NCBI RefSeq assembly: GCF_964213995.1
Contig: NC_135830.1
Span: 1,674,001-1,738,000 of the forward strand
Source of the DNA: Mustelus asterias
Lineage: Eukaryota
Length of the DNA: 64,000 nucleotides
Reading direction: 5' to 3'
Shown here: positions 1 through 64,000 of the stretch, in pieces
Layout of the letters: each line of letters opens with the position of its first letter
How positions within the stretch are numbered: the stretch's first letter is position 1
The notes under the pieces: generated by a model
What the model saw: the letters and a program-made list of their open reading frames with translations, nothing else
What the model was told of the DNA's origin: nothing
Database searches by the model: none
Program-made: the position numbers and the translations under genes

Positions 1-330
1 AGTTGTCAGCACTGCTGCCTCACAGCGTCAGGGACCTTGGCTTAGATTCCCAGCTTGGGTCACTGTCTGTGTGGATTTCGTACGTTCTCCCTGTGTCTGC
101 GTGGATTTCCTCCGGGTGCTCCGGCTTCGTCCCACAGTCCAAAGATGTGCGGGTTAGGTACATTGGTCATGCTAAATTGCCCATTCGTGTCCCTGGATGC
201 ATAGGTTTTAGGGATTAACGAGGTAGATATGTGGGATTACGGGGTAGGGCCTAGGTGGGATTGTTGTCGATTCAGGCTCGATGGGCCTAATGGCCTAGTT
301 TTGCACTGTAGGTGTTCTGTGATTCTATGA
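1..330 (+). mobile_element. HE1-type tRNA-derived V-SINE (older copy, 5' end cut by window)
   Basis: tRNA-like head (AGCACTGCTGCCTCACAGC...GATTCC), V-domain (GGGTCACTGTCTGTGTGGA...TCCCACAGTCCAAAGATGTGC), CR1-like tail ending ATTCTATGA; homologous to many other copies in the window. Confidence 0.85.
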
Positions 331-419
331 ATTAATCAGCCATCAACAAAATATTTGAGACAAAACATCTGAACGAGAAAACAGCGAAAAGACATGTTAT
401 ATCTTCGTAATTCAATAAA

Positions 420-613
420 TCTCAAAACACGAGGTTGAAGTCCAAGAGGTTTATTTGGTAGCACGAGCTTTTGGAAGGCTGCCTCTTCACCAGGTGAATC
501 AGGGGCAGCGCTCCGAAAGCTCGCGCTACCAAATAAACCTGTTGGTCTTTAACCTGGTGTTGTGAGACTTCTTACTGTGCCTACCCCAGCCCAACGCCGG
601 CATCTCCACATCA
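420..613. mobile_element. Penelope-like element terminus remnant forming a ~150-bp palindrome with degenerate hammerhead motifs
   Basis: 420-480 is the near reverse complement of ~505-567; arms contain GCAGCGCTCCGAAAGCTC and AATAAA; homologous to the Penelope 3' end at 36450-36815. Confidence 0.75.
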
Positions 614-1101
614 TTTCTAAATTCAGTGCAGATATTATTAGTAAAGCCTTAGATATTTTGCTCGCCAGTAAACTACCTAATTGTATGAGGTAATTAGCGC
701 TTAATTAATTAAGAGCAATAATATATTGCAAGTTATTTTAATTACTAGTTAGTTGTCTTGTTAGCCGACTTCGACCCCACGTAAAAACATTTTTTCTAGT
801 TTTCAATAATTCGAAAGTTTGTTTCTGCCTGTCAATTTGTGAAATATTTGGAACTCAATTCGGTCAACATGACCTATCGTCTTAAATATAAAGTTCAAAT
901 CATTATTCAGATGCGCATATTATTTTTACGTAAATTTGATTCCACTTTAGTGTTGAACTTGTGCTCCAACTGCCCTGTTTGAAACAACTGAAGTGGTAAA
1001 ATATGCAAATTTCTGAAAACACTTTAAAATCATAAATTCCAACGATTGTCAGCAAGCAATTCACGTGATGATTTGAATGGTTTTTATACTGTCGTGTTTA
1101 T

Positions 1102-1322
1102 ATGCGGAGATGCCGGCGTTGGACTGGGGTAAACACAGTAAGGAGTCTAACAACACCAGGTTAAGGTCGAACAGGTTTATTTGGTAGTAAACGCCACTCG
1201 CTTTCCGAGCGCTGTTCCTTCGTCGGTGAGTGGGAGAGCAGCGCTCCGAAAGCTAGTGGCGTTTGCTACCAAATAAACCTGTTGGACTTAACCTGGTGTT
1301 GTTAGACTCCTTACTGAGTTTA
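1102..1322. mobile_element. Second Penelope-like palindromic terminus remnant (opposite orientation to the first)
   Basis: Inverted arms ~1130-1215 and ~1236-1322; GAGCAGCGCTCCGAAAGCTAGTGG hammerhead half; same tail (CCCCAGTCCAACGCCGGCATCTCC) on the minus strand. Confidence 0.75.
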
Positions 1323-2984
1323 TATGCCGCCATAACTCAAAACTACCTATGTAAATAAATACAATCGTTGGCAGGTTGTGGTCAATAAAAGTGGTTCTAT
1401 ATATAATGACAAGGCAATCTCTATAACCTAATAATATATTTAATTCAATCAGATTCAAATTAATTCTCCTGCAACATAATGAGAACAATTCGCTCAGATT
1501 ATCTATAACATGGAAACAGAATCAGTAACAGAAGTGTGATTTTGTTGGTTAATGTCACATTTCATAAAAAAATAAGCATCATGCTCATAGATAATCAGTT
1601 CATTTATTCATTGAGATTTTCTCCCCATAATTCTATCCTGTGTACAGTACATCCATTGGAGAGAGGATGTTGCTATTAAGTGCAAAACTAATATTAACCT
1701 TTTGCAATTAAATGTACCTGTTTGAATTTTAAGCTTATGCTTGTTATGTGCAGTTTGTAACTTCTTACACATGAAATAAAAGCACACGAGCAATCCATTC
1801 ACTGTCAGCGTTTCCACCTCTCGGACAATGTTTACCATTACTGTAGGGACAATTATCCCGCTATCAAACTGCAGATGACATTGAATGGATATTTTAACTG
1901 TGGCTGCATGGAAAAGATGTCATAACCGGAAACATATATTGCCGAAATTCACTAAATAAAATACTGATTTAATTGAATGCAAACTTAATCACGGATAGAA
2001 GAAAATAATTCCAAATGTCTTGTGAAACAGAAAACCGCTGTTTCTGGGATAATCAGTAATATTCCCAGTCTAGTAATTTTTCCAACCATGTAAATCAGAA
2101 TTGTGAACGGTGGTAGATTATTAATTATATTATTAGAAAAGCACTTTTGGCGTTTTAGTATGGTAATTCTTAGTATGGTAATTCTTTGAAATATACTCGA
2201 TTTACTCTCCAATTTGCAAACCTTTCAATGAAGAAGTTTTTGATTGCAACAACTTATAATACTTTGAATGAGAGGAAGCCATCCTTATTTTAACCTGTGA
2301 TCGTAAGCTTAAAAACAAATGACCCAAAGTATCATCATTTTTTAACCATCTCCTAAATTGCCCATTAACTCCCTACAATCGTGCCTCAAACAGTTTGAAA
2401 TGTGTAGACTGTTTGTATTTGATCACAAAACGTGGAACCACTCAGTCTCATCGACTTTACACAAAACCCCAACAAAATAGCAAAACGAGCCGTCACCATC
2501 TGTATGAATTACGCAACTAAATAAAAAAAGTGGAATAATAACACCACCATTTCGATAAATACAACATGTTCAATAAATCAGCATTGAAATATTGACACAT
2601 TTTCTTAACTTTGGGAGAAATTCTATAACTTTGAACAAATGATTGCAGCTCGTGTAAAACGCAAAAGCCATGAGAGGTATTGCAGACAGACCAAATTGTT
2701 TAACAAGCATTTGGTATTTAAAGTGCACCGGCTACATAATAATCTCAGCAGATAAACATCAAATCACAACAACCAGGGAATAACTCCTACAGCAGCTCAT
2801 TTCGTAAAAAAAACAATGAAATTTTATATCCGCTTTCAGCAGAATCACATTAAACATTGCAGTCAATCTCGATGTTAAATCCACCAAACTCATATTTCAG
2901 AAAGATACTGAAAATTTAAAAGAGACCAAAATATAAAAGAAAGGCTCCAATAAAACAGCAATAATGTAATTGCATGTTTCTTAC

Positions 2985-3032
2985 CTGCAGCAACTGTCAC
3001 CTTTGTCCCTTGCCCCCAGAAGTCGAAAGATT
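2985..3032 (-). CDS. IGHJ: Immunoglobulin heavy-chain J segment (SFDFWGQGTKVTVAA)
   Basis: WGxG motif; followed by phase-1 splice donor G|GTAAG; preceded by a 23-bp-spacer RSS. Confidence 0.95.
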
Positions 3033-3071
3033 CACTGTGTTTCATTCTCTGGGCTGGGTCTTACAAAAAAC
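3033..3071 (+). other. JH recombination signal sequence, 23-bp spacer
   Basis: Heptamer CACTGTG 3033-3039, 23-nt spacer 3040-3062, nonamer ACAAAAAAC 3063-3071. Confidence 0.92.
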
Positions 3072-3399
3072 AGCTCCACAGGTAGTACACAGAAAACCAC
3101 CATTATTTTTTAAATATTTAATCCAGAGGCAAAGCGAAGTGGTAATAGATCATTAATAAACTATAATTGCATTTGTGGATCCAGTTCACTCTTGATTGCT
3201 GACCCGAATGTTTTATCTTTCACAGAGTAACGCATGAGCATGTTATTGAAAACATCAACTGATAAGGGAATAATGATTACAGGTTTTTCAACTTAAGGCA
3301 ATTTTCTTCGTATAGTGCAGAACAAAAATCATACTTCACTGGTAAAATGGATTGCAAAAGCAAGCACTGAGCCAGCCTCAGTCAATTTGCACTGAGGGA

Positions 3400-3427
3400 A
3401 CTTTTTGTATTGTCATGAACTGCTGTG
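3400..3427 (-). other. Recombination signal sequence with 12-bp spacer 3' of the fused V-D
   Basis: Minus strand: heptamer CACAGCA (3427-3421), spacer GTTCATGACAAT (12 nt), nonamer ACAAAAAGT (3408-3400). Confidence 0.92.
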
Positions 3428-3750
3428 TTCCCCCCAGTTGCCGTAGTCCTTTGCACAATAATAGATGGCGGTGTCTTCAGTTTTCATGTTTGTCATGTCC
3501 AAAGCGAAGATATTGTTTGAAGTGTCTTTGGATGCGGTAAATCGGCTCTCAATGTCAGAGGCGTAATACTTATATGATGAACTGTAGTAGGCAACTAACC
3601 ACTGCAGGCCCTGCCCGGGAACATAGCGCAGCCAATGCATGTAGTAGCTGCCGAGTTTGAACCCGTTGGTTCTACAGGTCACTCTCAGCGTGCTTCCTGG
3701 GCGCCCGGTTGTTTCCTCCGTCTGAGTCAAAACAGCATCCGAATGGACAT
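3428..3750 (-). CDS. IGHV: IgM-type heavy-chain V exon already joined to D-like sequence (VD/VDD)
   Basis: Acceptor TTTCTTACAG; open frame ..VHS-DAVLTQ...TC...YYMHW...GQGLQW...[17 protein letters not shown]...[10 protein letters not shown] then DYGNWGE abutting a 12-RSS; canonical Cys/Trp/Cys retained; framework resembles elasmobranch IgM VH. Confidence 0.95.
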
Positions 3751-3870
3751 CTGTAAGAAATATTTTGAAAGACAGAGGATTAATTCTGATTAAATTACTG
3801 CTGGCTGTAACATTCTAGATATCGACTGTGACTTTAATAGTGAGTGAATTGGAGAATTTGAACTACTCAC

Positions 3871-3916
3871 GGGAGAAGAAAGCCAGCAGCAAACTCAGAA
3901 CCATCGCAGATATCAT
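3871..3916 (-). CDS. IGHV: IgH leader exon (MISAMVLSLLLAFFS)
   Basis: ATG at 3916, 46-nt hydrophobic exon, phase-1 donor C|GTGAGT, 120-nt intron splices in frame to the V exon. Confidence 0.93.
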
Positions 3917-4679
3917 CTTTCTGTTAGTTTGTGGAGATGATTGAGTTAGGAATTCAGTGAGCAAAGCAGCTCCAGGAATTTTGGGTTCCGATACTGGTGA
4001 GTGGCATTTAAATACCCGGCAGAATGGCGTGGGTTTCTCAGCGCCGCCTGTTGATTCCCTGATGGAGGTGGCGACTGGTTCCAGATCCAACCTCCACATC
4101 CTCAAAAGTATGGGCTCAGTGATTTACAATATTATTAAAAGCGTAAATTTGAACTCAATCGGGGCATTCGTTCAGCTGAATGGTTTAATTATAATATTTC
4201 CATTGTTTCTCAGTGTGAAATTGTGTGTTACAGTGGATTATTTGGGGAAACAAATGCCGCTGGTTAATTATCCACTTATTTCCACACTTATCAATGAGAT
4301 GAACATAAAATAAACAGTTACATTATCAGGCGATAAAGCGGCTATCTGTTTTAAAACAACGGTGGGCTTCGATCCCGCCATATATCAGCAATATATGATC
4401 ATGTACTTTCGGAATTCTTTTCATTTTCTGTAACTAACTGCTGGTGATGAATAGAATGATTCTGTCTGCAGTTTAGTTGGTTATTAATATGCGATGTGGG
4501 ACTTGAGATAAGGAAAATGAAAACACCTCAGATTATAGAAGCCAGCCGTCTGCAGACCCCCATGGCTCGAATGTCACATATAGAACGCTTCTGATGATTA
4601 TCGTGTAAATCAGAGATCGATCTGCTCAGAGTTGACATGTTGGCTACAAGCCAACTTCAAGCAGATAGCAATGTCAATC

Positions 4680-4992
4680 ATAGTCTTCCTACATTGCAGG
4701 AAGAGGCCATTCGCCCCATTGAGCCTGCACCAACAACAATCCCACACAGGCTGTATCCCCGTAACGCCACGAAACGTTGCCTTGCTCGTGTCTCTGGCAC
4801 TAATGGGCAATTTAGCATCGCCAATCCACCGAATCTTTGGACTCAGAGGAAACCGGAGCACCCGGAGGAAACCCATGTCTATACGGGGAACGCGTGCAAC
4901 CACCACACAGACAGTCACCCAAGGCCGGAATTAAACCCGGTTCCCTGTCATTGTAAAGCAGCAGTGTTAACAACTGTGCTGCCGTGCCTCCC
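4680..4992 (-). mobile_element. HE1-type V-SINE (diverged)
   Basis: Reverse complement of the SINE consensus seen at 8375-8712. Confidence 0.8.
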
Positions 4993-5259
4993 AATGACGG
5001 GGATTTATCAACGAATCTTTCCAGCAACAATAGTGGAATCGTTATTTTTAAGTTTTGAAACTGTAACCTTCTATCCCACACAAAAGGAATGATACTCAGC
5101 TCTTCTGGGACCTTGTGTGAAGCAACCATAGCCCTTACAAAGCTGACTCTAATAAATGATATTCTTGCGAAGTTTGACTGCATAGGAACAAATGCACACA
5201 GACTGTCAGGAAGGACTCATGGACGGGATACATTTTGTAATAAATTGGCTGCTTATTTT

Positions 5260-5570
5260 GTTCTTTATCCTTTCATGAGATGGGGAGTCACCAGCAAAGA
5301 CAGTATGTGTTGCCTTCCCCAAGACTTCCTTGTCTCAGTAGCTTGTTGGACGATTTTAGAAGGCTGTTAAGATTCAGCCACATTATTGTGTACCTGGAGC
5401 CACCTGTCGGCCAGACTAAGTGCGGGTGACGGAATACCCTTTCCTAAAGGATTTGGTGAATCAAATGAACTTGACCGACAATCAATGGATTTTTATGGTT
5501 GCCGTCAGTCGATGTAAGCCTGTGTCCAAAGAGCATTAGCCCAATCCTCTGGATACAGTAATATGAGCAC
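5260..5570 (-). mobile_element. Ancient SINE with L2-like tail (family unassigned)
   Basis: Shares the CCTTCCCTAAAGGACATTAGTGAACC-like core with 17310-17400 and 29400-29490, and adjacent sequence with 8750-8960 and 11820-12000. Confidence 0.5.
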
Positions 5571-5970
5571 AGGGACTCTGGCGCACAGCCTCTACTAAAG
5601 AATGGAACTATCACTGCAGTGATGCACGAATAGATGTTAGTTGGCTGTCTGAATATTTTTGATGAAGGAAGGAATTATTAAATTGATCGATGCAGCTCAG
5701 GATGCAGCTGAAAGAGCTTCTTCGACTTCCTCATCTTTGTTTTTGACTACAGATTGAAACTGGCCCTGGATTAATATGTGTCAGTCCAATACCTACAGTC
5801 CATCCAGACGTTCTAGATGCCTTCCATCCCCATCGGGAACTATGGAGCTGAACACCAGGATAAGGCACTGGTGCTGCATTGAGGATTCTTCTCTGCTGAT
5901 GGTGAATCTTCATCTGAAGGACATGGGTACATGACTAATTGAGGAGGGAAAATTGTATTATGTGAAATAT

Positions 5971-6302
5971 CATAGAATCATAGAAATCATAGAAACCCTA
6001 CAGTACAGAAAGAGGCCATTCGGCCCATCGAGTCTGCACCGACTACAATCCCACCCAGGCCCTACCCCCATTACCCTACATATTTTACCCGCTAATCCCT
6101 CTAATTTACGCATCCCAGAACACTAAGGGGCAATTTTAGCATGGCCAATCAACCTAACCCACACATCTTTGGACTGTGGGAGGAAACCGGAGCGCCCGGA
6201 GGAAACCCACGCAGACACGAAGAGAATGTGCAAACTCCACACAGGCAGTGACCCAAGCCGGGAATCGAACCCAGGTCCCTGGAGCTGTGAAACAGCAGTG
6301 CT
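5971..6302 (-). mobile_element. HE1-type V-SINE (young, 5' truncated)
   Basis: Close match to other young copies; tail (CATAGAAAT)n on the plus strand. Confidence 0.88.
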
Positions 6303-6918
6303 ATATTTGGTATCAAGACACGCAGACTGTGTCCATTTAATTAAGAGCAGAGAGAGAATTTTGTTGAAAATGCACAGGGACAAAATATTATTTGATATAA
6401 ACAGAGGCACGGCCCTAATTTAACATCCACAGAAAGAGGGGCTGGTCAATGTAAGGTAAGCAGAGTGAAGGACACGGCCTTGTGCAGTGTACAGACAGGA
6501 ACTGTGGCCCTAACAAACACGCCGAGGGCAGGTGTAGCAAAGAGTGATGTAAATAATGTAAAACATCCTCTAAATCGTCACATTAAACAGCCCCTTGTCA
6601 GGCATTCTACGGGTTGGATACAGATTGAATTCTAATCTAAAAATCCCCCATCAATCATTCCTAGAGCTGAAACAAGCAGAGCTGAAACAAACAACAGAGT
6701 CATCGTGGAGAGAAAACACACAGAAGCAGATGGAAAAAAGAGACAGAGAGGACTGGAATAAAGGACATTTCCACACAGATATTTGACGTATTATCATATT
6801 TTTTATTAACGAGAATCATTCTTAACAGAGATATAATCATGACTCTATTCTTTATTCTCATCTAAATGATTTTAAAAAATCAAACAAACTATTGCCACAG
6901 GAATAGAGTAAGGGCAAA

Positions 6919-7025
6919 CACTCTGATGAAGAGTCATCCTGACTTGAAACGTTGGCTCTATTCTCTCTCCACTGATGCTGTCAGATCTGCTGAGTTTCTC
7001 CAGCATTTTCTGTTTTGTTCCAGGA
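6919..7025 (+). mobile_element. 3' end of a second Penelope-like family with a hammerhead core
   Basis: CTGATGA-A-GAGTCA-TCC-TGACTT-GAAA-CG-TT at 6923-6953, followed by CTCTCTCCAC-GATGCTG..CTGCTGAG tail; degenerate relatives at ~7895-8030, ~11570-11670 and ~44065-44170 (minus). Confidence 0.65.
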
Positions 7026-8119
7026 ATAGTGTAACTTATTTGCATGCGTGTCTCTATTTCTGTTCTGTCTTGGTGGGGAAATATTTGTGCTGTTTTTGTG
7101 CTTCATAATCTAATCTGGGACTTCTATTTCTGTGTTTATTTACATAAACACCTCAATTGTTTCAATGAAGTGTTCAGACAAGCAAACTTCAATGAACACA
7201 GTCACTTGTTGGTCAGTTCCTTCTGAAAACAGTTTTGTTTAAAAATATTGATGGTGGGTATAGAACATTATTAGAAATTTCAACCTTTGAAGCAAATGTT
7301 ATTTATTTCAAACAGATAAACACGCTGAATTGAGAATTCGGTTCTGAAAATTCTGCTGCTGCAATAAATTAAACATCTTTGAGGATGCCTGTATATCAAT
7401 TTGATTGACGATTCATACTATTTAATCAAGACAATAAAAAATGCTGCCTGAGGAACGATCGACAATCACAGTTGTCTCAGAACTTTCAACACATCACATC
7501 TTGCTTTTTATAATGTTTGCCTGGCGAAAGAACCTGCATTTAAAGAGAGCTTTAACCGACCCCAGCACGTGGCAATACTGTTAAAACCCTTTGAAGCATG
7601 TTTGTTGAAGTTCAGTCGCTATTTTATTGTTGGAAATACAACAGATGATTTGTCCACCACAATCGCTCACAGAGATGTGATAAATGACCAGGTAATATGA
7701 CATTCTGTTGCAGAATAACTATTACCCGACGATACTGAGGAGAACAATCCTACTCTTGATATTTTATCTATTAGTTTTCTACATCCGCTCATGCAACTGA
7801 CAGATTAATCTGTTTCCCTTTCTATTGGTGACCACTGACTTGATGGACAGTATTCGGGTTTTAGAATTTCAGCGTCGGCAAAACTTTCCATTGTTCAGCT
7901 TTGACAAATGGTCATCCTGACTCCAAACGTTGGCTCTATTCTCTCTCCACAGCTGCTGCTAGCCCTGCTGAGATTTTCCAGCATGATCTATTCTTGTTTC
8001 AGATTCCAGCATCCGCAGAATTTTACCTTTGTGTTTGCATGTTTATATTCGTTCTCGGGAAGTGAAAAACACTGAGAAACTCAGCATTAATTACCAATCC
8101 TAAATAAACCACATCACTA

Positions 8120-8750
8120 TGGAACAGCGGAGCAGTGGAATTAGGAGAAGAAGCAAGCAAGTTCAGCGCTTCGAGCCTGCTGCGCCATTCAATCAGGTCT
8201 TAGCTGATCTCTTTCTGCTCTCAAATCCACCTCCTCACTTGTTTCCCATATCCACTTACTCCTTTTTTATTCAAAATATATCTATCTCCTTCTTGAAACT
8301 ATTCAACGACTCGGACTCCACGACGCTATTGGGAAGCAAGGTCCTCAAAGTCACCAGCCTCTGAGAGAAGTACCGGGCGGCACGGTAGCACAGTGGTTAG
8401 CACTGCTGCTTCACAGCTCCAGGGTCCCGGGTTCGATTCCCGGCTCGGGTCACTGTCTGTGTGGAGTCTGCACATTCTCCTCGTGTCTGCGTGGGTTTCC
8501 TCCGGGTGCTCCCGTTTCCTCCCACAGTCCAAAGATGTGCGAGTTAGGTTGATTGGCCAGGTTAAAAATTGCCCCTTAGAGTCCTGAGATGTGTAGGTTA
8601 GAGGGATTAGCGGGTAAATATGTGGGGGTAGGGCCTGGGTAGGATTGTGGTCGGTGCAGACTCGATGGGCCGAATGGCCTCCTTCTGCACTGTAGGGTTT
8701 CTATGATTTCTCATCTCAGTTTTAAATCTACCTCCTCTCAACCTATACCT
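8120..8750 (-). mobile_element. CR1 LINE 3' fragment interrupted by a SINE
   Basis: CR1 3' UTR/ORF-end motifs continue on both sides of the SINE at 8375-8712. Confidence 0.65.
8375..8712 (+). mobile_element. Full-length young HE1-type V-SINE
   Basis: GGGCGGCACGGTAGCACAGTGGTTAGC (A box) ... GGTTCGATTCC (B box), V domain, tail GATGGGCCGAATGGCCTCCTTCTGCACTGTAGGGTTTCTATGA. Confidence 0.92.
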
Positions 8751-9452
8751 GGAACTGGAGTCACATGCAGGACTTATCGGTAAAGGATATGAATGAACCA
8801 AATGGGCTTTTACCAACATTTGTCATTTCCAAGGTTCCTATTAATGACATTAGACTTTGTATTTCAGATCTATTAATGACTTGAATTGAAATTCATTCAG
8901 CTGTCATCGTGGAATTTGGACTTCTGACTCTGGCGCGTTAATTCGGGCCTCTGGATTACCAGTCACGTAATAATATGGATATCCTACTTCTAAGGCCGAA
9001 ATACTATCATATTTAAAGTTTGAATGACTGAACATAAAACATTGCTTTCACAGTGGGACACAGGTCTTGATCATAGGGTCCGGTATCTATTGTGGAAATA
9101 GAACATTTATTTTTTTGACTCAGAGGTGATATCTATACCACTGAGATAAGACTTGAAACTGATCAATGTTTGTGTTTTAACATTCTGATATTTGGCTGTG
9201 TATCGAAACGTCAAAATCGTGGTCCAGTCTTAGACTGATTCAGTTGATTGTCAGAGCCTAGTCGAATATGTAATCTAATTGCACCAATCTTTAGAAACAA
9301 TAAAGCAGTGACACGAGGTGATTTCAATGACGAAATATTAACTGCCATAGTTTAATTGTGCAAGTTAATGAGGGAGCAAGATACATAAATTGCATACAAC
9401 ATTTTGTTTTCAGTTAGTATGCAGAGAGCCCAATAAGGAATGGGGCAATCAT

Positions 9453-9627
9453 GGACCAAATAAATGAGGCCTGGCAGGTGCAAAGCGTATCAGTGGGCTC
9501 TCATTTTGTAGATGGTCACCATAATTCAGTTAGATTTAGGGTAGTTATTGGAAAATGAAAAGTGTGAACCAGAATATGATTTCTTCAATGGGGAAAAGCG
9601 AATTTTACCACAAGGGTCACTTAACTC
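9453..9627 (+). repeat. 175-bp segment of an old CR1 fragment duplicated at 13306-13480
   Basis: Direct alignment by eye: 4 mismatches in 175 bp. Confidence 0.9.
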
Positions 9628-12039
9628 ACTTAACTGGGCTCTTTCCTTTCCCCAACAGCACACGATTTACTTAAATCATTCTATTTTACAATAATTACAC
9701 ATGTGAGTTTTGATGTCGTTAATATTCTCTTAGTTTTCTCAGTGCTAACTCACATGCAACCTCCACCTTTACAGAATGTGTGAGAAGCAGACAACGTTCA
9801 TGTTTTACCATTCCAGGTGAGAATTGAGGGGATTGTAATGCTTAAACTAAACATAATCTATGGTTTGCTCCTTGATGTTCCGGAGTGAACTTACCCTCTC
9901 AGGCACGAAGACTGTTCACGGCGACAATATACAACGAACACCTACTGTTACATTCTCGAGTAACACAACTTCCTGTTTCTCTGCAACTGCCTCAAAACCG
10001 CATGTCTCACTTTAGAATAGAAAATAAATCCAGAGGCCACAATCCGATGGAAACATCTGTCTAGGCGGTATATATCTGGCCGCAGAGTCAGTGCAGTGTC
10101 ATACAGATCACATTTCGGTGACGGTAACAAATGAGCCAAGTGTGATCTGCTGAGATACTAAATATAAACTGACTGAAGTCTCAGCAGGTGAGAAGAACAA
10201 GTGTTTGTTGTGCCCCCAAGATCGCATCTTTATGAGAAGAATGAACAAGCCGTTTTGGTGATGAATTTCGATCTTTGACCAGTCTTTAGTTGATGAACTT
10301 AGCATACAGCAGATGCAGATTATCCTAAATAGAAGTAAAACATGCTGAAAATAGATCTGGCAGTGTTTGTGAAGAGATACATATGGCCTACATTTCAGGC
10401 ATGTGACTTTTCATCAGAACTGCGCTATATCAGTGCACACTTCATCTTAAATCAGTTTCCCAATTCACAAATGCCGCAGATATTCTGTATATTTGAAGCC
10501 TTTCTTTTACCACCCGCGATTTTTTGCTGACTAAATTAGAGGGTGATTTCCATATCTCCACAAGTGGAATCATTGTCCACTTGTCTACCTTGTCAATACC
10601 TTCATTAAGCTCAAAGACCACGATTAGGTTAGCCCTCTCTTTTCCTGAAGGAGAAAAAAACATGTTTTCCCTGTTTAATCTTTTTGTATGGGAATTAACC
10701 TTCCAGTTCTGGCATCCTTCCAGTACATTTTGATGCAGGCACAGCAGATGCAGCATCGGCCTTTTCACCTCCTCCTTTCCCATACTCCAGGATCCAGATA
10801 TGAATCCCGGGTGACACAGTATTCACCAGTAATTTTTACAATTTCCTTAATTCCTCGAATCCCTACATTGCAGAAGGAGTCCAGTCGGCCCATCGAATCT
10901 GCACTGATCACAAATCCACACAAGTCCTATTCCTGTAACCCCATATATTGACCCTACTAATCCCTGACACTAGGGTCAATGTAGCATGGCAAATCAACCT
11001 AACCTGCACACATCTGGATCTTTTACTTTTCTGTTTTTGTGTCTCAAAGTATGATTTCCTCCGCACTGAGGATCACGTGACTCTTTTGAGGATTATCGTT
11101 CAGTTTGGAAACATGATCCTGAACATTCAGTTGTTTTCTACTTTACTTATCTGACTCTGATTCTCAGGCTGACCTCTCTGTCCTTGCCTTCTCAAACTTT
11201 TCCTTTGGAGCTCAGTGGAAGCTCAGGGGTCATAACCTCATCTGTTGATCAGGCAGTTGAAAAATATCGTAGAATCAAAATCCAGGTCAATTCATACCAG
11301 TACTTCTTTTTTTTTGGATATTGGTGCGAGTAATTGTTTTGCGGTTACGATTTACACTTCCTTTAGATCTATCTTTTATTTCCTCCCTGTTCTCCTTGTT
11401 ATTTGCCTCATCAGTAAATTATGTCTTGCACCATCATCCCTTTTATCACGAAATCATTCCAGCTTTCCATCCTCTAACAATGTTCAGCCTGCTCACGTCC
11501 TCTCTTTCCCACAACTCTGCACTTGTAATTAAAGTGTTCTCAATCGATGTTATCATAGATTGAATATAAAAGATCACTGATCTGAAACATTATTTCCGCT
11601 CTTTTTCCCCCCATCTGCTGAGTGGTTCCAACATTTCCTTTAAAATGTGGAATTTGCAGCATCTGCAGTTGATTTATGCATTGTGAATCATTTCTCTCTC
11701 AAATAACGAGACCTAATTCAAGAAATTAAAGGAACTTTTAAAGAATGGGGCAATAGTTGCTGTCACCTAGCACCACAACAAAATAAATAAAATGCCAATT
11801 GCTAATTTTTATAAAATATTTATATTCCTGGGATGTGAATGTCGCTGTCAATTTCAGCATTTATTTTCCAATTATAGTTGTGAATGAACAACCTGACTTG
11901 CGCTGCCATTGTAGAAGTCAGTTTGGAGTCAGCCACAGGACTGTGGGTCTGGAGACACATGGGTAGTAGAAATCCCCAGGACATCTCAAGCAATGTCCGC
12001 ACAAAGAATGAAGAGAGCGACAATCTTATGACATTTATT

Positions 12040-12380
12040 CCATTGGTTAGCACTTCTGCCTCACAGTGCAAAGGACCCAGGTTCCATTCTGGCCTCAGAT
12101 AACTGTATATGTGGAGTTTGCTTGTCTCCTCCGTGTCTGTGTCCGTTTTCTCTTGGAGCCCCGGTTTACACCCACAGTCCAAAGATGTCCAGATCAGGTG
12201 TGTTTGCCATACTATATTGTCCCTTAATGTTACAAGAGACATGGGATTAACATGGGAAATGTGCGAGACTATGGAATAGGGTGAGCAAGAGAGCCTGGGC
12301 AGGATACTCTGCCAGAGAGTCGATGCAGACATGATGGCCAAATGGCCCCTTCTGCACCACAGGCATTCTATAACTCTATT
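12040..12380 (+). mobile_element. Older HE1-type V-SINE
   Basis: Diverged head, V domain and tail motifs. Confidence 0.75.
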
Positions 12381-12767
12381 CTAAAATCGCCAGGAGTTTG
12401 AATTTCACTTCAAACATCAACAGTCCCTGGGGGGTCATAACGATATCAACAACATAAACAATACTTTTCATTGTATACTAATACATGTGACAATAATGAA
12501 TCAAATCAAATCAAACATGAGGAAAGAATTCAGTTCATCAACTCCATTTTGACAGAAAACAGGCAAACCAGTTTAAACGCCATATTCTTGCTCTTGCTCA
12601 GTTTCTCTGTAAGACGCAACATTTAAAATGCTGTATTCTTTTAATTTAATGGGGCTTTTCTGCCAAGATCTCAGGCAGTGAGTTCCAGACACAATCATTC
12701 TCTGAATAAAACAGTTAACTCCAGAACCATCATCGAATGCTTTCATAAATCCCAGGGACATTAACGT

Positions 12768-12840
12768 TTCAGTTGTTAACACTCTCAGCTCTAAGTCAGA
12801 ACAAAGTGAATTTCAGTCCCATTGCTGGACATCGGCACCT
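12768..12840 (+). mobile_element. Ancient DeuSINE/SacSINE1-like tRNA head
   Basis: ACACTCTCAGCTCTAAGTCAGAA...TTTCAGTCCCA, homologous to 35603-35732 (minus). Confidence 0.45.
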
Positions 12841-12859
12841 CAATCGTCAGCAAAGATGC

Positions 12860-13110
12860 TCCTGGCGCAGGCGCAGTAGTGGACTCTGAACTGAATATGC
12901 CGCTCACTTGACCATGGAAAATTGGGAATTGAACATGCACATTGCAGTCTCATGGAGTGCATGCGGAGCACACATCGCACTGCCCCATGCGCAGCGTGGG
13001 TGCTGCTCTTTCTGGGAAGCGGTGAACTGGAGTCCGGATTGGAGAGAAATTGTGCAATTTTGGAGGGAAAAGGAGGTGGCAGACCGGGTGCGGCGGCTTT
13101 ATTGATCATT
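12860..13110 (+). promoter_or_regulatory. Putative CpG-rich promoter of zinc-finger gene A with NRF1-like sites
   Basis: GCGCAGGCGCA at 12865-12875, further GTGCATGCG and CATGCGCA variants, locally raised CpG, upstream of ZNF linker exons. Confidence 0.5.
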
Positions 13111-13305
13111 CAGTAGAGACATAAAACCAAAAATAAGAGCACATAGATCTCAGTATTGCATTAAACCCGGGTAGTAATTGCAGGGCCGCCTTTACGCCCC
13201 CAGACCCCAGTTACCGGCCGCCATCTGCATGGGGAGATAAAGAGCAGGGCGCTCTCATCCTGCTCCAGGCATCAGGAAGAGAGAATGTTGTCAAATTCTA
13301 TCTCG

Positions 13306-13480
13306 GGACCAAATAAATGAGCCCTGGCAGGTGCAAAACGTATCAGTGGGCTCTCATTTTGTACATGGTCACCATAATTCAGTTAGATTTAGGGTAGTTA
13401 TTGGAAAATGAAAAGGGTGAACCAGAATATGATTTCTTCAATGGGGAAAAGCGAATTTTACCACAAGGGTCACTTAACTC
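13306..13480 (+). repeat. Recent copy of 9453-9627 inserted in the ZNF 5' module
   Basis: 171/175 identity; flanks match the uninterrupted module at 14930-15010. Confidence 0.88.
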
Positions 13481-13639
13481 CTTTTCTCGGGGATTAGAAG
13501 GGGACATATACAAAACTGAAACTAAAAGACATGTTTGTCTCTGAATTTCTATTTTGGACTTATAACAGACTAATTAAACTAATTTAATTAATTCTGTTAG
13601 TTAATTTCTTTAATTAACAGAACAGAATTAACGAATTAA

Positions 13640-14705
13640 CTAAGAGAAAGCAAAGACTGGGGGTAAATGGTTGTTTTTTCTAGTTGCCGATCGGTGACTA
13701 GTGGTGTGCCTCATGGATCAGTGTTGGGACCACAATTGTTTACAATTTACATAGAAGATTTGGAGTTGGGGACCAAGTGCAGTGTATCAAAATTCGCAGA
13801 AAATACAAAGATAAGTGCAGAGCAAAGTGTGCAAAGGGAGCTGAAATTCTGCAAAGGAATATAGTTAGTGTAAGTGAGTGGGGAAGGGTCTGGCAGATGG
13901 AGTATAATGTTGGCAAATGTGGGGTCATTCATTTCAGTAAAAATAACGTCAAAATGGACTATTATTTAAATGGTAAAAAATTGCAGCATGCTGTTGTGCA
14001 GAGGGACCTGGGTGTCCTTGTGCAGGAATCTCAAGGAGTTGGTTTGCAGGTGTAGCAGGTAATTAAGAAGGCAAATGGAGTTTTGTCCTTCATTGCTGGA
14101 GTTGTGGAGTTTAAAATAATGAGATTATGTTGTGAGGCCACACCTGGAGTACTGTGTACAGTTTTGGTCTGCTTACTTGAGAAGCGATATACTGGCACTG
14201 GAATGGGTACAGAGGACATTCACTAGGTTGATTCCGGAGTTGAGAGGATTGGCTTATGAGGAGAGACTGTGTTGACTGGGGCTGCAATTATTGGAATTCA
14301 GAAGAATGAGGTGAGATCTTACAGAAACAAATAAATTATGATGGGAATAGATAAGATACAAGCAGATAAGTTGTTTCCACTGGAAAGTAAAACTAGAACT
14401 AGGCGGCATGGCCTCAAAATAAAGGGGAACAGATTTCGAACTGAGCTGAGGAGGAACATCTTCTCACAAAGGGTTGTGAATCTGGGGAATTCCCTGCCCA
14501 GTGAAGCAGTTGAGGCTACCTCATTGAATGTTTTTTAAGGCAAGGATAGATAAACTTGCGAACATTAAAGGAATTAGGGGTTGTGGCGAGCAGACGGGTA
14601 AGTAGAGCTGAGTCCATGAAAAGATCAGCTACGATCTTGTTGAATGCCGGAGCAAATTCGAGGGGCCAAATGGCCTGCTGTTGCTCCTAGTTCTTGTGTT
14701 CTTAT
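13640..14705 (+). mobile_element. 5'-truncated CR1 LINE (RT C-terminal half plus 3' UTR), disrupted
   Basis: VTSGVPHGSVLGP, KFAE(D), RPHLEYC, RRNIFSQRVVNL motifs across frameshifts; CR1 tail. Confidence 0.9.
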
Positions 14706-15239
14706 TATCTCACAGAATATTTGAAGAATAGGATTTAAAGGTGGAAATCTCAGACCAAACACGAGGTCAAAACCTGAGCAGAGTCACTCGATTCATGAGA
14801 ACCTGAATGTAAATGTGTCTGGAAGATGATTCAAACATCTGTGAGACTGGAAATAGGGTGGGGAAGCCATTGGGTAACGACCGTCACCTTTATCGGCGCA
14901 ATAGACAGCAGGACGCATGCGGGCTCATTCTGCTCCAGGAATGTTGTGAATTTCTATCCTGGACTCTCACTCATGGCTTTTGAAATCTGCTGTTCCAGGG
15001 GATTAGAAGGGGAGCATTCTTACAAACAAAACTCAAAACAACAGAAATGCATGTCTATTAATTTTTACCCTGGACTGACAGTAATGGTTTTATTGCAGGA
15101 GTTTTGATGATCAGGATTAAAAGATTCTAATCCCAAACCAAACTTCAGATCCAAACCGGACAGAGTCTCACGATTCATCAGATCCCGAATGTCAGTGCGT
15201 CTGTGGAAAAAAGATTCAAACATCTGTGTGTGACTGGAA

Positions 15240-15700
15240 TTAGAGAAGAGCAATGTCATGGAGGGATTTAAATAGAAGGATAAGATTGATATATTGAGAT
15301 GCTGTTTAATGGGGAGCCTGTGTAGGTCAATGACAGGGTGATAGGTGAGTGAAAGGGATTCAGTGAAGAGAACAGGGGTTTGGACAAACCCGGTGCGGAT
15401 AAGTGAGGACAGAGTGATGGGTGAATGAATAGATAATGACTGGAGAAGTTCAGAAGCACAAGGCAGGGCCATGTCGATTTGTGCAACTGTGATGGAAACC
15501 CGTTCTTGGAGATGACACAGAAAAGTCGCCAGAAGGTGAGGTAGTGATGAAATATTTCATTGTAGTTGTGAACAGTTTGGTTCAACCTCAGACTGTTGTG
15601 AGGTAGAGTGATGGATTTGGTCTCTATGGGGTGGAGTTTGTAGCAGGGTTTGAAGACAATGACTTCAGTCTTCACAATTTTTAAATGGAGGAAATCTCCA
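15240..15700 (-). mobile_element. Old L2-type LINE fragment
   Basis: Minus ORFs with KTEVIVF..., LRLNQTVHN and HPVIDLHRLPIKQ, resembling the L2 RT C-terminus. Confidence 0.6.
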
Positions 15701-15704
15701 TTAA

Positions 15705-16016
15705 AGTAGAATAAAGTTTATTGATTTATTAGTCACAAGTAGGCTTACATTCACACTGCAATTAAGTTACTGTGAAAATCCCGAGTCGCACACACAGGCA
15801 CCTGTTCGGGCACACTGCGGGGAAGTTTAGCATGGCCAATTCATCTAATTTGCATATCTTTGGACAGTGGGAAGAAACCTGACCACCCGGAGAAAACCCA
15901 TTCAGAAACACGAAGTATGTTCAAACTCCACAGACAGTGACCCAAGCCTGGAATCGAACCCAGCTCCCTGGTGCTGTGAGGCAGCAGTGCTAACCACTGT
16001 GCAACCATGCCGCCCG
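15705..16016 (-). mobile_element. V-SINE variant with a non-CR1 tail
   Basis: Same head and V domain as HE1 but a different 3' tail ending ...GTGACTAATAAA...AATAAACTTT. Confidence 0.75.
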
Positions 16017-16194
16017 TTAGCCCAGTGCTGGATGTCAGACAAGTCAAGATGGTGGGTGACTTGGAGGTGGTGGTGTACACATCCACCTGCTACCCCGATC
16101 CTGATGCTGAAGTTTCAGGGTTTGGAAGGTTCTGTCAAATTTCTCATCAGGTTGTGAACCTGATATTAATCCATCACTTTCACCCCCTCACTTT

Positions 16195-17240
16195 CAGAGA
16201 GTGGGTATAGATGGGTCTTTTTCTAAATGGAGGTCGGTCACCAGTGGTGTGCCCCAGGGATCTGTTCTGGGACCCTTGCTGTTTGTCATTTTCATAAATG
16301 ACCTGGATGAGGAAGTGGAGGGATGGGTTCGTAAGTTTGCCGACGACACGAATGTTGGTGGGGTTGTGGATAGTCTGGAGGGATGTCAGAAGTTACAGAG
16401 GGACATAGATAGGATGCAAGACTGGGCAGACAAGTGGCAGATGGACTTCAACCCAGATAAATGCGTCGTGGCCCACTTTGGTAGGACAAATGGGATGAAG
16501 GAGTACAATATAAGGGGAAAGACTCTTGGTACGGTAGAGGATCAGAAGGACCTTGGCGTCCGGGTCCATAGGACTCTGAAATCGGCCCTGCAGGTGGAGG
16601 AGGTGGTTAAGAAGGCGTATGGTATGCTGGCCTTTATCAATAGAGGGATTGAGTTTCGCAGTCTGGGGATAATGATGCAGCTATATAAGACCCTCGTCAG
16701 ACCCCACTTGGAGTACTGTGCTCAGTTCTGGTCGCCTCACTATAGGAAGGATGTGGAAAAGATTGAAAGGGTGCAGAGGAGATTTACAAGGATCTTGCCT
16801 GTATTGAGTGGCATGCCTTATGAGGATAGGCTGAGGGAGCTCGGTCTTTTCTCCTTGGAGAGACGAAGGATGAGAGGAGACCTAATAGAGGTGTATAAGA
16901 TGTTGAGAGGCATAGATCGGGTGGACTCTCAGAGGCTTTTTCCCAGGGTGGAAATGTCTGCTACGAGAGGACACAGTTCTAAGGTACTGGGGGGTAGGGA
17001 CAGGGGAGATGTTAGGGGTAAGTTTTTCACACAGAGGATGGTGGGCGAGTGGAATCGGCTGCCGTCAGGGGTGGTGGAGGCGAACTGAATAGGGTCTTGT
17101 AAGAGACTCCTGGATGAGTACATGGAGCTTAATAGGATGGAGTGTTATAGGTAGGCCTAGAAGGTAGGGATGTGTTCGGCACAACTTGTGGGCCGAAGGG
17201 CCTGTTTGTGCTGTAGTTTTTCTATGTTTCTATGTTTCTA
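16195..17240 (+). mobile_element. 5'-truncated, relatively young CR1 LINE (295-aa open RT fragment)
   Basis: ORF 16201-17088 with SGVPQGSVLGP, KFADD, RPHLEYC; tail (TTTCTATG)n shared with the HE1 SINE tail. Confidence 0.93.
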
Positions 17241-17513
17241 CTACACTCGTATTGCTGTTTCTCTTTCTGTCGTTGTCACACTTTCTTGATATCTGCTCTG
17301 ATCGAGGACAGATCGGGTGAGAAATTGCCTTCCCTGAAGGACATTAGTGAACCAGTTGTGTTTTACAACAATCGAGAAGCTTTCATGGTCACTTTTTTTC
17401 TTGTGTCGGTCACAGAGATTTCCAGATGAATTCAGCTCAATTTCACAACCTGCCTTTGTGTTTCTATGGGTTTTCCCTCACTCCTTTTTTTCTGTTTTAA
17501 ATCACTTTCACAG

Positions 17514-18828
<1,315 letters not shown>

Positions 18829-21800
18829 CTGTCATGCTTGGATTTTGTTGTCAATCAAATCCAGGACTGAACCATGTTCAAAGGAGGCTTTTTCTGCTGA
18901 GGTGAATAAAATCCAATTTAGTTATGTATGTTAATGTTCAACTTTGTGTTACATAGACACAGTGTTGTGTCTTTTTAAGCTCACAAGAAAATGCAACAAT
19001 GGGGAATTATGTCCAGGGCTGAATAATTTTCATTGGGGGCACATTCTGCTGATGTTACTAAACTCATGCCCGTAATAGGTGTTAATATTCTGGATAACAA
19101 TCAAGCAAGTCACCTTTGTGTGAAACACACTGTGCTGGCTCTTTTTAATATTTCTAAGACAAGTTAGCTCCTTTTGACGGGCTCTCCCTCTCCCCTGTCT
19201 CCTCCATCAACCAGTGTAAGGAGTTCATGGAGCTTCTTTGTCACTAAGGTTTGGATAATCCCATCAGCTGTCTGGGCTGCTTAAAACCCTTCCACGAGAC
19301 CACCAGGATAAATTGTCTGTAATGTTCTCCTGCCTTCAGTCTGAACTCGGGTTTTGCTGCAGCCTCCCTCTCATATCCTGTCATGCTCTCTCCGTGCTCA
19401 TCTTGTCAAAGATAGCACCAGACTGATTGGGAATGTAAATTGTGAGGAGAATGCAAGGATGATTCAAGAGGCCATAGACAGTCTGAATGAATGTGGAGAG
19501 TCTGTGAGAAAGTGCAAACGTCGTAATTAGTAGAGATCGTTAATAGTGATGAACATAAATGGATTGTTTGGATCAGGCTTTTGTTACAAAATGTAATCTT
19601 GATAGAATTGACAATGAAAAGGTAAATGGAAAGAATTATTCCTGCATATTTGAAGTGATGATTAATCACTTGTTTATGTTCAGCTGAGTGAACTTACCCC
19701 TCCGCCTCTCTGAAATGAGCAGAGAACTAATCCATCCTTTCCGCGACAGGAAATTTGTGTTATAAGACTTGCAGTAATCTTAAGATATAGAGTCAAAACT
19801 TAACAGAGAAGGGAGTTACATAAGGTAGGATGAGAGTGTGTGTATAATGCTGGGAATCATTATACGGCCATAATGCATTCTAATTAAAATGTGCTACATG
19901 GACCAACCATGAAACTGTATTAAATGCCAGACACGCTAAAAGGGAGTGCCCGCCTATAATACCAAATTGACAAATCCATATAATTGAGATAAGAAAATGC
20001 TCGGGAAAGTGTTTGTTACAAACTGTTCAAAATTAAAGTGATAAGATTTATTGAATTTACTTCTGTTTTGAATTGAATTACAGTTTGGAAAACAGCAGAA
20101 TAAAAGCGAATGTTAATCAACGTTCAGTATTTTTACATGTTTTATTTTCATCCCAGTTTAAGATTTTAAGTCTGAATCAATGTTGGAAGCTTCCATGTGT
20201 ATCTGTGTGTTTAACAACGTGATTGCGTGAATGTTTTGTTGGTGTTCGCTTTAATGTTTTAATGTTGAGGAAGAAGTGAAACCTTGGGCGGACTATGTGC
20301 TTTTTTCCTTGTCTTGAAGTTAAAATAAACATATAGTCGAGAAGTTAAAAAATACTATGTAATTTTGTGAAAATTGGAGTTCTCTTAGTTCACCAGTTGG
20401 CCACTAGTTCAGAAGGTACCTGTTACAATTGCGAGACACCAGGCCACTTCGCCCGAGATTGTAGGGCTCCGAAGGGTGGTAGTGAAGTCTGCGAAACGGC
20501 AGATAATGAAGTAATAGGGGAAGCTGCAGGTTCTCTCATTAAAGTGTACATGTCAAAGAAAAAAACATCAATAGAGAGGATGCAAAAGGATGGCTGGGAT
20601 ACGTCCCAGACCATACAGCAGCAGAAAACGTGGATAGATAAAGAAAAGAGAAACAAGACAAAGAAGATAGGAATAGTATTAATACATCAGCTTCGTGCAC
20701 TAATTGAGCAAGGTCAAGAAAAAATTAGAGAGTTAGAATCCAGAATAAGAGAATTGGAGAAACGAAACCAAGTCTTAGAAGTAAAACAATGAAGAGGGGA
20801 AACTGCTCCTCTACCTCCTAATGAGTCCACGCAAGGACCAACCGCTCCTCCAAAGGAGTGGGAAGCGCTGGAATACAACTTAGCGCCAGTAACCCGGAGG
20901 GGAACTGGTGCGCGGCCAAAAGCTAATTATAAACCCTTCACCCAGTGTAAAACAGAGATTCAGAGGGGAGATTCAGAGAGTAGAAGGGAATGCCCCACTT
21001 ATTGGAGTAGAAATTCCACAACAAAACAATTAAGAGGGGGAAGAAGGATCAGTGTATGTGAGAATCAAAGGAAAGATAAAGAGGTATCTGGCTTGCCAAT
21101 GTTGTTCCAAAATCCCAATACGGGTGAACAGGAAGAGGAGTGGTGGCCTCGACCTAGTGTAGATAATCACCAGAAATCTAAGGTAGCTGACATTGCCCTG
21201 TTAAATATGACAGACACCAGCTCCGGTGCCACTGCAAAGACAGAAGGAACTCAAATCAGGCTCACTTGGTTAATTTGGAGCGTGATAGTAAAGGGTTAAA
21301 CACAGACAGGCTGTAAGTTTCTGTCTCTCTCTCTCGACAAGGGAAAGAGAGAGAGAGAGGAGTGAAAGTGTGCGATCCGGAGCCACCTGTGGTGGAATAG
21401 GGTGTAGCAGATCAAAGTTTAATAAACTATTCTCCCCAGTTGATACTGTACAATTGGGCATTACATTACAGCGGAAGAGTTGTGAGGAGAGTTAACCATT
21501 TAAGAGAAATAATTAATGATGCGTGCATCTTGAGCTTAAGTTCAAGAAAAGAGAAACCAGACAAAGAAGATAGGAAGAGTACTAATACATCAGTTAACTG
21601 GACTAATTGAGTAAGGTCGAGAAAAAAATAGAGAGTTAGAATCCAAATAAGAGAATTGGAGAAACGAAACCAAGTCTTAGAAGAAAATCAATGGAGAAAG
21701 CATCATAACAGGTGGGACCGATGTAGGTCCACTAAAATATAAAATCAGGAGATATGTTTTGGAACTAAGCACCCAACTGAAAGGGATGCGGAAATTGGTA

Positions 21801-22155
21801 AAAGACAATTTGTAGATAAGTGACGCAGAGAGAGAGAGCTTGAAATGCTCCCTGACATCCTTTCGAAAACACTGCCTGACAAATCAGGGATTGTACTAAA
21901 ATGGGATGGGCCGTATGAAGTTATAATTAGTAAGATACCTTTGCCTGTATAGACATAAGGGGGAAATGTCATTAAACTCAGTTGAAAGAATATGTTGAAA
22001 CTAATTGGGAAATGATGCGATATACTCCCATTGCAGGAATGTACAGACAACGACTGACCTCCAAGCAAGCTGGACAGGTGCCCGGTGTTGCGCGTGGGCG
22101 GTATAGCCTTTGGACCATTGTATAACGGTGGCGCAGGTTATTAGTAAGTGCTAAG

Positions 22156-23576
22156 ATGCTTTTCATGCTACTTCTCACGACCCTGGCCCTGTTAGCTATA
22201 GTGGGCAAATATCGATGGAATTATCAGAATTTAGGGATGGGACACAGTGAACATCTCTGTAATGATGACTCTGTCTATTGTATGAACACCTTTGTGTCTA
22301 TGTCTTAACTGTATGCATCACAATCGAATCTGAGCAAGTGCTGGGTCTGTTCACACATTCCCATGCACGGAGGAAAGGGAGGGATTCCTTTATTCCCTAT
22401 CCCTTTGTCAGCTCCTGAAGTAATTTAAATCAGAATGGAACCCAGAAAGGGTCAAGGCAACTGACATTCAAAACCCCATTGGGTACCACCATGCAGGGTA
22501 CGTTTAATATTAGTAACAATGATATTATGTTAAAGTTAGGGGGCGGAGGGTGCATTTTATCGTCCTTTAAGATGCATTCGCAACCCAGGTACGACAGATC
22601 AGATTCCCCACCCTACTTCTTTGTGAAAAATAAACAGAGGGGATCCATCTGCCTGATAAGAAATGGAACCATAACTGTTGGCCGTAGCTACTGTATAGAG
22701 CAGATTGATATCACGAATGATGCTTGGGCCATGATACAGGTCACAGTCCAGTGCCCCAAAGCCACCGTCCCGGTTAGCCTCTCCTCCGCTTATGTAAGCG
22801 AGATGACTGCATATAATGGTACCTATTTTGTCTGTGGAAGCAATGCCTATCCGTGGCTTCCCTGTAATTGGACAGGATCTTGTTATTTGGCATATGTGGT
22901 GCCCTATATTCACCATTACACTGATTTACGGGACCACCCCGAGATACACCTGCTTAGCGCTAAGCGAGCCATTAGAGAGACAGATAGGTTCTTCATGATA
23001 GTCTACCCATTTTATGGGACAGCAAAGGCAGCACAAGAACTTATACGGATGGCCTCGAACCTAGAGATAATTGCGAACGAGACTAAGGATGGGTTCGAGG
23101 AGGTGAGCACGGCCATCTCTGAAATATCAGCAGAGGTCGTAGCTATTCGGACTGTGGCCTTACAGAACCGATTGGCACTCGATTATGTGCTAGCCTCCCA
23201 AGATGGAACATGTGCCATTGTTGGCTCGGAATGCTGTACGTATATTCCCGATGCTTCGGAGAATATAACTCGCTTAGCAGATCATATTAAACACGTGGCG
23301 AAAACAACACAGGATGAAGGGAACCAATATCACAATTATAACCTTCCGGGATGGCTGGGGCAATGATTCGGGTCGTGGGGTGCGTACCTGGTGCATGGAT
23401 TGATTGTATTAATTGTAATTGTAATTACTTGCTGTGTTTGTATGGCATTATTGAACGCCCGTTGCAAAACAGTGACAGCGCGGATTATGCCGAGTGCAAG
23501 TGTACAGGCAGAGGGGGCAGGCCTCCCGACAAAGGAGCTAGAGCTAGGCCCATTCGCCGATAACATGTGGTTCTGA
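22156..23576 (+). pseudogene. env: Gamma-type retroviral envelope gene, disrupted
   Basis: Signal peptide MLFMLLLTTLALLAIVG, CWVC at 22339, basic cleavage site ..SAKR, fusion peptide, ISD LQNRLALDYVL, CX6CC (CAIVGSECC), TM helix; stops at 22306, 22426 and 23364, frameshift near 22430-22480. Confidence 0.9.
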
Positions 23577-23629
23577 ATTGGTCATGGGGCCATGTATGTA
23601 CCACCTGGCACCCGACCATCAGGGGGGAG

Positions 23630-24302
23630 TGAAGTCGGGAATGGGGCAATGAACTTCAATACTCGAAGTGTCAAAGTGACCTCTGTGATATTTAGAGCTT
23701 GTGTGCGAAATATTGTAGAACTCATGTTTATGTTAGGGTGCTTTCTTGCTCATGTTTCCAGGACAGATACGAGCACAGCTGTCCTTTGTTTTTCTGGTGA
23801 AGAATGTGGCTAATCCGCCATTTTGTATTCTTTAATTATGTACTGCTGTGTAACAATGGGAGCCTATATCTAGGTCTTTTGTGACGTATAATGAAGCCTT
23901 CACATATATTATCTGTACCGATATACATTATACAAGTACCTACGAACGTATATAAATTGTTGTTCGCCAATTAACTTGTTTAAGCGAAGACTGTGACTTT
24001 GTACATTAGTAAGATACCCCACCTGTGCTCACAGAGAAGAACAACACTTATGGCCTTGGGATAACCGTGAAGAGAAAGCCACGGCAGCAAGGTTCTCACA
24101 GGAAGATGTTCAATCGCCTGAGAACCTGTGTGAGCCTGGGAACCTGCGTACGTGCAAGGTGGGCTATAAATGTATGTGTTTAGCATGCATTTGCTGAGAC
24201 ATCTGAGGCCATGTTAGGCATCGGACGGTCTCCCACAATTGTGCAAATGAACCAAAGTATTTTGACCTACGAATAGACTCAGAGGTATCTTTACATGCGA
24301 CA
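23630..24302 (+). repeat. Putative 3' LTR of ERV1
   Basis: Starts TG immediately after the PPT, TATA (CTATAAAT) near 24164, probable end ...GCGACA; no second copy in the window. Confidence 0.6.
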
Positions 24303-24519
24303 CAATCAAATGAAGGAAAATTGCGGCAATTTTATGTGTGATGTTCTCACTCGGGTATTGTGTAAATGCTGCTCAGATGTTGGAGCAGCATATCATCTAC
24401 CTACATTTTCCTGAGCCTGTGCTCGGTGTATTGGGAGTTTTGATCCGTGATGGAGTGCCTTGTGTCCCAGAGATGGGCAGTAACCCACTGATTAAAGCAG
24501 CTGTCGCCGCTTTCTGCTG

Positions 24520-24795
24520 ATACACCACCATTTTCACACTAGAGAAAATATTCACCTGCACTTTTTAAAGAAGGAGATGCTGGTTCATCCAACTTACTGA
24601 GACACCAGCGTAGTAACACTGGGGAGAGACCATTCACATGCTCAGAGTATGCGAAGGGAGTCACTCAGTTATCTCATCTGCTGACAGATGTTCTCAATGT
24701 GCGATTGAATTCAGGCAATCATCTGAGCTCACTGTACAACAGCGAGTTAACACAGTGGCGAGACTGTGCACCAGTTCTGACTGTGGGAAGATTAT
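24520..24795 (+). pseudogene. Degenerate C2H2 zinc-finger remnant (~3 fingers)
   Basis: CACTGGGGAGAGACCATTCACATGCTCAGAGTATGCGAAGGGA and similar linkers. Confidence 0.65.
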
Positions 24796-24799
24796 AAGA

Positions 24800-27070
24800 A
24801 CTACGAGTTGGCAGTTTAGCCCGTTGAGCCTGCTTCGCCAATTAATATGATCATGACTGATCTCTACTCAGCCTCAATTTCATGCCCAGTCACCATAGCC
24901 CTTCAAACCCATGACTGGTTAAAAATCTGTTCAACTCTTCCTTAAGTTTACTCAATGTCCCGGCATCCACCATGTTCTGGGGTAGTGAATTTCAAAGACT
25001 CATCGTTTTGAGAGGAGTAATTTATCCTCATCTCTGTTTTAATTCTGCTACTCTATAACCTCCTGTTCTAGATTGTCCTACAATAGGTTACGCCCTCTAC
25101 ATATCTGTTGTGTCAATGGGCTTTATAATGTTGTACTCTTCAACTTGATCTCCTGCCATTCTTCTAAACTTCAGGGAGTCGGCCTAAACTGCCCAAACTC
25201 ACTTTTTAAAGAAAATACCTTCATCTCTGGAATCAATCGCGTGAACCTCCTCCAATGCAACTACATCCCTCCTCAAGTAACGAGACCAAAACTGCCCACA
25301 GTATTCTAACTGTGGTCTCATTAATGCTTTGTGCAGTATCAGCAACACTTACTGTTTGGATATCCTATTCCTTTAGCAATAAGTTTCCAGATTACATTTG
25401 CCTCCCTTATTATCTTCTGAACCTGCTTAGTAGTTTTCTACAATTCAAGGACACCCAGATCCCTCTGCACTGAAGCACTGCAAACCTTCTTTCTATTTAG
25501 AAAATAATTTGCCTTTCTATTTTTCCTACCAAACTGGATAACTTCACACTTATCCATGTTAAACTCCATCTCTCACATTTTGTCTCATTTGCTTAAAATA
25601 TCCATATTTACTTGTACATTTCTTGCTTATTACTGCAACTTACTGCCCACCTATTTCCGTGCCATCTGCAAATTTGGCCATGGTACCTGCATCAAAATCA
25701 TTAATATAGACTGTAAGTCGTTGGGACCCAAGCAACAAACCCTATGGCATTCCAGTCCTTACCAATGTGAGTAATACACATTAATCCCGACACTGCTTTC
25801 TGTTCATTAGCCAATCCTGTATCCAAGATAATAAATGATCACTAATCCCGTGTGAACTCACTTTGCGTATTAACCCTTCGACTGGCATCTTTTCAAATGC
25901 GTTCTGGAAGCCCATACTATATCAACAGGATCCACATTACCATCCTTGTTTGTTCCATCTTCAAATAACGGAAGCAAATTAATCAACCATGGTTACCCCT
26001 TGATAAAAATCACCCTGACTCAGATGGATTTCATTTTGACTTTCTAAATGTCCTGTTATTACTTCCTTAATGACAGATTGCAACAATTAGATGTTAAACG
26101 AATTGGTCTAAAGTTTCCTACATTTTGCCTTCCTCCCTTTTTGAATAAGGGTGTAATAGTTGCATTTTTCCAAACTAGCAGAAAGTTTACCACATCCACG
26201 AAATTTGGACTATTGTAACGGCTGGATCCATTATCTCCAATGTCATTTCCATTCAGACCCTAGAATGTAGGCCATCGGGCCATGGGGACTTGCCTGCCTT
26301 TAATTCCAATAGTTTGCTCAGTAAATTTTCCCGAGTGATGATGATAGTTCTGAGTTTCTCCCTATCTCTTACCTCTGCATTTTTGTGGCTATTTGGATGG
26401 TGCGAATGGCATAAACTGAGGCAAAAGATTGATTTAGAGTCTGAGCCATTTCTGCACTCTCCACTATTAATTCCCAGTTTCATCTTCCAAGGGAACAACA
26501 TTCATTTTAGCTACTCTTTCCCTCTTGATGTACTTACAGAAGCTTTTGCTTTCTTTTTTTATATTTTGCGCTAGTTTTCTTTAATTATTGACCATTACTC
26601 TTTCTATTACAAATTTTGAGTGACCTTTTGTTGATGTGTAAAAGTATCCCAATCTTCTGCTGTGCCACTGGACTCTGCAATAAGTTATGTCTTAGTTGTT
26701 GTCTTTATTATTCTTAACTTGATTGCTTAGCCATGTATTTCTTGCCCCTCTCTTACCGCCTTTCCTGCTCTCTGGAATATATTTTAGTTGGACTTGAATA
26801 TCCCCATAAATAGTTGCCACTGTTTATCAACTGTCTCACCTTTTAATCTTCCTGCCTAGTCCACGAGGGCCAAATTTGTCCTCATCCTATGTAGTCATTT
26901 TTGTTTAATTCCAGCATGTTAGCGTGGGACTCCAGTTCTCACCCTCAACATGATGTTGAAATTCTAGTATGTTATGATCTCCTTACTTTGGATCTTTAAC
27001 TTTGGAATTATTTATGAGCCCTACCTCATTTCATGATACCTCATCCAGAATAGTCTGCTCCCTGCTCTGC
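24800..27070 (-). mobile_element. Old CR1 LINE
   Basis: Degenerate CR1 ORF2 (LKAGKSPWPDGLHSRV) and 3' UTR on the minus strand. Confidence 0.75.
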
Positions 27071-27149
27071 TCCACACGGTCCCAAGGTTCGGAGCAGTAG
27101 ATGGAAGCTGTGACTTGCCCATGAGAGTAACTGAGGAATGAGAAATTAA

Positions 27150-28370
27150 ATAATAATAAGGAGAACAGGTGGATGCACTGTATTCAGATTTCCAAAATTT
27201 ATTTGGTTTGTTGCCACATCGGAGGTTATTGCAATAAATGAAAGCTCATGGTGTTGGAGGATAATGTATTGGCATGGGTAGAGGACTGGCTAGCTAACAT
27301 TGGCCATGCTAACAGGCAACATCACCATAAATAGGCTTTTCTCTATTTGGCAAGATGTAGGAATGGTGTACTACGGGATTCAGTGCTGCTTAAAATTAAC
27401 TGGATCATTGTTTATAATTGATATAAATGACTTGCATGAATGGAGCGAATGTGTGGTTGCTAAATTGGCTTGTGGCACAAAGATATGTTGGATAGTGAGA
27501 TATGAAGAGGGACAAGAAGGCTACAAAGTGGTGCAAATAGGTTAGGTGAGAGGGCAAAGATCTGACAAATCGAATATCATGATGAAAAGTTTGAAAATGT
27601 CCGTTTTGGCTGGAAAAATAGAAGGGACGCATGTTATTTAAATGGTGAGAGGCTACAGAGCTCCGAGATGCGGAGAAATCTGGTTATCACAGTGCATGAA
27701 TCACAGAGCACGAGTTTGCAGGTGCAGAAAATGGGAAAACGAATAGTTTATTATTGTATTCATCTCCTCTTGCAATAAACAAGTGTAGGGAGGTTTTACT
27801 TCAGTTTTACAGGCCATTGGTGGGACCTCATATGGAGTGCTGTATACAGTATTGGTCGCCTTATTTAAGGAAATGTGTAAATACATTGGAAGCAGTTCAG
27901 AGAAAGTTTACCGAAATAATAACTGGAATGTGTGTGTTATTTTATGAGGAAAGGTTGGAAAGTCTACGCTTGTACTCGCTCGCACGAGAGTTTAGAAGAG
28001 TAAGAGTTGACTTGATTAAAACATAGAAGTTCAAGAGGGGTCTTGATGAGGTAGATCTGCAAAGGATGTTTGCTCTTGTAGGAAAATCTAGAACGAGTGG
28101 TCACTGTTAAAAATAAGGTGCTGCTCATTTAGGACAGGAATACGGTGAATTTTGTTCTCAGAGGGTTTGGAGTCTTTGGATCTCGTTTACTTGAAAGGCA
28201 GCTGAAGAGGTGTCTTTGAATATTTTGTATGGTAGAGGCAGATAGATTCCTGGAAAGGTTATCGGGGTAGACTGGAGGTTGAAATAATATCAACCATGAA
28301 CATATTAAAAGGGCAGAACAGGTTCAAGGGGCCGAATGATTACTCCTGCTCCGAATGCATATGGTCACAT
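27150..28370 (+). mobile_element. Old CR1 LINE 3' portion
   Basis: LVGPHMECCIQYWSPYLRK and other RT C-terminal motifs; CR1 3' UTR. Confidence 0.8.
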
Positions 28371-28679
28371 GTACAATCTGGAGTTAGAAAGGAGGAAATA
28401 TCCAAAAATGAACAAGTCGGTAACAGGACATCAATGAATCTTTTATCATGGGCAAAATAAGGTGCGGATTGTATGTGCCTGAAACAATCTTTCTTTAGAC
28501 AGATATCAATATATTAACCTACGGCCCAGTTACAGAGTTGTTAACAGTGTTAGAAGCAAAGCCAACTCACAAACAAATCAGAACCATCAGAATAAAGGGA
28601 AGGTGTTTGTGGATGTGATTTCGATCAGAATTCTGTCCGAGTCATCTGTGGAGCTACGGGTCTCTCAGTAAGGTGGACG

Positions 28680-29282
28680 AACGACAAACTTCCTTCCCGC
28701 AAGTGGAGCAGGTGAACAGCCTCTTCCGAGTTTTAACTCCTGAGTGTTTCAGACAGTTGAATGGCTAAATAAGTCCCTTCCCACACTCAGAGATGAACAA
28801 AAGCCCCTGCCGGGGTGAACTTGCTGATGTCTGAGCAGGCGGGCTGATCGGGTGAATCCCTTCCCACTCTCAGAACAAGTGAACGGCTTCTCCTTAGTAT
28901 GAACTCGCTGGTGTCTCAGCAGATGGGAAGACTGAGTGAATTGCTTCCCACACTCCGAGCAGATAAACATTCCCTCCCCCGTAAACTTTGATGAACTTTC
29001 TGCAGACGAGATGAACGTGCGAATCCCTTCCCACACAAGTAGCAGGTGAACGGACTCTCTCCACTGCGACTCCGCTGATCAGTTTCTCGCTCAGATGGGA
29101 AATTGAATTCCTTCTCTCTATCGTCACATTTCCAGCCCACTTTCCCGCTCTGATCAGTCCTTTTCCCTTCCATGTTCAAAATCCGATGATATTCAGGCAT
29201 TGATCAATTGGGAGATTCTGTCAGATCCTGATGTGATGTTTGTGTTGAATTTTTCAACTACAAATCCTCCCCTTCTAATACC
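28680..29282 (-). pseudogene. C2H2 zinc-finger gene B, main exon (~5-6 fingers, disrupted)
   Basis: Same acceptor and N-terminal PEYHRILNMEGK leader as gene A; finger repeats over two frames. Confidence 0.85.
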
Positions 29283-29663
29283 CTGTGAAATTGTTTAAAA
29301 GAGAAAAAAAAGAGTGAGAGAGAACCCACAAAAGCACAAAGGCACGTTGTGAAATTGAGCTGAAAGAATCTGGTAATTTGTGGGGCTGGCACTAGGAAAA
29401 TGTGACCATGAAAGCTCCTGGATTGTTGTAAAAACCCAAATGGCTCATGAATGCCCTTCAGGGAAGGGAACCTGCTACCCAGCCTGGCCTTCATAACAGG
29501 TGAGAGAGTTGGAGATGCAGAGGGTTAGGGAGAGAGATCTTATATACATTTACCTCGACTGGAACTCTAACGGAATTTCCCAAGCCCCAAACCTCCTCCA
29601 GCACCGAGAAGGGCCAGGATAGAAGATGTATGTGAACACCATCACACTCACGTTCCCCTCCAT

Positions 29664-29972
29664 GTGGCAGCATGGTTGCACAGTGATTATGTATGCTGCC
29701 TCACAGCGCCAGTGGCCTAGTTTCAATACCGGCCACGGGTGACTGTGTATAATTTGCACGTTCTCTTCGTGTGAGTTTCCTCCAGGTGCTTCAGTTTCCT
29801 CCCACAGCCCAGAGATATTCGGGTTAGGTTAATTGGACATACGGCATTTCCACCTAATATCAGGGAAATAATCAGGGTAAATATGCAGTATTAAGGGGAT
29901 ACGGCCTGTTTGGGATTGTTGACGATGTAGGCTCAGTGGCCTCCTTCTGCCCTGTAGGGATCCTATGATTCT
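29664..29972 (+). mobile_element. Older HE1-type V-SINE
   Basis: Head, V domain and tail motifs. Confidence 0.75.
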
Positions 29973-30399
29973 AAAAACACACTGTTCTGACTTGCCTGAC
30001 ATCAAGGTCTGGATGAATAGAAAATTTCTGTATTTAACTATTTGGAAGACTGAAGCCATTGACTTCAATCCCTGCTCCAAACTCCACTCCTGAGGACTGA
30101 CTCCATTCCTCTCCCTGACAGCTGTCTGAATCTGAACCAGGCTGTTCATAATCATGGTGAAATATTTCATCTCAGCCACATATCCACATCATCACCAAGA
30201 CTCTCTCTTTCCAACTTAGTAACATTGCCTGACTCCATCCCAATCCCAGCTCATCTAAACAGAAAGATGATGGACGTAGAGCAAATCGAATCCATTCGGG
30301 ATGGGGCAGCTCCTGTGGCTGGCAACTTAAGAGATTCATCTGCAAGTTGCAGGTTGCTGAATCTCTCATCGATTTCTTTCTAACCTCTGTTTGTTGATG

Positions 30400-32030
30400 T
30401 GTAATGACTTGATTAGGGAAATTAAGGTAAAGGAACCCTTAGGGAACTGTGACCCCAAAGATAGAATTTATCCTGCAGTTTGAGAGGGAGATGCTGGAAT
30501 CAGATATAACGGTATTACAATTAAATAAAGGTAACCACAAAGACGAGAGGGAGGATCTGGCCAGAGTTGATTGGAAAGGAAACCCGGCAGGGAAGACAGT
30601 GGAAGAGCAATGGCAGCAGTTTTTTGGGGGTTATTCGGGAGGCACAACAGAATTTTATCCCAAGGAGGAGGAAACATGCTATGTGGAGGAGGAGGCATCC
30701 AAAGCTGACGAGGGAAGTCAAGGACAGCATAAAAGCAATGACTCCCAAGTCCCTTTGTGTTTCTGATTTCCTAAGCATTTTCCCATTTAGAAAATAGTCT
30801 AAGCCTCGAGGCCTCCTTCCAAAGTGCAGAACCTCACAAATCTTACACATTGTATTCTATCTGTCACTTCTTTGCCCACTCTCCTAACCTGTCCAATTCA
30901 TTCTGCAGCCACCCTTCTTCCTCAATACTACCTGTCCCTCTACATATCTTTCTATCATTTGCAAACTTAGCCTTCAATTCCTTCCTCCAAATCGTTAATG
31001 TATATTGTGAGAAGTTGTGGTCCCAGCACTGTCCCCTGAGGCACACCACTAGTCATCAGCTGCCATCCTGAGAAAGACCCCTTAATTCCCACTCTGTGAC
31101 TTCTGCCAGTCAACCCAATCCTCTATCCATTCCAGGATCTTACACTTAACACCATGGACTCTTAACTGATTCAACAGTCTCCTATGTGGCGCCTTGTAAA
31201 AGGCCTTCTGAAAATCTAAATAAATCACGTCCACTGGTTCTCCTTTAGCTAACTTCCTTGTTACCTCCTCAAAGAGCTCCAACAGTTTTGTCAGACATGA
31301 CCTCCCCTTGACAAAGCCGTGCTGACTCAGTCCCACTTTATCATGCATTTCTAAGGACTGTGCGATCTCATCTTTAATAATGGAATCTAAAATCTTGCCA
31401 AAGACCGAAGTCAGGCTAACCAGCCTATAATTTCGCATCTGCTGCCTCTCTCCCTTTTTGAAGAGCGGTGTTGCATTCGCTTCCTCCCAGTCCTCTGGTA
31501 CTCTCCCTGCCTCCAGTGATTCCTGAAAGACCACCTCCAATGCCTCCACAATTTCCTCAGTATCTCTTTTAGAACCCTGGGGTGTAGTCCATCCGGTCCA
31601 GGTTAGTTATCCACCTTCAGGCCTTTCAGTTTCCCCAGAACCTCCTCCTTAGTGATGGTCACGACATCATCTGTGCCCCCTGACTCTCCTGGAGCCCTTG
31701 AATCCCACTGGTATCTTCCACCGTGAAGACTGATGCAAAGTAACTATTCAGTTCCTCTGCCATTGCTTTATTTCCTACTATTACTGCTCCAGCCTCATTT
31801 TCCAGTGGTCCAATTGCTATTTTTTACCTCTTACCTTTTATGTATTGAAAAAAAAACTCTTCCTAAATTATTTTTATATTATTAGCTTGCTTACACTCAT
31901 ATCTTCTCCTCTCTCCTCTCCCCCCCCCCCCCACCCCCCCTTATTGCTTTTTCAGTTGTCCTCTGCTCGCTGTTAAATGCTTCCCGATCCTCTGGCTTCC
32001 CAGTAATCCTTGCCACTTTGTATGCTTTCT
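30400..32030. mobile_element. CR1 LINE with internal inversion (plus 30400-30737, minus 30738-32030)
   Basis: Plus piece ends ...GACAGCATAAAAGCAA and minus piece begins (at ~32030) GAGAAAGCATACAAAG, contiguous in CR1 ORF2; minus ORF with YRLVSLTSV, QHGFVKGRSC, VDVIYLDFQKAF. Confidence 0.82.
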
Positions 32031-32372
32031 CATTTACATGATTTCTTCATGGTGTGGGTGTATCTTTTTTTGTATTTCCAAGTTTATTCGTTGAGCATGG
32101 TTCCTTCCCGCTGTGAATGGTGTGATTTTTATGGGCTGTGTAACAGGTTAAAGCTCTTTCCCCAGTCAGTTCACTGGGACACTTTCAGTCAAGTGTGTCT
32201 GTGTGTCCCGGTGCTTTTCATTCACAGTGATGTTTGAAATCTTTTCCCTCAGACAAAACAGACAAATATTCTTCCTGCCATTTTCAAAGTCCAATGAATT
32301 TGGTTACACTGTTAGATCATGAAGATTCGTTTTACTTACCCAACTACAGATCATCCTCTTCGAATATCCTGT
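32030..32372 (-). pseudogene. Truncated 5' part of another zinc-finger exon
   Basis: Acceptor plus linker module and degenerate first fingers (AAGAGCTTTAACCTGTTACACAGCC...CACACCATGAAGAAATCATGTAAATG), homologous to 38640-38778. Confidence 0.55.
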
Positions 32373-33379
32373 AAAAAGTTTAAATAGAATTTTAAAGAAT
32401 ATACAGAATAGCAACAGGTCCTTTTGTCGAACTAGTCTCTGCTGGTGCTTATTCCTCAAGCTCTTCCCCCCTCCCATTCTAGCTACCTCAGCTCAATATT
32501 TGAGCATTTAATTCTATTCAATATTATCTCACGTACTCATCTAGTTTCGTTCTGAACGTATCTCAGTTAGTTCTTACCTCAACCACTACCTGTGGTAGTG
32601 AGTTCCACATTCTAATCACTCTTTGAGTAAACACACATCTCTTTATTTTCCAGTTGAATTGATCAGTAAATATCTTGTATTTCTGACCCCTGGATTTAGA
32701 TTCACCCACAAGCAAAAACATTCTCTCCACAGCTGCAAGGTCACACATGGCAGACTGGCCTGGAAAATGAAAGTTTGCGGGATCCAAGGAGCAGTTACGT
32801 GTTGGACGTAAAATTGGCTCAATGTCAGGAAGTAATGAATAATTATTTTTGTGACTGGAAGGCTGTTTCCATCGGCAGCGGAGGGAGGGTTGGGGGGTTG
32901 TTCATGCAATTCAGGACTGCAATCTACTCTCCTCATTTGTATTATTGATTTGGACTTGATGTAGGGACATGAATAAAATATTTGCAGATTACACAAAAAT
33001 GTCGGAGTGCTTGATAGTGGGCAAAAAAGTTGGACAGAAAACAAGGCAAAGGATTACATGACAAATGGTAGGATATTAAGAATTGTGGAGGAATAGAGGG
33101 ATATTCGAGTGCATGTGTACAGAGGTTAGCGGGACAGGTCGAGAAGATAATTAAGGATGCATGGAGGATAATTACCTCCATTACCTGGAGCACATATTAT
33201 ATGTGCAGTGAGGTTCTGCTGGAACTGTATAAAATACGCACAAGGTCTAGCTAGAGTACAGGAAGGATGGGATTGCATTTGAGAGGTTAAACAGGAGATT
33301 TAAAATGTGCCAGAAATGGGGAATTTTAATCAGATAGATTGTTGTTGTTTTCTTTTGAACAATATATATACACACACAC

Positions 33380-34336
33380 ACAATATACATTAACGATTTG
33401 GAGGAAGGAACAGAAGGCACTGTTGCCAAGTTTGCAGATGATACAAAGACATTAAGAGGGACAGATAGTATTGAGGAAGCATGGGGGCTTGAGAAGGGCT
33501 TGGACGTGTTAGGAGAGTGGGCAAAGAAGTGGTAGATGGAATACAAGATGGAAAATTGTGAGGTTATACACTTTGGAAGGAGGAATGGAGGCATCGAATA
33601 TTTCGAAATGGGAAAATACTTAGGAAATCAGAAACACAAATGGATTTAGGAGTCATTGTTCAAGATTCTCATACGGTTAACGTGTAGGTTCATTCAGCAG
33701 TTAGAAAGGCAAATGCAATGTTATCATTCATGTCGAGAGGGCTAGAATTCAAGAACAGGATGTACTTCTGAGGATGCATAAGGCTCCAGTCAGACCCCAT
33801 TTGGAGTATTGTGAGCAGTTTTTGGCCCCATATCTAAGGAAGGATGCGCTGGCATTAGAACGGGTCCAGAGAAGGTTCACAACAATGATCGCTCGAATGA
33901 AGAGCTTGTCATATGAGGAACGGCTGAGAACTCTGGGTCTGTTCTCGTTGGAGTTTAGAAGGATGAGCGGGGATCTTATTGAAACTTTCAGGATACTGCG
34001 AGGCCTGAATAGCCTGGACGTGGAGAGGATGTTTCCACTGGCGGGAAAAAAAACTAGAACCAGAGGGCATAACCTCGGGCTTAAGGGACGACCCTTTAAA
34101 ACAGAGATGAGGAGGAATATCTTCAGCCAGAGAGTGGTAAATCTGTGGAACTCTTTGCCACAGAACGCTGTGGAGGCCAGGTCATTGAGTGTCTTTAAGA
34201 CAGATGTAGATGAGTTCTTGATTAACAAGGGGATCAGGGGTTATGGGGAAAAGGCAGGAGAATTGGGTGAGAAAAATAATCAACCCTGATTGAATGGCGG
34301 AGCAGACTCGATGGGCCGAGTGGCCTAATTTTGCTC
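33380..34336 (+). mobile_element. 5'-truncated CR1 LINE (same subfamily as 30400-32030 and 59700-60748)
   Basis: KFADD, VRPHLEYCEQF, RRNIFSQRVVNLWNSLP; 3' UTR. Confidence 0.9.
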
Positions 34337-35279
34337 CTAAGTCTTATGGCCTTATAGGTGTCTGAAGGGAGAAATGTATCCAATTGAGGTGCTTCAGTAG
34401 AGCGAATAAGAAGATGGGTACATAATGGGAGATTTGGATTTAGTGGAAGAAGTAGGAGGCTGAAGTGAATTTGAGGACATTTCCTTTACATTCAGAGGGT
34501 GGTGGTGATATGTGACCCACGGCCAGGAAGGGTGGCAGATAATGAAATCCTCATGACATTTAAGAGTTTGGATCCGCAATTTAAGTGACCTAACGTACAA
34601 GGTTATGGACTAGCCTCTGGGTACTGGGAATTGATGGGTTCGCGGCTAGGTGGCCATTGTAAATACAACAGACAAAATGAAATATTTCAGGAGTAGCAGA
34701 AGTTCATGAAAAAGGGGGACAGTCACTCTCAATGGTCTACCTACTTTCGCTGCCTAGACTGCTAATGTGGTCTTAGCAAGCAAGTTACTTTGCCTACACT
34801 GTAGATGCAATTACACCACATGAACTGTAGTGGTTCAAGAAGGCAGCTCAGCATCACCTTCCTAAGTGCAACTAGGTATGCACAATAAATGCTGGTCAAG
34901 GCAGTGACACCCACATCCTGCAAATTGTTTTGTTTTAAATGGAACATTAAACATGAATATTCCTAATGATATCAGTGCAATTGAACTCAATTTTAACATG
35001 AAAAAGTGTCCCAGTCATTCTGATATCTGAAATTTTACCTCACGCAGGACAGACATCTCCCTTCCCACATTCAAAATTTGGAATGATATTCAACTCCTGA
35101 TGAATGTACTGAATCTCTCAGATCTGGACGTGATGATTAGTGAGAGTTTCCCGTCTGGAAATGCTGTTTTGCTAATTCGCACTAAAAGGAGTTTCCAGCA
35201 GGATTTTCACTCTCAGTCTAGAACATTTACACAATGTTTTTCTTCTGCTTCCTGTTCCTGGCTGGCTGTGTTGCACATT

Positions 35280-35600
35280 GTCCAGAAAGATAGCGATGCG
35301 CATGCGCCTTGCTGACTTCTTCCTTGAATGACAGCGACAGTTAAAGCCCTCCCGTCAGTGAAAAAGACAGGACGTTACTGGCGCCCGTCTAGTGACAAGT
35401 ATCGGATTGTAATCATAATTCATTGAACAGGCTTCGCATTAATCGTGAATCTGTGCACAAAAATGGCGGATGGTGCTACCCAGTATGCCCCGCGTGCGAG
35501 AAAATAGCCTATCTCTTTCAGATGGGTCGCAGTGCGCAGATAAGCCCCGCCTCCCAATGTCCAGCCGCGCGCTCCAGAAAGCGCGAATGGCCGAGCAGAG
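35280..35600 (-). promoter_or_regulatory. Putative CpG-rich promoter of zinc-finger gene B with NRF1 site
   Basis: TGCGCATGCGC at 35297-35307, GC box CCCCGCCTC, CpG-rich, upstream of minus-strand linker exons. Confidence 0.5.
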
Positions 35601-35602
35601 AT

Positions 35603-35732
35603 CCTCAGGGTGGGGCTCCCTCAGCGCTGCATCGGAATATCAGAATGGACTTAATGCTGATGTTTCTGGATGTGCATTTAAACCCACATCTTCTTGGCTC
35701 AGAGATGAGACTGTAACCGCTGAGCTACAACT
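35603..35732 (-). mobile_element. Ancient DeuSINE/SacSINE1-like head
   Basis: Minus: GTAGCTCAGCGGTTACAGTCTCATCTCTGAGCCAAGAAGATGTGGGTTTAAATG...GCAGCGCTGAGGGAG. Confidence 0.55.
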
Positions 35733-36449
35733 AACGCCTCATCATTACTCTCGATTTTTGCACCTTCAGTTACTATCATGGACAAGTATAAGATTTTAAC
35801 CCGGGACCTGAGCGTCCCGGAATCAAATACATCAGTGATTTCGAATATTTTTTTATTAACTGGCAACAGTTCAGAAATGGTACATAAACGAAATAGGCAA
35901 ATACAACACATATAACAGGTGAGATCGCGTTCCTGGTCCTGGATCAGGGGGGTTCTGATCTCTGTAGCTGGCGGCGGCAGTCTTCTCTGAACGGTTAACT
36001 GGTGTGAGCCAAATTGTGCGTGTTGGATCACTTCAAAATCTCTTTGCACTCGAGAGCCTACTTTAACCTTTGCAGACAGATAGGTTACGTGTGGGTCATG
36101 AGATCCAATCGTATCAGGGTTAGAAATGTCTTGCTTCAGGGCCTGTACTAGAGAAATGGCCTTGACAGAGATAACAGGTCTGTCCTGTGTTTGTCAGCTT
36201 GCAATATGCTATGGAAGGTTTCTTCATAAATGAAAGTGAGATATTTTGATAATACTCCACGAATTTCTGAAGATCTATTAAGGTTTTCAGACAAAGATTT
36301 CTGGCAGTCCGTTACTCGGATTCGACGTGTCTCCATTCCCATGACGAGGGGATTTCTGTACCAGGCGGGCATTTAGGATTTCTCTATTCTCCACCAATTC
36401 CCATTCCCTTTCTTTCTGGTGGATAATGGAGGTGTCACTGTGTGTAATA

Positions 36450-36815
36450 TGCACAGTAAGAGTTTTAACAACACCAGGTTAAAGTCCAACAGGTTTATTT
36501 GGTAGCAAATACCATTAGCTTTCGGAGCGCTGCTCCTTCGTCAGATGGAGTGGAAATGTGCTCTCAAACAGTGCACAGAGACACAAAATCAAGTTACAGA
36601 ATACTGATTAGAACGCGAATCCCTACAGCCAACCAGATCTTAAAGATACAGACAATGTCGGTGGAGGGAGCATTATGCACAGGTTAAAGATATGTGTATT
36701 GTCTCCAGACAGGACAGCCTGCAAGTCCAGGAGGCAAGCTGTGGGGGTTATTGATAATGTGACATAAATCCAACATCCCGGTTTAGGCCGACCTAATGTG
36801 TGTGGAACTTGGCCG
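36450..36815 (-). mobile_element. Penelope-like element 3' end (endonuclease C-terminus, 3' UTR, hammerhead, polyA signal)
   Basis: Minus translation AKFHTH*VGLNRDVGFMSHYQ* resembles the C-terminus of vertebrate PLE GIY-YIG ORFs; hammerhead followed by AATAAA. Confidence 0.8.
36512..36548 (-). ncRNA. Minimal type I hammerhead ribozyme
   Basis: CCAU-CUGACGA-A-GGAGC-AGC-GCUCC-GAAA-GC-UA-AUGG: intact core, stem I CCAU/AUGG, 5-bp stem II, palindromic AGCU stem III. Confidence 0.78.
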
Positions 36816-37188
36816 TCAGTAAGAATTGTCAACTCGGATTAATCAGCACTTTCTAATTGGAGATGGTAATCAGTGAAACCTCTCAGATACTGAATTGTCG
36901 ACATTATACCACTGATCAATCTAGGATTGAAGTTAAAGTTCAGAATCTTATCGTAAACTAATTTCTGATAAGGGATTCTGAATTATGGGGAAAGATCACA
37001 TGCAGTGGTTCTTAAAGGGACACTGTAGCACCGAGAACACAATCAGCTATAGATCCATAGTATTAAACTCCAGCCCAGTTTCAGAGATTATAAACATGAG
37101 CAGAAACAAACCCCAACTGTCAGAATGAACATGATTCGATCCTGAATGCGATCAGCAGGAGCACGAACAGCAGAATCCAATTCTGCAC

Positions 37189-38778
37189 TCAATTGTGAAC
37201 TCGCTGGTGTGTCTGGAGGTTGGCTAACTGAGTGAATCCTTTCCCACACTGGGAGCAGGTGAATGGCCACTCCCCAGTGTGAACTCGCTGATGTACTTTA
37301 AGATTGGGTGAAGACCTGAATCCTTTTCCACAGGGAGCACAAGTAAACGGTTTGTCTTCGTCTGAATTCACTTGTGTACACTGAGGTTTGATGAAGACTT
37401 GAAACTCTTTCCATAGGAAGTAGAGGTGAATGGTCTCTTCCCAGTCTGAATGCGCTCGTGTGTTCATAGACCATAGGACCCAATGAATCCTTTTCCACAC
37501 TCGGAGCAGGTGAATGGTTTCTCCCCGGTGTGCAGTCGCTGGTGTCTCAACGGGTAGGCTGACTGAATGAATCCCTTCCCACACAAAGAGCAGGTGAATG
37601 GTCTCTCCCCAGTGTGAGCTGGCTGGCATACTTTGAGGTGGAATGAAGATCTGAATCCCTCTCCAGAGAAAGTGCAGTTGAATGGCCTCTCCTCAGAGTG
37701 AACTGTCTGGTGCTTCTGGAGGTCAGTGGATCTAATGAATCGTTTACCACATTCAGGGCAGTTGAATGGCCTCTCTCCAGTGTGAATTCGCTCGTGCCTC
37801 AGCAGGTAGGCAGACTGTGTGAATTCTTCCCCACACTCAGAGCAAGCGAATGGCCTCTTCCTTTTGTGAACCGACTGGTGTGTCAGTAGATTAGATAATT
37901 GAGACAATTTCTTTCCACATTTAGAGCAGGTGAATGGTCTTTCCTGGATGTGAATTCGCTGGCGTGTCAGCAAATGAGATAATTGAATGAAGTTCTTCCC
38001 ACACTCAGAGCAGGTGAGCGGTCTCTCTCCATTGTGAACTCGCTAGTGTACACTGAGGCTTGTTAAACACCTGAATCTCTCCTCCATGTGAATTCGCTGA
38101 TGCATTCGCAGGTCAGTGAACCCTTTCCCACAACTGGGGCAAATGAAAGGTTATTCTCCAGTGTGAGCCCACTGATGACTCAGCAGGTACGCTGACTGAA
38201 TTAATCCCTTCCCACACTCGAGCAGATGAATGGCCTCTCTCCAGTATGAACTCGCTGATGTACTTTCAGGTGGAATGAAGACCTGAATCCCTTTCCACAG
38301 AATGTACATCTGAATGGCTTCTCCTCAGTGTGAACTCGCTGGTATTTCATCTTCTCAGAGGGCCCAGTGACTCCATTCCCACATTCATGGCAGGTGAACG
38401 GCCTCTCTCCAGTATGTTCTCGCTGATGTATCCGCAGGTTCGAAAACTGAATGAATCCCTTCCCACATTCAGGGCAGATAAACGGTCTCTCCCCCGTGTG
38501 TTTTCGCTTGTGCGTTAACAGTTGGGATAACTGAGTGAATCCCCTCCCACGTTCGGGGCAGGTGAATGGTCTCTCTCCAGTGTGAGTGCGTTGATGGATT
38601 TCAAGCAGGGATTGAAATCATTTCGAGTATCCTCACATTTCTAAGGTTTCTCCATGCTGCCAGAATCCTTGGTTCTCTCCAGATTGGATGATCAGTTGAA
38701 GCCTCATCCACATACACAACACACATCCAGTTGCCCCTTTTGAGAATAGCGTGATTTTGTTTCCGGCTGTGTAACTCG
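37189..38778 (-). pseudogene. C2H2 zinc-finger gene C (~17 fingers, frameshifted)
   Basis: ORFs 37189-37629 and 37464-37973 plus upstream finger repeats; 5' end cut by a CR1 fragment. Confidence 0.9.
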
Positions 38779-38779
38779 A

Positions 38780-39150
38780 CAAAGAACAAACAACAAAGAA
38801 AATTACAGCGCAGGAACAGGCCTTTCGCCCCTCCAAGCCTGCACTGACCACGCTGCCCGACAGAACTAAGAGCCCCTATCCTTCCGGGGACCTTATCCCT
38901 CTATTCCCAACCTATTCATGTATTTGTCAAGATGTGCCTTAAAAGTCACGATCGTATCTGCTTCCACTACCTTTCCCAGCAGCGAGTTGTAGGCACCCCC
39001 ACCCGCTGTGCTAAAAACTTGCCTCGCACATCTCCTTTAAAGCTTGCCCCTTGCACCTTAAACTATGCTCCCGAGTAATTGATTCTTCCACCCTGACATA
39101 AAGCTTCTGACCAACCATTCTGTCCATACCCCTCATAGTCTTGTAAACTT
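38780..39150 (-). mobile_element. CR1 LINE 3' fragment
   Basis: CR1 ORF-end and 3' UTR on the minus strand with an AACAAAG-type tail on the plus strand. Confidence 0.75.
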
Positions 39151-39460
39151 CTACGAAATACATAAATAATTTGTCAATGGAATTTTAGATGATTCTTACA
39201 AGCCTAAATTAAGAAATACATAAATCATTTAAGAATGATTATTACAAGCCTACGTTCAGGAAAAAAAAAACAATAATGTAGTTTATGTTGATTCTTACAC
39301 GCCTAAGTAATTGCTTTAAACACCTTGGCAAAGTTTAATGGCTTAGTTGATGTATGCACGTCTCCTGTAAGCTGATGTGAACTACCTCTCTGACAGGTAT
39401 TTAGAATTCTGAGCAGTCTGTAAATCTAGTCATGTCAGTCAAGCATTCAGGACTACAGCT

Positions 39461-40518
39461 ATGAGCAATGAGTTTAATAATCTCTATTTCCCTTTTGCGG
39501 CTGTAGCATAGGCACAGACATCATAAACGAAGAGTCAGGCGGCATCTTCGCCGACGAGGAGGCAAAATAATTACTCACCCGTTAGAGTGCACAGGGAAAA
39601 AGCATAATATGAAATCGTTTCAGAGGGGATGTGCGCCAGGAGACTATGCTTCAGCAAGGAAGCAATGGGACATATTTGCGAAATGTTGACTGAAGACCTG
39701 AACCCCAACTCTCACTGCCGCAGTGCCTTAACAGTGGAGATGAAAGTCACAACAACACTGATTTTTTTGGCATCTGGGTCCTTCCAGAATGGCATCAGTG
39801 ACATTTACAACATTTCACAAAATGCTGCGAGGATGTGCATTCACCAGATAAATGATGCGATTCTTTGTTGGTGTTCTGAGTTTATTAATTTTGCTACATC
39901 CCCTACAAAGATGAAGGAGAGATCCATCATATTCCACAGGATTGCTGGTTTTCCAAGGGAATTGGAGCTGCTTGTGGAACACGTATTGCACTGAAGGCAG
40001 CTAAACATAACGCTGCTTCGTTTATCACCAGGAAGGGATTCTATTATTTAAATGGCATGATAGTGTGTGATGTACACATGAGGATCCTTTGTGTAAAGCC
40101 AAACAACAGGAGAGGTGACCATGACTCAATCGTTCTTGAGAGTTCAATGTTATATCTGGCCACGAGAACATCACCTGGAATTACAGGATGATTACTGGGT
40201 GATAAGGAATTCCCACAGAGAACATGGCTTATGACGCCATTGCGCAAGACCAACAATCAAACGCAGAAACGTCACAAACGTGCTCATGTAGCAACACCTC
40301 AGGTGGTGGAGAGGACAATTGGTGTACTGAAATCATGTTTTCGATGTCTGGACAGGTCAGCGAGCTCATTACAGTATGCACCAGAGATTGTTGCAGCGTT
40401 TTGTGCATTGCACAACTTTTCCCTCCAGCATGGACTGAACATTCACCCAGAAGATCAATTGCCAACGGTGATGGAGGAGTTGGAGGAGGGCAATGTGGAA
40501 CCTGATGGAGAAGCTTGA
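39461..40518 (+). pseudogene. Harbinger (HARBI1-like) DDE transposase, disrupted
   Basis: LIFLASGSFQ, IAGFP, GAACGTRI (GAIDGTHI with Asp lost), RKGFY.LN..IVCD, HDS, LLGDK, WLMTP, VERTIGVLK.CFRCL, LHNF across frameshifts. Confidence 0.87.
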
Positions 40519-40983
40519 GCTCCAGTTAACGCAGGGGCAGTTCGAGATCCTGGCGGATGCTACTTTTGGACACTAAGCCTTTAAAATATTTAGTTCACAT
40601 GACCAAACACTCCCCTTCCCTACCTTACATCCATTCTTCCATTCAAACCTCCATCCCCCTTACTGTCTTGTCTACAAAAAGACAGGAACCGTTTTGTTAA
40701 AGTAGAAAAGTATTGTTTATGGTGTTAAAGTTAGAAACTATATTTTAGTGCAAAGATTTTTAAGTTGAAGTTGTAATGTTACGTTAAATGTGAACATAGT
40801 TAATGTTTTCTAATAATACAATTACTTTTGTTGTTTGTTTAATGTTTGTTTTCAACTGAACATAACAAAATTGTACAATTTATTCAAACTTCAAAATGCA
40901 ACATTCAAATATGCGAATGCTAATTGAATGATTTAAATAAACATGGAAGAAATATGAAACACAAACAAATTAGAATAAGCAAT

Positions 40984-42336
40984 TTAAACGAAACATTCAC
41001 AAGAGGTTAGGGTTGTTGAGGTAGAGGTAGCAGTGTTGGAGGGAGAGGAAAGGGACCCTAATTCTTCCTGCGACGTCCAAGGGCCCTCCCCCATCCCTGA
41101 TAGAGCCGGGTGTTCCCCAGCGGCAACTGTCTCAGAATGGAGTGGCTCCTGGTCAGAGGGTGCAGTAGCCGATGTCACCACTTTATCTATTATCTGCTGA
41201 AGGAGCTCATGCTGTCTCAGCAGCTCAGTCGGCTGCATGTAACTCTATACCAGCAGCTGGTTCTGCCGCACCGAAATCCCATGATGCTGTCTCAGCAGCT
41301 CATTTGCAATTTGGAGCTACTGAGAAACATTACTAAGGGCTAAAGCTTGTCTCCTTCCAGTTTTAGCATAACATTCAGCCAACATCGTTACTACTTCACA
41401 CATGTTATTAATAACCACTCCTACATTCTCAATGACTGTAAGAAGCAGAGGTTCTGGAGGTTTGGAGACTTCCTCTGTCACTAACGAAGGCTCCTCACCT
41501 CAATTACAGAAGCTATGTCACCGCAGGCCTCACCCTCCCTAACCACTTGATCACTCTGCACATCATTAGCAATATCGAAGTATTCATCAGCCTGCAAGCC
41601 TTCCTATTCGTCAGCTAAAGCCTCAGTGCTGCACTGCTGTGATGTACCGTCGTCCCTTACATCACCAGCAGGTATATTTAGTGCGGCCTGACTCTCAGCC
41701 ATATTCTGATCTGCTATCACCATGACATCTGTGAAAGTTGAAAAAAAATATTATTTTCGCATCATAGCAACTGGCTTGTATATGTAATCAGTGAGCTTTT
41801 TATCTTACCTTGACAAAACCCAATATCCCCACCATCACATACTCCGTAAGTTGAGAAACACAGCAGGTGCCAAGCATGTTCCTCCTGTGGAGTGAGTTGG
41901 TTAATGTTCGCCAGTCTGCCTCCGTTCAGTGAACAGGTCCCGGGTACTATGTGCCTTTGTTGCCTGCAGAAAAGAAATTGAAATGACTTTAAACATCTTG
42001 CTATCAACCTGTAGGTCAGTAACAGCTAAAACCAATTCGCCCCGGGGCCATTTTTGCAACCTCCAAAGTAACTGCATTCTATGACCCTCTTCAGGTTCTA
42101 TCCACGCCCATTGAAACAAAAATAAAATTGTGCTGCAAATCTGGAAAGTAAACATAAATTTCTTGACATATCGCGCATGTATTCTTTGAACGGTGGCTAG
42201 AGATATTGTCAAATCTGCTGGATATTTCGAGAATATCCTGTTTCATTAAACATTGTGAATAAAAGATAACCTCCCTGACATGCAGCAGCTCATGCTTTCC
42301 CTCGCCACGTTGAGCTGGCCCTATGCACACTGACAT
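40984..42336 (-). pseudogene. Harbinger Myb/SANT-like accessory gene (multi-exon, disrupted)
   Basis: ERRQTG...LTPQEE...GDIG motif typical of Harbinger ORF2; donor near 41808 and acceptor near 41730; coiled-coil-like C-terminal exon. Confidence 0.6.
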
Positions 42337-43334
42337 AAACTAGGCTAAATGGGATCTAATGTGCTCTGAGTGTAAAAGTGTGTGGTACTGTATCTGTGCA
42401 GATTGAATGTAAGTGACTGAACAATATCTGTGCACACTGGATGCAAGCACTTATCGACTTTGAATGTGTCCCCGCTGCTCCTTTCCAGCAAATCTGTAAC
42501 CGTGCCGAACTGGACATTACAGACTGACTATTGGCTCCCTTGAACTGATACAACTGCACCAGAATATACGTTGCTGAAATAGGGATCACTTCACTGAATA
42601 TAACTGTGCTGACCTGGATTTGGATTGGTGCATACTGACTGTATCAGTGCAGACGTGAACCTGACACATTGAATTGTAACATGCTCCAGTGGTCCTGACT
42701 CGGCCTCTGTACAACCGTGCTGGATGAAACTGCACATGGTCAAAGTAACGGCCCTGGTTGTAACTATCAACACAGCGAACAACCACACTGAACTGGATCA
42801 CTTGATCCAGAATTTAAACTCACTGAACACCAGCTGTAAATGCCCGATGTAAGTCCCCTGCACTGGTCCTGTTCGGCATAAATACACAAATTCAGAGCAA
42901 TCAAAAATTGCGTGCCACACTATCATATGGCGAGTATAATGACGGGGATGGAATCTTCACTGTACTTCCTTTTAGGACTAGACTATCTCTGCTCGGTTTT
43001 CATTTGCGCCAAGAAAATTTAACTCAGCAACTTTCTTTTCACGACGCTCAATCTCGCTCTTTAGATTTTACTTTCAGTGAAAGTTTGCAACTCGAACAAT
43101 CCCGCACCCTCCGAATGTTCCTCAAAGAAACCGTGTGAGTATCCTGAAAAAAAAAATCCAATCCATCGAAACATAAACATGATCAGGTAGTAGAATCATT
43201 CATCCAATAGCTTCAAATAACTTAATTAAGGTGGAAGAACAAAACAAACCGTCCTGTCCCTCGAGCACTACAATAATTATAAGTGGTGCAGGGATTCAGT
43301 GCATTGGAGAACACACTCGACAATACTGATCGAG

Positions 43335-43404
43335 ATGCACGCAGCACCAAGTGGTCTCTTCTTTGCCATTTTCTATCCCGTCATAGCCGCTACAGGAGTC
43401 CCAG
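43335..43404 (+). CDS. GPR139-like class A GPCR, coding exon 1 (MHAAPSGLFFAIFYPVIAATGVP)
   Basis: 70 nt, phase-1 donor G|GTGAAG; splices in frame to 44662 giving the TM1 motif GVPAN. Confidence 0.85.
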
Positions 43405-44661
43405 GTGAAGTATTTTGAAGTATTTAGTTATCAGTATGTTAATCATTGTTTAACAGTATTGCAGTTCTTTTTCGCCAGCAGCGTTTCCGAATGGAACCAA
43501 TATCCTTTTCCCCTTTTACCAGTTAGTTTCTCCAAATTGTTGTGAAAACTGCTCCAGATTGATTGGTTTAATGTATCCGCAGAATCATATTTTCCCAATT
43601 TAGAATCATAGAAACCCTACAGTGCAGAAGGAGGCCATTCGGCCCATCGAGTCTGCACCGACCACAATCCCACCCAGGCCTTACCCCCACATTTAATGTT
43701 ATAAATTATCAATTTCGATTATATGGAGTCATTCTTCCCTTTATTGACGTGCTCAATCCTCATTGCTGGTATGCTTTTTTATTCGGCACTTTAAACGTGC
43801 CCTTTCTCTCATTCATTGCCATGGCTTCTTCATATTGCCGGTATATTTTCTCCTATTTAACGTTAAAATGACTTCCCTTTACCAATGCAATTCCATCATT
43901 TTTAATTGTATAGCTTCTCCCACATAATTATCCAGTGTACCAATTTGAATTTTGTTGTTGATATTGATCCTGCCGGTGCATTGTCACAGCGATACAATAG
44001 TACATAGGTACCTAGATGGTATTGCGATGCAAGTCAATCTTTCCATTTCAGTGAAATTAAAATAATGCAGATGATACCTGAAATTAGAACAAAACGTTTT
44101 AATTTCAGATCTGAAAACGTCAGCAGGCCTGGCAGTATTTGGGCAGATAGAGAAAATGTTACCATTTCCAGTCTTATTCCTCTTGCTCTGAGCGTGTTTA
44201 GCTAATTGTCTTTTTCCTGTGATTTCCTTTTTGTACCGAAGTGAAGTACTTTGTTTTTCTCCATGCTGTCTTTCTCGCTGAACTCAAGGTCCAGATAAAA
44301 TTAGTTCCCCATGAATTTACAGTGCCTGGGACTGTCCTTGTCTTCCATCTACTCGGAGATTCAATGATCGTACAATTGATATATTTGGTGGAGTAGGGCC
44401 ACAAATTCAAAAATTCAATACTCACAGTTCAAATGACCCAGTACCCTCACTGGGGTTGCAGTGTATGCAGAACGGACGGATTTTCGCAATTTAGGAGGGA
44501 TGTTTCTCTTGTGGAACAGAAAGGTCATTCACACAGAATTTTAAAAAAACTTGCTCTCGTTTTGATTTTAGCAATAGCGCTCAAAGGTGTTATCATTACC
44601 GAAATTTCAACTGTGTATTTTTCCCTCAACTAATTATTCAGGCTATGTTTCTCTGTTACAG

Positions 44662-45572
44662 CTAATCTGGCAGTGATTCTGATCCTATCTCGAGGAAGAT
44701 ACGGTCTCTCCAGATGTATCACTTACTACCTGGTATCCATGGCGGTGACAGATCTTCTGGTCATTATCACCTCTGTGATATTAAACAGAATTGTGGGTAT
44801 TTATTTCCCAACCAGTTTCCTCTCAATCACTCCAGTCTGTAGCCTCAGTCTTGCAATGATTTATGGGACCAGGGATTCTTCCGTCTGGGTAACTGTTGCT
44901 TTCACCTTTGATCGTTTTGTCGCCATTTGTTGCCAGAAAATGAAAACCAGATATTGTACCGCGAAAACGGCGGCGGTTGTCATTGGAACGGTCTGTGCTT
45001 TGGGCTACGTGAGAAACATCCCTTGGTACTTTGTTTATGAGCCTGCTTATGTTGTTAACAATACACCCTGGTTTTGCAGCGCCAAACCGATATTTTATAC
45101 GTCAGTTGCATGGGCTGCATTTGACTGGATTCTCGCCATTTTAACTCCCTGGCTCCCTCTAATTCTGATTTTACTGCTCAACGCTCTGACGGTCAGACAC
45201 ATTCTAGCAGCCAGTATATCACGCAGGAGACTCCGCACTCAGAACAGTGGACAGGATCAGGCTGACCCCGAGATGGAAAGGCGAAGGAAATCTATTGTTT
45301 TACTGTTTGCAATCTCGGGCAGTTTCACCCTCTTATATTTGTCATATTTTATCAATATCATTTACGTCCGAATTGCGAATGTTCCTTATTTCTCAGGTTC
45401 TGATTCTGCTGAATCAGCATTTAGCCTGGAGGAAATCGGATATATGCTACAGTTTTTGAGTTCGTGCATCAACCCGTTTATTTATGCAGGTACCCAGAGT
45501 AAAATTAGAGAAGATTTGAAGAATTGGGCCACATATCCATTGACACTGGTTGTCACAATATTTAATTGGTGA
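44662..45572 (+). CDS. GPR139/GPR142-like GPCR, coding exon 2 (spliced product 326 aa, intact)
   Basis: Acceptor TGTTACAG; MAVTDLLV (TM2), AFTFDRFVAICC (DRF), SSCINPFIY (NPxxY); seven hydrophobic segments; no stops. Confidence 0.92.
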
Positions 45573-45929
45573 AACCAATAATATTCAACATGAATTGTGC
45601 ACCGTGTACAATTACTTCCTCCGCCGCCGCCTCCCCTCCCAGGTGCATAGCCACTCCCTTTGACATCCTTACTCTCTCTATTTTTAAAAATACATTTAGA
45701 AGACATTTTGCAGCAGCATATAATTATTTAGTGTTTGCAGCAGCATATAATTATTTAGTGTAGCCGGTCTAAATCAGTTTATCATCTCTTCCCCACTGCT
45801 GACGCACAGTGCATATATTCCAAGAGTCCAAAATACCTCCTTGGACTAGACAGAGTAGGCCTGTCCTATTGAGATAATGCTACTGATATTTTAGGGTTTT
45901 CTATTGACTGGAACTAACATTTACAGAAC

Positions 45930-46190
45930 CATACATAGAAAATAGAAGCAGCAACAGGTCAATTGGCCCTCCGAGTCTGTTCCACCATTTATTATTATCA
46001 TGGCTGATCATGAAATTCAATAACCTGATCCCCATCCCCCATATCTCCTTCCCCTTTACCCCCAAGAGCTAGATCTATTTTTTTTTGAAATTACACAAAG
46101 TTTGGGCTCAGCTACTTTCTGTGGTAGTGGATTCGAGGTAATCACAACTCTCTGGGTGAAGATTATTTTCCTCACCTCATTCCTACAAGG
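45930..46190 (-). mobile_element. CR1 LINE 3' fragment
   Basis: RKIIFTQRVV motif and 3' UTR on the minus strand. Confidence 0.7.
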
Positions 46191-46964
46191 GGTAGATAAC
46201 TTAGGAATGTTTTCGTCTGCCAATTTAGTCCAATCTCTGTGTTGCTGTCGAGTGATCACCTGTCTTTTGAGAGAATGTAATCAACCTACTAACTCGCCCA
46301 TACACTGAAACACTCCTTCTCTGCCAATCCCAAGTTCTCCAGTTCCTATTATCACATCCTCTGGGAGCCACATTGCCCTACCTGTCATCAGTTCAAAAGT
46401 ACAGACAGACCAGACAGATTGCGAGAGACATTGACAGTCATGAACTTGCTCTGTCTACTGTCCAGTTCATTCGACACGTCCAAGCTTCTTGCTGGTCACC
46501 CACCAGCAGATCGGCCGCTGGTGCTGCTCTCGCGAATTCTGCCTTGTCCTCTACTTGGCTTGGATTGCAACGTTCACACCGACCCTCAATGGCGCGGGTG
46601 TGGCTCTCTGTCGTAATAATGTTGTATCAGCTCGATATGTGGATGGAATAGTATTGAAACCGTTTTTTATTCCTAACATTCAACACAATTATCTTAAGCC
46701 TCTCCCTGTGAAATGAGTTCCTTGACCTGAGTCTAACTGAAGAGGCATTCCCCATCTAGGTGTTGTTTCATTTGCCAATATCAAAGCTATGATTTTGACT
46801 TTACATGGAAATGCTTTAACTCATCGAGTAAATTGATCAATGATAACTGAACAATCGCTCTTCCCTTTCACTCGAGGTAATGGTCCTATAAAATCCGTTT
46901 GCAAATATCTCCATCGTCCTTTGGGTCTTGTCTAGTATCCCATTGTTACCTTGGAGTGATGACC

Positions 46965-47992
46965 CGCAGGGATCGGTACTGGGGCCTCAAATATTAACCA
47001 CTTATATAGACGATCTGGAGGAGGGGACTGAGTGTAGGGTAACAAAGTTAGCAGACGGCACAAAGATAAGTGGAAAAGTGAATCGTGTGGAGGGCGTAGA
47101 AGGTCTGCAGAGAGATTTGGACAGGCTGAGTGAGTGGGCGAGGAACTGGCAGATGGGGTATAACGTTGACAAATGCGAGGTTATTCACTTTGGAGGAAAT
47201 AATAGCAAATTGGACTATTATCTAAATGGAAAAAAATTACAACATGCTACTGTGCAAAGGGAACTGGGGGTCCTTGGGTCCTTGTGCATGAAACGCAACA
47301 ACCCAGTCTGCAGGTGCAACAGGTGATCAAGAAGGCAAATGGGATGTTGGCCTATATCGCAAGGGGGATAGAATATAAAAGCAGAGATGTCTTGCTGCAT
47401 CTGTACAGGGCATTGGTGAGGCCGCAGCTGGAATACTGTGTGCAGTATTGGTCCCCTTATTTGCGGAAGGATATATTGGCCTTGGAGGGAGTGCAGAGAA
47501 GGTTCACCCGGTTGATACCAGAGATGGGGGGTGTTGATTATGAGGAGAGACTGAGCAGATTGTGTTTGTACTCGTTGGAATTTAGAAGGCTGAGGGGGAT
47601 CTTAGAGCGACCTATAAGATAATGAAGGGGCTGGATAGGGTAGAGGTAGAGAGATTATTTCCACTTAGAAAGGAAGCTAGAACTAGAGGGCACAGCCTCA
47701 AAATAAAGGGGGGTCAGTTTAGGACAGAGTTCAGGAGGAATTTCTTCTCGCAGAGGGTGGTGAATCTCTGGAATTCTCTGCCCACTGAAGTCGTGGAAGC
47801 TACCTCGTTGAATATGTTTAAATCACGGATAGATGGATTCCTGATCGGTAAGGGAATTAGGGGTTATAGGGATCAGGTGGGTAAGTGGAACTGATCCACT
47901 TCAGATCAGCCATGATCTTATTGAATGGCGGGGCAGGCTCGAGGGGCTAGATGGCCTACTCCTGCTCCTATTTCTTATGTTCTTATGTTCTT
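46965..47992 (+). mobile_element. CR1 LINE inserted into the ERV2 integrase, with ATGACC target-site duplication
   Basis: ATGACC at 46959-46964 and 47993-47998; tail (TTCTTATG)n; removal restores the in-frame minus reading QPGHHSKVTM. Confidence 0.9.
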
Positions 47993-49211
47993 ATGACCTG
48001 GTTGCACTTGGGCGCAATGTATAAACCTTTGATAGAATGTGGCTATCATTTCTCCCATTCCCTTCCACTACCAATGATTTCCAATTCAATTGGCCATTTT
48101 GGCTCTGCCTGATACAACTTCTCCATGATACAACTTTGATATTTTTTGTTGTATTGCTTCTGGTGCTATTATTTTCCCTTCTCATACTCCTCGTTGAACT
48201 TTTAGACCCCCTTGGTTTTCCCCTTTATGCTCCTCCTCTTTCAAAGATTGTTCTGGTACTTGCCTGACATCAATGTCTTGATCATCACTTATTTACAATG
48301 TTGCCACAGGTGCTCTTTGTGTTCCTTCCAAATTTTGTTCATACAAATCTTTAGCTGCCCTGTCTGCTTGGCTGTTTCCTTTTTGGGCCTGACTTTCAAT
48401 TTTATTATCTGCCTGTACTTTGATTACTGTTACTTCTAAAGAATTTTGGGTTGCTTTGATTGGATTTTTATTCAGGCTTGCTGTACGTGCCCTCCGCTTG
48501 AGGTCATAAAACCTTGCATTTTTCCAGCTGTCATATAGTTATGAAATACTCCAAAAGTATATCGATTGCCTGCATAGGTGTTCGCTCGTTTTCCTGTACA
48601 CCATTCTGAAGTTAACGTCTCTGCAACCTGTACTGAATTACCTCCTGCAATGCGTTCTCCTGCAATCACTTTTCCTTCATTACTTACCACTGCTCATGCT
48701 GCACGGGATCCACCATTCACATACTTTCTAGCCCTATCTACGTACGGATTAATCACACCTTCACCTGTGAGTGGTTCTTCTGCTAAACATTCACTTGTTT
48801 CTTTATTGACATCTGCCACACATTCATATTCTATTCCTGGCACTGGCAATCCTCCTGCAGATTTCTCCCTTACGTCTCTCATGATTTTGAAATGTTTGTT
48901 TCCTAGCAAAAGACTTGCTTCCCAGTTTGAACGTCTTCCATCAGAAACACCTTTAAATCTTCCTGCTGACAAAAGATGCACAGTTGTGAGTGGGCCTTGG
49001 AAAATTATTTTTGCCATCAAGGTGAATGTTTCTGAAACACGTATTGCCCATGAGGTGCATGTCAGTTCCCTCAAACATTGATGCATACTTCTAGCAATGA
49101 GGCTGGGCGGAATAGTCCCACACTCCTCTTAATTTGTCTCCACGTTGTCGGGTTATTACTGCGGCTTGCATTCCACCTTTTTCCTGACAATGTGAAATTG
49201 TTCAGTGAGAT

Positions 49212-49537
49212 CATCATAGAAATCATAGAAACCCTACAGTGCAGAAGGAGGCCATTCGGCCCATCGAGTCTGCACCGACCACAATCCCACCCAGGCCCTA
49301 CCCCCACATATTTACCCGCTAATCCACGCATCTCAGAACTCTAAGGGGCAATTTTTAACCTGGCCAATCAACCTAACCTGCACATCTTTGGAGGAAACGG
49401 GAGCACCCGGAGGAAACCCACGCAGACACGAGGAGAATGTGCAAACTCCACACAGACAGTGACCCGAGCCGGGAATCGAACCCGGGACCCTGGAGCTGTG
49501 AAGCAGCAGTGCTAACCACTGTGCTACCGTGCCGCCC
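49212..49537 (-). mobile_element. Young HE1-type V-SINE inserted into ERV2 pol
   Basis: Near-identical to 8375-8712; flanks rejoin as ALGLPD-LTEQFH in the pol connection region. Confidence 0.9.
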
Positions 49538-52500
49538 ATCTGGTAATCCTAATGCTGGAGCTTTTGACACGGCCAATTTGAAAAAAAAAACTGCTTTCCT
49601 ATCTTTTCCCATTCTATTCTCTGACTGCTGGCTCGTCCTCCTTTGATTTAATCTTGTAAGTGTTTTGCAAGTACTGCATAATCATCCACTAAATTCCTGC
49701 AATAATGAAAAAGCCCCAACACTTGTCTTACTCCTATTATGGTAAGTAGTCTTTGCATGATTAGCATAGTTTTCTTTCGACCTCCTGGGATTTATTTTAT
49801 GCCTTGGGGTATAAAATGTCCAAAGAATGTCACCTGTTCCTGCCCCAACTGAGCTTTACAAGATTTTAGCTTAAGACCTGCTTCCTGGTTTGCTTGAGTC
49901 TCTCTATGTACAGCTAAACAGTGTGCCATCCAACTGTGTGATACAATCAAAGTGTCGTCCACATATTGCGAATTGGTGGTTCCAACGCATTCTATAGGTT
50001 ATATTATTTGTGCCATGCATTTGTGAAAATTCGCTGGACTATCGTGGAATCCCTGTCGCAGCCGGGTCCAAGTGCATTGCTGATTTCCAACTGCAATTGC
50101 AAGTTTATACTGATGTTCCTCAGCTGCAGGAATTTACCAAAATCCATTAGTTATGTCTGGTACTGTAAACGTCGTCTGCTCAGTTCCAATTGTGTTCAAA
50201 ATATTAGCAGGATTCACCACTATGGGGTGCTGTCGAGTCATGTAGCGGTTCAGTGTTGTGGAATCAATCGTTAATCGAGAACTCCCATCTAGTTTCCTTA
50301 CCAGCCAAACAGGTGAATTAGTGTCTGAGGAAGTTTTCGTTACTACTTGTTGTTTTTTCTAAATGTGCAACGATGTTTTTAACTGCTTCCATTGCTTCTG
50401 GTCTGAGAGGATATTTCTTATGTTGAGGATGAACTTCCCCAGGAATCGTTATAGGAGGGACATCTAGAATCGCAAAATATTTTTGTGTTCGGCCCAAACC
50501 TGAGGCTATTTTGCAGCCAAATTTCCCCATATTGTTCCATAATCCCCAAATTGTCGGAGTTTTTCTATTCTAGAAATTTTACAAACTTTCATTTGATCCC
50601 ATCGATTTCATTTGTACAACCTAAGTCACCTAATGTTACCTACCTTGGTGTCGATTATAGCTCCCAATTGTTCTTGCAGGTCTACTGGTAAAATATTTCA
50701 TTCCTCTCTTGGACATTTTCAAATCCGGACCTGTTCCTCTTTAGCCTGAATCTCCAGTTTAATGGATTCACCTAATAACGCGGTCTGAATCACTTCATTT
50801 ATTTCTCGTAGTCGTATGTTCTGATCAGTTGTCGAAAATTTAGATCTGTCTGTTATAGAAAGAGATGCCTATCAACATGACACAAAATGTTGTCCTCTTG
50901 ACGCTGCTTCTACATACATTTGGGGATCATTACCTTTAGTTCCAAGAGCGACAAATTGTATTTCTGACACAACAACGTCTGCAATTCTGCTGCTGTGAAC
51001 TGGATTACTGTCTGGTAAATCCTGTGCTCTCATGTGGTTTTGGGGTTGATCTTCGGGAGACTAATTTGTCTTGCTAGGATCCTGTCCTTCTCTCTCTCTT
51101 CCCTTCGCCCAACTGTGTTTTATGCCATGACCCATTTTATCATATTTGCTGCATTGCCTTTTAGGATTCGAATTGCTTCCTAAGGATCTGCTTCGGCAAT
51201 CTCTCGCAATATATCCTTCCTTTCCACAGAGCACTTTCTAGAAGTTTTGGTTGATGACTGATCATCTTGTACTGGAGACATTTTAGGATGTTTCTGTTGA
51301 TTAGATTCAGTTTTCATAGCCCAACTCATAACTTCTCGAAAATGTTTCCCGATTGGAGTGCCCATATCTACAATTTGATTCAAAGCTATGGCAAACCCTT
51401 TGTTGAGCGTGCCCAAAAAATGTTATCATCCCTTGTGGGGTTTTCGATCCCTCCGTTGGCTACATTAGCCCTGAATTTCCTTTTTGCGTGTTTTTCCACG
51501 GTTCCATCTGTGTTTTGTTTTATTAAAGTTACCTTAACACAATCAGCTTCTCCCTTACCTAAGGCTCGCACTATCGCCCATTTAATTTTCTCATACCTCT
51601 TACCTCACATTCCCCTACCGCTAATATCCAATCTCTCTTCTTTAAAGCCTCTACTAACATTTGCCATGTTGGCCCAATCAATTTTGCCTTTACTGAAACT
51701 CTTCATCATCCAAAGGCAGATGGTTGATCTCCCTTAACTCATTCATACATTCCCAAAAGGCCGAACTTTGGTGATTGCGTTTTAGTGGTTCCAAGTTATC
51801 CTTTGACATCTGTTCCTGAACCACTTCGGTCGATATAGAAATCATTCCACTCTCATTACCAGATTATACCATTTTAGTTTGGAGTGGTGCTACCGGAATG
51901 GGTCGCTCTGTCTTACTACCGCTAAGGGAATCTCTATCTCCCTGATTTTTCTTTGCTAATCAATCTTACCTATCTTCTTCCTCCTCACTTGATCCTTCTG
52001 GGGTTGAGGGATACAATGAATTTGTTATTAGCTTCTCTACGGGCTTATTTTTAGAAATTTCTTTAACTGCTTTTACAGGGACTGTGTACGTTAGCTGCTT
52101 CTTTTTGAAGGAAGTTTCTCATTATGGCTGCAAGAATTACTGCCGTCATTTCTGCTTTCTTCTTATTCTGAGTATTCCACCAAGACTTCTGCTCAGATTC
52201 GGACGAAATATCCTTTCTCAATCATTTTCCTAATTCATTTGCTGTTTTCTGTTACAGCGATCTGTATTAGAGAATCATTCTTTCCCCAGGCCAGGTCAAA
52301 TCTACAATTTCTTCCATAATTCAAAAGTCCACACGATGGCGCTGTAGACTTCTATACTTTCTCTCTCTTGTCCCTGAAGACAAGCTTCTGATATTTCTGT
52401 CTGTCGGTTTTCTCACTGTTCCTTACCCACTTTTCTCAATTCAACAGATCCCCCTCTGGGAATTTTCCCAATTCTAAGCCCATAGCTTTTCGCCAAAAGA

Positions 52501-53015
52501 ACAACTGTTACTTTCTAACGTTTCCTCTGTTGGGGACCCATAATTTAATTCCTCTGTTAACTTCCCCAATAAGTTGAACGATACTTCACTTCTCCCGCCC
52601 CCAAGGGACAATTTTCAATGTCTCTGCTGACCTTCGCCGACCCCTCCAAGTGGTCTGAGTCTTATGTTCTGGGTGCATGGGGTTTTTTTCAATTAGCTCT
52701 GCTGTCGAACAGTAACAGAATTAAATGCCTGGCATTTCGGATTATGCGCACACCACATATTTATGTCTCCCGCTAACAACACCATTTTTCAATAGCTCCA
52801 CTAACGGGCCAGCATCGAAATTACGTCATCATACCCCGTATTCAGCGTGGTTCCTTTAACCAGCGATATTACCTTCGTGACTCCAAAAGACTTTTCAGAT
52901 AGGTCAACTTATTAATCGAACAATTCGACACGTTTCTCCTTTTAACTAACCCAGTGGTAATATAAAGATACTCACCCTTAGGAGGAATGCCTCGTCGCCG
53001 GAATCCAGTGACTCT

Positions 53016-53034
53016 ATCCCATCGCTCGTCGCCA
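53016..53034 (-). other. Primer binding site complementary to tRNA-Ser(GCU)
   Basis: Minus TGGCGACGAGCGATGGGAT versus expected TGGCGACGAGGATGGGAT (one extra base), 7 nt from the LTR end. Confidence 0.78.
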
Positions 53035-53041
53035 AATAGAC

Positions 53042-53738
53042 TGTTGGGGATAAATCGTCATGACTGCTACTGTCTTAAATTTTGACAATACAAAACTCAC
53101 GGGGCAGGCATCTCTTTATAAAGACGTAACATTTATTCAAAGAACAACAAGTAGCTGCGAGGAAATCACCAAAAAGATTAAGTAGCTCTGAGATAGAGCG
53201 ACAGAGCCTCTCCGATGAATATAAATTATACAATAAAAAATAGATCAATTTTAGTTTTTTGTATCAATCATTTCCGCCTTACACTAGTTCAAAATCAATT
53301 ACATTTAGTATACATACATCAATAATAACCCCTGACATGCACCTTGGCCAATTCCATTTTACCATTCAGCATAATGATATTTTATTTGTCCATTAAATCC
53401 AGACGCTGATTCTAATCTTGACAAAAGCCACTTCTGTGTTCCCTGGTTACCTTAAATTCTTACTGTAGGAGTCAAAATGGACGGATCATTGCCAAACTTG
53501 ATAGACACGTGGTCCTGCAGTACCACCTCTGGGAACGTCTCCAACCTCAGTCTAGAAAATGAATACTCCTGGTCGTTAATGTTGCAATCTGTTCCCGCGT
53601 AAGAAACGTTCTGATATTAATTTTGCTAACTACAGTGTTCCCAGGCCTTTGGCTCTGAATTACTCGCCTTTACTATCATAGCTTGCGGTAACCTGGTTTC
53701 CGCTGAAGCGAAAAACGATTCATACATTTCCCGCAACA
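53042..53738 (-). repeat. 5' LTR of ERV2 (697 bp)
   Basis: Termini TGTTGCGGGA...TCCCCAACA (inverted TGTTG/CAACA), AATAAA near 53135, adjacent PBS. Confidence 0.82.
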
Positions 53739-54376
53739 ACATGTGAATCCATCACACATGTGGGAAAATTGTCGTGTTATGCCCTGTTTACAAAGCCTAG
53801 GAAAAATGCAATCCAGCCAGTTACAGCCGCATTAATCTACGAACAAATATCCGCAAAGTGATGAAAATTATTATCGCCAGTGCAACCATCAGCACGTACA
53901 GATTAATAACTAGTTTGTGCTGCGTACTCTGGTACTGCATTTGTCCTGAACTCATTGCAGACTTGGTTGCATACTGGAAAGCAAGAGAACTGTGTTAATG
54001 AAATGTTTAAAAAGCATATCAAGTTAGAATTTGGCATCACGTGTCACTACAAAATGAACAAATAACAGTAATGCACACGAACGGGCCCTTCATCTCTCCA
54101 AGCCTGTGTCGACCATGATGCCTGCCTGAATTAAAACCTTATGCGCTTATGGATTCTATATCCTTCCAATCCCATCCATTCATGTATTTACTAAGATGCT
54201 CCTTGAAGTCAATAGCGATCAGCAGAATCATATGCCATTGGTTTGAATGTAACATGGTGGAGTGGAAGAATGTTCCGTTTGTTTAAACATTATCATCTCA
54301 TCATTTGGAAATACTTGGGACAGGTTATTGGCTCAAACTTAATAGCCACCCATCTTCAGCTGTTTCATGAATCTTT

Positions 54377-54776
54377 GGGGCGGCACGGTAGCACAGACGG
54401 CATGGTAGCACAGGGGCGGCACGGTAGCACAGGGGCGGCACGGTAGCACAGTGGTTAGCACTGCTGCTTCACAGCTCCGGGGACTTGGGTTCGATTCCCG
54501 GCTTGGGTCACTGTCTGTGTGGAGTCTGCACATTCTCCTCGTGTCTGCGTGGGTTTCCTCCAGGTGCTCCGGTTTCCTCCCACAATCCAAAGATGTGCGG
54601 GTTAGGTTGATTGGCCAGGTTAAAAATTGCCCCGTTGAGTCCTGAGATGCGTAGGTTAGAGGGATTAGCGGGTAAATATGTGGGGGTAGGGCCTCGGTGG
54701 GATTGTGGTCGGTGCAGACTCGATGGGCCGAATGGCCTCCTTCTGAACTGTAGGGTTTCTATGATTTCTATGATTT
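54377..54776 (+). mobile_element. Young HE1-type V-SINE with four tandem copies of its 5' ~18 nt
   Basis: (GGGCGGCACGGTAGCACA)-like x4 at 54377-54450, then a normal SINE body and tail. Confidence 0.92.
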
Positions 54777-55302
54777 CACTCTCCATCAAAATGTTTGAAG
54801 CTGGGATGGTCATTGATAGTTGGTATCAATCACTGCTCAGGTAATAAAACAGTCACAAGCACCTCTATGCATACCTCAGGAACATGCTAGCTTTGGTAAA
54901 TGAGCTAAAAGTAGAATTCACGCCACAGAAAGGCCAAGAGAATGTCCTTCTCAAAGAAGAAAAACATGAAACATCATCCATCGCCACATTTCTCAGCATT
55001 AAAATACTGGAGTTTAAAATTGAACAATATAGAAATATTATGTATTTAAGAGGGGATTAGAGGCTGGAACTCTGCAATGAGTAGCTCACTATGTTCACTC
55101 CATAAATTTTATCCAAAACACCAAGCTGTCTGCTAAAGTTGTGATTGAATGTGTAATGTGTAATTTGTTGCTTGGATGAGCGCAAACTCATTTACATGAC
55201 GAGATAAACAAAGTGTTAAAAGAGAAAAGTGAAGAATGTTCTCACATCCATCACCATCAGCATTGACGGGATTCCCCCCACTGCATGAGTTATTGTCATG
55301 TA

Positions 55303-55630
55303 AGGGCGGCACGGTAGCACAGTGGTTAGCACTGCTGCTTCACAGCTCCAGGGTCGCGGGTTCGATTCCCGTCTCGGGTCACTGTCTGTGTGGAGTTTGC
55401 ACATTCTCCTCGTGTCTGCGTGGGTTTCCTCCGGGTGCTCCGGTTTCCTCCCACAGTCCAAAGATGTGCGGGTTAGGTTGATTGGCCAGGTTAAAATTAC
55501 CCCTGAGATTCGTAGGTTAGAGGGATTAGCGGGTAAATATGTGGGGGTAGGGCCTGGGTGGGATTGTGGTCGGTGCAGACTCGATGGGCCGAATGGCCTC
55601 CTTCTTCACTGTAGGATTTCTATGATTCTA
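55303..55630 (+). mobile_element. Young full-length HE1-type V-SINE
   Basis: Near-identical to 8375-8712. Confidence 0.92.
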
Positions 55631-55999
55631 TGTGATCCAGCTACAATGTACCTGATTGCTACAATGCAGCCTTCCAGCAGAACAGTCTCTGAAAAGTAGA
55701 CCAAAGGCTGACACCGTGCTCTTTCCCTTTTTGCATGCAAGATTCAAACACTGAAATACATTTTTTGAATCATTGGCATATTGGGATTTATGGTTGTGAT
55801 ATTGAATTATTTTCGAAATTCATTTTAGCCTCTGCATCTATCCCCTTAGCTGTACTAATCAGAAACTGGCTCTGTGCCTGGCAATCCACCATCAATCATA
55901 CAATTAAAATAATCCACGACCAGCAGAAATCAATAGCTGGCGTTGCATATAGCGATGTATTGTTGTTTGGTAAAATATCTCGATCATGATTGTTCACTA

Positions 56000-57260
56000 T
56001 GGAGACGAATGGGAGGTCAGCCATGATATGATTCAATGCGAAGCAGGCTCGAAGAGGTGAACCTGCCAACTTCTGCTCCTAATTCCAATTCCTATGTTAC
56101 TATGTTAAGAAGGCAAATGAGACATTTGCTTTCATCAGTCGTGGTGCACGGTATAAGAGCCAGGACGTAACGTTGGAATTAGAAATGCATTGGTTCGGCC
56201 ACAGCTGGAGAACGATGTGCATTTCCTGTCACCTCATTTTCGAAAGGATGTGATAACACGAGACGAGGTTCAGAGGAGATACACCAGGATGTTGCCTGGG
56301 ATGCAGCAATTGAGCTCTAAGGAGAGACTGAATGCGTTTGGATTGTCTTTTTCGAGCACAAGCCGCTGAGGAGTGCATGATTGTAATGATTACGAAGGGT
56401 ATGGACAGGGTGAGCAGAGAGCAGTTGTACCCCGTGTTTGAGGGGTCAATCAATACTGTAATATGGATAACTGTGAGGTTTGGTAGCAATAATATAAAGG
56501 TAGAAAATTACTTGAATGGGTATAAATTGAGAGAGGTGGATACTCAGTGAGTCCGTGGTGTCCTCGCCCATCGTTGAAAATAAGCTTGCAGGTACAGCAG
56601 GCAGGAAATAAGGCAAATAGCATGTTGGCCTTCACAGCTAGAGGATCTGAGTTCAAAAATAGAAATATTTTGCTGCAATTGTATAGGGCATTGGTGAGGT
56701 CACACCTCGAGTTTTGTGTAATTTTTGATGTCCTTATCAAGAGAAGTACTGTTCTTGCTTTAGAGCAAGTACAGCAAAGGTTTACCAGGCTGATTCCTGG
56801 GATTGCAGATCTATCAACTGAGGAGGCAGTAAGTCGGTTAAAATAGATTAATCTGAGTTTAGAAGAGTCAGGGGGGATATCATAGAAACTTGTACAATTC
56901 TAACAGGATTAGACAGGGTAGATTCAGAAAGAATGTTCACGATTGTTGGGAGTCCAAAACTAGGGGTCATAGTTTGAGAATAAGGGGTAAACAATTCAGA
57001 ACTGAGTTGAGGAGAAATTTCTTCACCTAGAGGGTGGTGAGTGTTTGGAATTCCCGACAACAGAAAGTCGTTGAGGTCAAAAAGTTGTCTGATTTTCAAG
57101 AATAAATTAAATCTAGTTGTTGGGAATAAATAGTTCAAGGGGTACGGGAGGAAGCGGGGGCCGGCATATTGAATTTGATGATCAGGCATGATTAATATCA
57201 ATGACGGAGCAGACTCGAAGGGCTGAACGGCCTACTCTTTCTTCTAGTTTGTATGTTTCG
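56000..57260 (+). mobile_element. Stacked old CR1 LINE fragments
   Basis: KANSMLAF, LYRALVRSHLEFC, RRNFFT.RVV motifs; CR1 3' UTRs near 56050 and 57200. Confidence 0.75.
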
Positions 57261-57744
57261 AGGACTCTATGAAAACAGCATTGTCCAAATCGTCACTGAA
57301 ACTGCTGTCATACCTGCCAAAAACAATCCATTCACACGCTGCCAAACCAACACTGCATTGCAATGCTCCTCAGGTCGGAAAGCATCCACTCAGAGCGTTA
57401 TAAGCAAAATATACTTTTATATTTCCTAATATACAACGTTTCTGATGTAGACAACCATCATGGCAGGAATGGTATTGAGCTGTATCTGTTTACAATGAAA
57501 TGTGCGGTGCTCAATAGAATCGTTTCAACTCGGATTGTAAACATGCGGTTCTGGAGATGGGGTGTATCCCCCTGAATTGAACATGTAGAAGCCGAATATA
57601 GTCAGGTTCGGCTGGACGTGTTAAACTGGATAATTACAAATGAATTTAAGCTCGCTGAAACGGATGTGTGTACATTGTGTGTGACCACGTGAACTGGGCC
57701 AGTATATTACCGCGCTGAACTGGATCTTTGATTACTTTCAGTCC

Positions 57745-58030
57745 AGGCGAAGGCCATTCTGCCCATCGAGTCTGCACCAACCACAATCGCACCCATCCCC
57801 ATGACCTCACATATTTACCCTGTTGATCCCTCTGATACTAAGGGGCTATTTAGCATGGCCAATCCACCCAACCTGCTAATCTTTGGGCTGTGGGAGGCAA
57901 CAGGAGCACCTGGAGGAAAACCACGCAGACACGGGGAGAATGTGCATACTCCACAAAGACAGAAATTGAACCTGGGCCCCTGGCGCTGTGAGGCAACGTG
58001 CTGAGCACTGCACTCACCAGTGTGCCGCCC
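57745..58030 (-). mobile_element. Older HE1-type V-SINE
   Basis: Reverse-complement head, V domain and tail. Confidence 0.75.
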
Positions 58031-58690
58031 GGATTAGTACGCTGAATTGAACCGCACTGAGGTTTATCACTCCAAACGGTACAAAACCAGGGTGAACTGG
58101 GCCAGAATACCAGTGGTGAACTGAACAACTCCCCTTTGAAAATAATCAGCCGAGCTGTAACTGGATCTGCTGCTATTAAATGTAACTGTACTCAGTGTTG
58201 CGTCAAAGCAGATACAGAATACAGCAATGTGTCACGTCCTTGCATGTGAGTGGCGATCACAATGATTGAGTTACGATCTGGTAGAGAATATGACCCTCAC
58301 TTTAAATGCCCTCAATTCCTGAGTTTAAATCCGGTAATTCATAATTTACAAGCTCCCATTAACAACTGCAACTGCATGCTAGATGTTTCATTGTCTGTCG
58401 TGAATAAATGTACCTGGCATCATTGGACAATATCTGGATAGGAGAGTCTTCAAGTATTTCCCTTTTTGAACTGATTCCTTTTAAAAAAATATATCAGTCC
58501 ATCAAAACACAAAAGTTACACCTGGCAATTTCTATATTTAATTTTAATTTATTTGTTTCAATAAGTGCAATTAATTCATATCAAAAAAGGCAACATCGTC
58601 CTTCGAATTAACTCCCCGGAGCTTTACAATAAGCATAAATGTAACAATCTTGCTGTGTATTGTAGAACGCATCTGGAGTTTCTGACAGAC

Positions 58691-58743
58691 ATGTCTGGTC
58701 TTTGCCATTTACTACCCTGTCTTCACCGCTATCAGAATTCCAG
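58691..58743 (+). pseudogene. Orphan exon 1 of a second GPR139-like gene (17-nt deletion after ATG; exon 2 absent)
   Basis: LVFAIYYPVFTAIRIP G|GTAAAG aligns to 43335-43404; flanking upstream and intron sequence also homologous. Confidence 0.75.
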
Positions 58744-59699
58744 GTAAAGTATAGCCGTTTTACAGTCGCTTTGGGACTTACTGCATAGAATGCCCAAGCA
58801 TCAATGTTCCGATTTTTCATTAACGCTTCTTCTTGGCACAATATATTTCTAGACTTTAAAATGATACTGGTATGGCTTTATTTTTGTACTGGACGTTTTT
58901 GCCCCTTTATCAAAGTGGTAATTCTGCTTCATTTTAACATATTTACAACCAATTTAAAATGCTAAAGCTTATTTCTTCAGATTTTTGGATATAATTTATT
59001 GCAATTACTGACGGATTCTCCCCGTTAACTGTGGCTTTTCATTGCATTTATCGGCATGTTTTCCTTTTCATATTACAGCAAAACATCTTCATTTGACTGG
59101 TACACCATCTTTTCTTGACAATACCTCATCATTCCGTCAATTGTACAATGAGGGCATAAGGAATTTACAGACATAAGCGATTCAGCCCTTTGAGCTCGCT
59201 ACTCAATTCAGCCAAATCTTGGCTGACCTTCTAATCTAACACAACTTTCCTTCACTATCCCTCTATCTCTTGGTGAATTTGATTTCTCAATATCTATCGA
59301 TTTCTGTCTTGGACATTTTCAACGATGGAACCTCCACTGCCTCTCTGGCCGAGAATGACGCAGAGTCGGAACCCAAAATCCGTCCCAAAACCAATCGAAA
59401 ATGACGTGCCACTTTTTTGTGAGACTGTGTCCCCGGGGTCTCGACTGTCCAGCTAGTGGAGATCTATTGACTCCACATGCCTTATCGAACTCTCAGAATG
59501 CTGCATGATTGATTTAGAACGTCTGTCTTTTGTTCTGAACTCCAGATAATAAAGTCCCAATACCTTTAAATCGCCTCTCCATAACAGAATACATTTTCTG
59601 AATCTTGTTCTACAACCTCTTTGGCAAGGCTGAGGAGTTCAGAAACTACCCACAATACTCCAGCTGCGGTCTCAACAATGTTCTGTAAGTTTGCAATAA

Positions 59700-60748
59700 T
59701 TCCTGGAGGCACGGAGGGTACCAGAGGACCGGAAAGTAGCTAATGTAACACCGCTGTGTAAGAAGGAATCGAGGCAGCAGAGGGAAATTATAGGCCGCTT
59801 AGCTTGACTTTGGTCATTGGCAGGATTTTAGTGTCCATTAATAAAGATGAGATCGCAGAGTACTTGGAAATGCATGATAAAGTAGCACTGAGTCAGCACG
59901 GCTTTGTCAAGGGGAGGTCATGTCTGACAAATCTTTACAGTTCTTTGAGGAGGTAACAAAGAAGTTAGATAAAGGAGACCCAGTGGACGTAATTTATTTA
60001 GATTTCCAGAAGGCCTTTGACAAGGTGCCGCATAGGAGACTGTTCAATAGGTTACGTGCTTATGGTGTTAAGGGTAAGATCCTGGCATGGATAGAGGATT
60101 GGTTGACTGGCAGACGGCAGAGTGTGGGGATAAAGGAGTCTTTCTCAGGATGGCAGCGGTGACTAATGGTGTGCCTCAGGGGTCAGTGCTGGCACCACAA
60201 CTTCTCACAATATACACTGACGATTTGGAGGAAGGAACTGAAGTCACTGTTGCTAAGTTTGCTGATGATACAATTCTATATAGGGAGACAGGTGGTATTG
60301 AGGAAGCGGGGGGGGGGGGGTGCTGCAGAAGGGCTTGGGCAGGTTAGGAGAGTGGGCAAAGAAGTGGCAGATCAAGTACAATGTGGAAAGTGTGAGGTTA
60401 TGCACTTCGGAAGGAGGCATGGAGGCATAGACTATTTTCTAAATGTAGAAATGCTTAGGAAATCAGAAACGAAGGGGACTTGGGATAATCGTTCAAGATT
60501 CTCTGATGGTTAACGTGCAGGTTCAGTCGGCAGTTAGGAAGGCAAATGCAATGTTAACATTCATGTCGAAAGGGCTAGAATACGAGAGCAGGGATGTACT
60601 TCTGAGGCTGTATAAGGCTCTGGTCAGACCCCATTTAGAGTATTGTGAGCAGTTTTGGGCCCCATATCTAAGGAAGGATGTGCTGGCCTCGGAAAGGGTT
60701 CAGAGGAGGTTCACAAGAATTAATTCTGGAATGAAGAGCTTGTCATAT
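59700..60748 (+). mobile_element. CR1 LINE internal fragment, 3' truncated
   Basis: VDVIYLDFQKAFDKVPH, GVPQGSVL, KFADD, RPHLEYC; no 3' tail. Confidence 0.88.
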
Positions 60749-60878
60749 CAGTACCCACGAGAATACAGCTCTGATCCAATTTCGATAAATATTAAACAGG
60801 GTTAACTGTTGAAATTTTGGTGACCTTTCTGAAAACGTGATGCGAGCTAAACAGACATCGCTGTCTCCCTTCCCTCAC

Positions 60879-61170
60879 CTGCTACAATTACAATCACTGG
60901 CCTCATTGAGTTGAGATACTAATTGATTCCCATTGACAAAAGTTACATATGTGCATTGATACCGCCCTCCTTGGTCTGTCCTGCTCACAGTGCATGCTCC
61001 AGTGTGATCCTTCATAATAATTTGATCCGAATAGAACTACTAATTAAGTTTGTAAAACAAGATTTGACCAGGTTTTTCCCAGTTCACTGTGCAGTTAACT
61101 GTGAGCGCCTCTCCCGCTAAATAGACACCGGTGAGTAGATGAAGATATACCCTGGGCTGTGTGAGCTGAT
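60879..61170 (-). pseudogene. C2-type Ig-domain exon B' of an FcR/LILR-like receptor pseudogene
   Basis: Acceptor CCTCACAG, DQLTQPRVYL..GVYLAGEALTVNC...DQGGRYQCTY...VIVIVA, donor G|GTGAG; internal stops and frameshift. Confidence 0.8.
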
Positions 61171-61559
61171 CTGTGAGGAAACAATATTGATATGTTGGTT
61201 TTCATATAGACTGAAATTATCGTCACTCGGCAACTGCTTTGCTTTAAATGTGGAATTCTGGCAGGGAGAGTTCTGATTGGAGGGCAAATAGGAATTGTTT
61301 GACAGAATGATACTTCAGTGTCAGAGTCAAAACATCTCAGGGATGCATTTCTGGAAATCAGGAATATGGTCGAATAATGGTTAGACAACACTTCAAGAGC
61401 GGTGCAAAATACTGAACTCCGCATTAACCTAATTATCAAGAGGATCATGAGAATCCGATTTGGTAAATTGATGTGAGAAATGGAAGTGTGCAAACCTCAG
61501 GAGAGATTAAACCTGCCAAGAGGCCTTTCTCTTGGAAAGATAAGTCTGAGCGGGGACCT

Positions 61560-61698
61560 GATGAGTCTATTAACGTTATTACATGGCATCCCACAAGGCA
61601 ATATTTCTACGGTGCCTCAAAAGTCACAATTATTATTTGTCCTTTCAAATATACTTTATCTGGACGGTTAACAGATACTGTCGGGTTGTCGGCGGGAA
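61560..61698 (-). pseudogene. Truncated Ig-domain exon A'
   Basis: Acceptor ACATTTCAG, PADNPTVSVNRPDKVYLKGQIIIVTF, paralogous to exon A; 3' part lost. Confidence 0.65.
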
Positions 61699-62676
61699 CT
61701 GAAATGTTAGTACGGGAACAACTGAATATTTAACACACTGTTTCAAACAGGGGTAAGTTTAACCTAACGTTCCGAGAGGGAACTCACTGATATGTGTTTG
61801 TCCATCAGTTTTATCCACAATTCACCGTCCCTCCTTCACCACCTCCCCCACTCTCCCCCCCCCCCCCCCGCCCCAAGAATACATACAAATTCACGCCTGC
61901 CATTCTTTCCAATTCAGTCAATGGGCTAGCATACTGACATGCTTACTCTTCATATTTTCCCGGATTCCCGGCAATATCTGTGAAAATTATAGCCCACAAA
62001 TCCTTAAGATGTTGGTACAGGGTGTGAAAGAATTAGAGCAGATGATACAGCAACAATGGTAGAAAATTGGAACGTAATAGGTCTCAGATAGGGAGACATT
62101 TACAATCAAATCAAAATACTGAATGTTGACCAGAAAGGGTTATTTTATGGCAATTTTAGACATTTAACAGGGTGTATAGCCTGAACATGATTCCACTAGC
62201 ACGCAAGGTACCATCAAAAAATGACAACTGAATAATCTTTAACAAATCAGTGCAGAGTATATGGGAATTACGATGGGGCAGTGGGAGCAGTCATAACGAT
62301 GATTCCCATAGCGTTGGTGATGATAGGAATAGCAGAAACGCATTTGAGGAGCGGGTAGCTAGAAAGAAGAAGTAGAAGATGTTGGAACTATATGGGGTTC
62401 TGAAGATAGAAACTCAGGTTGGATGAGTTCTGTTCCCAGCACGTATGGCGACCGGTCTCCTTCCATGCTGGGAAAATTTCGCTGCAACAGTTTCACCATA
62501 AATGTATGACATAGCAAGGTGTAACATACCAATGGCTGAAGGGCCATTCTTGTGCTGAAATATTCTTTTTTATTCTTTACCTGGGATATGTCAACATTGA
62601 AACAAGAACTAACTAATTTACATCTCTCAAACGTCTTGTGCAACCATATTACTAATCGCTAGTCGTCTTCACTCAC

Positions 62677-62969
62677 CTACTGTAGTGAGAGTCTGAGTTT
62701 CGCTGAACGGGGTTTCCAACCAAGGACCGTGGACTGACGTTTTATATTTACATCGGTACCGCCCTCCTTGGTTTGCATTCGTCACAGTGAATGTTCAGAT
62801 GTTGTCCTTTGTGATGATTTGCCTGGAGTCCTGCATTCTTCCCCTCTGAAAAAACAGAAACTTCTCTCGGGAGAATCTTCCGTAACAGCGCAGGAAATGA
62901 TGACCCTCTCTTCTACAATATACACTCCATTCGATTGATCGAGTGATATCATTGGAACTATTGGCTGAT
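62677..62969 (-). pseudogene. C2-type Ig-domain exon B
   Basis: DQPIVPMISLDQSNGVYIVEERVIISC...NQGGRYRCKY...QTLTTV, donor G|GTGAGT; frameshift and stop. Confidence 0.82.
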
Positions 62970-63189
62970 CTGTTGTAGCATAAATGAAAATAATAATTAA
63001 CATTCATCTGTGATCTGTGTGCTGCATTTTTTTGCAAAAAAGAACTGATATGTGCTCCTATAAATAGCAGATGATCATTGCTACCCAATTTCCACTCCCG
63101 AGAATCGATTCCAATCCGACATGTTTTCATGCCATGAGCTGTCACTGAATGGTATTGGATGTTCTGGAGTGAAACGTTTTGAAGCTTGC

Positions 63190-63494
63190 CCACTACAGTC
63201 ATCCAGACTTTTTCACTTCTCTCTGAGATTATCTCCCGCCGTGGCACCATCTTTTTGTTAACACAGGAAATGACTCTGACCCGATGCCCAATGGGTTTTT
63301 GATGGTAAATATGACTCTAGTTTGCCATGCGACGGCTGTTTCGGTTTTGATTGGTTGATTTTGTTCCCCGCTGTACAAATTGAAGCTGCTCTCTGAATAT
63401 GTAGACGACGTCTCACAAATCACCTTGATCATTTATCCTCGCACAAATACATTATCTGGATGGTTAACTGACACTGTCGGTTTGCCCAGGGACC
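63190..63494 (-). pseudogene. C2-type Ig-domain exon A
   Basis: GSLGKPTVSVNHPDNVFVRG*MIKVIC...FNLY...SERSEKVWMTVV; stop, frameshift, donor reads GC instead of GT. Confidence 0.8.
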
Positions 63495-64000
63495 CTGTAA
63501 TGTTAGTAAGGAAGCACGTGAATTTTAAACACATAATACAAATAAGGTGAATGTAACCTCTCATGGCGAGATGTGTTGCCCCCCCCCCCCCCACCCCCGG
63601 CCCACACTCCCTAATGCAAAGTCTCGCCCACCTCTCCTTTCCAATTCTCCAAATCGAGCAGCATGCTGACATGGCTACTGTTCATTTGTCGCCAGATTTA
63701 CAGCAATGATTGTGGCAAATAATGACCACAAACCCTGACTCCGTTGGCATAGGAGGGAAAAGATTGTGAGCAGGCAATGTCGAAAAATTGTACAATTGTT
63801 GAATCTTAATAGGTCAGGAAAGATTGAAAAGGGTGGGGAAATTTCTATTCAAAGTCGAATGCTGCAAGGTCACCTGTTCATTGTCCCATGAGACAATTTA
63901 AGGGGTTTAGACAGAGTAGACAGAGAGAAAACGATTCCACTTGCAGGCGACGTCCCATCAACAAAAGTGCGTCATTACATTTTAGATAAGCATTGGAAAA

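What the first reader, a model, noticed from the sequence alone, without database searches (positions are those of the whole stretch)
2985..3916. Partially germline-joined IgH gene: V fused to D(D), one RAG step from completion
Seen: an intact leader and VH run straight into GACTACGGCAACTGGGGGGAA (DYGNWGE) and then a 12-spacer RSS. There is no V 23-RSS and no free D segment. An intact JH with a 23-RSS lies ~330 bp downstream. Known: elasmobranch IgM clusters are V-D1-D2-J with V carrying a 23-RSS and D2 a 3' 12-RSS, and germline-joined genes occur in sharks and skates. Inference: RAG acted in the germline to fix V-D1-D2, leaving a semi-invariant antibody that can diversify only at the D-J junction. 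All signals are intact despite a decayed neighbourhood, which suggests function or recent origin.
Basis: partly seen in the sequence, partly recalled or inferred. Interest (0 to 1): 0.8.

Follow-up and report, generated by a model that had tools for sequence, protein, structure and literature searches.

The report
Shark antibody gene joined in stages
This shark IgM antibody gene has its V and D pieces already fused in inherited DNA, a known shark habit, but a related species carries the same gene with the last join also made, likely showing the antibody-cutting enzyme working through one gene in stages over evolution.

Summary
Observation confirmed: open leader and VH run into a D2-derived end and the D2 3' 12-RSS; an intact JH with 23-RSS follows. 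The join is clonal in two samples of the species, so not somatic. The class is known (V DD-J in horn shark and skate, PMC2193153), common here (15 of 91 IgM-type loci) and noted by this scan before on other DNA. It is not recent: the gene is a single-copy, old lineage with a catshark orthologue. Cmu1-4, TM1 and TM2 lie left of the window, open, dN/dS 0.31-0.39. (1) In organism B (one sample, two runs) the orthologue has the same V-D join and also D-J joined exactly at both signals, in frame, without added bases: likely stepwise germline RAG action. (2) The secreted tail stops before its cysteine (1 of 79 tails) and the membrane tail is longer: either a monomer-only subclass or early decay. D1 content is unproven; expression untested.

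The parts
3917..4170 (-). VH promoter and 5' UTR, conserved with other IgM clusters (TATTTAAAT at 4014-4006 and upstream blocks)
   Evidence: alignment with 8 paralogues; function inferred
3871..3916 (-). Leader exon, 46 nt, phase 1, GT donor
3446..3750 (-). VH exon to the V-encoded CAKD end; open, both Cys and Trp present
   Evidence: orthologue P0013 also reads CAKD
3440..3445 (-). Six letters between V end and D2 core: remnant of D1 or added bases (unresolved)
3428..3439 (-). D2-derived coding end (8-letter exact core shared with the commonest D2)
   Evidence: 13 of 2000 shuffles reach the D2 score
3400..3427 (-). D2 3' RSS, 12 spacer
3031..3427 (-). D2-J interval with both signals: the 397 nt absent from the orthologue of organism B
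   Evidence: joint 3030/3428
3033..3071 (-). JH RSS, 23 spacer
2985..3032 (-). JH coding segment with GT donor
1..2984 (-). First part of the 10,036-nt J-Cmu1 intron. The constant exons lie left of the window, minus strand, in G000:C71: Cmu1 1666649-1666948, Cmu2 1666130-1666447, Cmu3 1664475-1664783, Cmu4 plus secretory tail 1661157-1661539 (tail stops after DTVN, before the tailpiece Cys), TM1 1654743-1654870, TM2 1654570-1654602 (usual stop lost, 8 residues longer)
   Evidence: all open, AG/GT sites in phase; window position 1 = C71:1674001

Best explanation
This is a single-copy shark IgM heavy-chain cluster whose V and D pieces are fused in inherited DNA, likely by RAG acting in an ancestor's germ line, and whose orthologue in organism B has D and J fused as well, likely by a second, later germline RAG event. 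In this species a B cell would need one D-J join (12/23 pair still present) to make a heavy chain with a fixed V and fixed first CDR3 residues, varied only at the D-J junction and by hypermutation (inferred). It would be spliced to Cmu1-4 (shown open) and is predicted to be secreted as a monomer, because the tail ends before the cysteine that links IgM subunits and J chain. In organism B the gene would need no recombination: the joint keeps the frame and gives one 13-residue CDR3. Shown: anatomy, clonality, shared join, joint position and frame, tail stop in the assembly. Inferred: RAG as agent, order of events, expression, monomer secretion.
For: Clonal: X1 one 3437-bp contig, depth 31.5, 0 differences over 2940-3760, no joint or loose end (may be the assembly's source); X3, another sample of the same study, 0 differences over 3369-3880. 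No split copy of this V found in G000: other long DNA matches 69-75%. Shared and old: organism B contig has 29 differences in 773 nt (X5) and runs through the V-D join; no difference is listed in 3428-3571 (X6; 3 of 15 not listed); V tree joins L001 with S. torazame P0013 at SH-aLRT 98 (quick tree); Cmu1 78% to P0013, 68% to Triakis IgM. Second join: X5 and X6 each give one 2367-bp contig that skips 397 nt from 3030 to 3428, no letters between, 3 letters fit both sides; this is the D2 heptamer border and 2 nt into J; Cys-to-Trp 45 nt, in frame. Few or no added bases matches germline joints of PMC2193156. X9 (shark metagenome, other study) keeps D end, 12-RSS and interval, 9 differences in 295 (depth 2). 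Purifying selection over the long run: C-region dN/dS 0.31-0.39, dS 0.47-0.54 against 5 paralogues. Tail: 78 of 79 matched tails read Ser-Cys-X-stop; only this one has the early stop, and its old stop is gone too.
Against: Organism B rests on one sample and one study, on contigs, which drop rare variants; its tissue is unknown. X9 has only 15 letters on the V side of the V-D join and depth 2. Recent selection looks weak: of 12 listed V differences to B, 8 change a residue (3 more not listed), and the 4 sites where B and C agree against this species all change a residue. Both altered stops could be decay. dN/dS is pairwise and includes the paralogue branches. Joined H chains of horn shark were not found expressed (PMC2193156). 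D1 content not significant.
Confidence: 0.62

Rival explanations
1. The germline join is real and old, but in this species the gene is a young pseudogene: the lost tail cysteine, lost TM2 stop and FR1 replacements are the first signs of decay.
For: Two changed stop codons; 8 of 12 listed A-B differences are replacements; non-consensus J heptamer and D nonamer; no expression found for joined horn shark H genes; another VDD-J cluster, L011, is visibly broken (stop in Cmu4, deletion in TM1).
Against: All 9 exons and segments are open with splice sites in phase and the promoter is conserved; both stop changes leave usable proteins; poly(A) signals stay at +90/+99; the orthologue's extra joint is in frame (a 1-in-3 chance event).
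Confidence: 0.3
2. Only one join was made: V joined directly to D2 (23/12), deleting D1, with about six added bases; the gene is VD2-J and not VD1D2-J.
For: D1 match is at chance level, 12% of shuffles; V 23-RSS and D2 5' 12-RSS are a legal pair.
Against: Three D1 words match at 6 of 7 letters, the VD1 join of L085 has the same ACTACGG, and germline joints usually lack added bases (PMC2193156).
Confidence: 0.3
3. The full join in organism B is somatic (a B-cell clone or lymphoid tissue) or a chance deletion at a short repeat, not germline RAG.
For: One sample only; 3-letter overlap at the joint; VDD-J and VDDJ products are normal in shark lymphocytes (PMC2435157).
Against: Identical joint and contig length in two runs, contig unbroken across it, and both ends within 0-2 nt of the heptamers.
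Confidence: 0.1
4. The V-D join in the window is a somatic molecule that entered the assembly, or this V family naturally has a long end and a 12-RSS.
For: Some joined loci of G000 have near-identical siblings in another state, so somatic leakage into this assembly is not excluded in general.
Against: Same join in X1, X3 and organism B; no split copy found in G000; split V genes end with a 23-RSS (45 of 45); interval is D2-J type.
Confidence: 0.02

Closest known systems
Partially germline-joined IgM clusters (V DD-J//C) of horn shark and little skate (PMC2193153, PMC2193156; Kokubu et al. 1988 seen only as a citation)
   Same: V fused to D, D2 3' 12-RSS and J 23-RSS kept, own Cmu exons, mixed with split clusters in one genome.
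   Different: Here one orthologous gene is seen in two states in two species; tail cysteine lost; TM2 tail longer.
Nurse shark IgM1gj (PMC4279169, PMC5192425 passages; protein P0051)
   Same: Divergent IgM with germline-joined V region; secreted as monomer and dimer; organism B's form is fully joined like it.
   Different: Not an orthologue: V 54% identical, separate in the tree; Cmu2 is present here and absent in IgM1gj; P0051 keeps the tail Cys; here D-J is still open.
Nurse shark NS4 (kappa) germline-joined light chains (PMC2193156)
   Same: Joints at RSS borders with trimming and little sign of TdT; derived from split genes; stable once fixed.
   Different: Light chains need one join; here successive joins on one heavy-chain gene are separated by a species split.
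Scyliorhinus torazame XP_072357606.1 (P0013)
   Same: 78% V and 78% Cmu1 identity, CAKD V end, VTVAA J end; sister in the V tree.
   Different: Its model has no DYGNWGE between V and J; whether that is a real join or a gene-model splice could not be checked.

Membership tests
Elasmobranch IgM cluster | Leader, VH, JH and four Cmu exons plus TM exons in one cassette | tested here: met
   J-Cmu1 intron 10,036 nt
Elasmobranch IgM cluster | Secretory tailpiece with penultimate cysteine | tested here: not met
   stop before the Cys; the other 78 of 79 matched tails keep it. Lowers 'canonical polymer-forming IgM', not 'IgM-derived'
Germline partially joined VDD-J | No V 23-RSS, no free D; D-derived letters then D2 12-RSS; J 23-RSS | tested here: met
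Germline partially joined VDD-J | Join clonal and heritable, not somatic | tested here: met
   X1, X3 and organism B share it; contigs only, tissue unknown
Germline partially joined VDD-J | Both D1 and D2 contribute | tested here: inconclusive
   D2 13 of 2000 shuffles; D1 2395 of 20000
Germline partially joined VDD-J | Remaining RSS pair recombines in lymphocytes | not testable with these tools
   the same pair of borders was used in organism B's joint; somatic use not seen
IgM1gj | Fully joined VDJ | tested here: not met
   open D-J in this species; joined only in organism B
IgM1gj | Cmu2 missing | tested here: not met
   Cmu2 present and open
IgM1gj | Orthology with the nurse shark gene | tested here: not met
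IgM1gj | Preferential neonatal expression | not testable with these tools
   no RNA run was available to lay

The most novel reading that the evidence does not exclude
An old, single-copy IgM subclass of ground sharks is being hard-wired by germline RAG one join at a time, V-D in a common ancestor and D-J later in one species, and has lost the polymerising cysteine: a monomeric, near-invariant antibody that arose independently of IgM1gj and is caught before and after its last step.
Probability: 0.3. Interest if true: 0.75.

Novelty: new variant of a known kind. Interest (0 to 1): 0.5.

Why it matters
Whether germline-joined shark heavy chains have a function, and how they arise, is an old open question; PMC2193156 notes that the heavy-chain joints were too varied to dissect. 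One orthologous gene in a half-joined and a fully joined state gives the substrate and the product of a single germline event, with the joint readable to the base, and lets semi-invariant and invariant versions of one antibody be compared in related species. The arrangement in the window alone is ordinary.

Tried and rejected
No RNA holder listed: no evidence on expression either way. Organism C (X10) shows orthologous pieces only at 3623-3773 and 4006-4167, not at the junction. A protein search for an orthologous Cmu4 tail found none clearly orthologous among 54 hits. PDB search gave only mammalian and camelid VH among the 60 shown. One search was translated in the wrong frame and one search used wrong coordinates for two rows; neither is used. 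In one search several 'best other-state' rows (1/1 to 5/5) are alignment artefacts and were ignored. The careful tree did not finish; the quick tree on 95 columns is used for one starred branch only. First TM2 searches by motif failed; alignment found it. The D1 test overlapped the D2 letters and was redone. Look-up of earlier findings by sequence gave nothing. Rejected: IgM1gj orthology, IgW, TCR-associated V, natural V 12-RSS. Papers not held: Kokubu 1988, Rumfelt 2001 and 2004, Lee 2008, Hsu 2016.

Full report
Observation. On the minus strand the window holds a leader (3916-3871), a V exon (3750-3428) open through [10 protein letters not shown], a 12-spacer RSS (3427-3400), a 23-spacer RSS (3071-3033) and a JH (3032-2985). 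A scan of both strands of the window found 4 RSS-like sites, two of them these; there is no V 23-RSS and no free D. The RSS consensus used is recalled. The V is a Pfam V-set domain. The window is G000:C71:1674001-1738000.

What is joined. In 45 split clusters of the same genome V ends 12 nt after the Cys codon start with a 23-RSS; D1 is typically flanked 12/22 and D2 12/12. The window's stretch between D end and J matches their D2-J interval at 66-70% and the other two intervals at 47-53%, so the 12-RSS is D2's. The D2 core is beyond chance (13 of 2000 shuffles). The letters before it match three D1 words at 6 of 7, which 2395 of 20000 shuffles also do: V-D1-D2 is plausible, V-D2 is not excluded.

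Germline. No split copy of this V was found in G000; other long matches are 69-75% identical, 40 of 164 candidates scored. Run X1 gives one contig, depth 31.5, identical over 2940-3760, no joint (it may be the assembly's source). X3, a second sample of that study, is identical over 3369-3880. Organism B carries the same V-D join. A somatic origin is therefore very unlikely. All runs are contigs, which drop rare variants.

How common. A pattern for V framework 3 gave 98 hits; with L012 I classified 99 loci: 91 IgM-type, 3 IgW-like, 5 not IgH. Of the 91: 45 split, 15 VDD-J, 9 VD-D-J, 9 V-DD-J, 3 V-D-DJ, 2 V-DDJ, 6 VDDJ, 2 unclassified. The 15 VDD-J loci have 10 distinct junction strings. Many are duplicates or haplotigs, some may be somatic, and the census misses divergent V genes such as the one in L126. 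The arrangement is thus ordinary here.

Constant region. Left of the window lie Cmu1-4, all open with AG/GT sites in phase, 10,036 nt after J, then TM1 and TM2. Against 5 paralogues dS is 0.47-0.54 and dN/dS 0.31-0.39 (pairwise; a sixth cluster had no C exons in the 20 kb fetched). The promoter is conserved. Two oddities: the secretory tail stops after DTVN, three residues short and before the tailpiece Cys, and its former stop is now Trp; the other 78 of 79 tails matched by the pattern keep Ser-Cys-X-stop (tails with other changes would be missed). TM2 has lost its stop and runs 8 residues longer than in the 5 paralogues aligned. In human IgM the tailpiece Cys575 is critical for polymer formation and binds J chain (PMC8657937 passages; PMC10801876 passages), so monomer secretion is predicted, not shown. 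Neither change was checked on reads.

Age and orthologues. The V groups with Scyliorhinus torazame P0013 (SH-aLRT 98, quick tree, 81 rows, 95 columns; stop-containing, duplicate, frameshifted L063 and non-IgH V genes left out) and not with IgM1gj (V 54% identical). Cmu1 is 78% identical to P0013 and 68% to Triakis IgM. The P0013 model has no D letters between CAKD and J; this may be a gene-model splice and could not be checked. So the cluster is an old single-copy lineage and 'recent origin' fails.

The second join. Runs X5 and X6 (organism B, one sample, one study) each give one 2367-bp contig, depth 7.9 and 6.0, that follows the window over V and D (in X5 also promoter and leader; 29 differences in 773 nt) and then skips from 3428 to 3030, 397 nt, with no letters between and 3 letters that fit both sides. 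One end is the D2 heptamer border, the other lies 2 nt into J; two of the shared letters are coding on both sides. Cys to Trp is 45 nt, in frame, 13 CDR3 residues. None of the 12 listed V differences makes a stop; 3 of 15 were not listed; the one gap is in the leader intron. X9 (shark metagenome, another study, depth 2) keeps D end, 12-RSS and interval, with 15 letters of V end. As a deletional join cannot be undone (established V(D)J mechanism), VDD-J is ancestral and B's form derived. Exact use of both signals and no added bases fit germline RAG joints (PMC2193156). The weak point is one individual of unknown tissue.

Against function. Of 12 listed differences to B, 8 change a residue; at the 4 sites where B and C agree against this species all change a residue. 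Joined horn shark heavy chains were not found expressed. With the two changed stops, early decay stays at about 0.3.

Known work. 'V DD-J//C' germline clusters of horned shark and little skate are named in PMC2193153 (passages). PMC2193156: passages and Discussion part 1 read. PMC2435157, PMC4279169, PMC5192425, PMC12227049: passages; the last places IgM, IgW, IgNAR and TCR alpha/delta together, as C71 also suggests (L057 and L065 look like TCR-type V genes, my reading from recall). PMC2191167: abstract passage only. Kokubu 1988, Rumfelt 2001, Lee 2008 and Hsu 2016 were not held and are known to me only by citation or recall. Searches returned no paper whose listing or read passages describe one orthologous heavy-chain gene in two joining states or a shark IgM gene without the tail Cys; most subscription papers are not in the library, and I opened no supplements (table S1 of PMC12227049 lists Ig coordinates and may bear on this). 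The scan itself noted half-joined IgM genes before, in this and other genomes.

Verdict. Real, germline, a known class. The added value is the staged history across species and the monomer-type tail; both need raw reads and RNA. Interest 0.5.

Noticed in passing
L058 (G000:C71:7317073) against L015 (C270) and L016 (C128): Three copies 99.1-99.8% alike over about 19 kb share one VDD junction; L058 also has D-J joined, out of frame. A second half-joined/fully joined pair inside one genome; germline allele, duplicate or somatic molecule not decided.
   Followed up: partly
L111/L007, L117/L083, L119/L008-L009: Near-identical V genes (441-443 of 443 nt) in successive joining states (V-DD-J to VDD-J; split to VDD-J): very recent germline joins or somatic leakage into the assembly.
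   Followed up: partly
G000, 91 IgM-type loci: Six of the seven possible joined states occur; VD-DJ was not seen; states with D-J still open dominate (33 of 44 joined loci).
   Followed up: partly
L126 (G000:C71 about 1563800-1564980, + strand): Neighbouring divergent IgH cluster with a 22-spacer V signal, a single D flanked 12/12 and a J; missed by my V pattern. Lead came from an earlier finding.
   Followed up: partly
L052/L063, L061/L080, L102: Other fully joined VDDJ loci; L052, L063 and L102 are in frame at the junction (L063 is frameshifted upstream in V), L061/L080 have a damaged J.
   Followed up: no
L105 (G000:C185): IgW-like V with a joined D and a 23-spacer signal after it: partial joining is not limited to IgM.
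   Followed up: no
window 22419-23366 (+): 315-codon open frame with Pfam TLV_coat (retroviral env-like), E 5e-14.
   Followed up: no
window 44634-45572 (+); 37464-38042 (-); 16111-17088 (+) and 31082-31606 (-): A 312-codon rhodopsin-family GPCR frame, a C2H2 zinc-finger frame and two reverse-transcriptase fragments.
   Followed up: no
window 3234: X9 has 6 extra letters in the D2-J interval relative to the window (depth 2).
   Followed up: no

Follow-up and report, generated by a model that had tools for sequence, protein, structure and literature searches.

The closest described systems to the locus reported here are the KRAB-ZNF clusters of tetrapods and coelacanth and the FiNZ-ZNFs of cyprinids. 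KRAB-ZNF clusters resemble the shark family in their clustered duplication, single long finger exon, variable contact residues, and many relics; they differ by the KRAB domain, absent in the copies studied here and in 15 chondrichthyan relatives. KRAB families, PRDM9 excepted, are reported to be lost or absent in cartilaginous fishes (PMC8455134, PMC11603059). The FiNZ-ZNFs (Wells et al. 2023, PMC10547256) are, like the shark genes, a KRAB-less expansion in TE- and immune-gene-rich regions (in the window, the distance between A and an Ig V segment is 9 kb), and were proposed to repress TEs. They are found in cyprinids only and carry a conserved coding N-terminal peptide, whereas the shark leader looks non-coding and a finger is the sole conserved N-terminal protein feature. 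Repression was shown for FiNZ-ZNFs and is putative for the shark family. How KRAB-less tandem ZNF expansions act is given as an open question in PMC2604467 and PMC10547256.

We analysed a 64,000-nucleotide stretch of Mustelus asterias (the window), where a sequence-only reading had described two KRAB-less zinc-finger genes, A and B, amplified as a whole cassette. We consider it likely that A and B are old pseudogenes of a shark tandem C2H2 family, the remains of birth-and-death evolution. The features are collected in Table 1.

Table 1. Features of units A, B, C, and D, with positions in the window.
Feature	Position	Strand	Basis
Decayed head of A resembling a tRNA-SINE; matches B 35723-35601 weakly	12769..12898	+	
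A promoter-like stretch (NRF1-like 12865, 1 mismatch; o/e 0.59) and first-exon-like segment	12860..13305	+	
175-bp patch, 97.7% to 9453-9627, interrupting A module 1; short matches at both junctions	13306..13480	+	
A truncated leader module 1	13474..13526	+	profile E 0.01
LINE 3' fragment within A, presumably CR1/L2	13636..14705	+	
A leader modules 2-4, second first-exon-like copy (14872-14965), starts of decayed fingers	14691..15244	+	
A intron shared with B, split by independent SINE (about 15703-16016)	15537..16190	+	alignment
Young LINE insertion, A only; open 325-codon frame with RVT_1	16194..17240	+	frame and domain search
End of the A intron shared with B (79.6%), containing an old repeat fragment, a pyrimidine tract, and the AG acceptor	17296..17514	+	
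A leader module: MEGK from ATG 17624 (-3 A, +4 G); a frameshift and stops lie 5' of the ATG	17515..17662	+	
Finger array of A, 3 intact among 14 units; frame changes at 4 points, 5 stop codons	17663..18828	+	
3' region of A, of the family type: match to C, no significant match to B	18829..18915	+	
D stub: 4-5 decayed finger units, none intact, just past ERV remains	24520..24790	+	
B family 3' region, matches C	28507..28641	-	
Finger array of B, 1 intact among 6 units; frame changes at 2 points	28642..29134	-	
B leader module, ATG 29173, two in-frame stops upstream	29135..29282	-	
B intron shared with A (29499-29283, 29665-29519, 30180-29986) and own SINE (about 29985-29666)	29283..30180	-	
B span: second module and C-type decayed-finger leader, ended by LINE (about 32020-30736)	32020..32388	-	
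B span: SINE-like head (35723-35601), CpG-rich promoter, exact GCGCATGCGC 35298-35307, first-exon-like segment, module (35200-35054)	35054..35723	-	
C, third family member: ATG 38655 with only 4 codons before a stop; 8 intact among 18 units	37189..38790	-	

At the structural level, A (plus strand) and B (minus strand) are real inverted paralogues, as proposed, and the product of a DNA-level duplication: A 17296-18059 aligns to B 29499-28744 with 71% identity over 766 columns (E 4e-125). The duplication is placed at the DNA level because the two copies match in a collinear intron (~550 nt, 70-80% identity, insertions set aside) as well as in the last acceptor, leader, and first finger. Homology beyond the finger exon, on which the sequence-only reading had staked its claim, is present in the shared intron. 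The old SINE fragment reported before the last acceptor is common to both (A 17296-17514, B 29499-29283, 79.6%); its first half matches two old-repeat fragments elsewhere in the window (5409-5502, E 2e-4; 8781-8818, E 0.015), and within the window the last 115 nt of this shared intron occur in A and B only. Two more shared intron stretches are absent from the earlier description, A 15537-15702 with B 30180-30016 (75%) and A 16017-16190 with B 29665-29519.

Amplification as a whole cassette was not supported: firm A-B homology is confined to the last ~2.5 kb, with weak or non-significant matches at the 5' ends. Since these ends keep a faint collinear likeness (22/1,237 windows score as well), the ancestral A/B unit may have been longer. 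The two spans had been taken as single cassettes, and they look instead like mosaics of several decayed units with independent intronic SINEs. The A SINE is 80-85% identical to seven of nine window copies and the B SINE 74-79% to seven of nine, and the two are only 73.7% identical to each other, below the identity of each to most other window copies. An ancestral SINE common to A and B was rejected, as the insertion points lie ~30 nt apart. Moreover, the unit at 32020-32388 in the B span is a separate relic, with a likeness to the leader of C that none of 500 shuffles equalled. In the A span, the first-exon-like segment 13209-13309 matches 14872-14965 (E 2.7e-4), and the 175-bp patch at 13306-13480 appears to be a templated insertion.

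The arrays are built of 84-nt C2H2 units with TGEKP-type linkers, an architecture of the tandem C2H2 (poly-ZF) type. Finger number differs between copies as first described (14 units in A, 6 in B), but "genes" was a misnomer: with 3/14 and 1/6 units intact, both are pseudogenes and hence target nothing now. The first unit of A is the family head (W) finger with one Cys lost, and that of B has lost three of its four zinc ligands; overall, 15/56 ligands are lost in A, 9/24 in B, and, not counting the head finger, 10/68 in C. Starting at the family ATG, the frames run for 65 (A), 85 (B), and 4 (C) codons without reaching an intact finger, and open stretches elsewhere hold at most two (A) and one (B) intact fingers. 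From the ATG of A, B, or C, there is no open frame with at least five fingers, the criterion of Wells et al. The arrays C and D belong to the same family and were missed before; C (array at 38655-37189, a decayed-finger leader, and a LINE end in place of its 5' part) and the stub D are also pseudogenes.

The rapid array turnover that had been suggested was supported: fingers 2-6 of A and B differ at 39% of aligned nucleotides, compared to ~20% in intron and leader. Third codon positions differ more (0.47) than first and second ones (0.32-0.34), which indicates that the finger phase was constrained, whatever the time of death. For dating, the pedigree rate of the epaulette shark (7e-10 per bp per generation, PMC10587355) would give more than 1e8 generations for 10% decay. 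This is not credible, and we describe the copies as "old" only.

Contrary to the sequence-only reading, the family is shark-wide and not lineage-specific. Named models carrying both the leader and the first finger come from eight shark genera: Heterodontus, Cetorhinus, Carcharodon, Scyliorhinus, Stegostoma, Rhincodon, Mustelus, and Pristiophorus. A HMMER scan gave 22 matches to the B leader, and the 20 looked up were 18 named shark proteins from these eight genera and two unnamed ones; word-index protein searches with the A and Heterodontus leaders gave no match, a limit of their sensitivity, as the full scan matched. RefSeq/UniRef models, for example those of Cetorhinus (XP_078426599.1), Scyliorhinus (XP_038643830.1), Carcharodon (XP_041031843.1), and Heterodontus (XP_067892418.1), whose names are automatic only, present the leader, Met context, and head finger of A and B, with tandem modules in two models; A, B, and C differ from them in being broken. 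The membership marks of the shark tandem ZNF family, the leader module and the MEGK/MEKP start, are present in the window copies, and the head finger is recognisable, though decayed, at the array start of A, B, and C.

The lack of a standard effector domain was also supported. KRAB, SCAN, and BTB are absent from the shark models, as from the window copies, and from all 15 chondrichthyan relatives, whereas KRAB or SCAN appears in ~83 of the 105 other rows, a tally made by hand on a search dominated by generic fingers and used for this domain count alone. A Pfam search of nine read-through sense frames upstream of A, B, and C retrieved none of the three at E<=1, although a decayed exon in a pseudogene could escape it. 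The ESM Atlas returned generic C2H2 clusters only. ZNF ORFs range from 475 to 3,586 per genome across eight chondrichthyan assemblies (supplement of PMC10547256). Our literature search, motif string included, found no account of the family's anatomy in a coverage mostly outside subscription journals. Thus, the size of the family has been counted in publications, and its anatomy is apparently undescribed.

The alignments show that units were copied as genomic DNA with their introns; here, no less than the last ~2.5 kb was duplicated in inverted orientation. Once separated, A and B received SINE and LINE insertions of their own, their finger arrays came to differ in length and content, and both frames broke down. 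We infer that a live member would be transcribed from a CpG/NRF1-type promoter through at least one non-coding leader module, each repeating the last acceptor together with ~130 nt, and the conserved ATG (MEGK or MEKP) would open a fingers-only protein without a separate effector exon. For the C-type subfamily, upstream fingers may have decayed into 5' UTR, with a new ATG immediately 5' of the head finger. If the parallel with KRAB- and FiNZ-ZNFs holds, live members would read DNA, probably including retroelements, through their variable internal fingers, and family size would track TE load. A and B are themselves dead and inactive; their value is that of a readable record of a counted, apparently undescribed family. 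The leader module and intron end, both non-coding, are possible probes for all units. Caution is needed with automatic shark ZNF models, many of which fuse neighbouring units and translate non-coding parts.

C2H2 fingers can serve for protein contact, as in the dimerisation fingers of Ikaros. The head finger is a concrete effector candidate of this kind: it is acidic and atypical, with Tyr-Pro at -1/+1 and Glu at +5, and both subfamilies retain it at the N-terminus. Pro+1 with Glu+5 is found in 24 of 39 array heads, in 1 of 243 internal fingers, and in none of 2,188 fingers from 102 named non-chondrichthyan proteins. Heads were defined by array position in 27 of 35 shark models, leaving out eight (isoforms, near-duplicates, and two of other subfamilies) and seven unnamed records. 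It is a tentative idea, which we hold to be doubtful, that this finger is the hidden effector and binds a co-repressor or a family member instead of DNA, replacing KRAB or FiNZ. Motif heads are 77% identical across species compared to 59% among internal fingers, remains of the finger begin A, B, and C, and A and B retain it yet lack the finger preceding it in most relatives, the first of most shark models (three other models share their variant). In one ray model, both arrays open with an acidic Glu+5 finger. Single N-terminal C2H2 fingers of CGx-Phi type dimerise in Drosophila (PMC12774644), a likeness of position and fold, and unlike them the shark finger is contiguous with its array. However, the ends of tandem arrays are spared from homogenisation, and a first finger that stands apart is therefore to be expected even if it has no special function. 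The queries contained this finger, and Heterodontus supplies most arrays. The motif is missing from 15/39 heads, and such a finger is absent from a Pristiophorus gene. Across 13 models aligned without selection, the head finger is only 60% identical, below the 67% of the finger before it, and AlphaFold predicts an ordinary C2H2 fold for it. A PDB search with the A start and head finger gave nothing below E 0.38, and a two-copy complex prediction for the first two fingers of a Cetorhinus model scored 0.01, with no bearing either way.

An effector role of the head finger is compatible with the pseudogene-family explanation and would supply its missing mechanism. With equal reserve, we suggest that the shark ZNF repertoires, the largest KRAB-free ones among the vertebrates sampled (up to 3,586 ORFs), may be fingers-only, with an invariant acidic first finger as effector. 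If true, one fold would be both variable DNA reader and constant co-repressor or dimer dock, the start codon arising right before the head finger would have kept it N-terminal, and this would be a third independent solution alongside KRAB and FiNZ.

The PEYHRILNMEGK leader was indeed found in both A and B (DNA 80% identical), and it is probably a non-coding 5' UTR. The repeated linker modules are real as well: a profile seeded from the two last acceptors only gave 10 non-seed matches, six of them at E<=0.01 (13474, 14691, 14962, and 15113 in A; 35200 and 32388 in B), and these six extra copies all lie within A or B in sense orientation. Less probable than the head-finger proposal, and in our view unlikely, is that a translated leader, or an unseen upstream exon, is the effector, as an acidic N-terminal peptide of ~45 residues analogous to FiNZ. 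Among 24 model matches to the B module, 19 are in frame leading to MEGK, a count that may be biased as the query favoured the first frame; the others, three in the second sense frame and two antisense, speak against a coding leader. The leader shares its acidic character with FiNZ (28 residues, Glu-rich, and without likeness to known domains; PMC10547256), KRAB-type effectors can be short, some models begin just 5' of the leader, and ZNFs are known to seem effector-less when an N-terminal exon has gone unannotated (PMC2604467). Against this, seven models switch frame within the module and contain its second-frame motif, and leader identity is 44% among 13 models, compared to 67% for the next finger. 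The N-termini upstream are unrelated, and AlphaFold gives no structure for residues 1-42 (pLDDT <50). Nine of 15 long chondrichthyan models begin at the downstream MEGK/MEKP-type Met, as far as exon structure and start codon can be taken from automatic models, of which many are chimeric. The leader frame of the C-type subfamily runs into a stop after one decayed finger.

The strong form of the sequence-only reading, a young lineage-specific cassette forming one unit from SINE head to 3' end and targeting neighbouring ERVs and LINEs, now seems very improbable. Its shared SINE head is weak: the pair A 12769-12898 and B 35723-35601, chosen beforehand, scores 117, a value reached by 0/500 shuffles and 1/2,540 real windows, and has an E of only 0.5-0.8 in a whole-window nhmmer search. 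The best competing match to the A head (51301, minus) lies within retroelement remains and was judged chance by eye. The B head carries what we take, by eye, to be A-box-like and B-box-like motifs. An Rfam search gave no match. DeuSINE architecture (SacSINE1) is a tRNA-like head followed by a Deu domain (PMC5499810). Among the promoter claims, the exact NRF1 motif stands for B, where it occurs once in the window (35298), and A has only sites with one (12865) or two mismatches; likewise, B holds the window's most CpG-rich 400 bp (o/e 0.91), and A reaches only 0.59. Promoter homology was not significant (108/1,254 real windows score as well). The 3' regions of A and B are not significantly alike in direct comparison (288/1,258 windows and 49/500 shuffles as good), and each matches C (7/1,256 windows as good for A, 0/1,256 for B). 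Modules and 3' region are family traits, and the arrays do turn over faster than their flanks. Nevertheless, both copies are dead and the family spans eight shark genera, contradicting the young cassette on age and activity. Contact codons (-1, 2, 3, 6) differ more than others (0.54 vs. 0.37, p 0.018) in these decayed copies, and equally in collinear and non-collinear finger pairs (0.54 vs. 0.54). Since the genomes are over 70% repeat-masked (PMC10468316), a position among ERVs and LINEs carries no weight as evidence of targets.

Least credible, and close to dismissal, is that the unit is a mobile element or a set of retrocopies: copies are many per genome and the surroundings TE-rich, but A and B have an intron in common, the shared part holds no transposase or polymerase of its own, and no inverted pair lies at the unit ends among the 25 longest of 80 listed, a search that old termini could escape, as these ends are decayed.

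The window holds four C2H2 zinc-finger arrays of the same shark family, all of them dead copies with lost frames: read from the family ATG (MEGK or MEKP), no frame contains an intact finger. The sequence-only reading had described the inverted pair A and B as genes; both arrays are present, but neither qualifies as a gene, and arrays C and D had been overlooked. Overall, its observation was confirmed in part and its interpretation was partly borne out.

Finger arrays in the window and their state of decay (frames counted from the family ATG)
Array	Fingers	Strand	Intact fingers	Frame (codons)	Zinc ligands lost
A	17663-18828	+	3/14	65	15/56
D	~24520-24790	+	none		
B	29134-28642	-	1/6	85	9/24
C	38641-37189	-	8/18	4	10/68

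A and B arose by inverted duplication at the DNA level, since their homology extends beyond the finger exon into the intron and the leader (the ~130 nt after the last intron acceptor), contrary to the outcome that would have refuted the first reading. Positions 17296-18059 of A and 29499-28744 of B presented 71% identity over the alignment, and the best conserved parts were the intron end (79.6%) and the leader (80.2%). Upstream, the intron flanks (15537-15702 and 16017-16190 in A, 30180-29986 and 29665-29519 in B) form a single collinear stretch of ~350 nt once their SINEs are set aside. These SINEs are independent insertions, because their insertion points lie ~30 nt apart and each is closer to most other copies in the window than to its counterpart. 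Only A carries a young LINE, whose RT frame spans 325 codons. The intron end also has an antisense match in a Heterodontus protein model (E 0.003), which suggests that the last acceptor is old.

A rough conversion gave a decay per site of ~12% for A and ~17% for B, overestimated since deletions were counted. This is of the same order as the A-B neutral divergence of 20-30%, and thus, for a large part of the interval since their split, both copies have been pseudogenes. Third codon positions differ most between the fingers of A and B (0.47 vs. 0.32-0.34), an excess left over from a time when this phase was coding. Divergence in fingers 2-6 is 39%, slightly below the 43% of non-collinear pairs and twice that of the intron and leader, and we conclude that the arrays were rebuilt. 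Between the two copies, contact codons have diverged further than the other codons (0.54 vs. 0.37); in these decayed copies the contact difference was equal in non-collinear pairs, and comparing collinear with non-collinear finger pairs gave no evidence of selection particular to the A-B pair at these codons.

The repeated linker modules of the first reading were confirmed. A profile of the two last acceptors retrieved six further modules, each a copy of acceptor plus leader, all in sense and all within the A and B spans. In A, a first-exon-like segment is present twice (13209-13309 and 14872-14965). In B, the middle module runs on into decayed fingers, which match the C leader (score reached by 0/500 shuffles) as well as Heterodontus and Pristiophorus models, and the unit ends at a LINE. 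Thus, each span is pieced together from several relic units. Tandem pairs of modules were also present in two RefSeq models (Cetorhinus and Scyliorhinus). Besides, the first module of A contains a 175-bp patch (13306-13480) copied at 97.7% from 9453-9627, 3.9 kb away, with a 4-5 nt match at each junction, which would fit a recent insertion by templated repair.

The remaining shared parts held up only partially. The SINE heads were above chance in direct alignment (score reached by 0/500 shuffles and 1/2,540 real windows) but weak in the window-wide search, where they were not significant (E 0.5-0.8). SacSINE1 is a widespread shark DeuSINE (PMC5499810). The promoters of A and B gave no significant alignment, with 108/1,254 windows scoring as well; for head, promoter and first exon jointly, 22/1,237 windows were as good. 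As for the NRF1 promoter of the first reading, the exact 10-mer, following what we take to be the NRF1-type consensus, occurs in B but not in A; of the nine sites with ≤2 mismatches, five fall within the 5′ portions of the two spans. Direct comparison of the A and B 3′ regions gave no significant match, but each matches C, so a family 3′ region does exist.

With the leader of B as query, we retrieved named proteins from eight shark genera; the family is shark-wide rather than lineage-specific. Between 475 and 3,586 ZNF ORFs were counted across eight chondrichthyan assemblies, in a study where TE repression was shown for cyprinid FiNZ-ZNFs (Wells et al., PMC10547256; preprint 10.1101/2022.11.29.518450); its main text, as searched, does not name sharks (PMC10547256). 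The literature searched gave no account of this family's anatomy. As a collection of dead copies from a family counted but undescribed, the locus is ordinary.

The absence of a recognisable effector domain was upheld. A Pfam search of nine sense frames, translated through their stops in the sequence upstream of A, B and C, found no KRAB, SCAN or BTB, and these domains were listed in 0/15 chondrichthyan rows vs. ~83/105 other rows (hand count), a comparison limited by the many models that are automatic fusions. KRAB-ZNFs are placed in coelacanth and tetrapods (PMC8835667), and KRAB families are described as missing from cartilaginous fishes, PRDM9 excepted (PMC8455134, PMC11603059). Effector-less poly-ZF models are reported as common and may conceal exons or new domains (PMC2604467).

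The value of the locus is a testable lead on the head finger, the sole constant protein feature, which opens the array or follows one conserved finger, and carries Tyr-Pro at -1/+1 and Glu at +5. Counts were made on 27/35 shark models, mostly Heterodontus and retrieved with queries that contained this finger. Pro+1 with Glu+5 occurs in 24 of 39 array heads (by position), in 1/243 internal fingers and in 0/2,188 fingers of 102 named non-chondrichthyan proteins. This concentration would fit a hidden effector of the family, as would the retention of the head finger in A and B, where the preceding finger is lost, and the new strong-context ATG directly before it in the C type, whose upstream fingers carry stops. 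We nevertheless regard that role as unlikely: an edge effect of tandem-array evolution also accounts for a distinct first unit, the motif is absent from 15/39 heads, and the finger itself is missing from one gene of Pristiophorus. In one ray model, an acidic finger starts both arrays.

A translated leader is more doubtful still: its frame runs into the fingers in 19/24 model matches and its peptide is acidic, as is FiNZ (the cyprinid Glu-rich N-terminal peptide), but 9/15 long models begin at the downstream MEGK/MEKP-type Met, 5/24 matches have it in the second sense frame or antisense (the second-frame motif recurs in 7 models), and identity among 13 models is 44% vs. 67% for the next finger. 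AlphaFold, moreover, predicts no structure for it. On these grounds the leader looks non-coding, and live members would encode a fingers-only protein. By analogy with KRAB- and FiNZ-ZNFs, that protein may have a TE-directed function. The long shark models named "zinc finger 850/721-like" are chimeras in which two or three adjacent units are joined across translated LINE, ERV and promoter sequence. Clustering is evident, since one 59-Mb contig carries several Heterodontus models and one 65-Mb contig carries four from Cetorhinus.

The surroundings comprise an Ig V segment, retroviral remains, a rhodopsin-type receptor gene and numerous SINEs and LINEs, which we take to be HE1-type and CR1/L2. 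An Ig heavy-type cluster piece (2980-3960, minus strand), 9 kb from array A, contains a leader and V segment (Pfam V-set E 8e-16), and D and J segments with signal sequences, judged by eye. Between A and B, ERV remains (~19700-24300, plus) retain a gag zinc knuckle (20349-20789), an env stretch of 315 open codons (22419-23363; TLV_coat E 5e-14) and a 155-bp internal duplicate (20641/21544, 90%); no pol was seen and blastn found no LTR pair. Upstream of array C, ~39500-41900 may be a Harbinger-like transposon remnant; the one open stretch searched there gave no Pfam match. The single-exon receptor (44634-45569, plus; 312 codons; 7tm_1 E 2e-25) is apparently open. A second LTR-retroelement (~46200-53100, minus), gag/pol/integrase-like by eye, is heavily broken, and both a LINE and a young SINE interrupt it. 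An old tandem duplication (60947-62041 and 62744-63773; period ~1.75 kb, 68-73% in three blocks) includes two open stretches without Pfam match. Finally, one family of short palindromic, MITE-like elements is represented at 414-611, 1102-1322 and 36448-36542 (self-complementarity 81-86%), and 54380-54450 consists of several tandem repeats of a young SINE's 5′ end.
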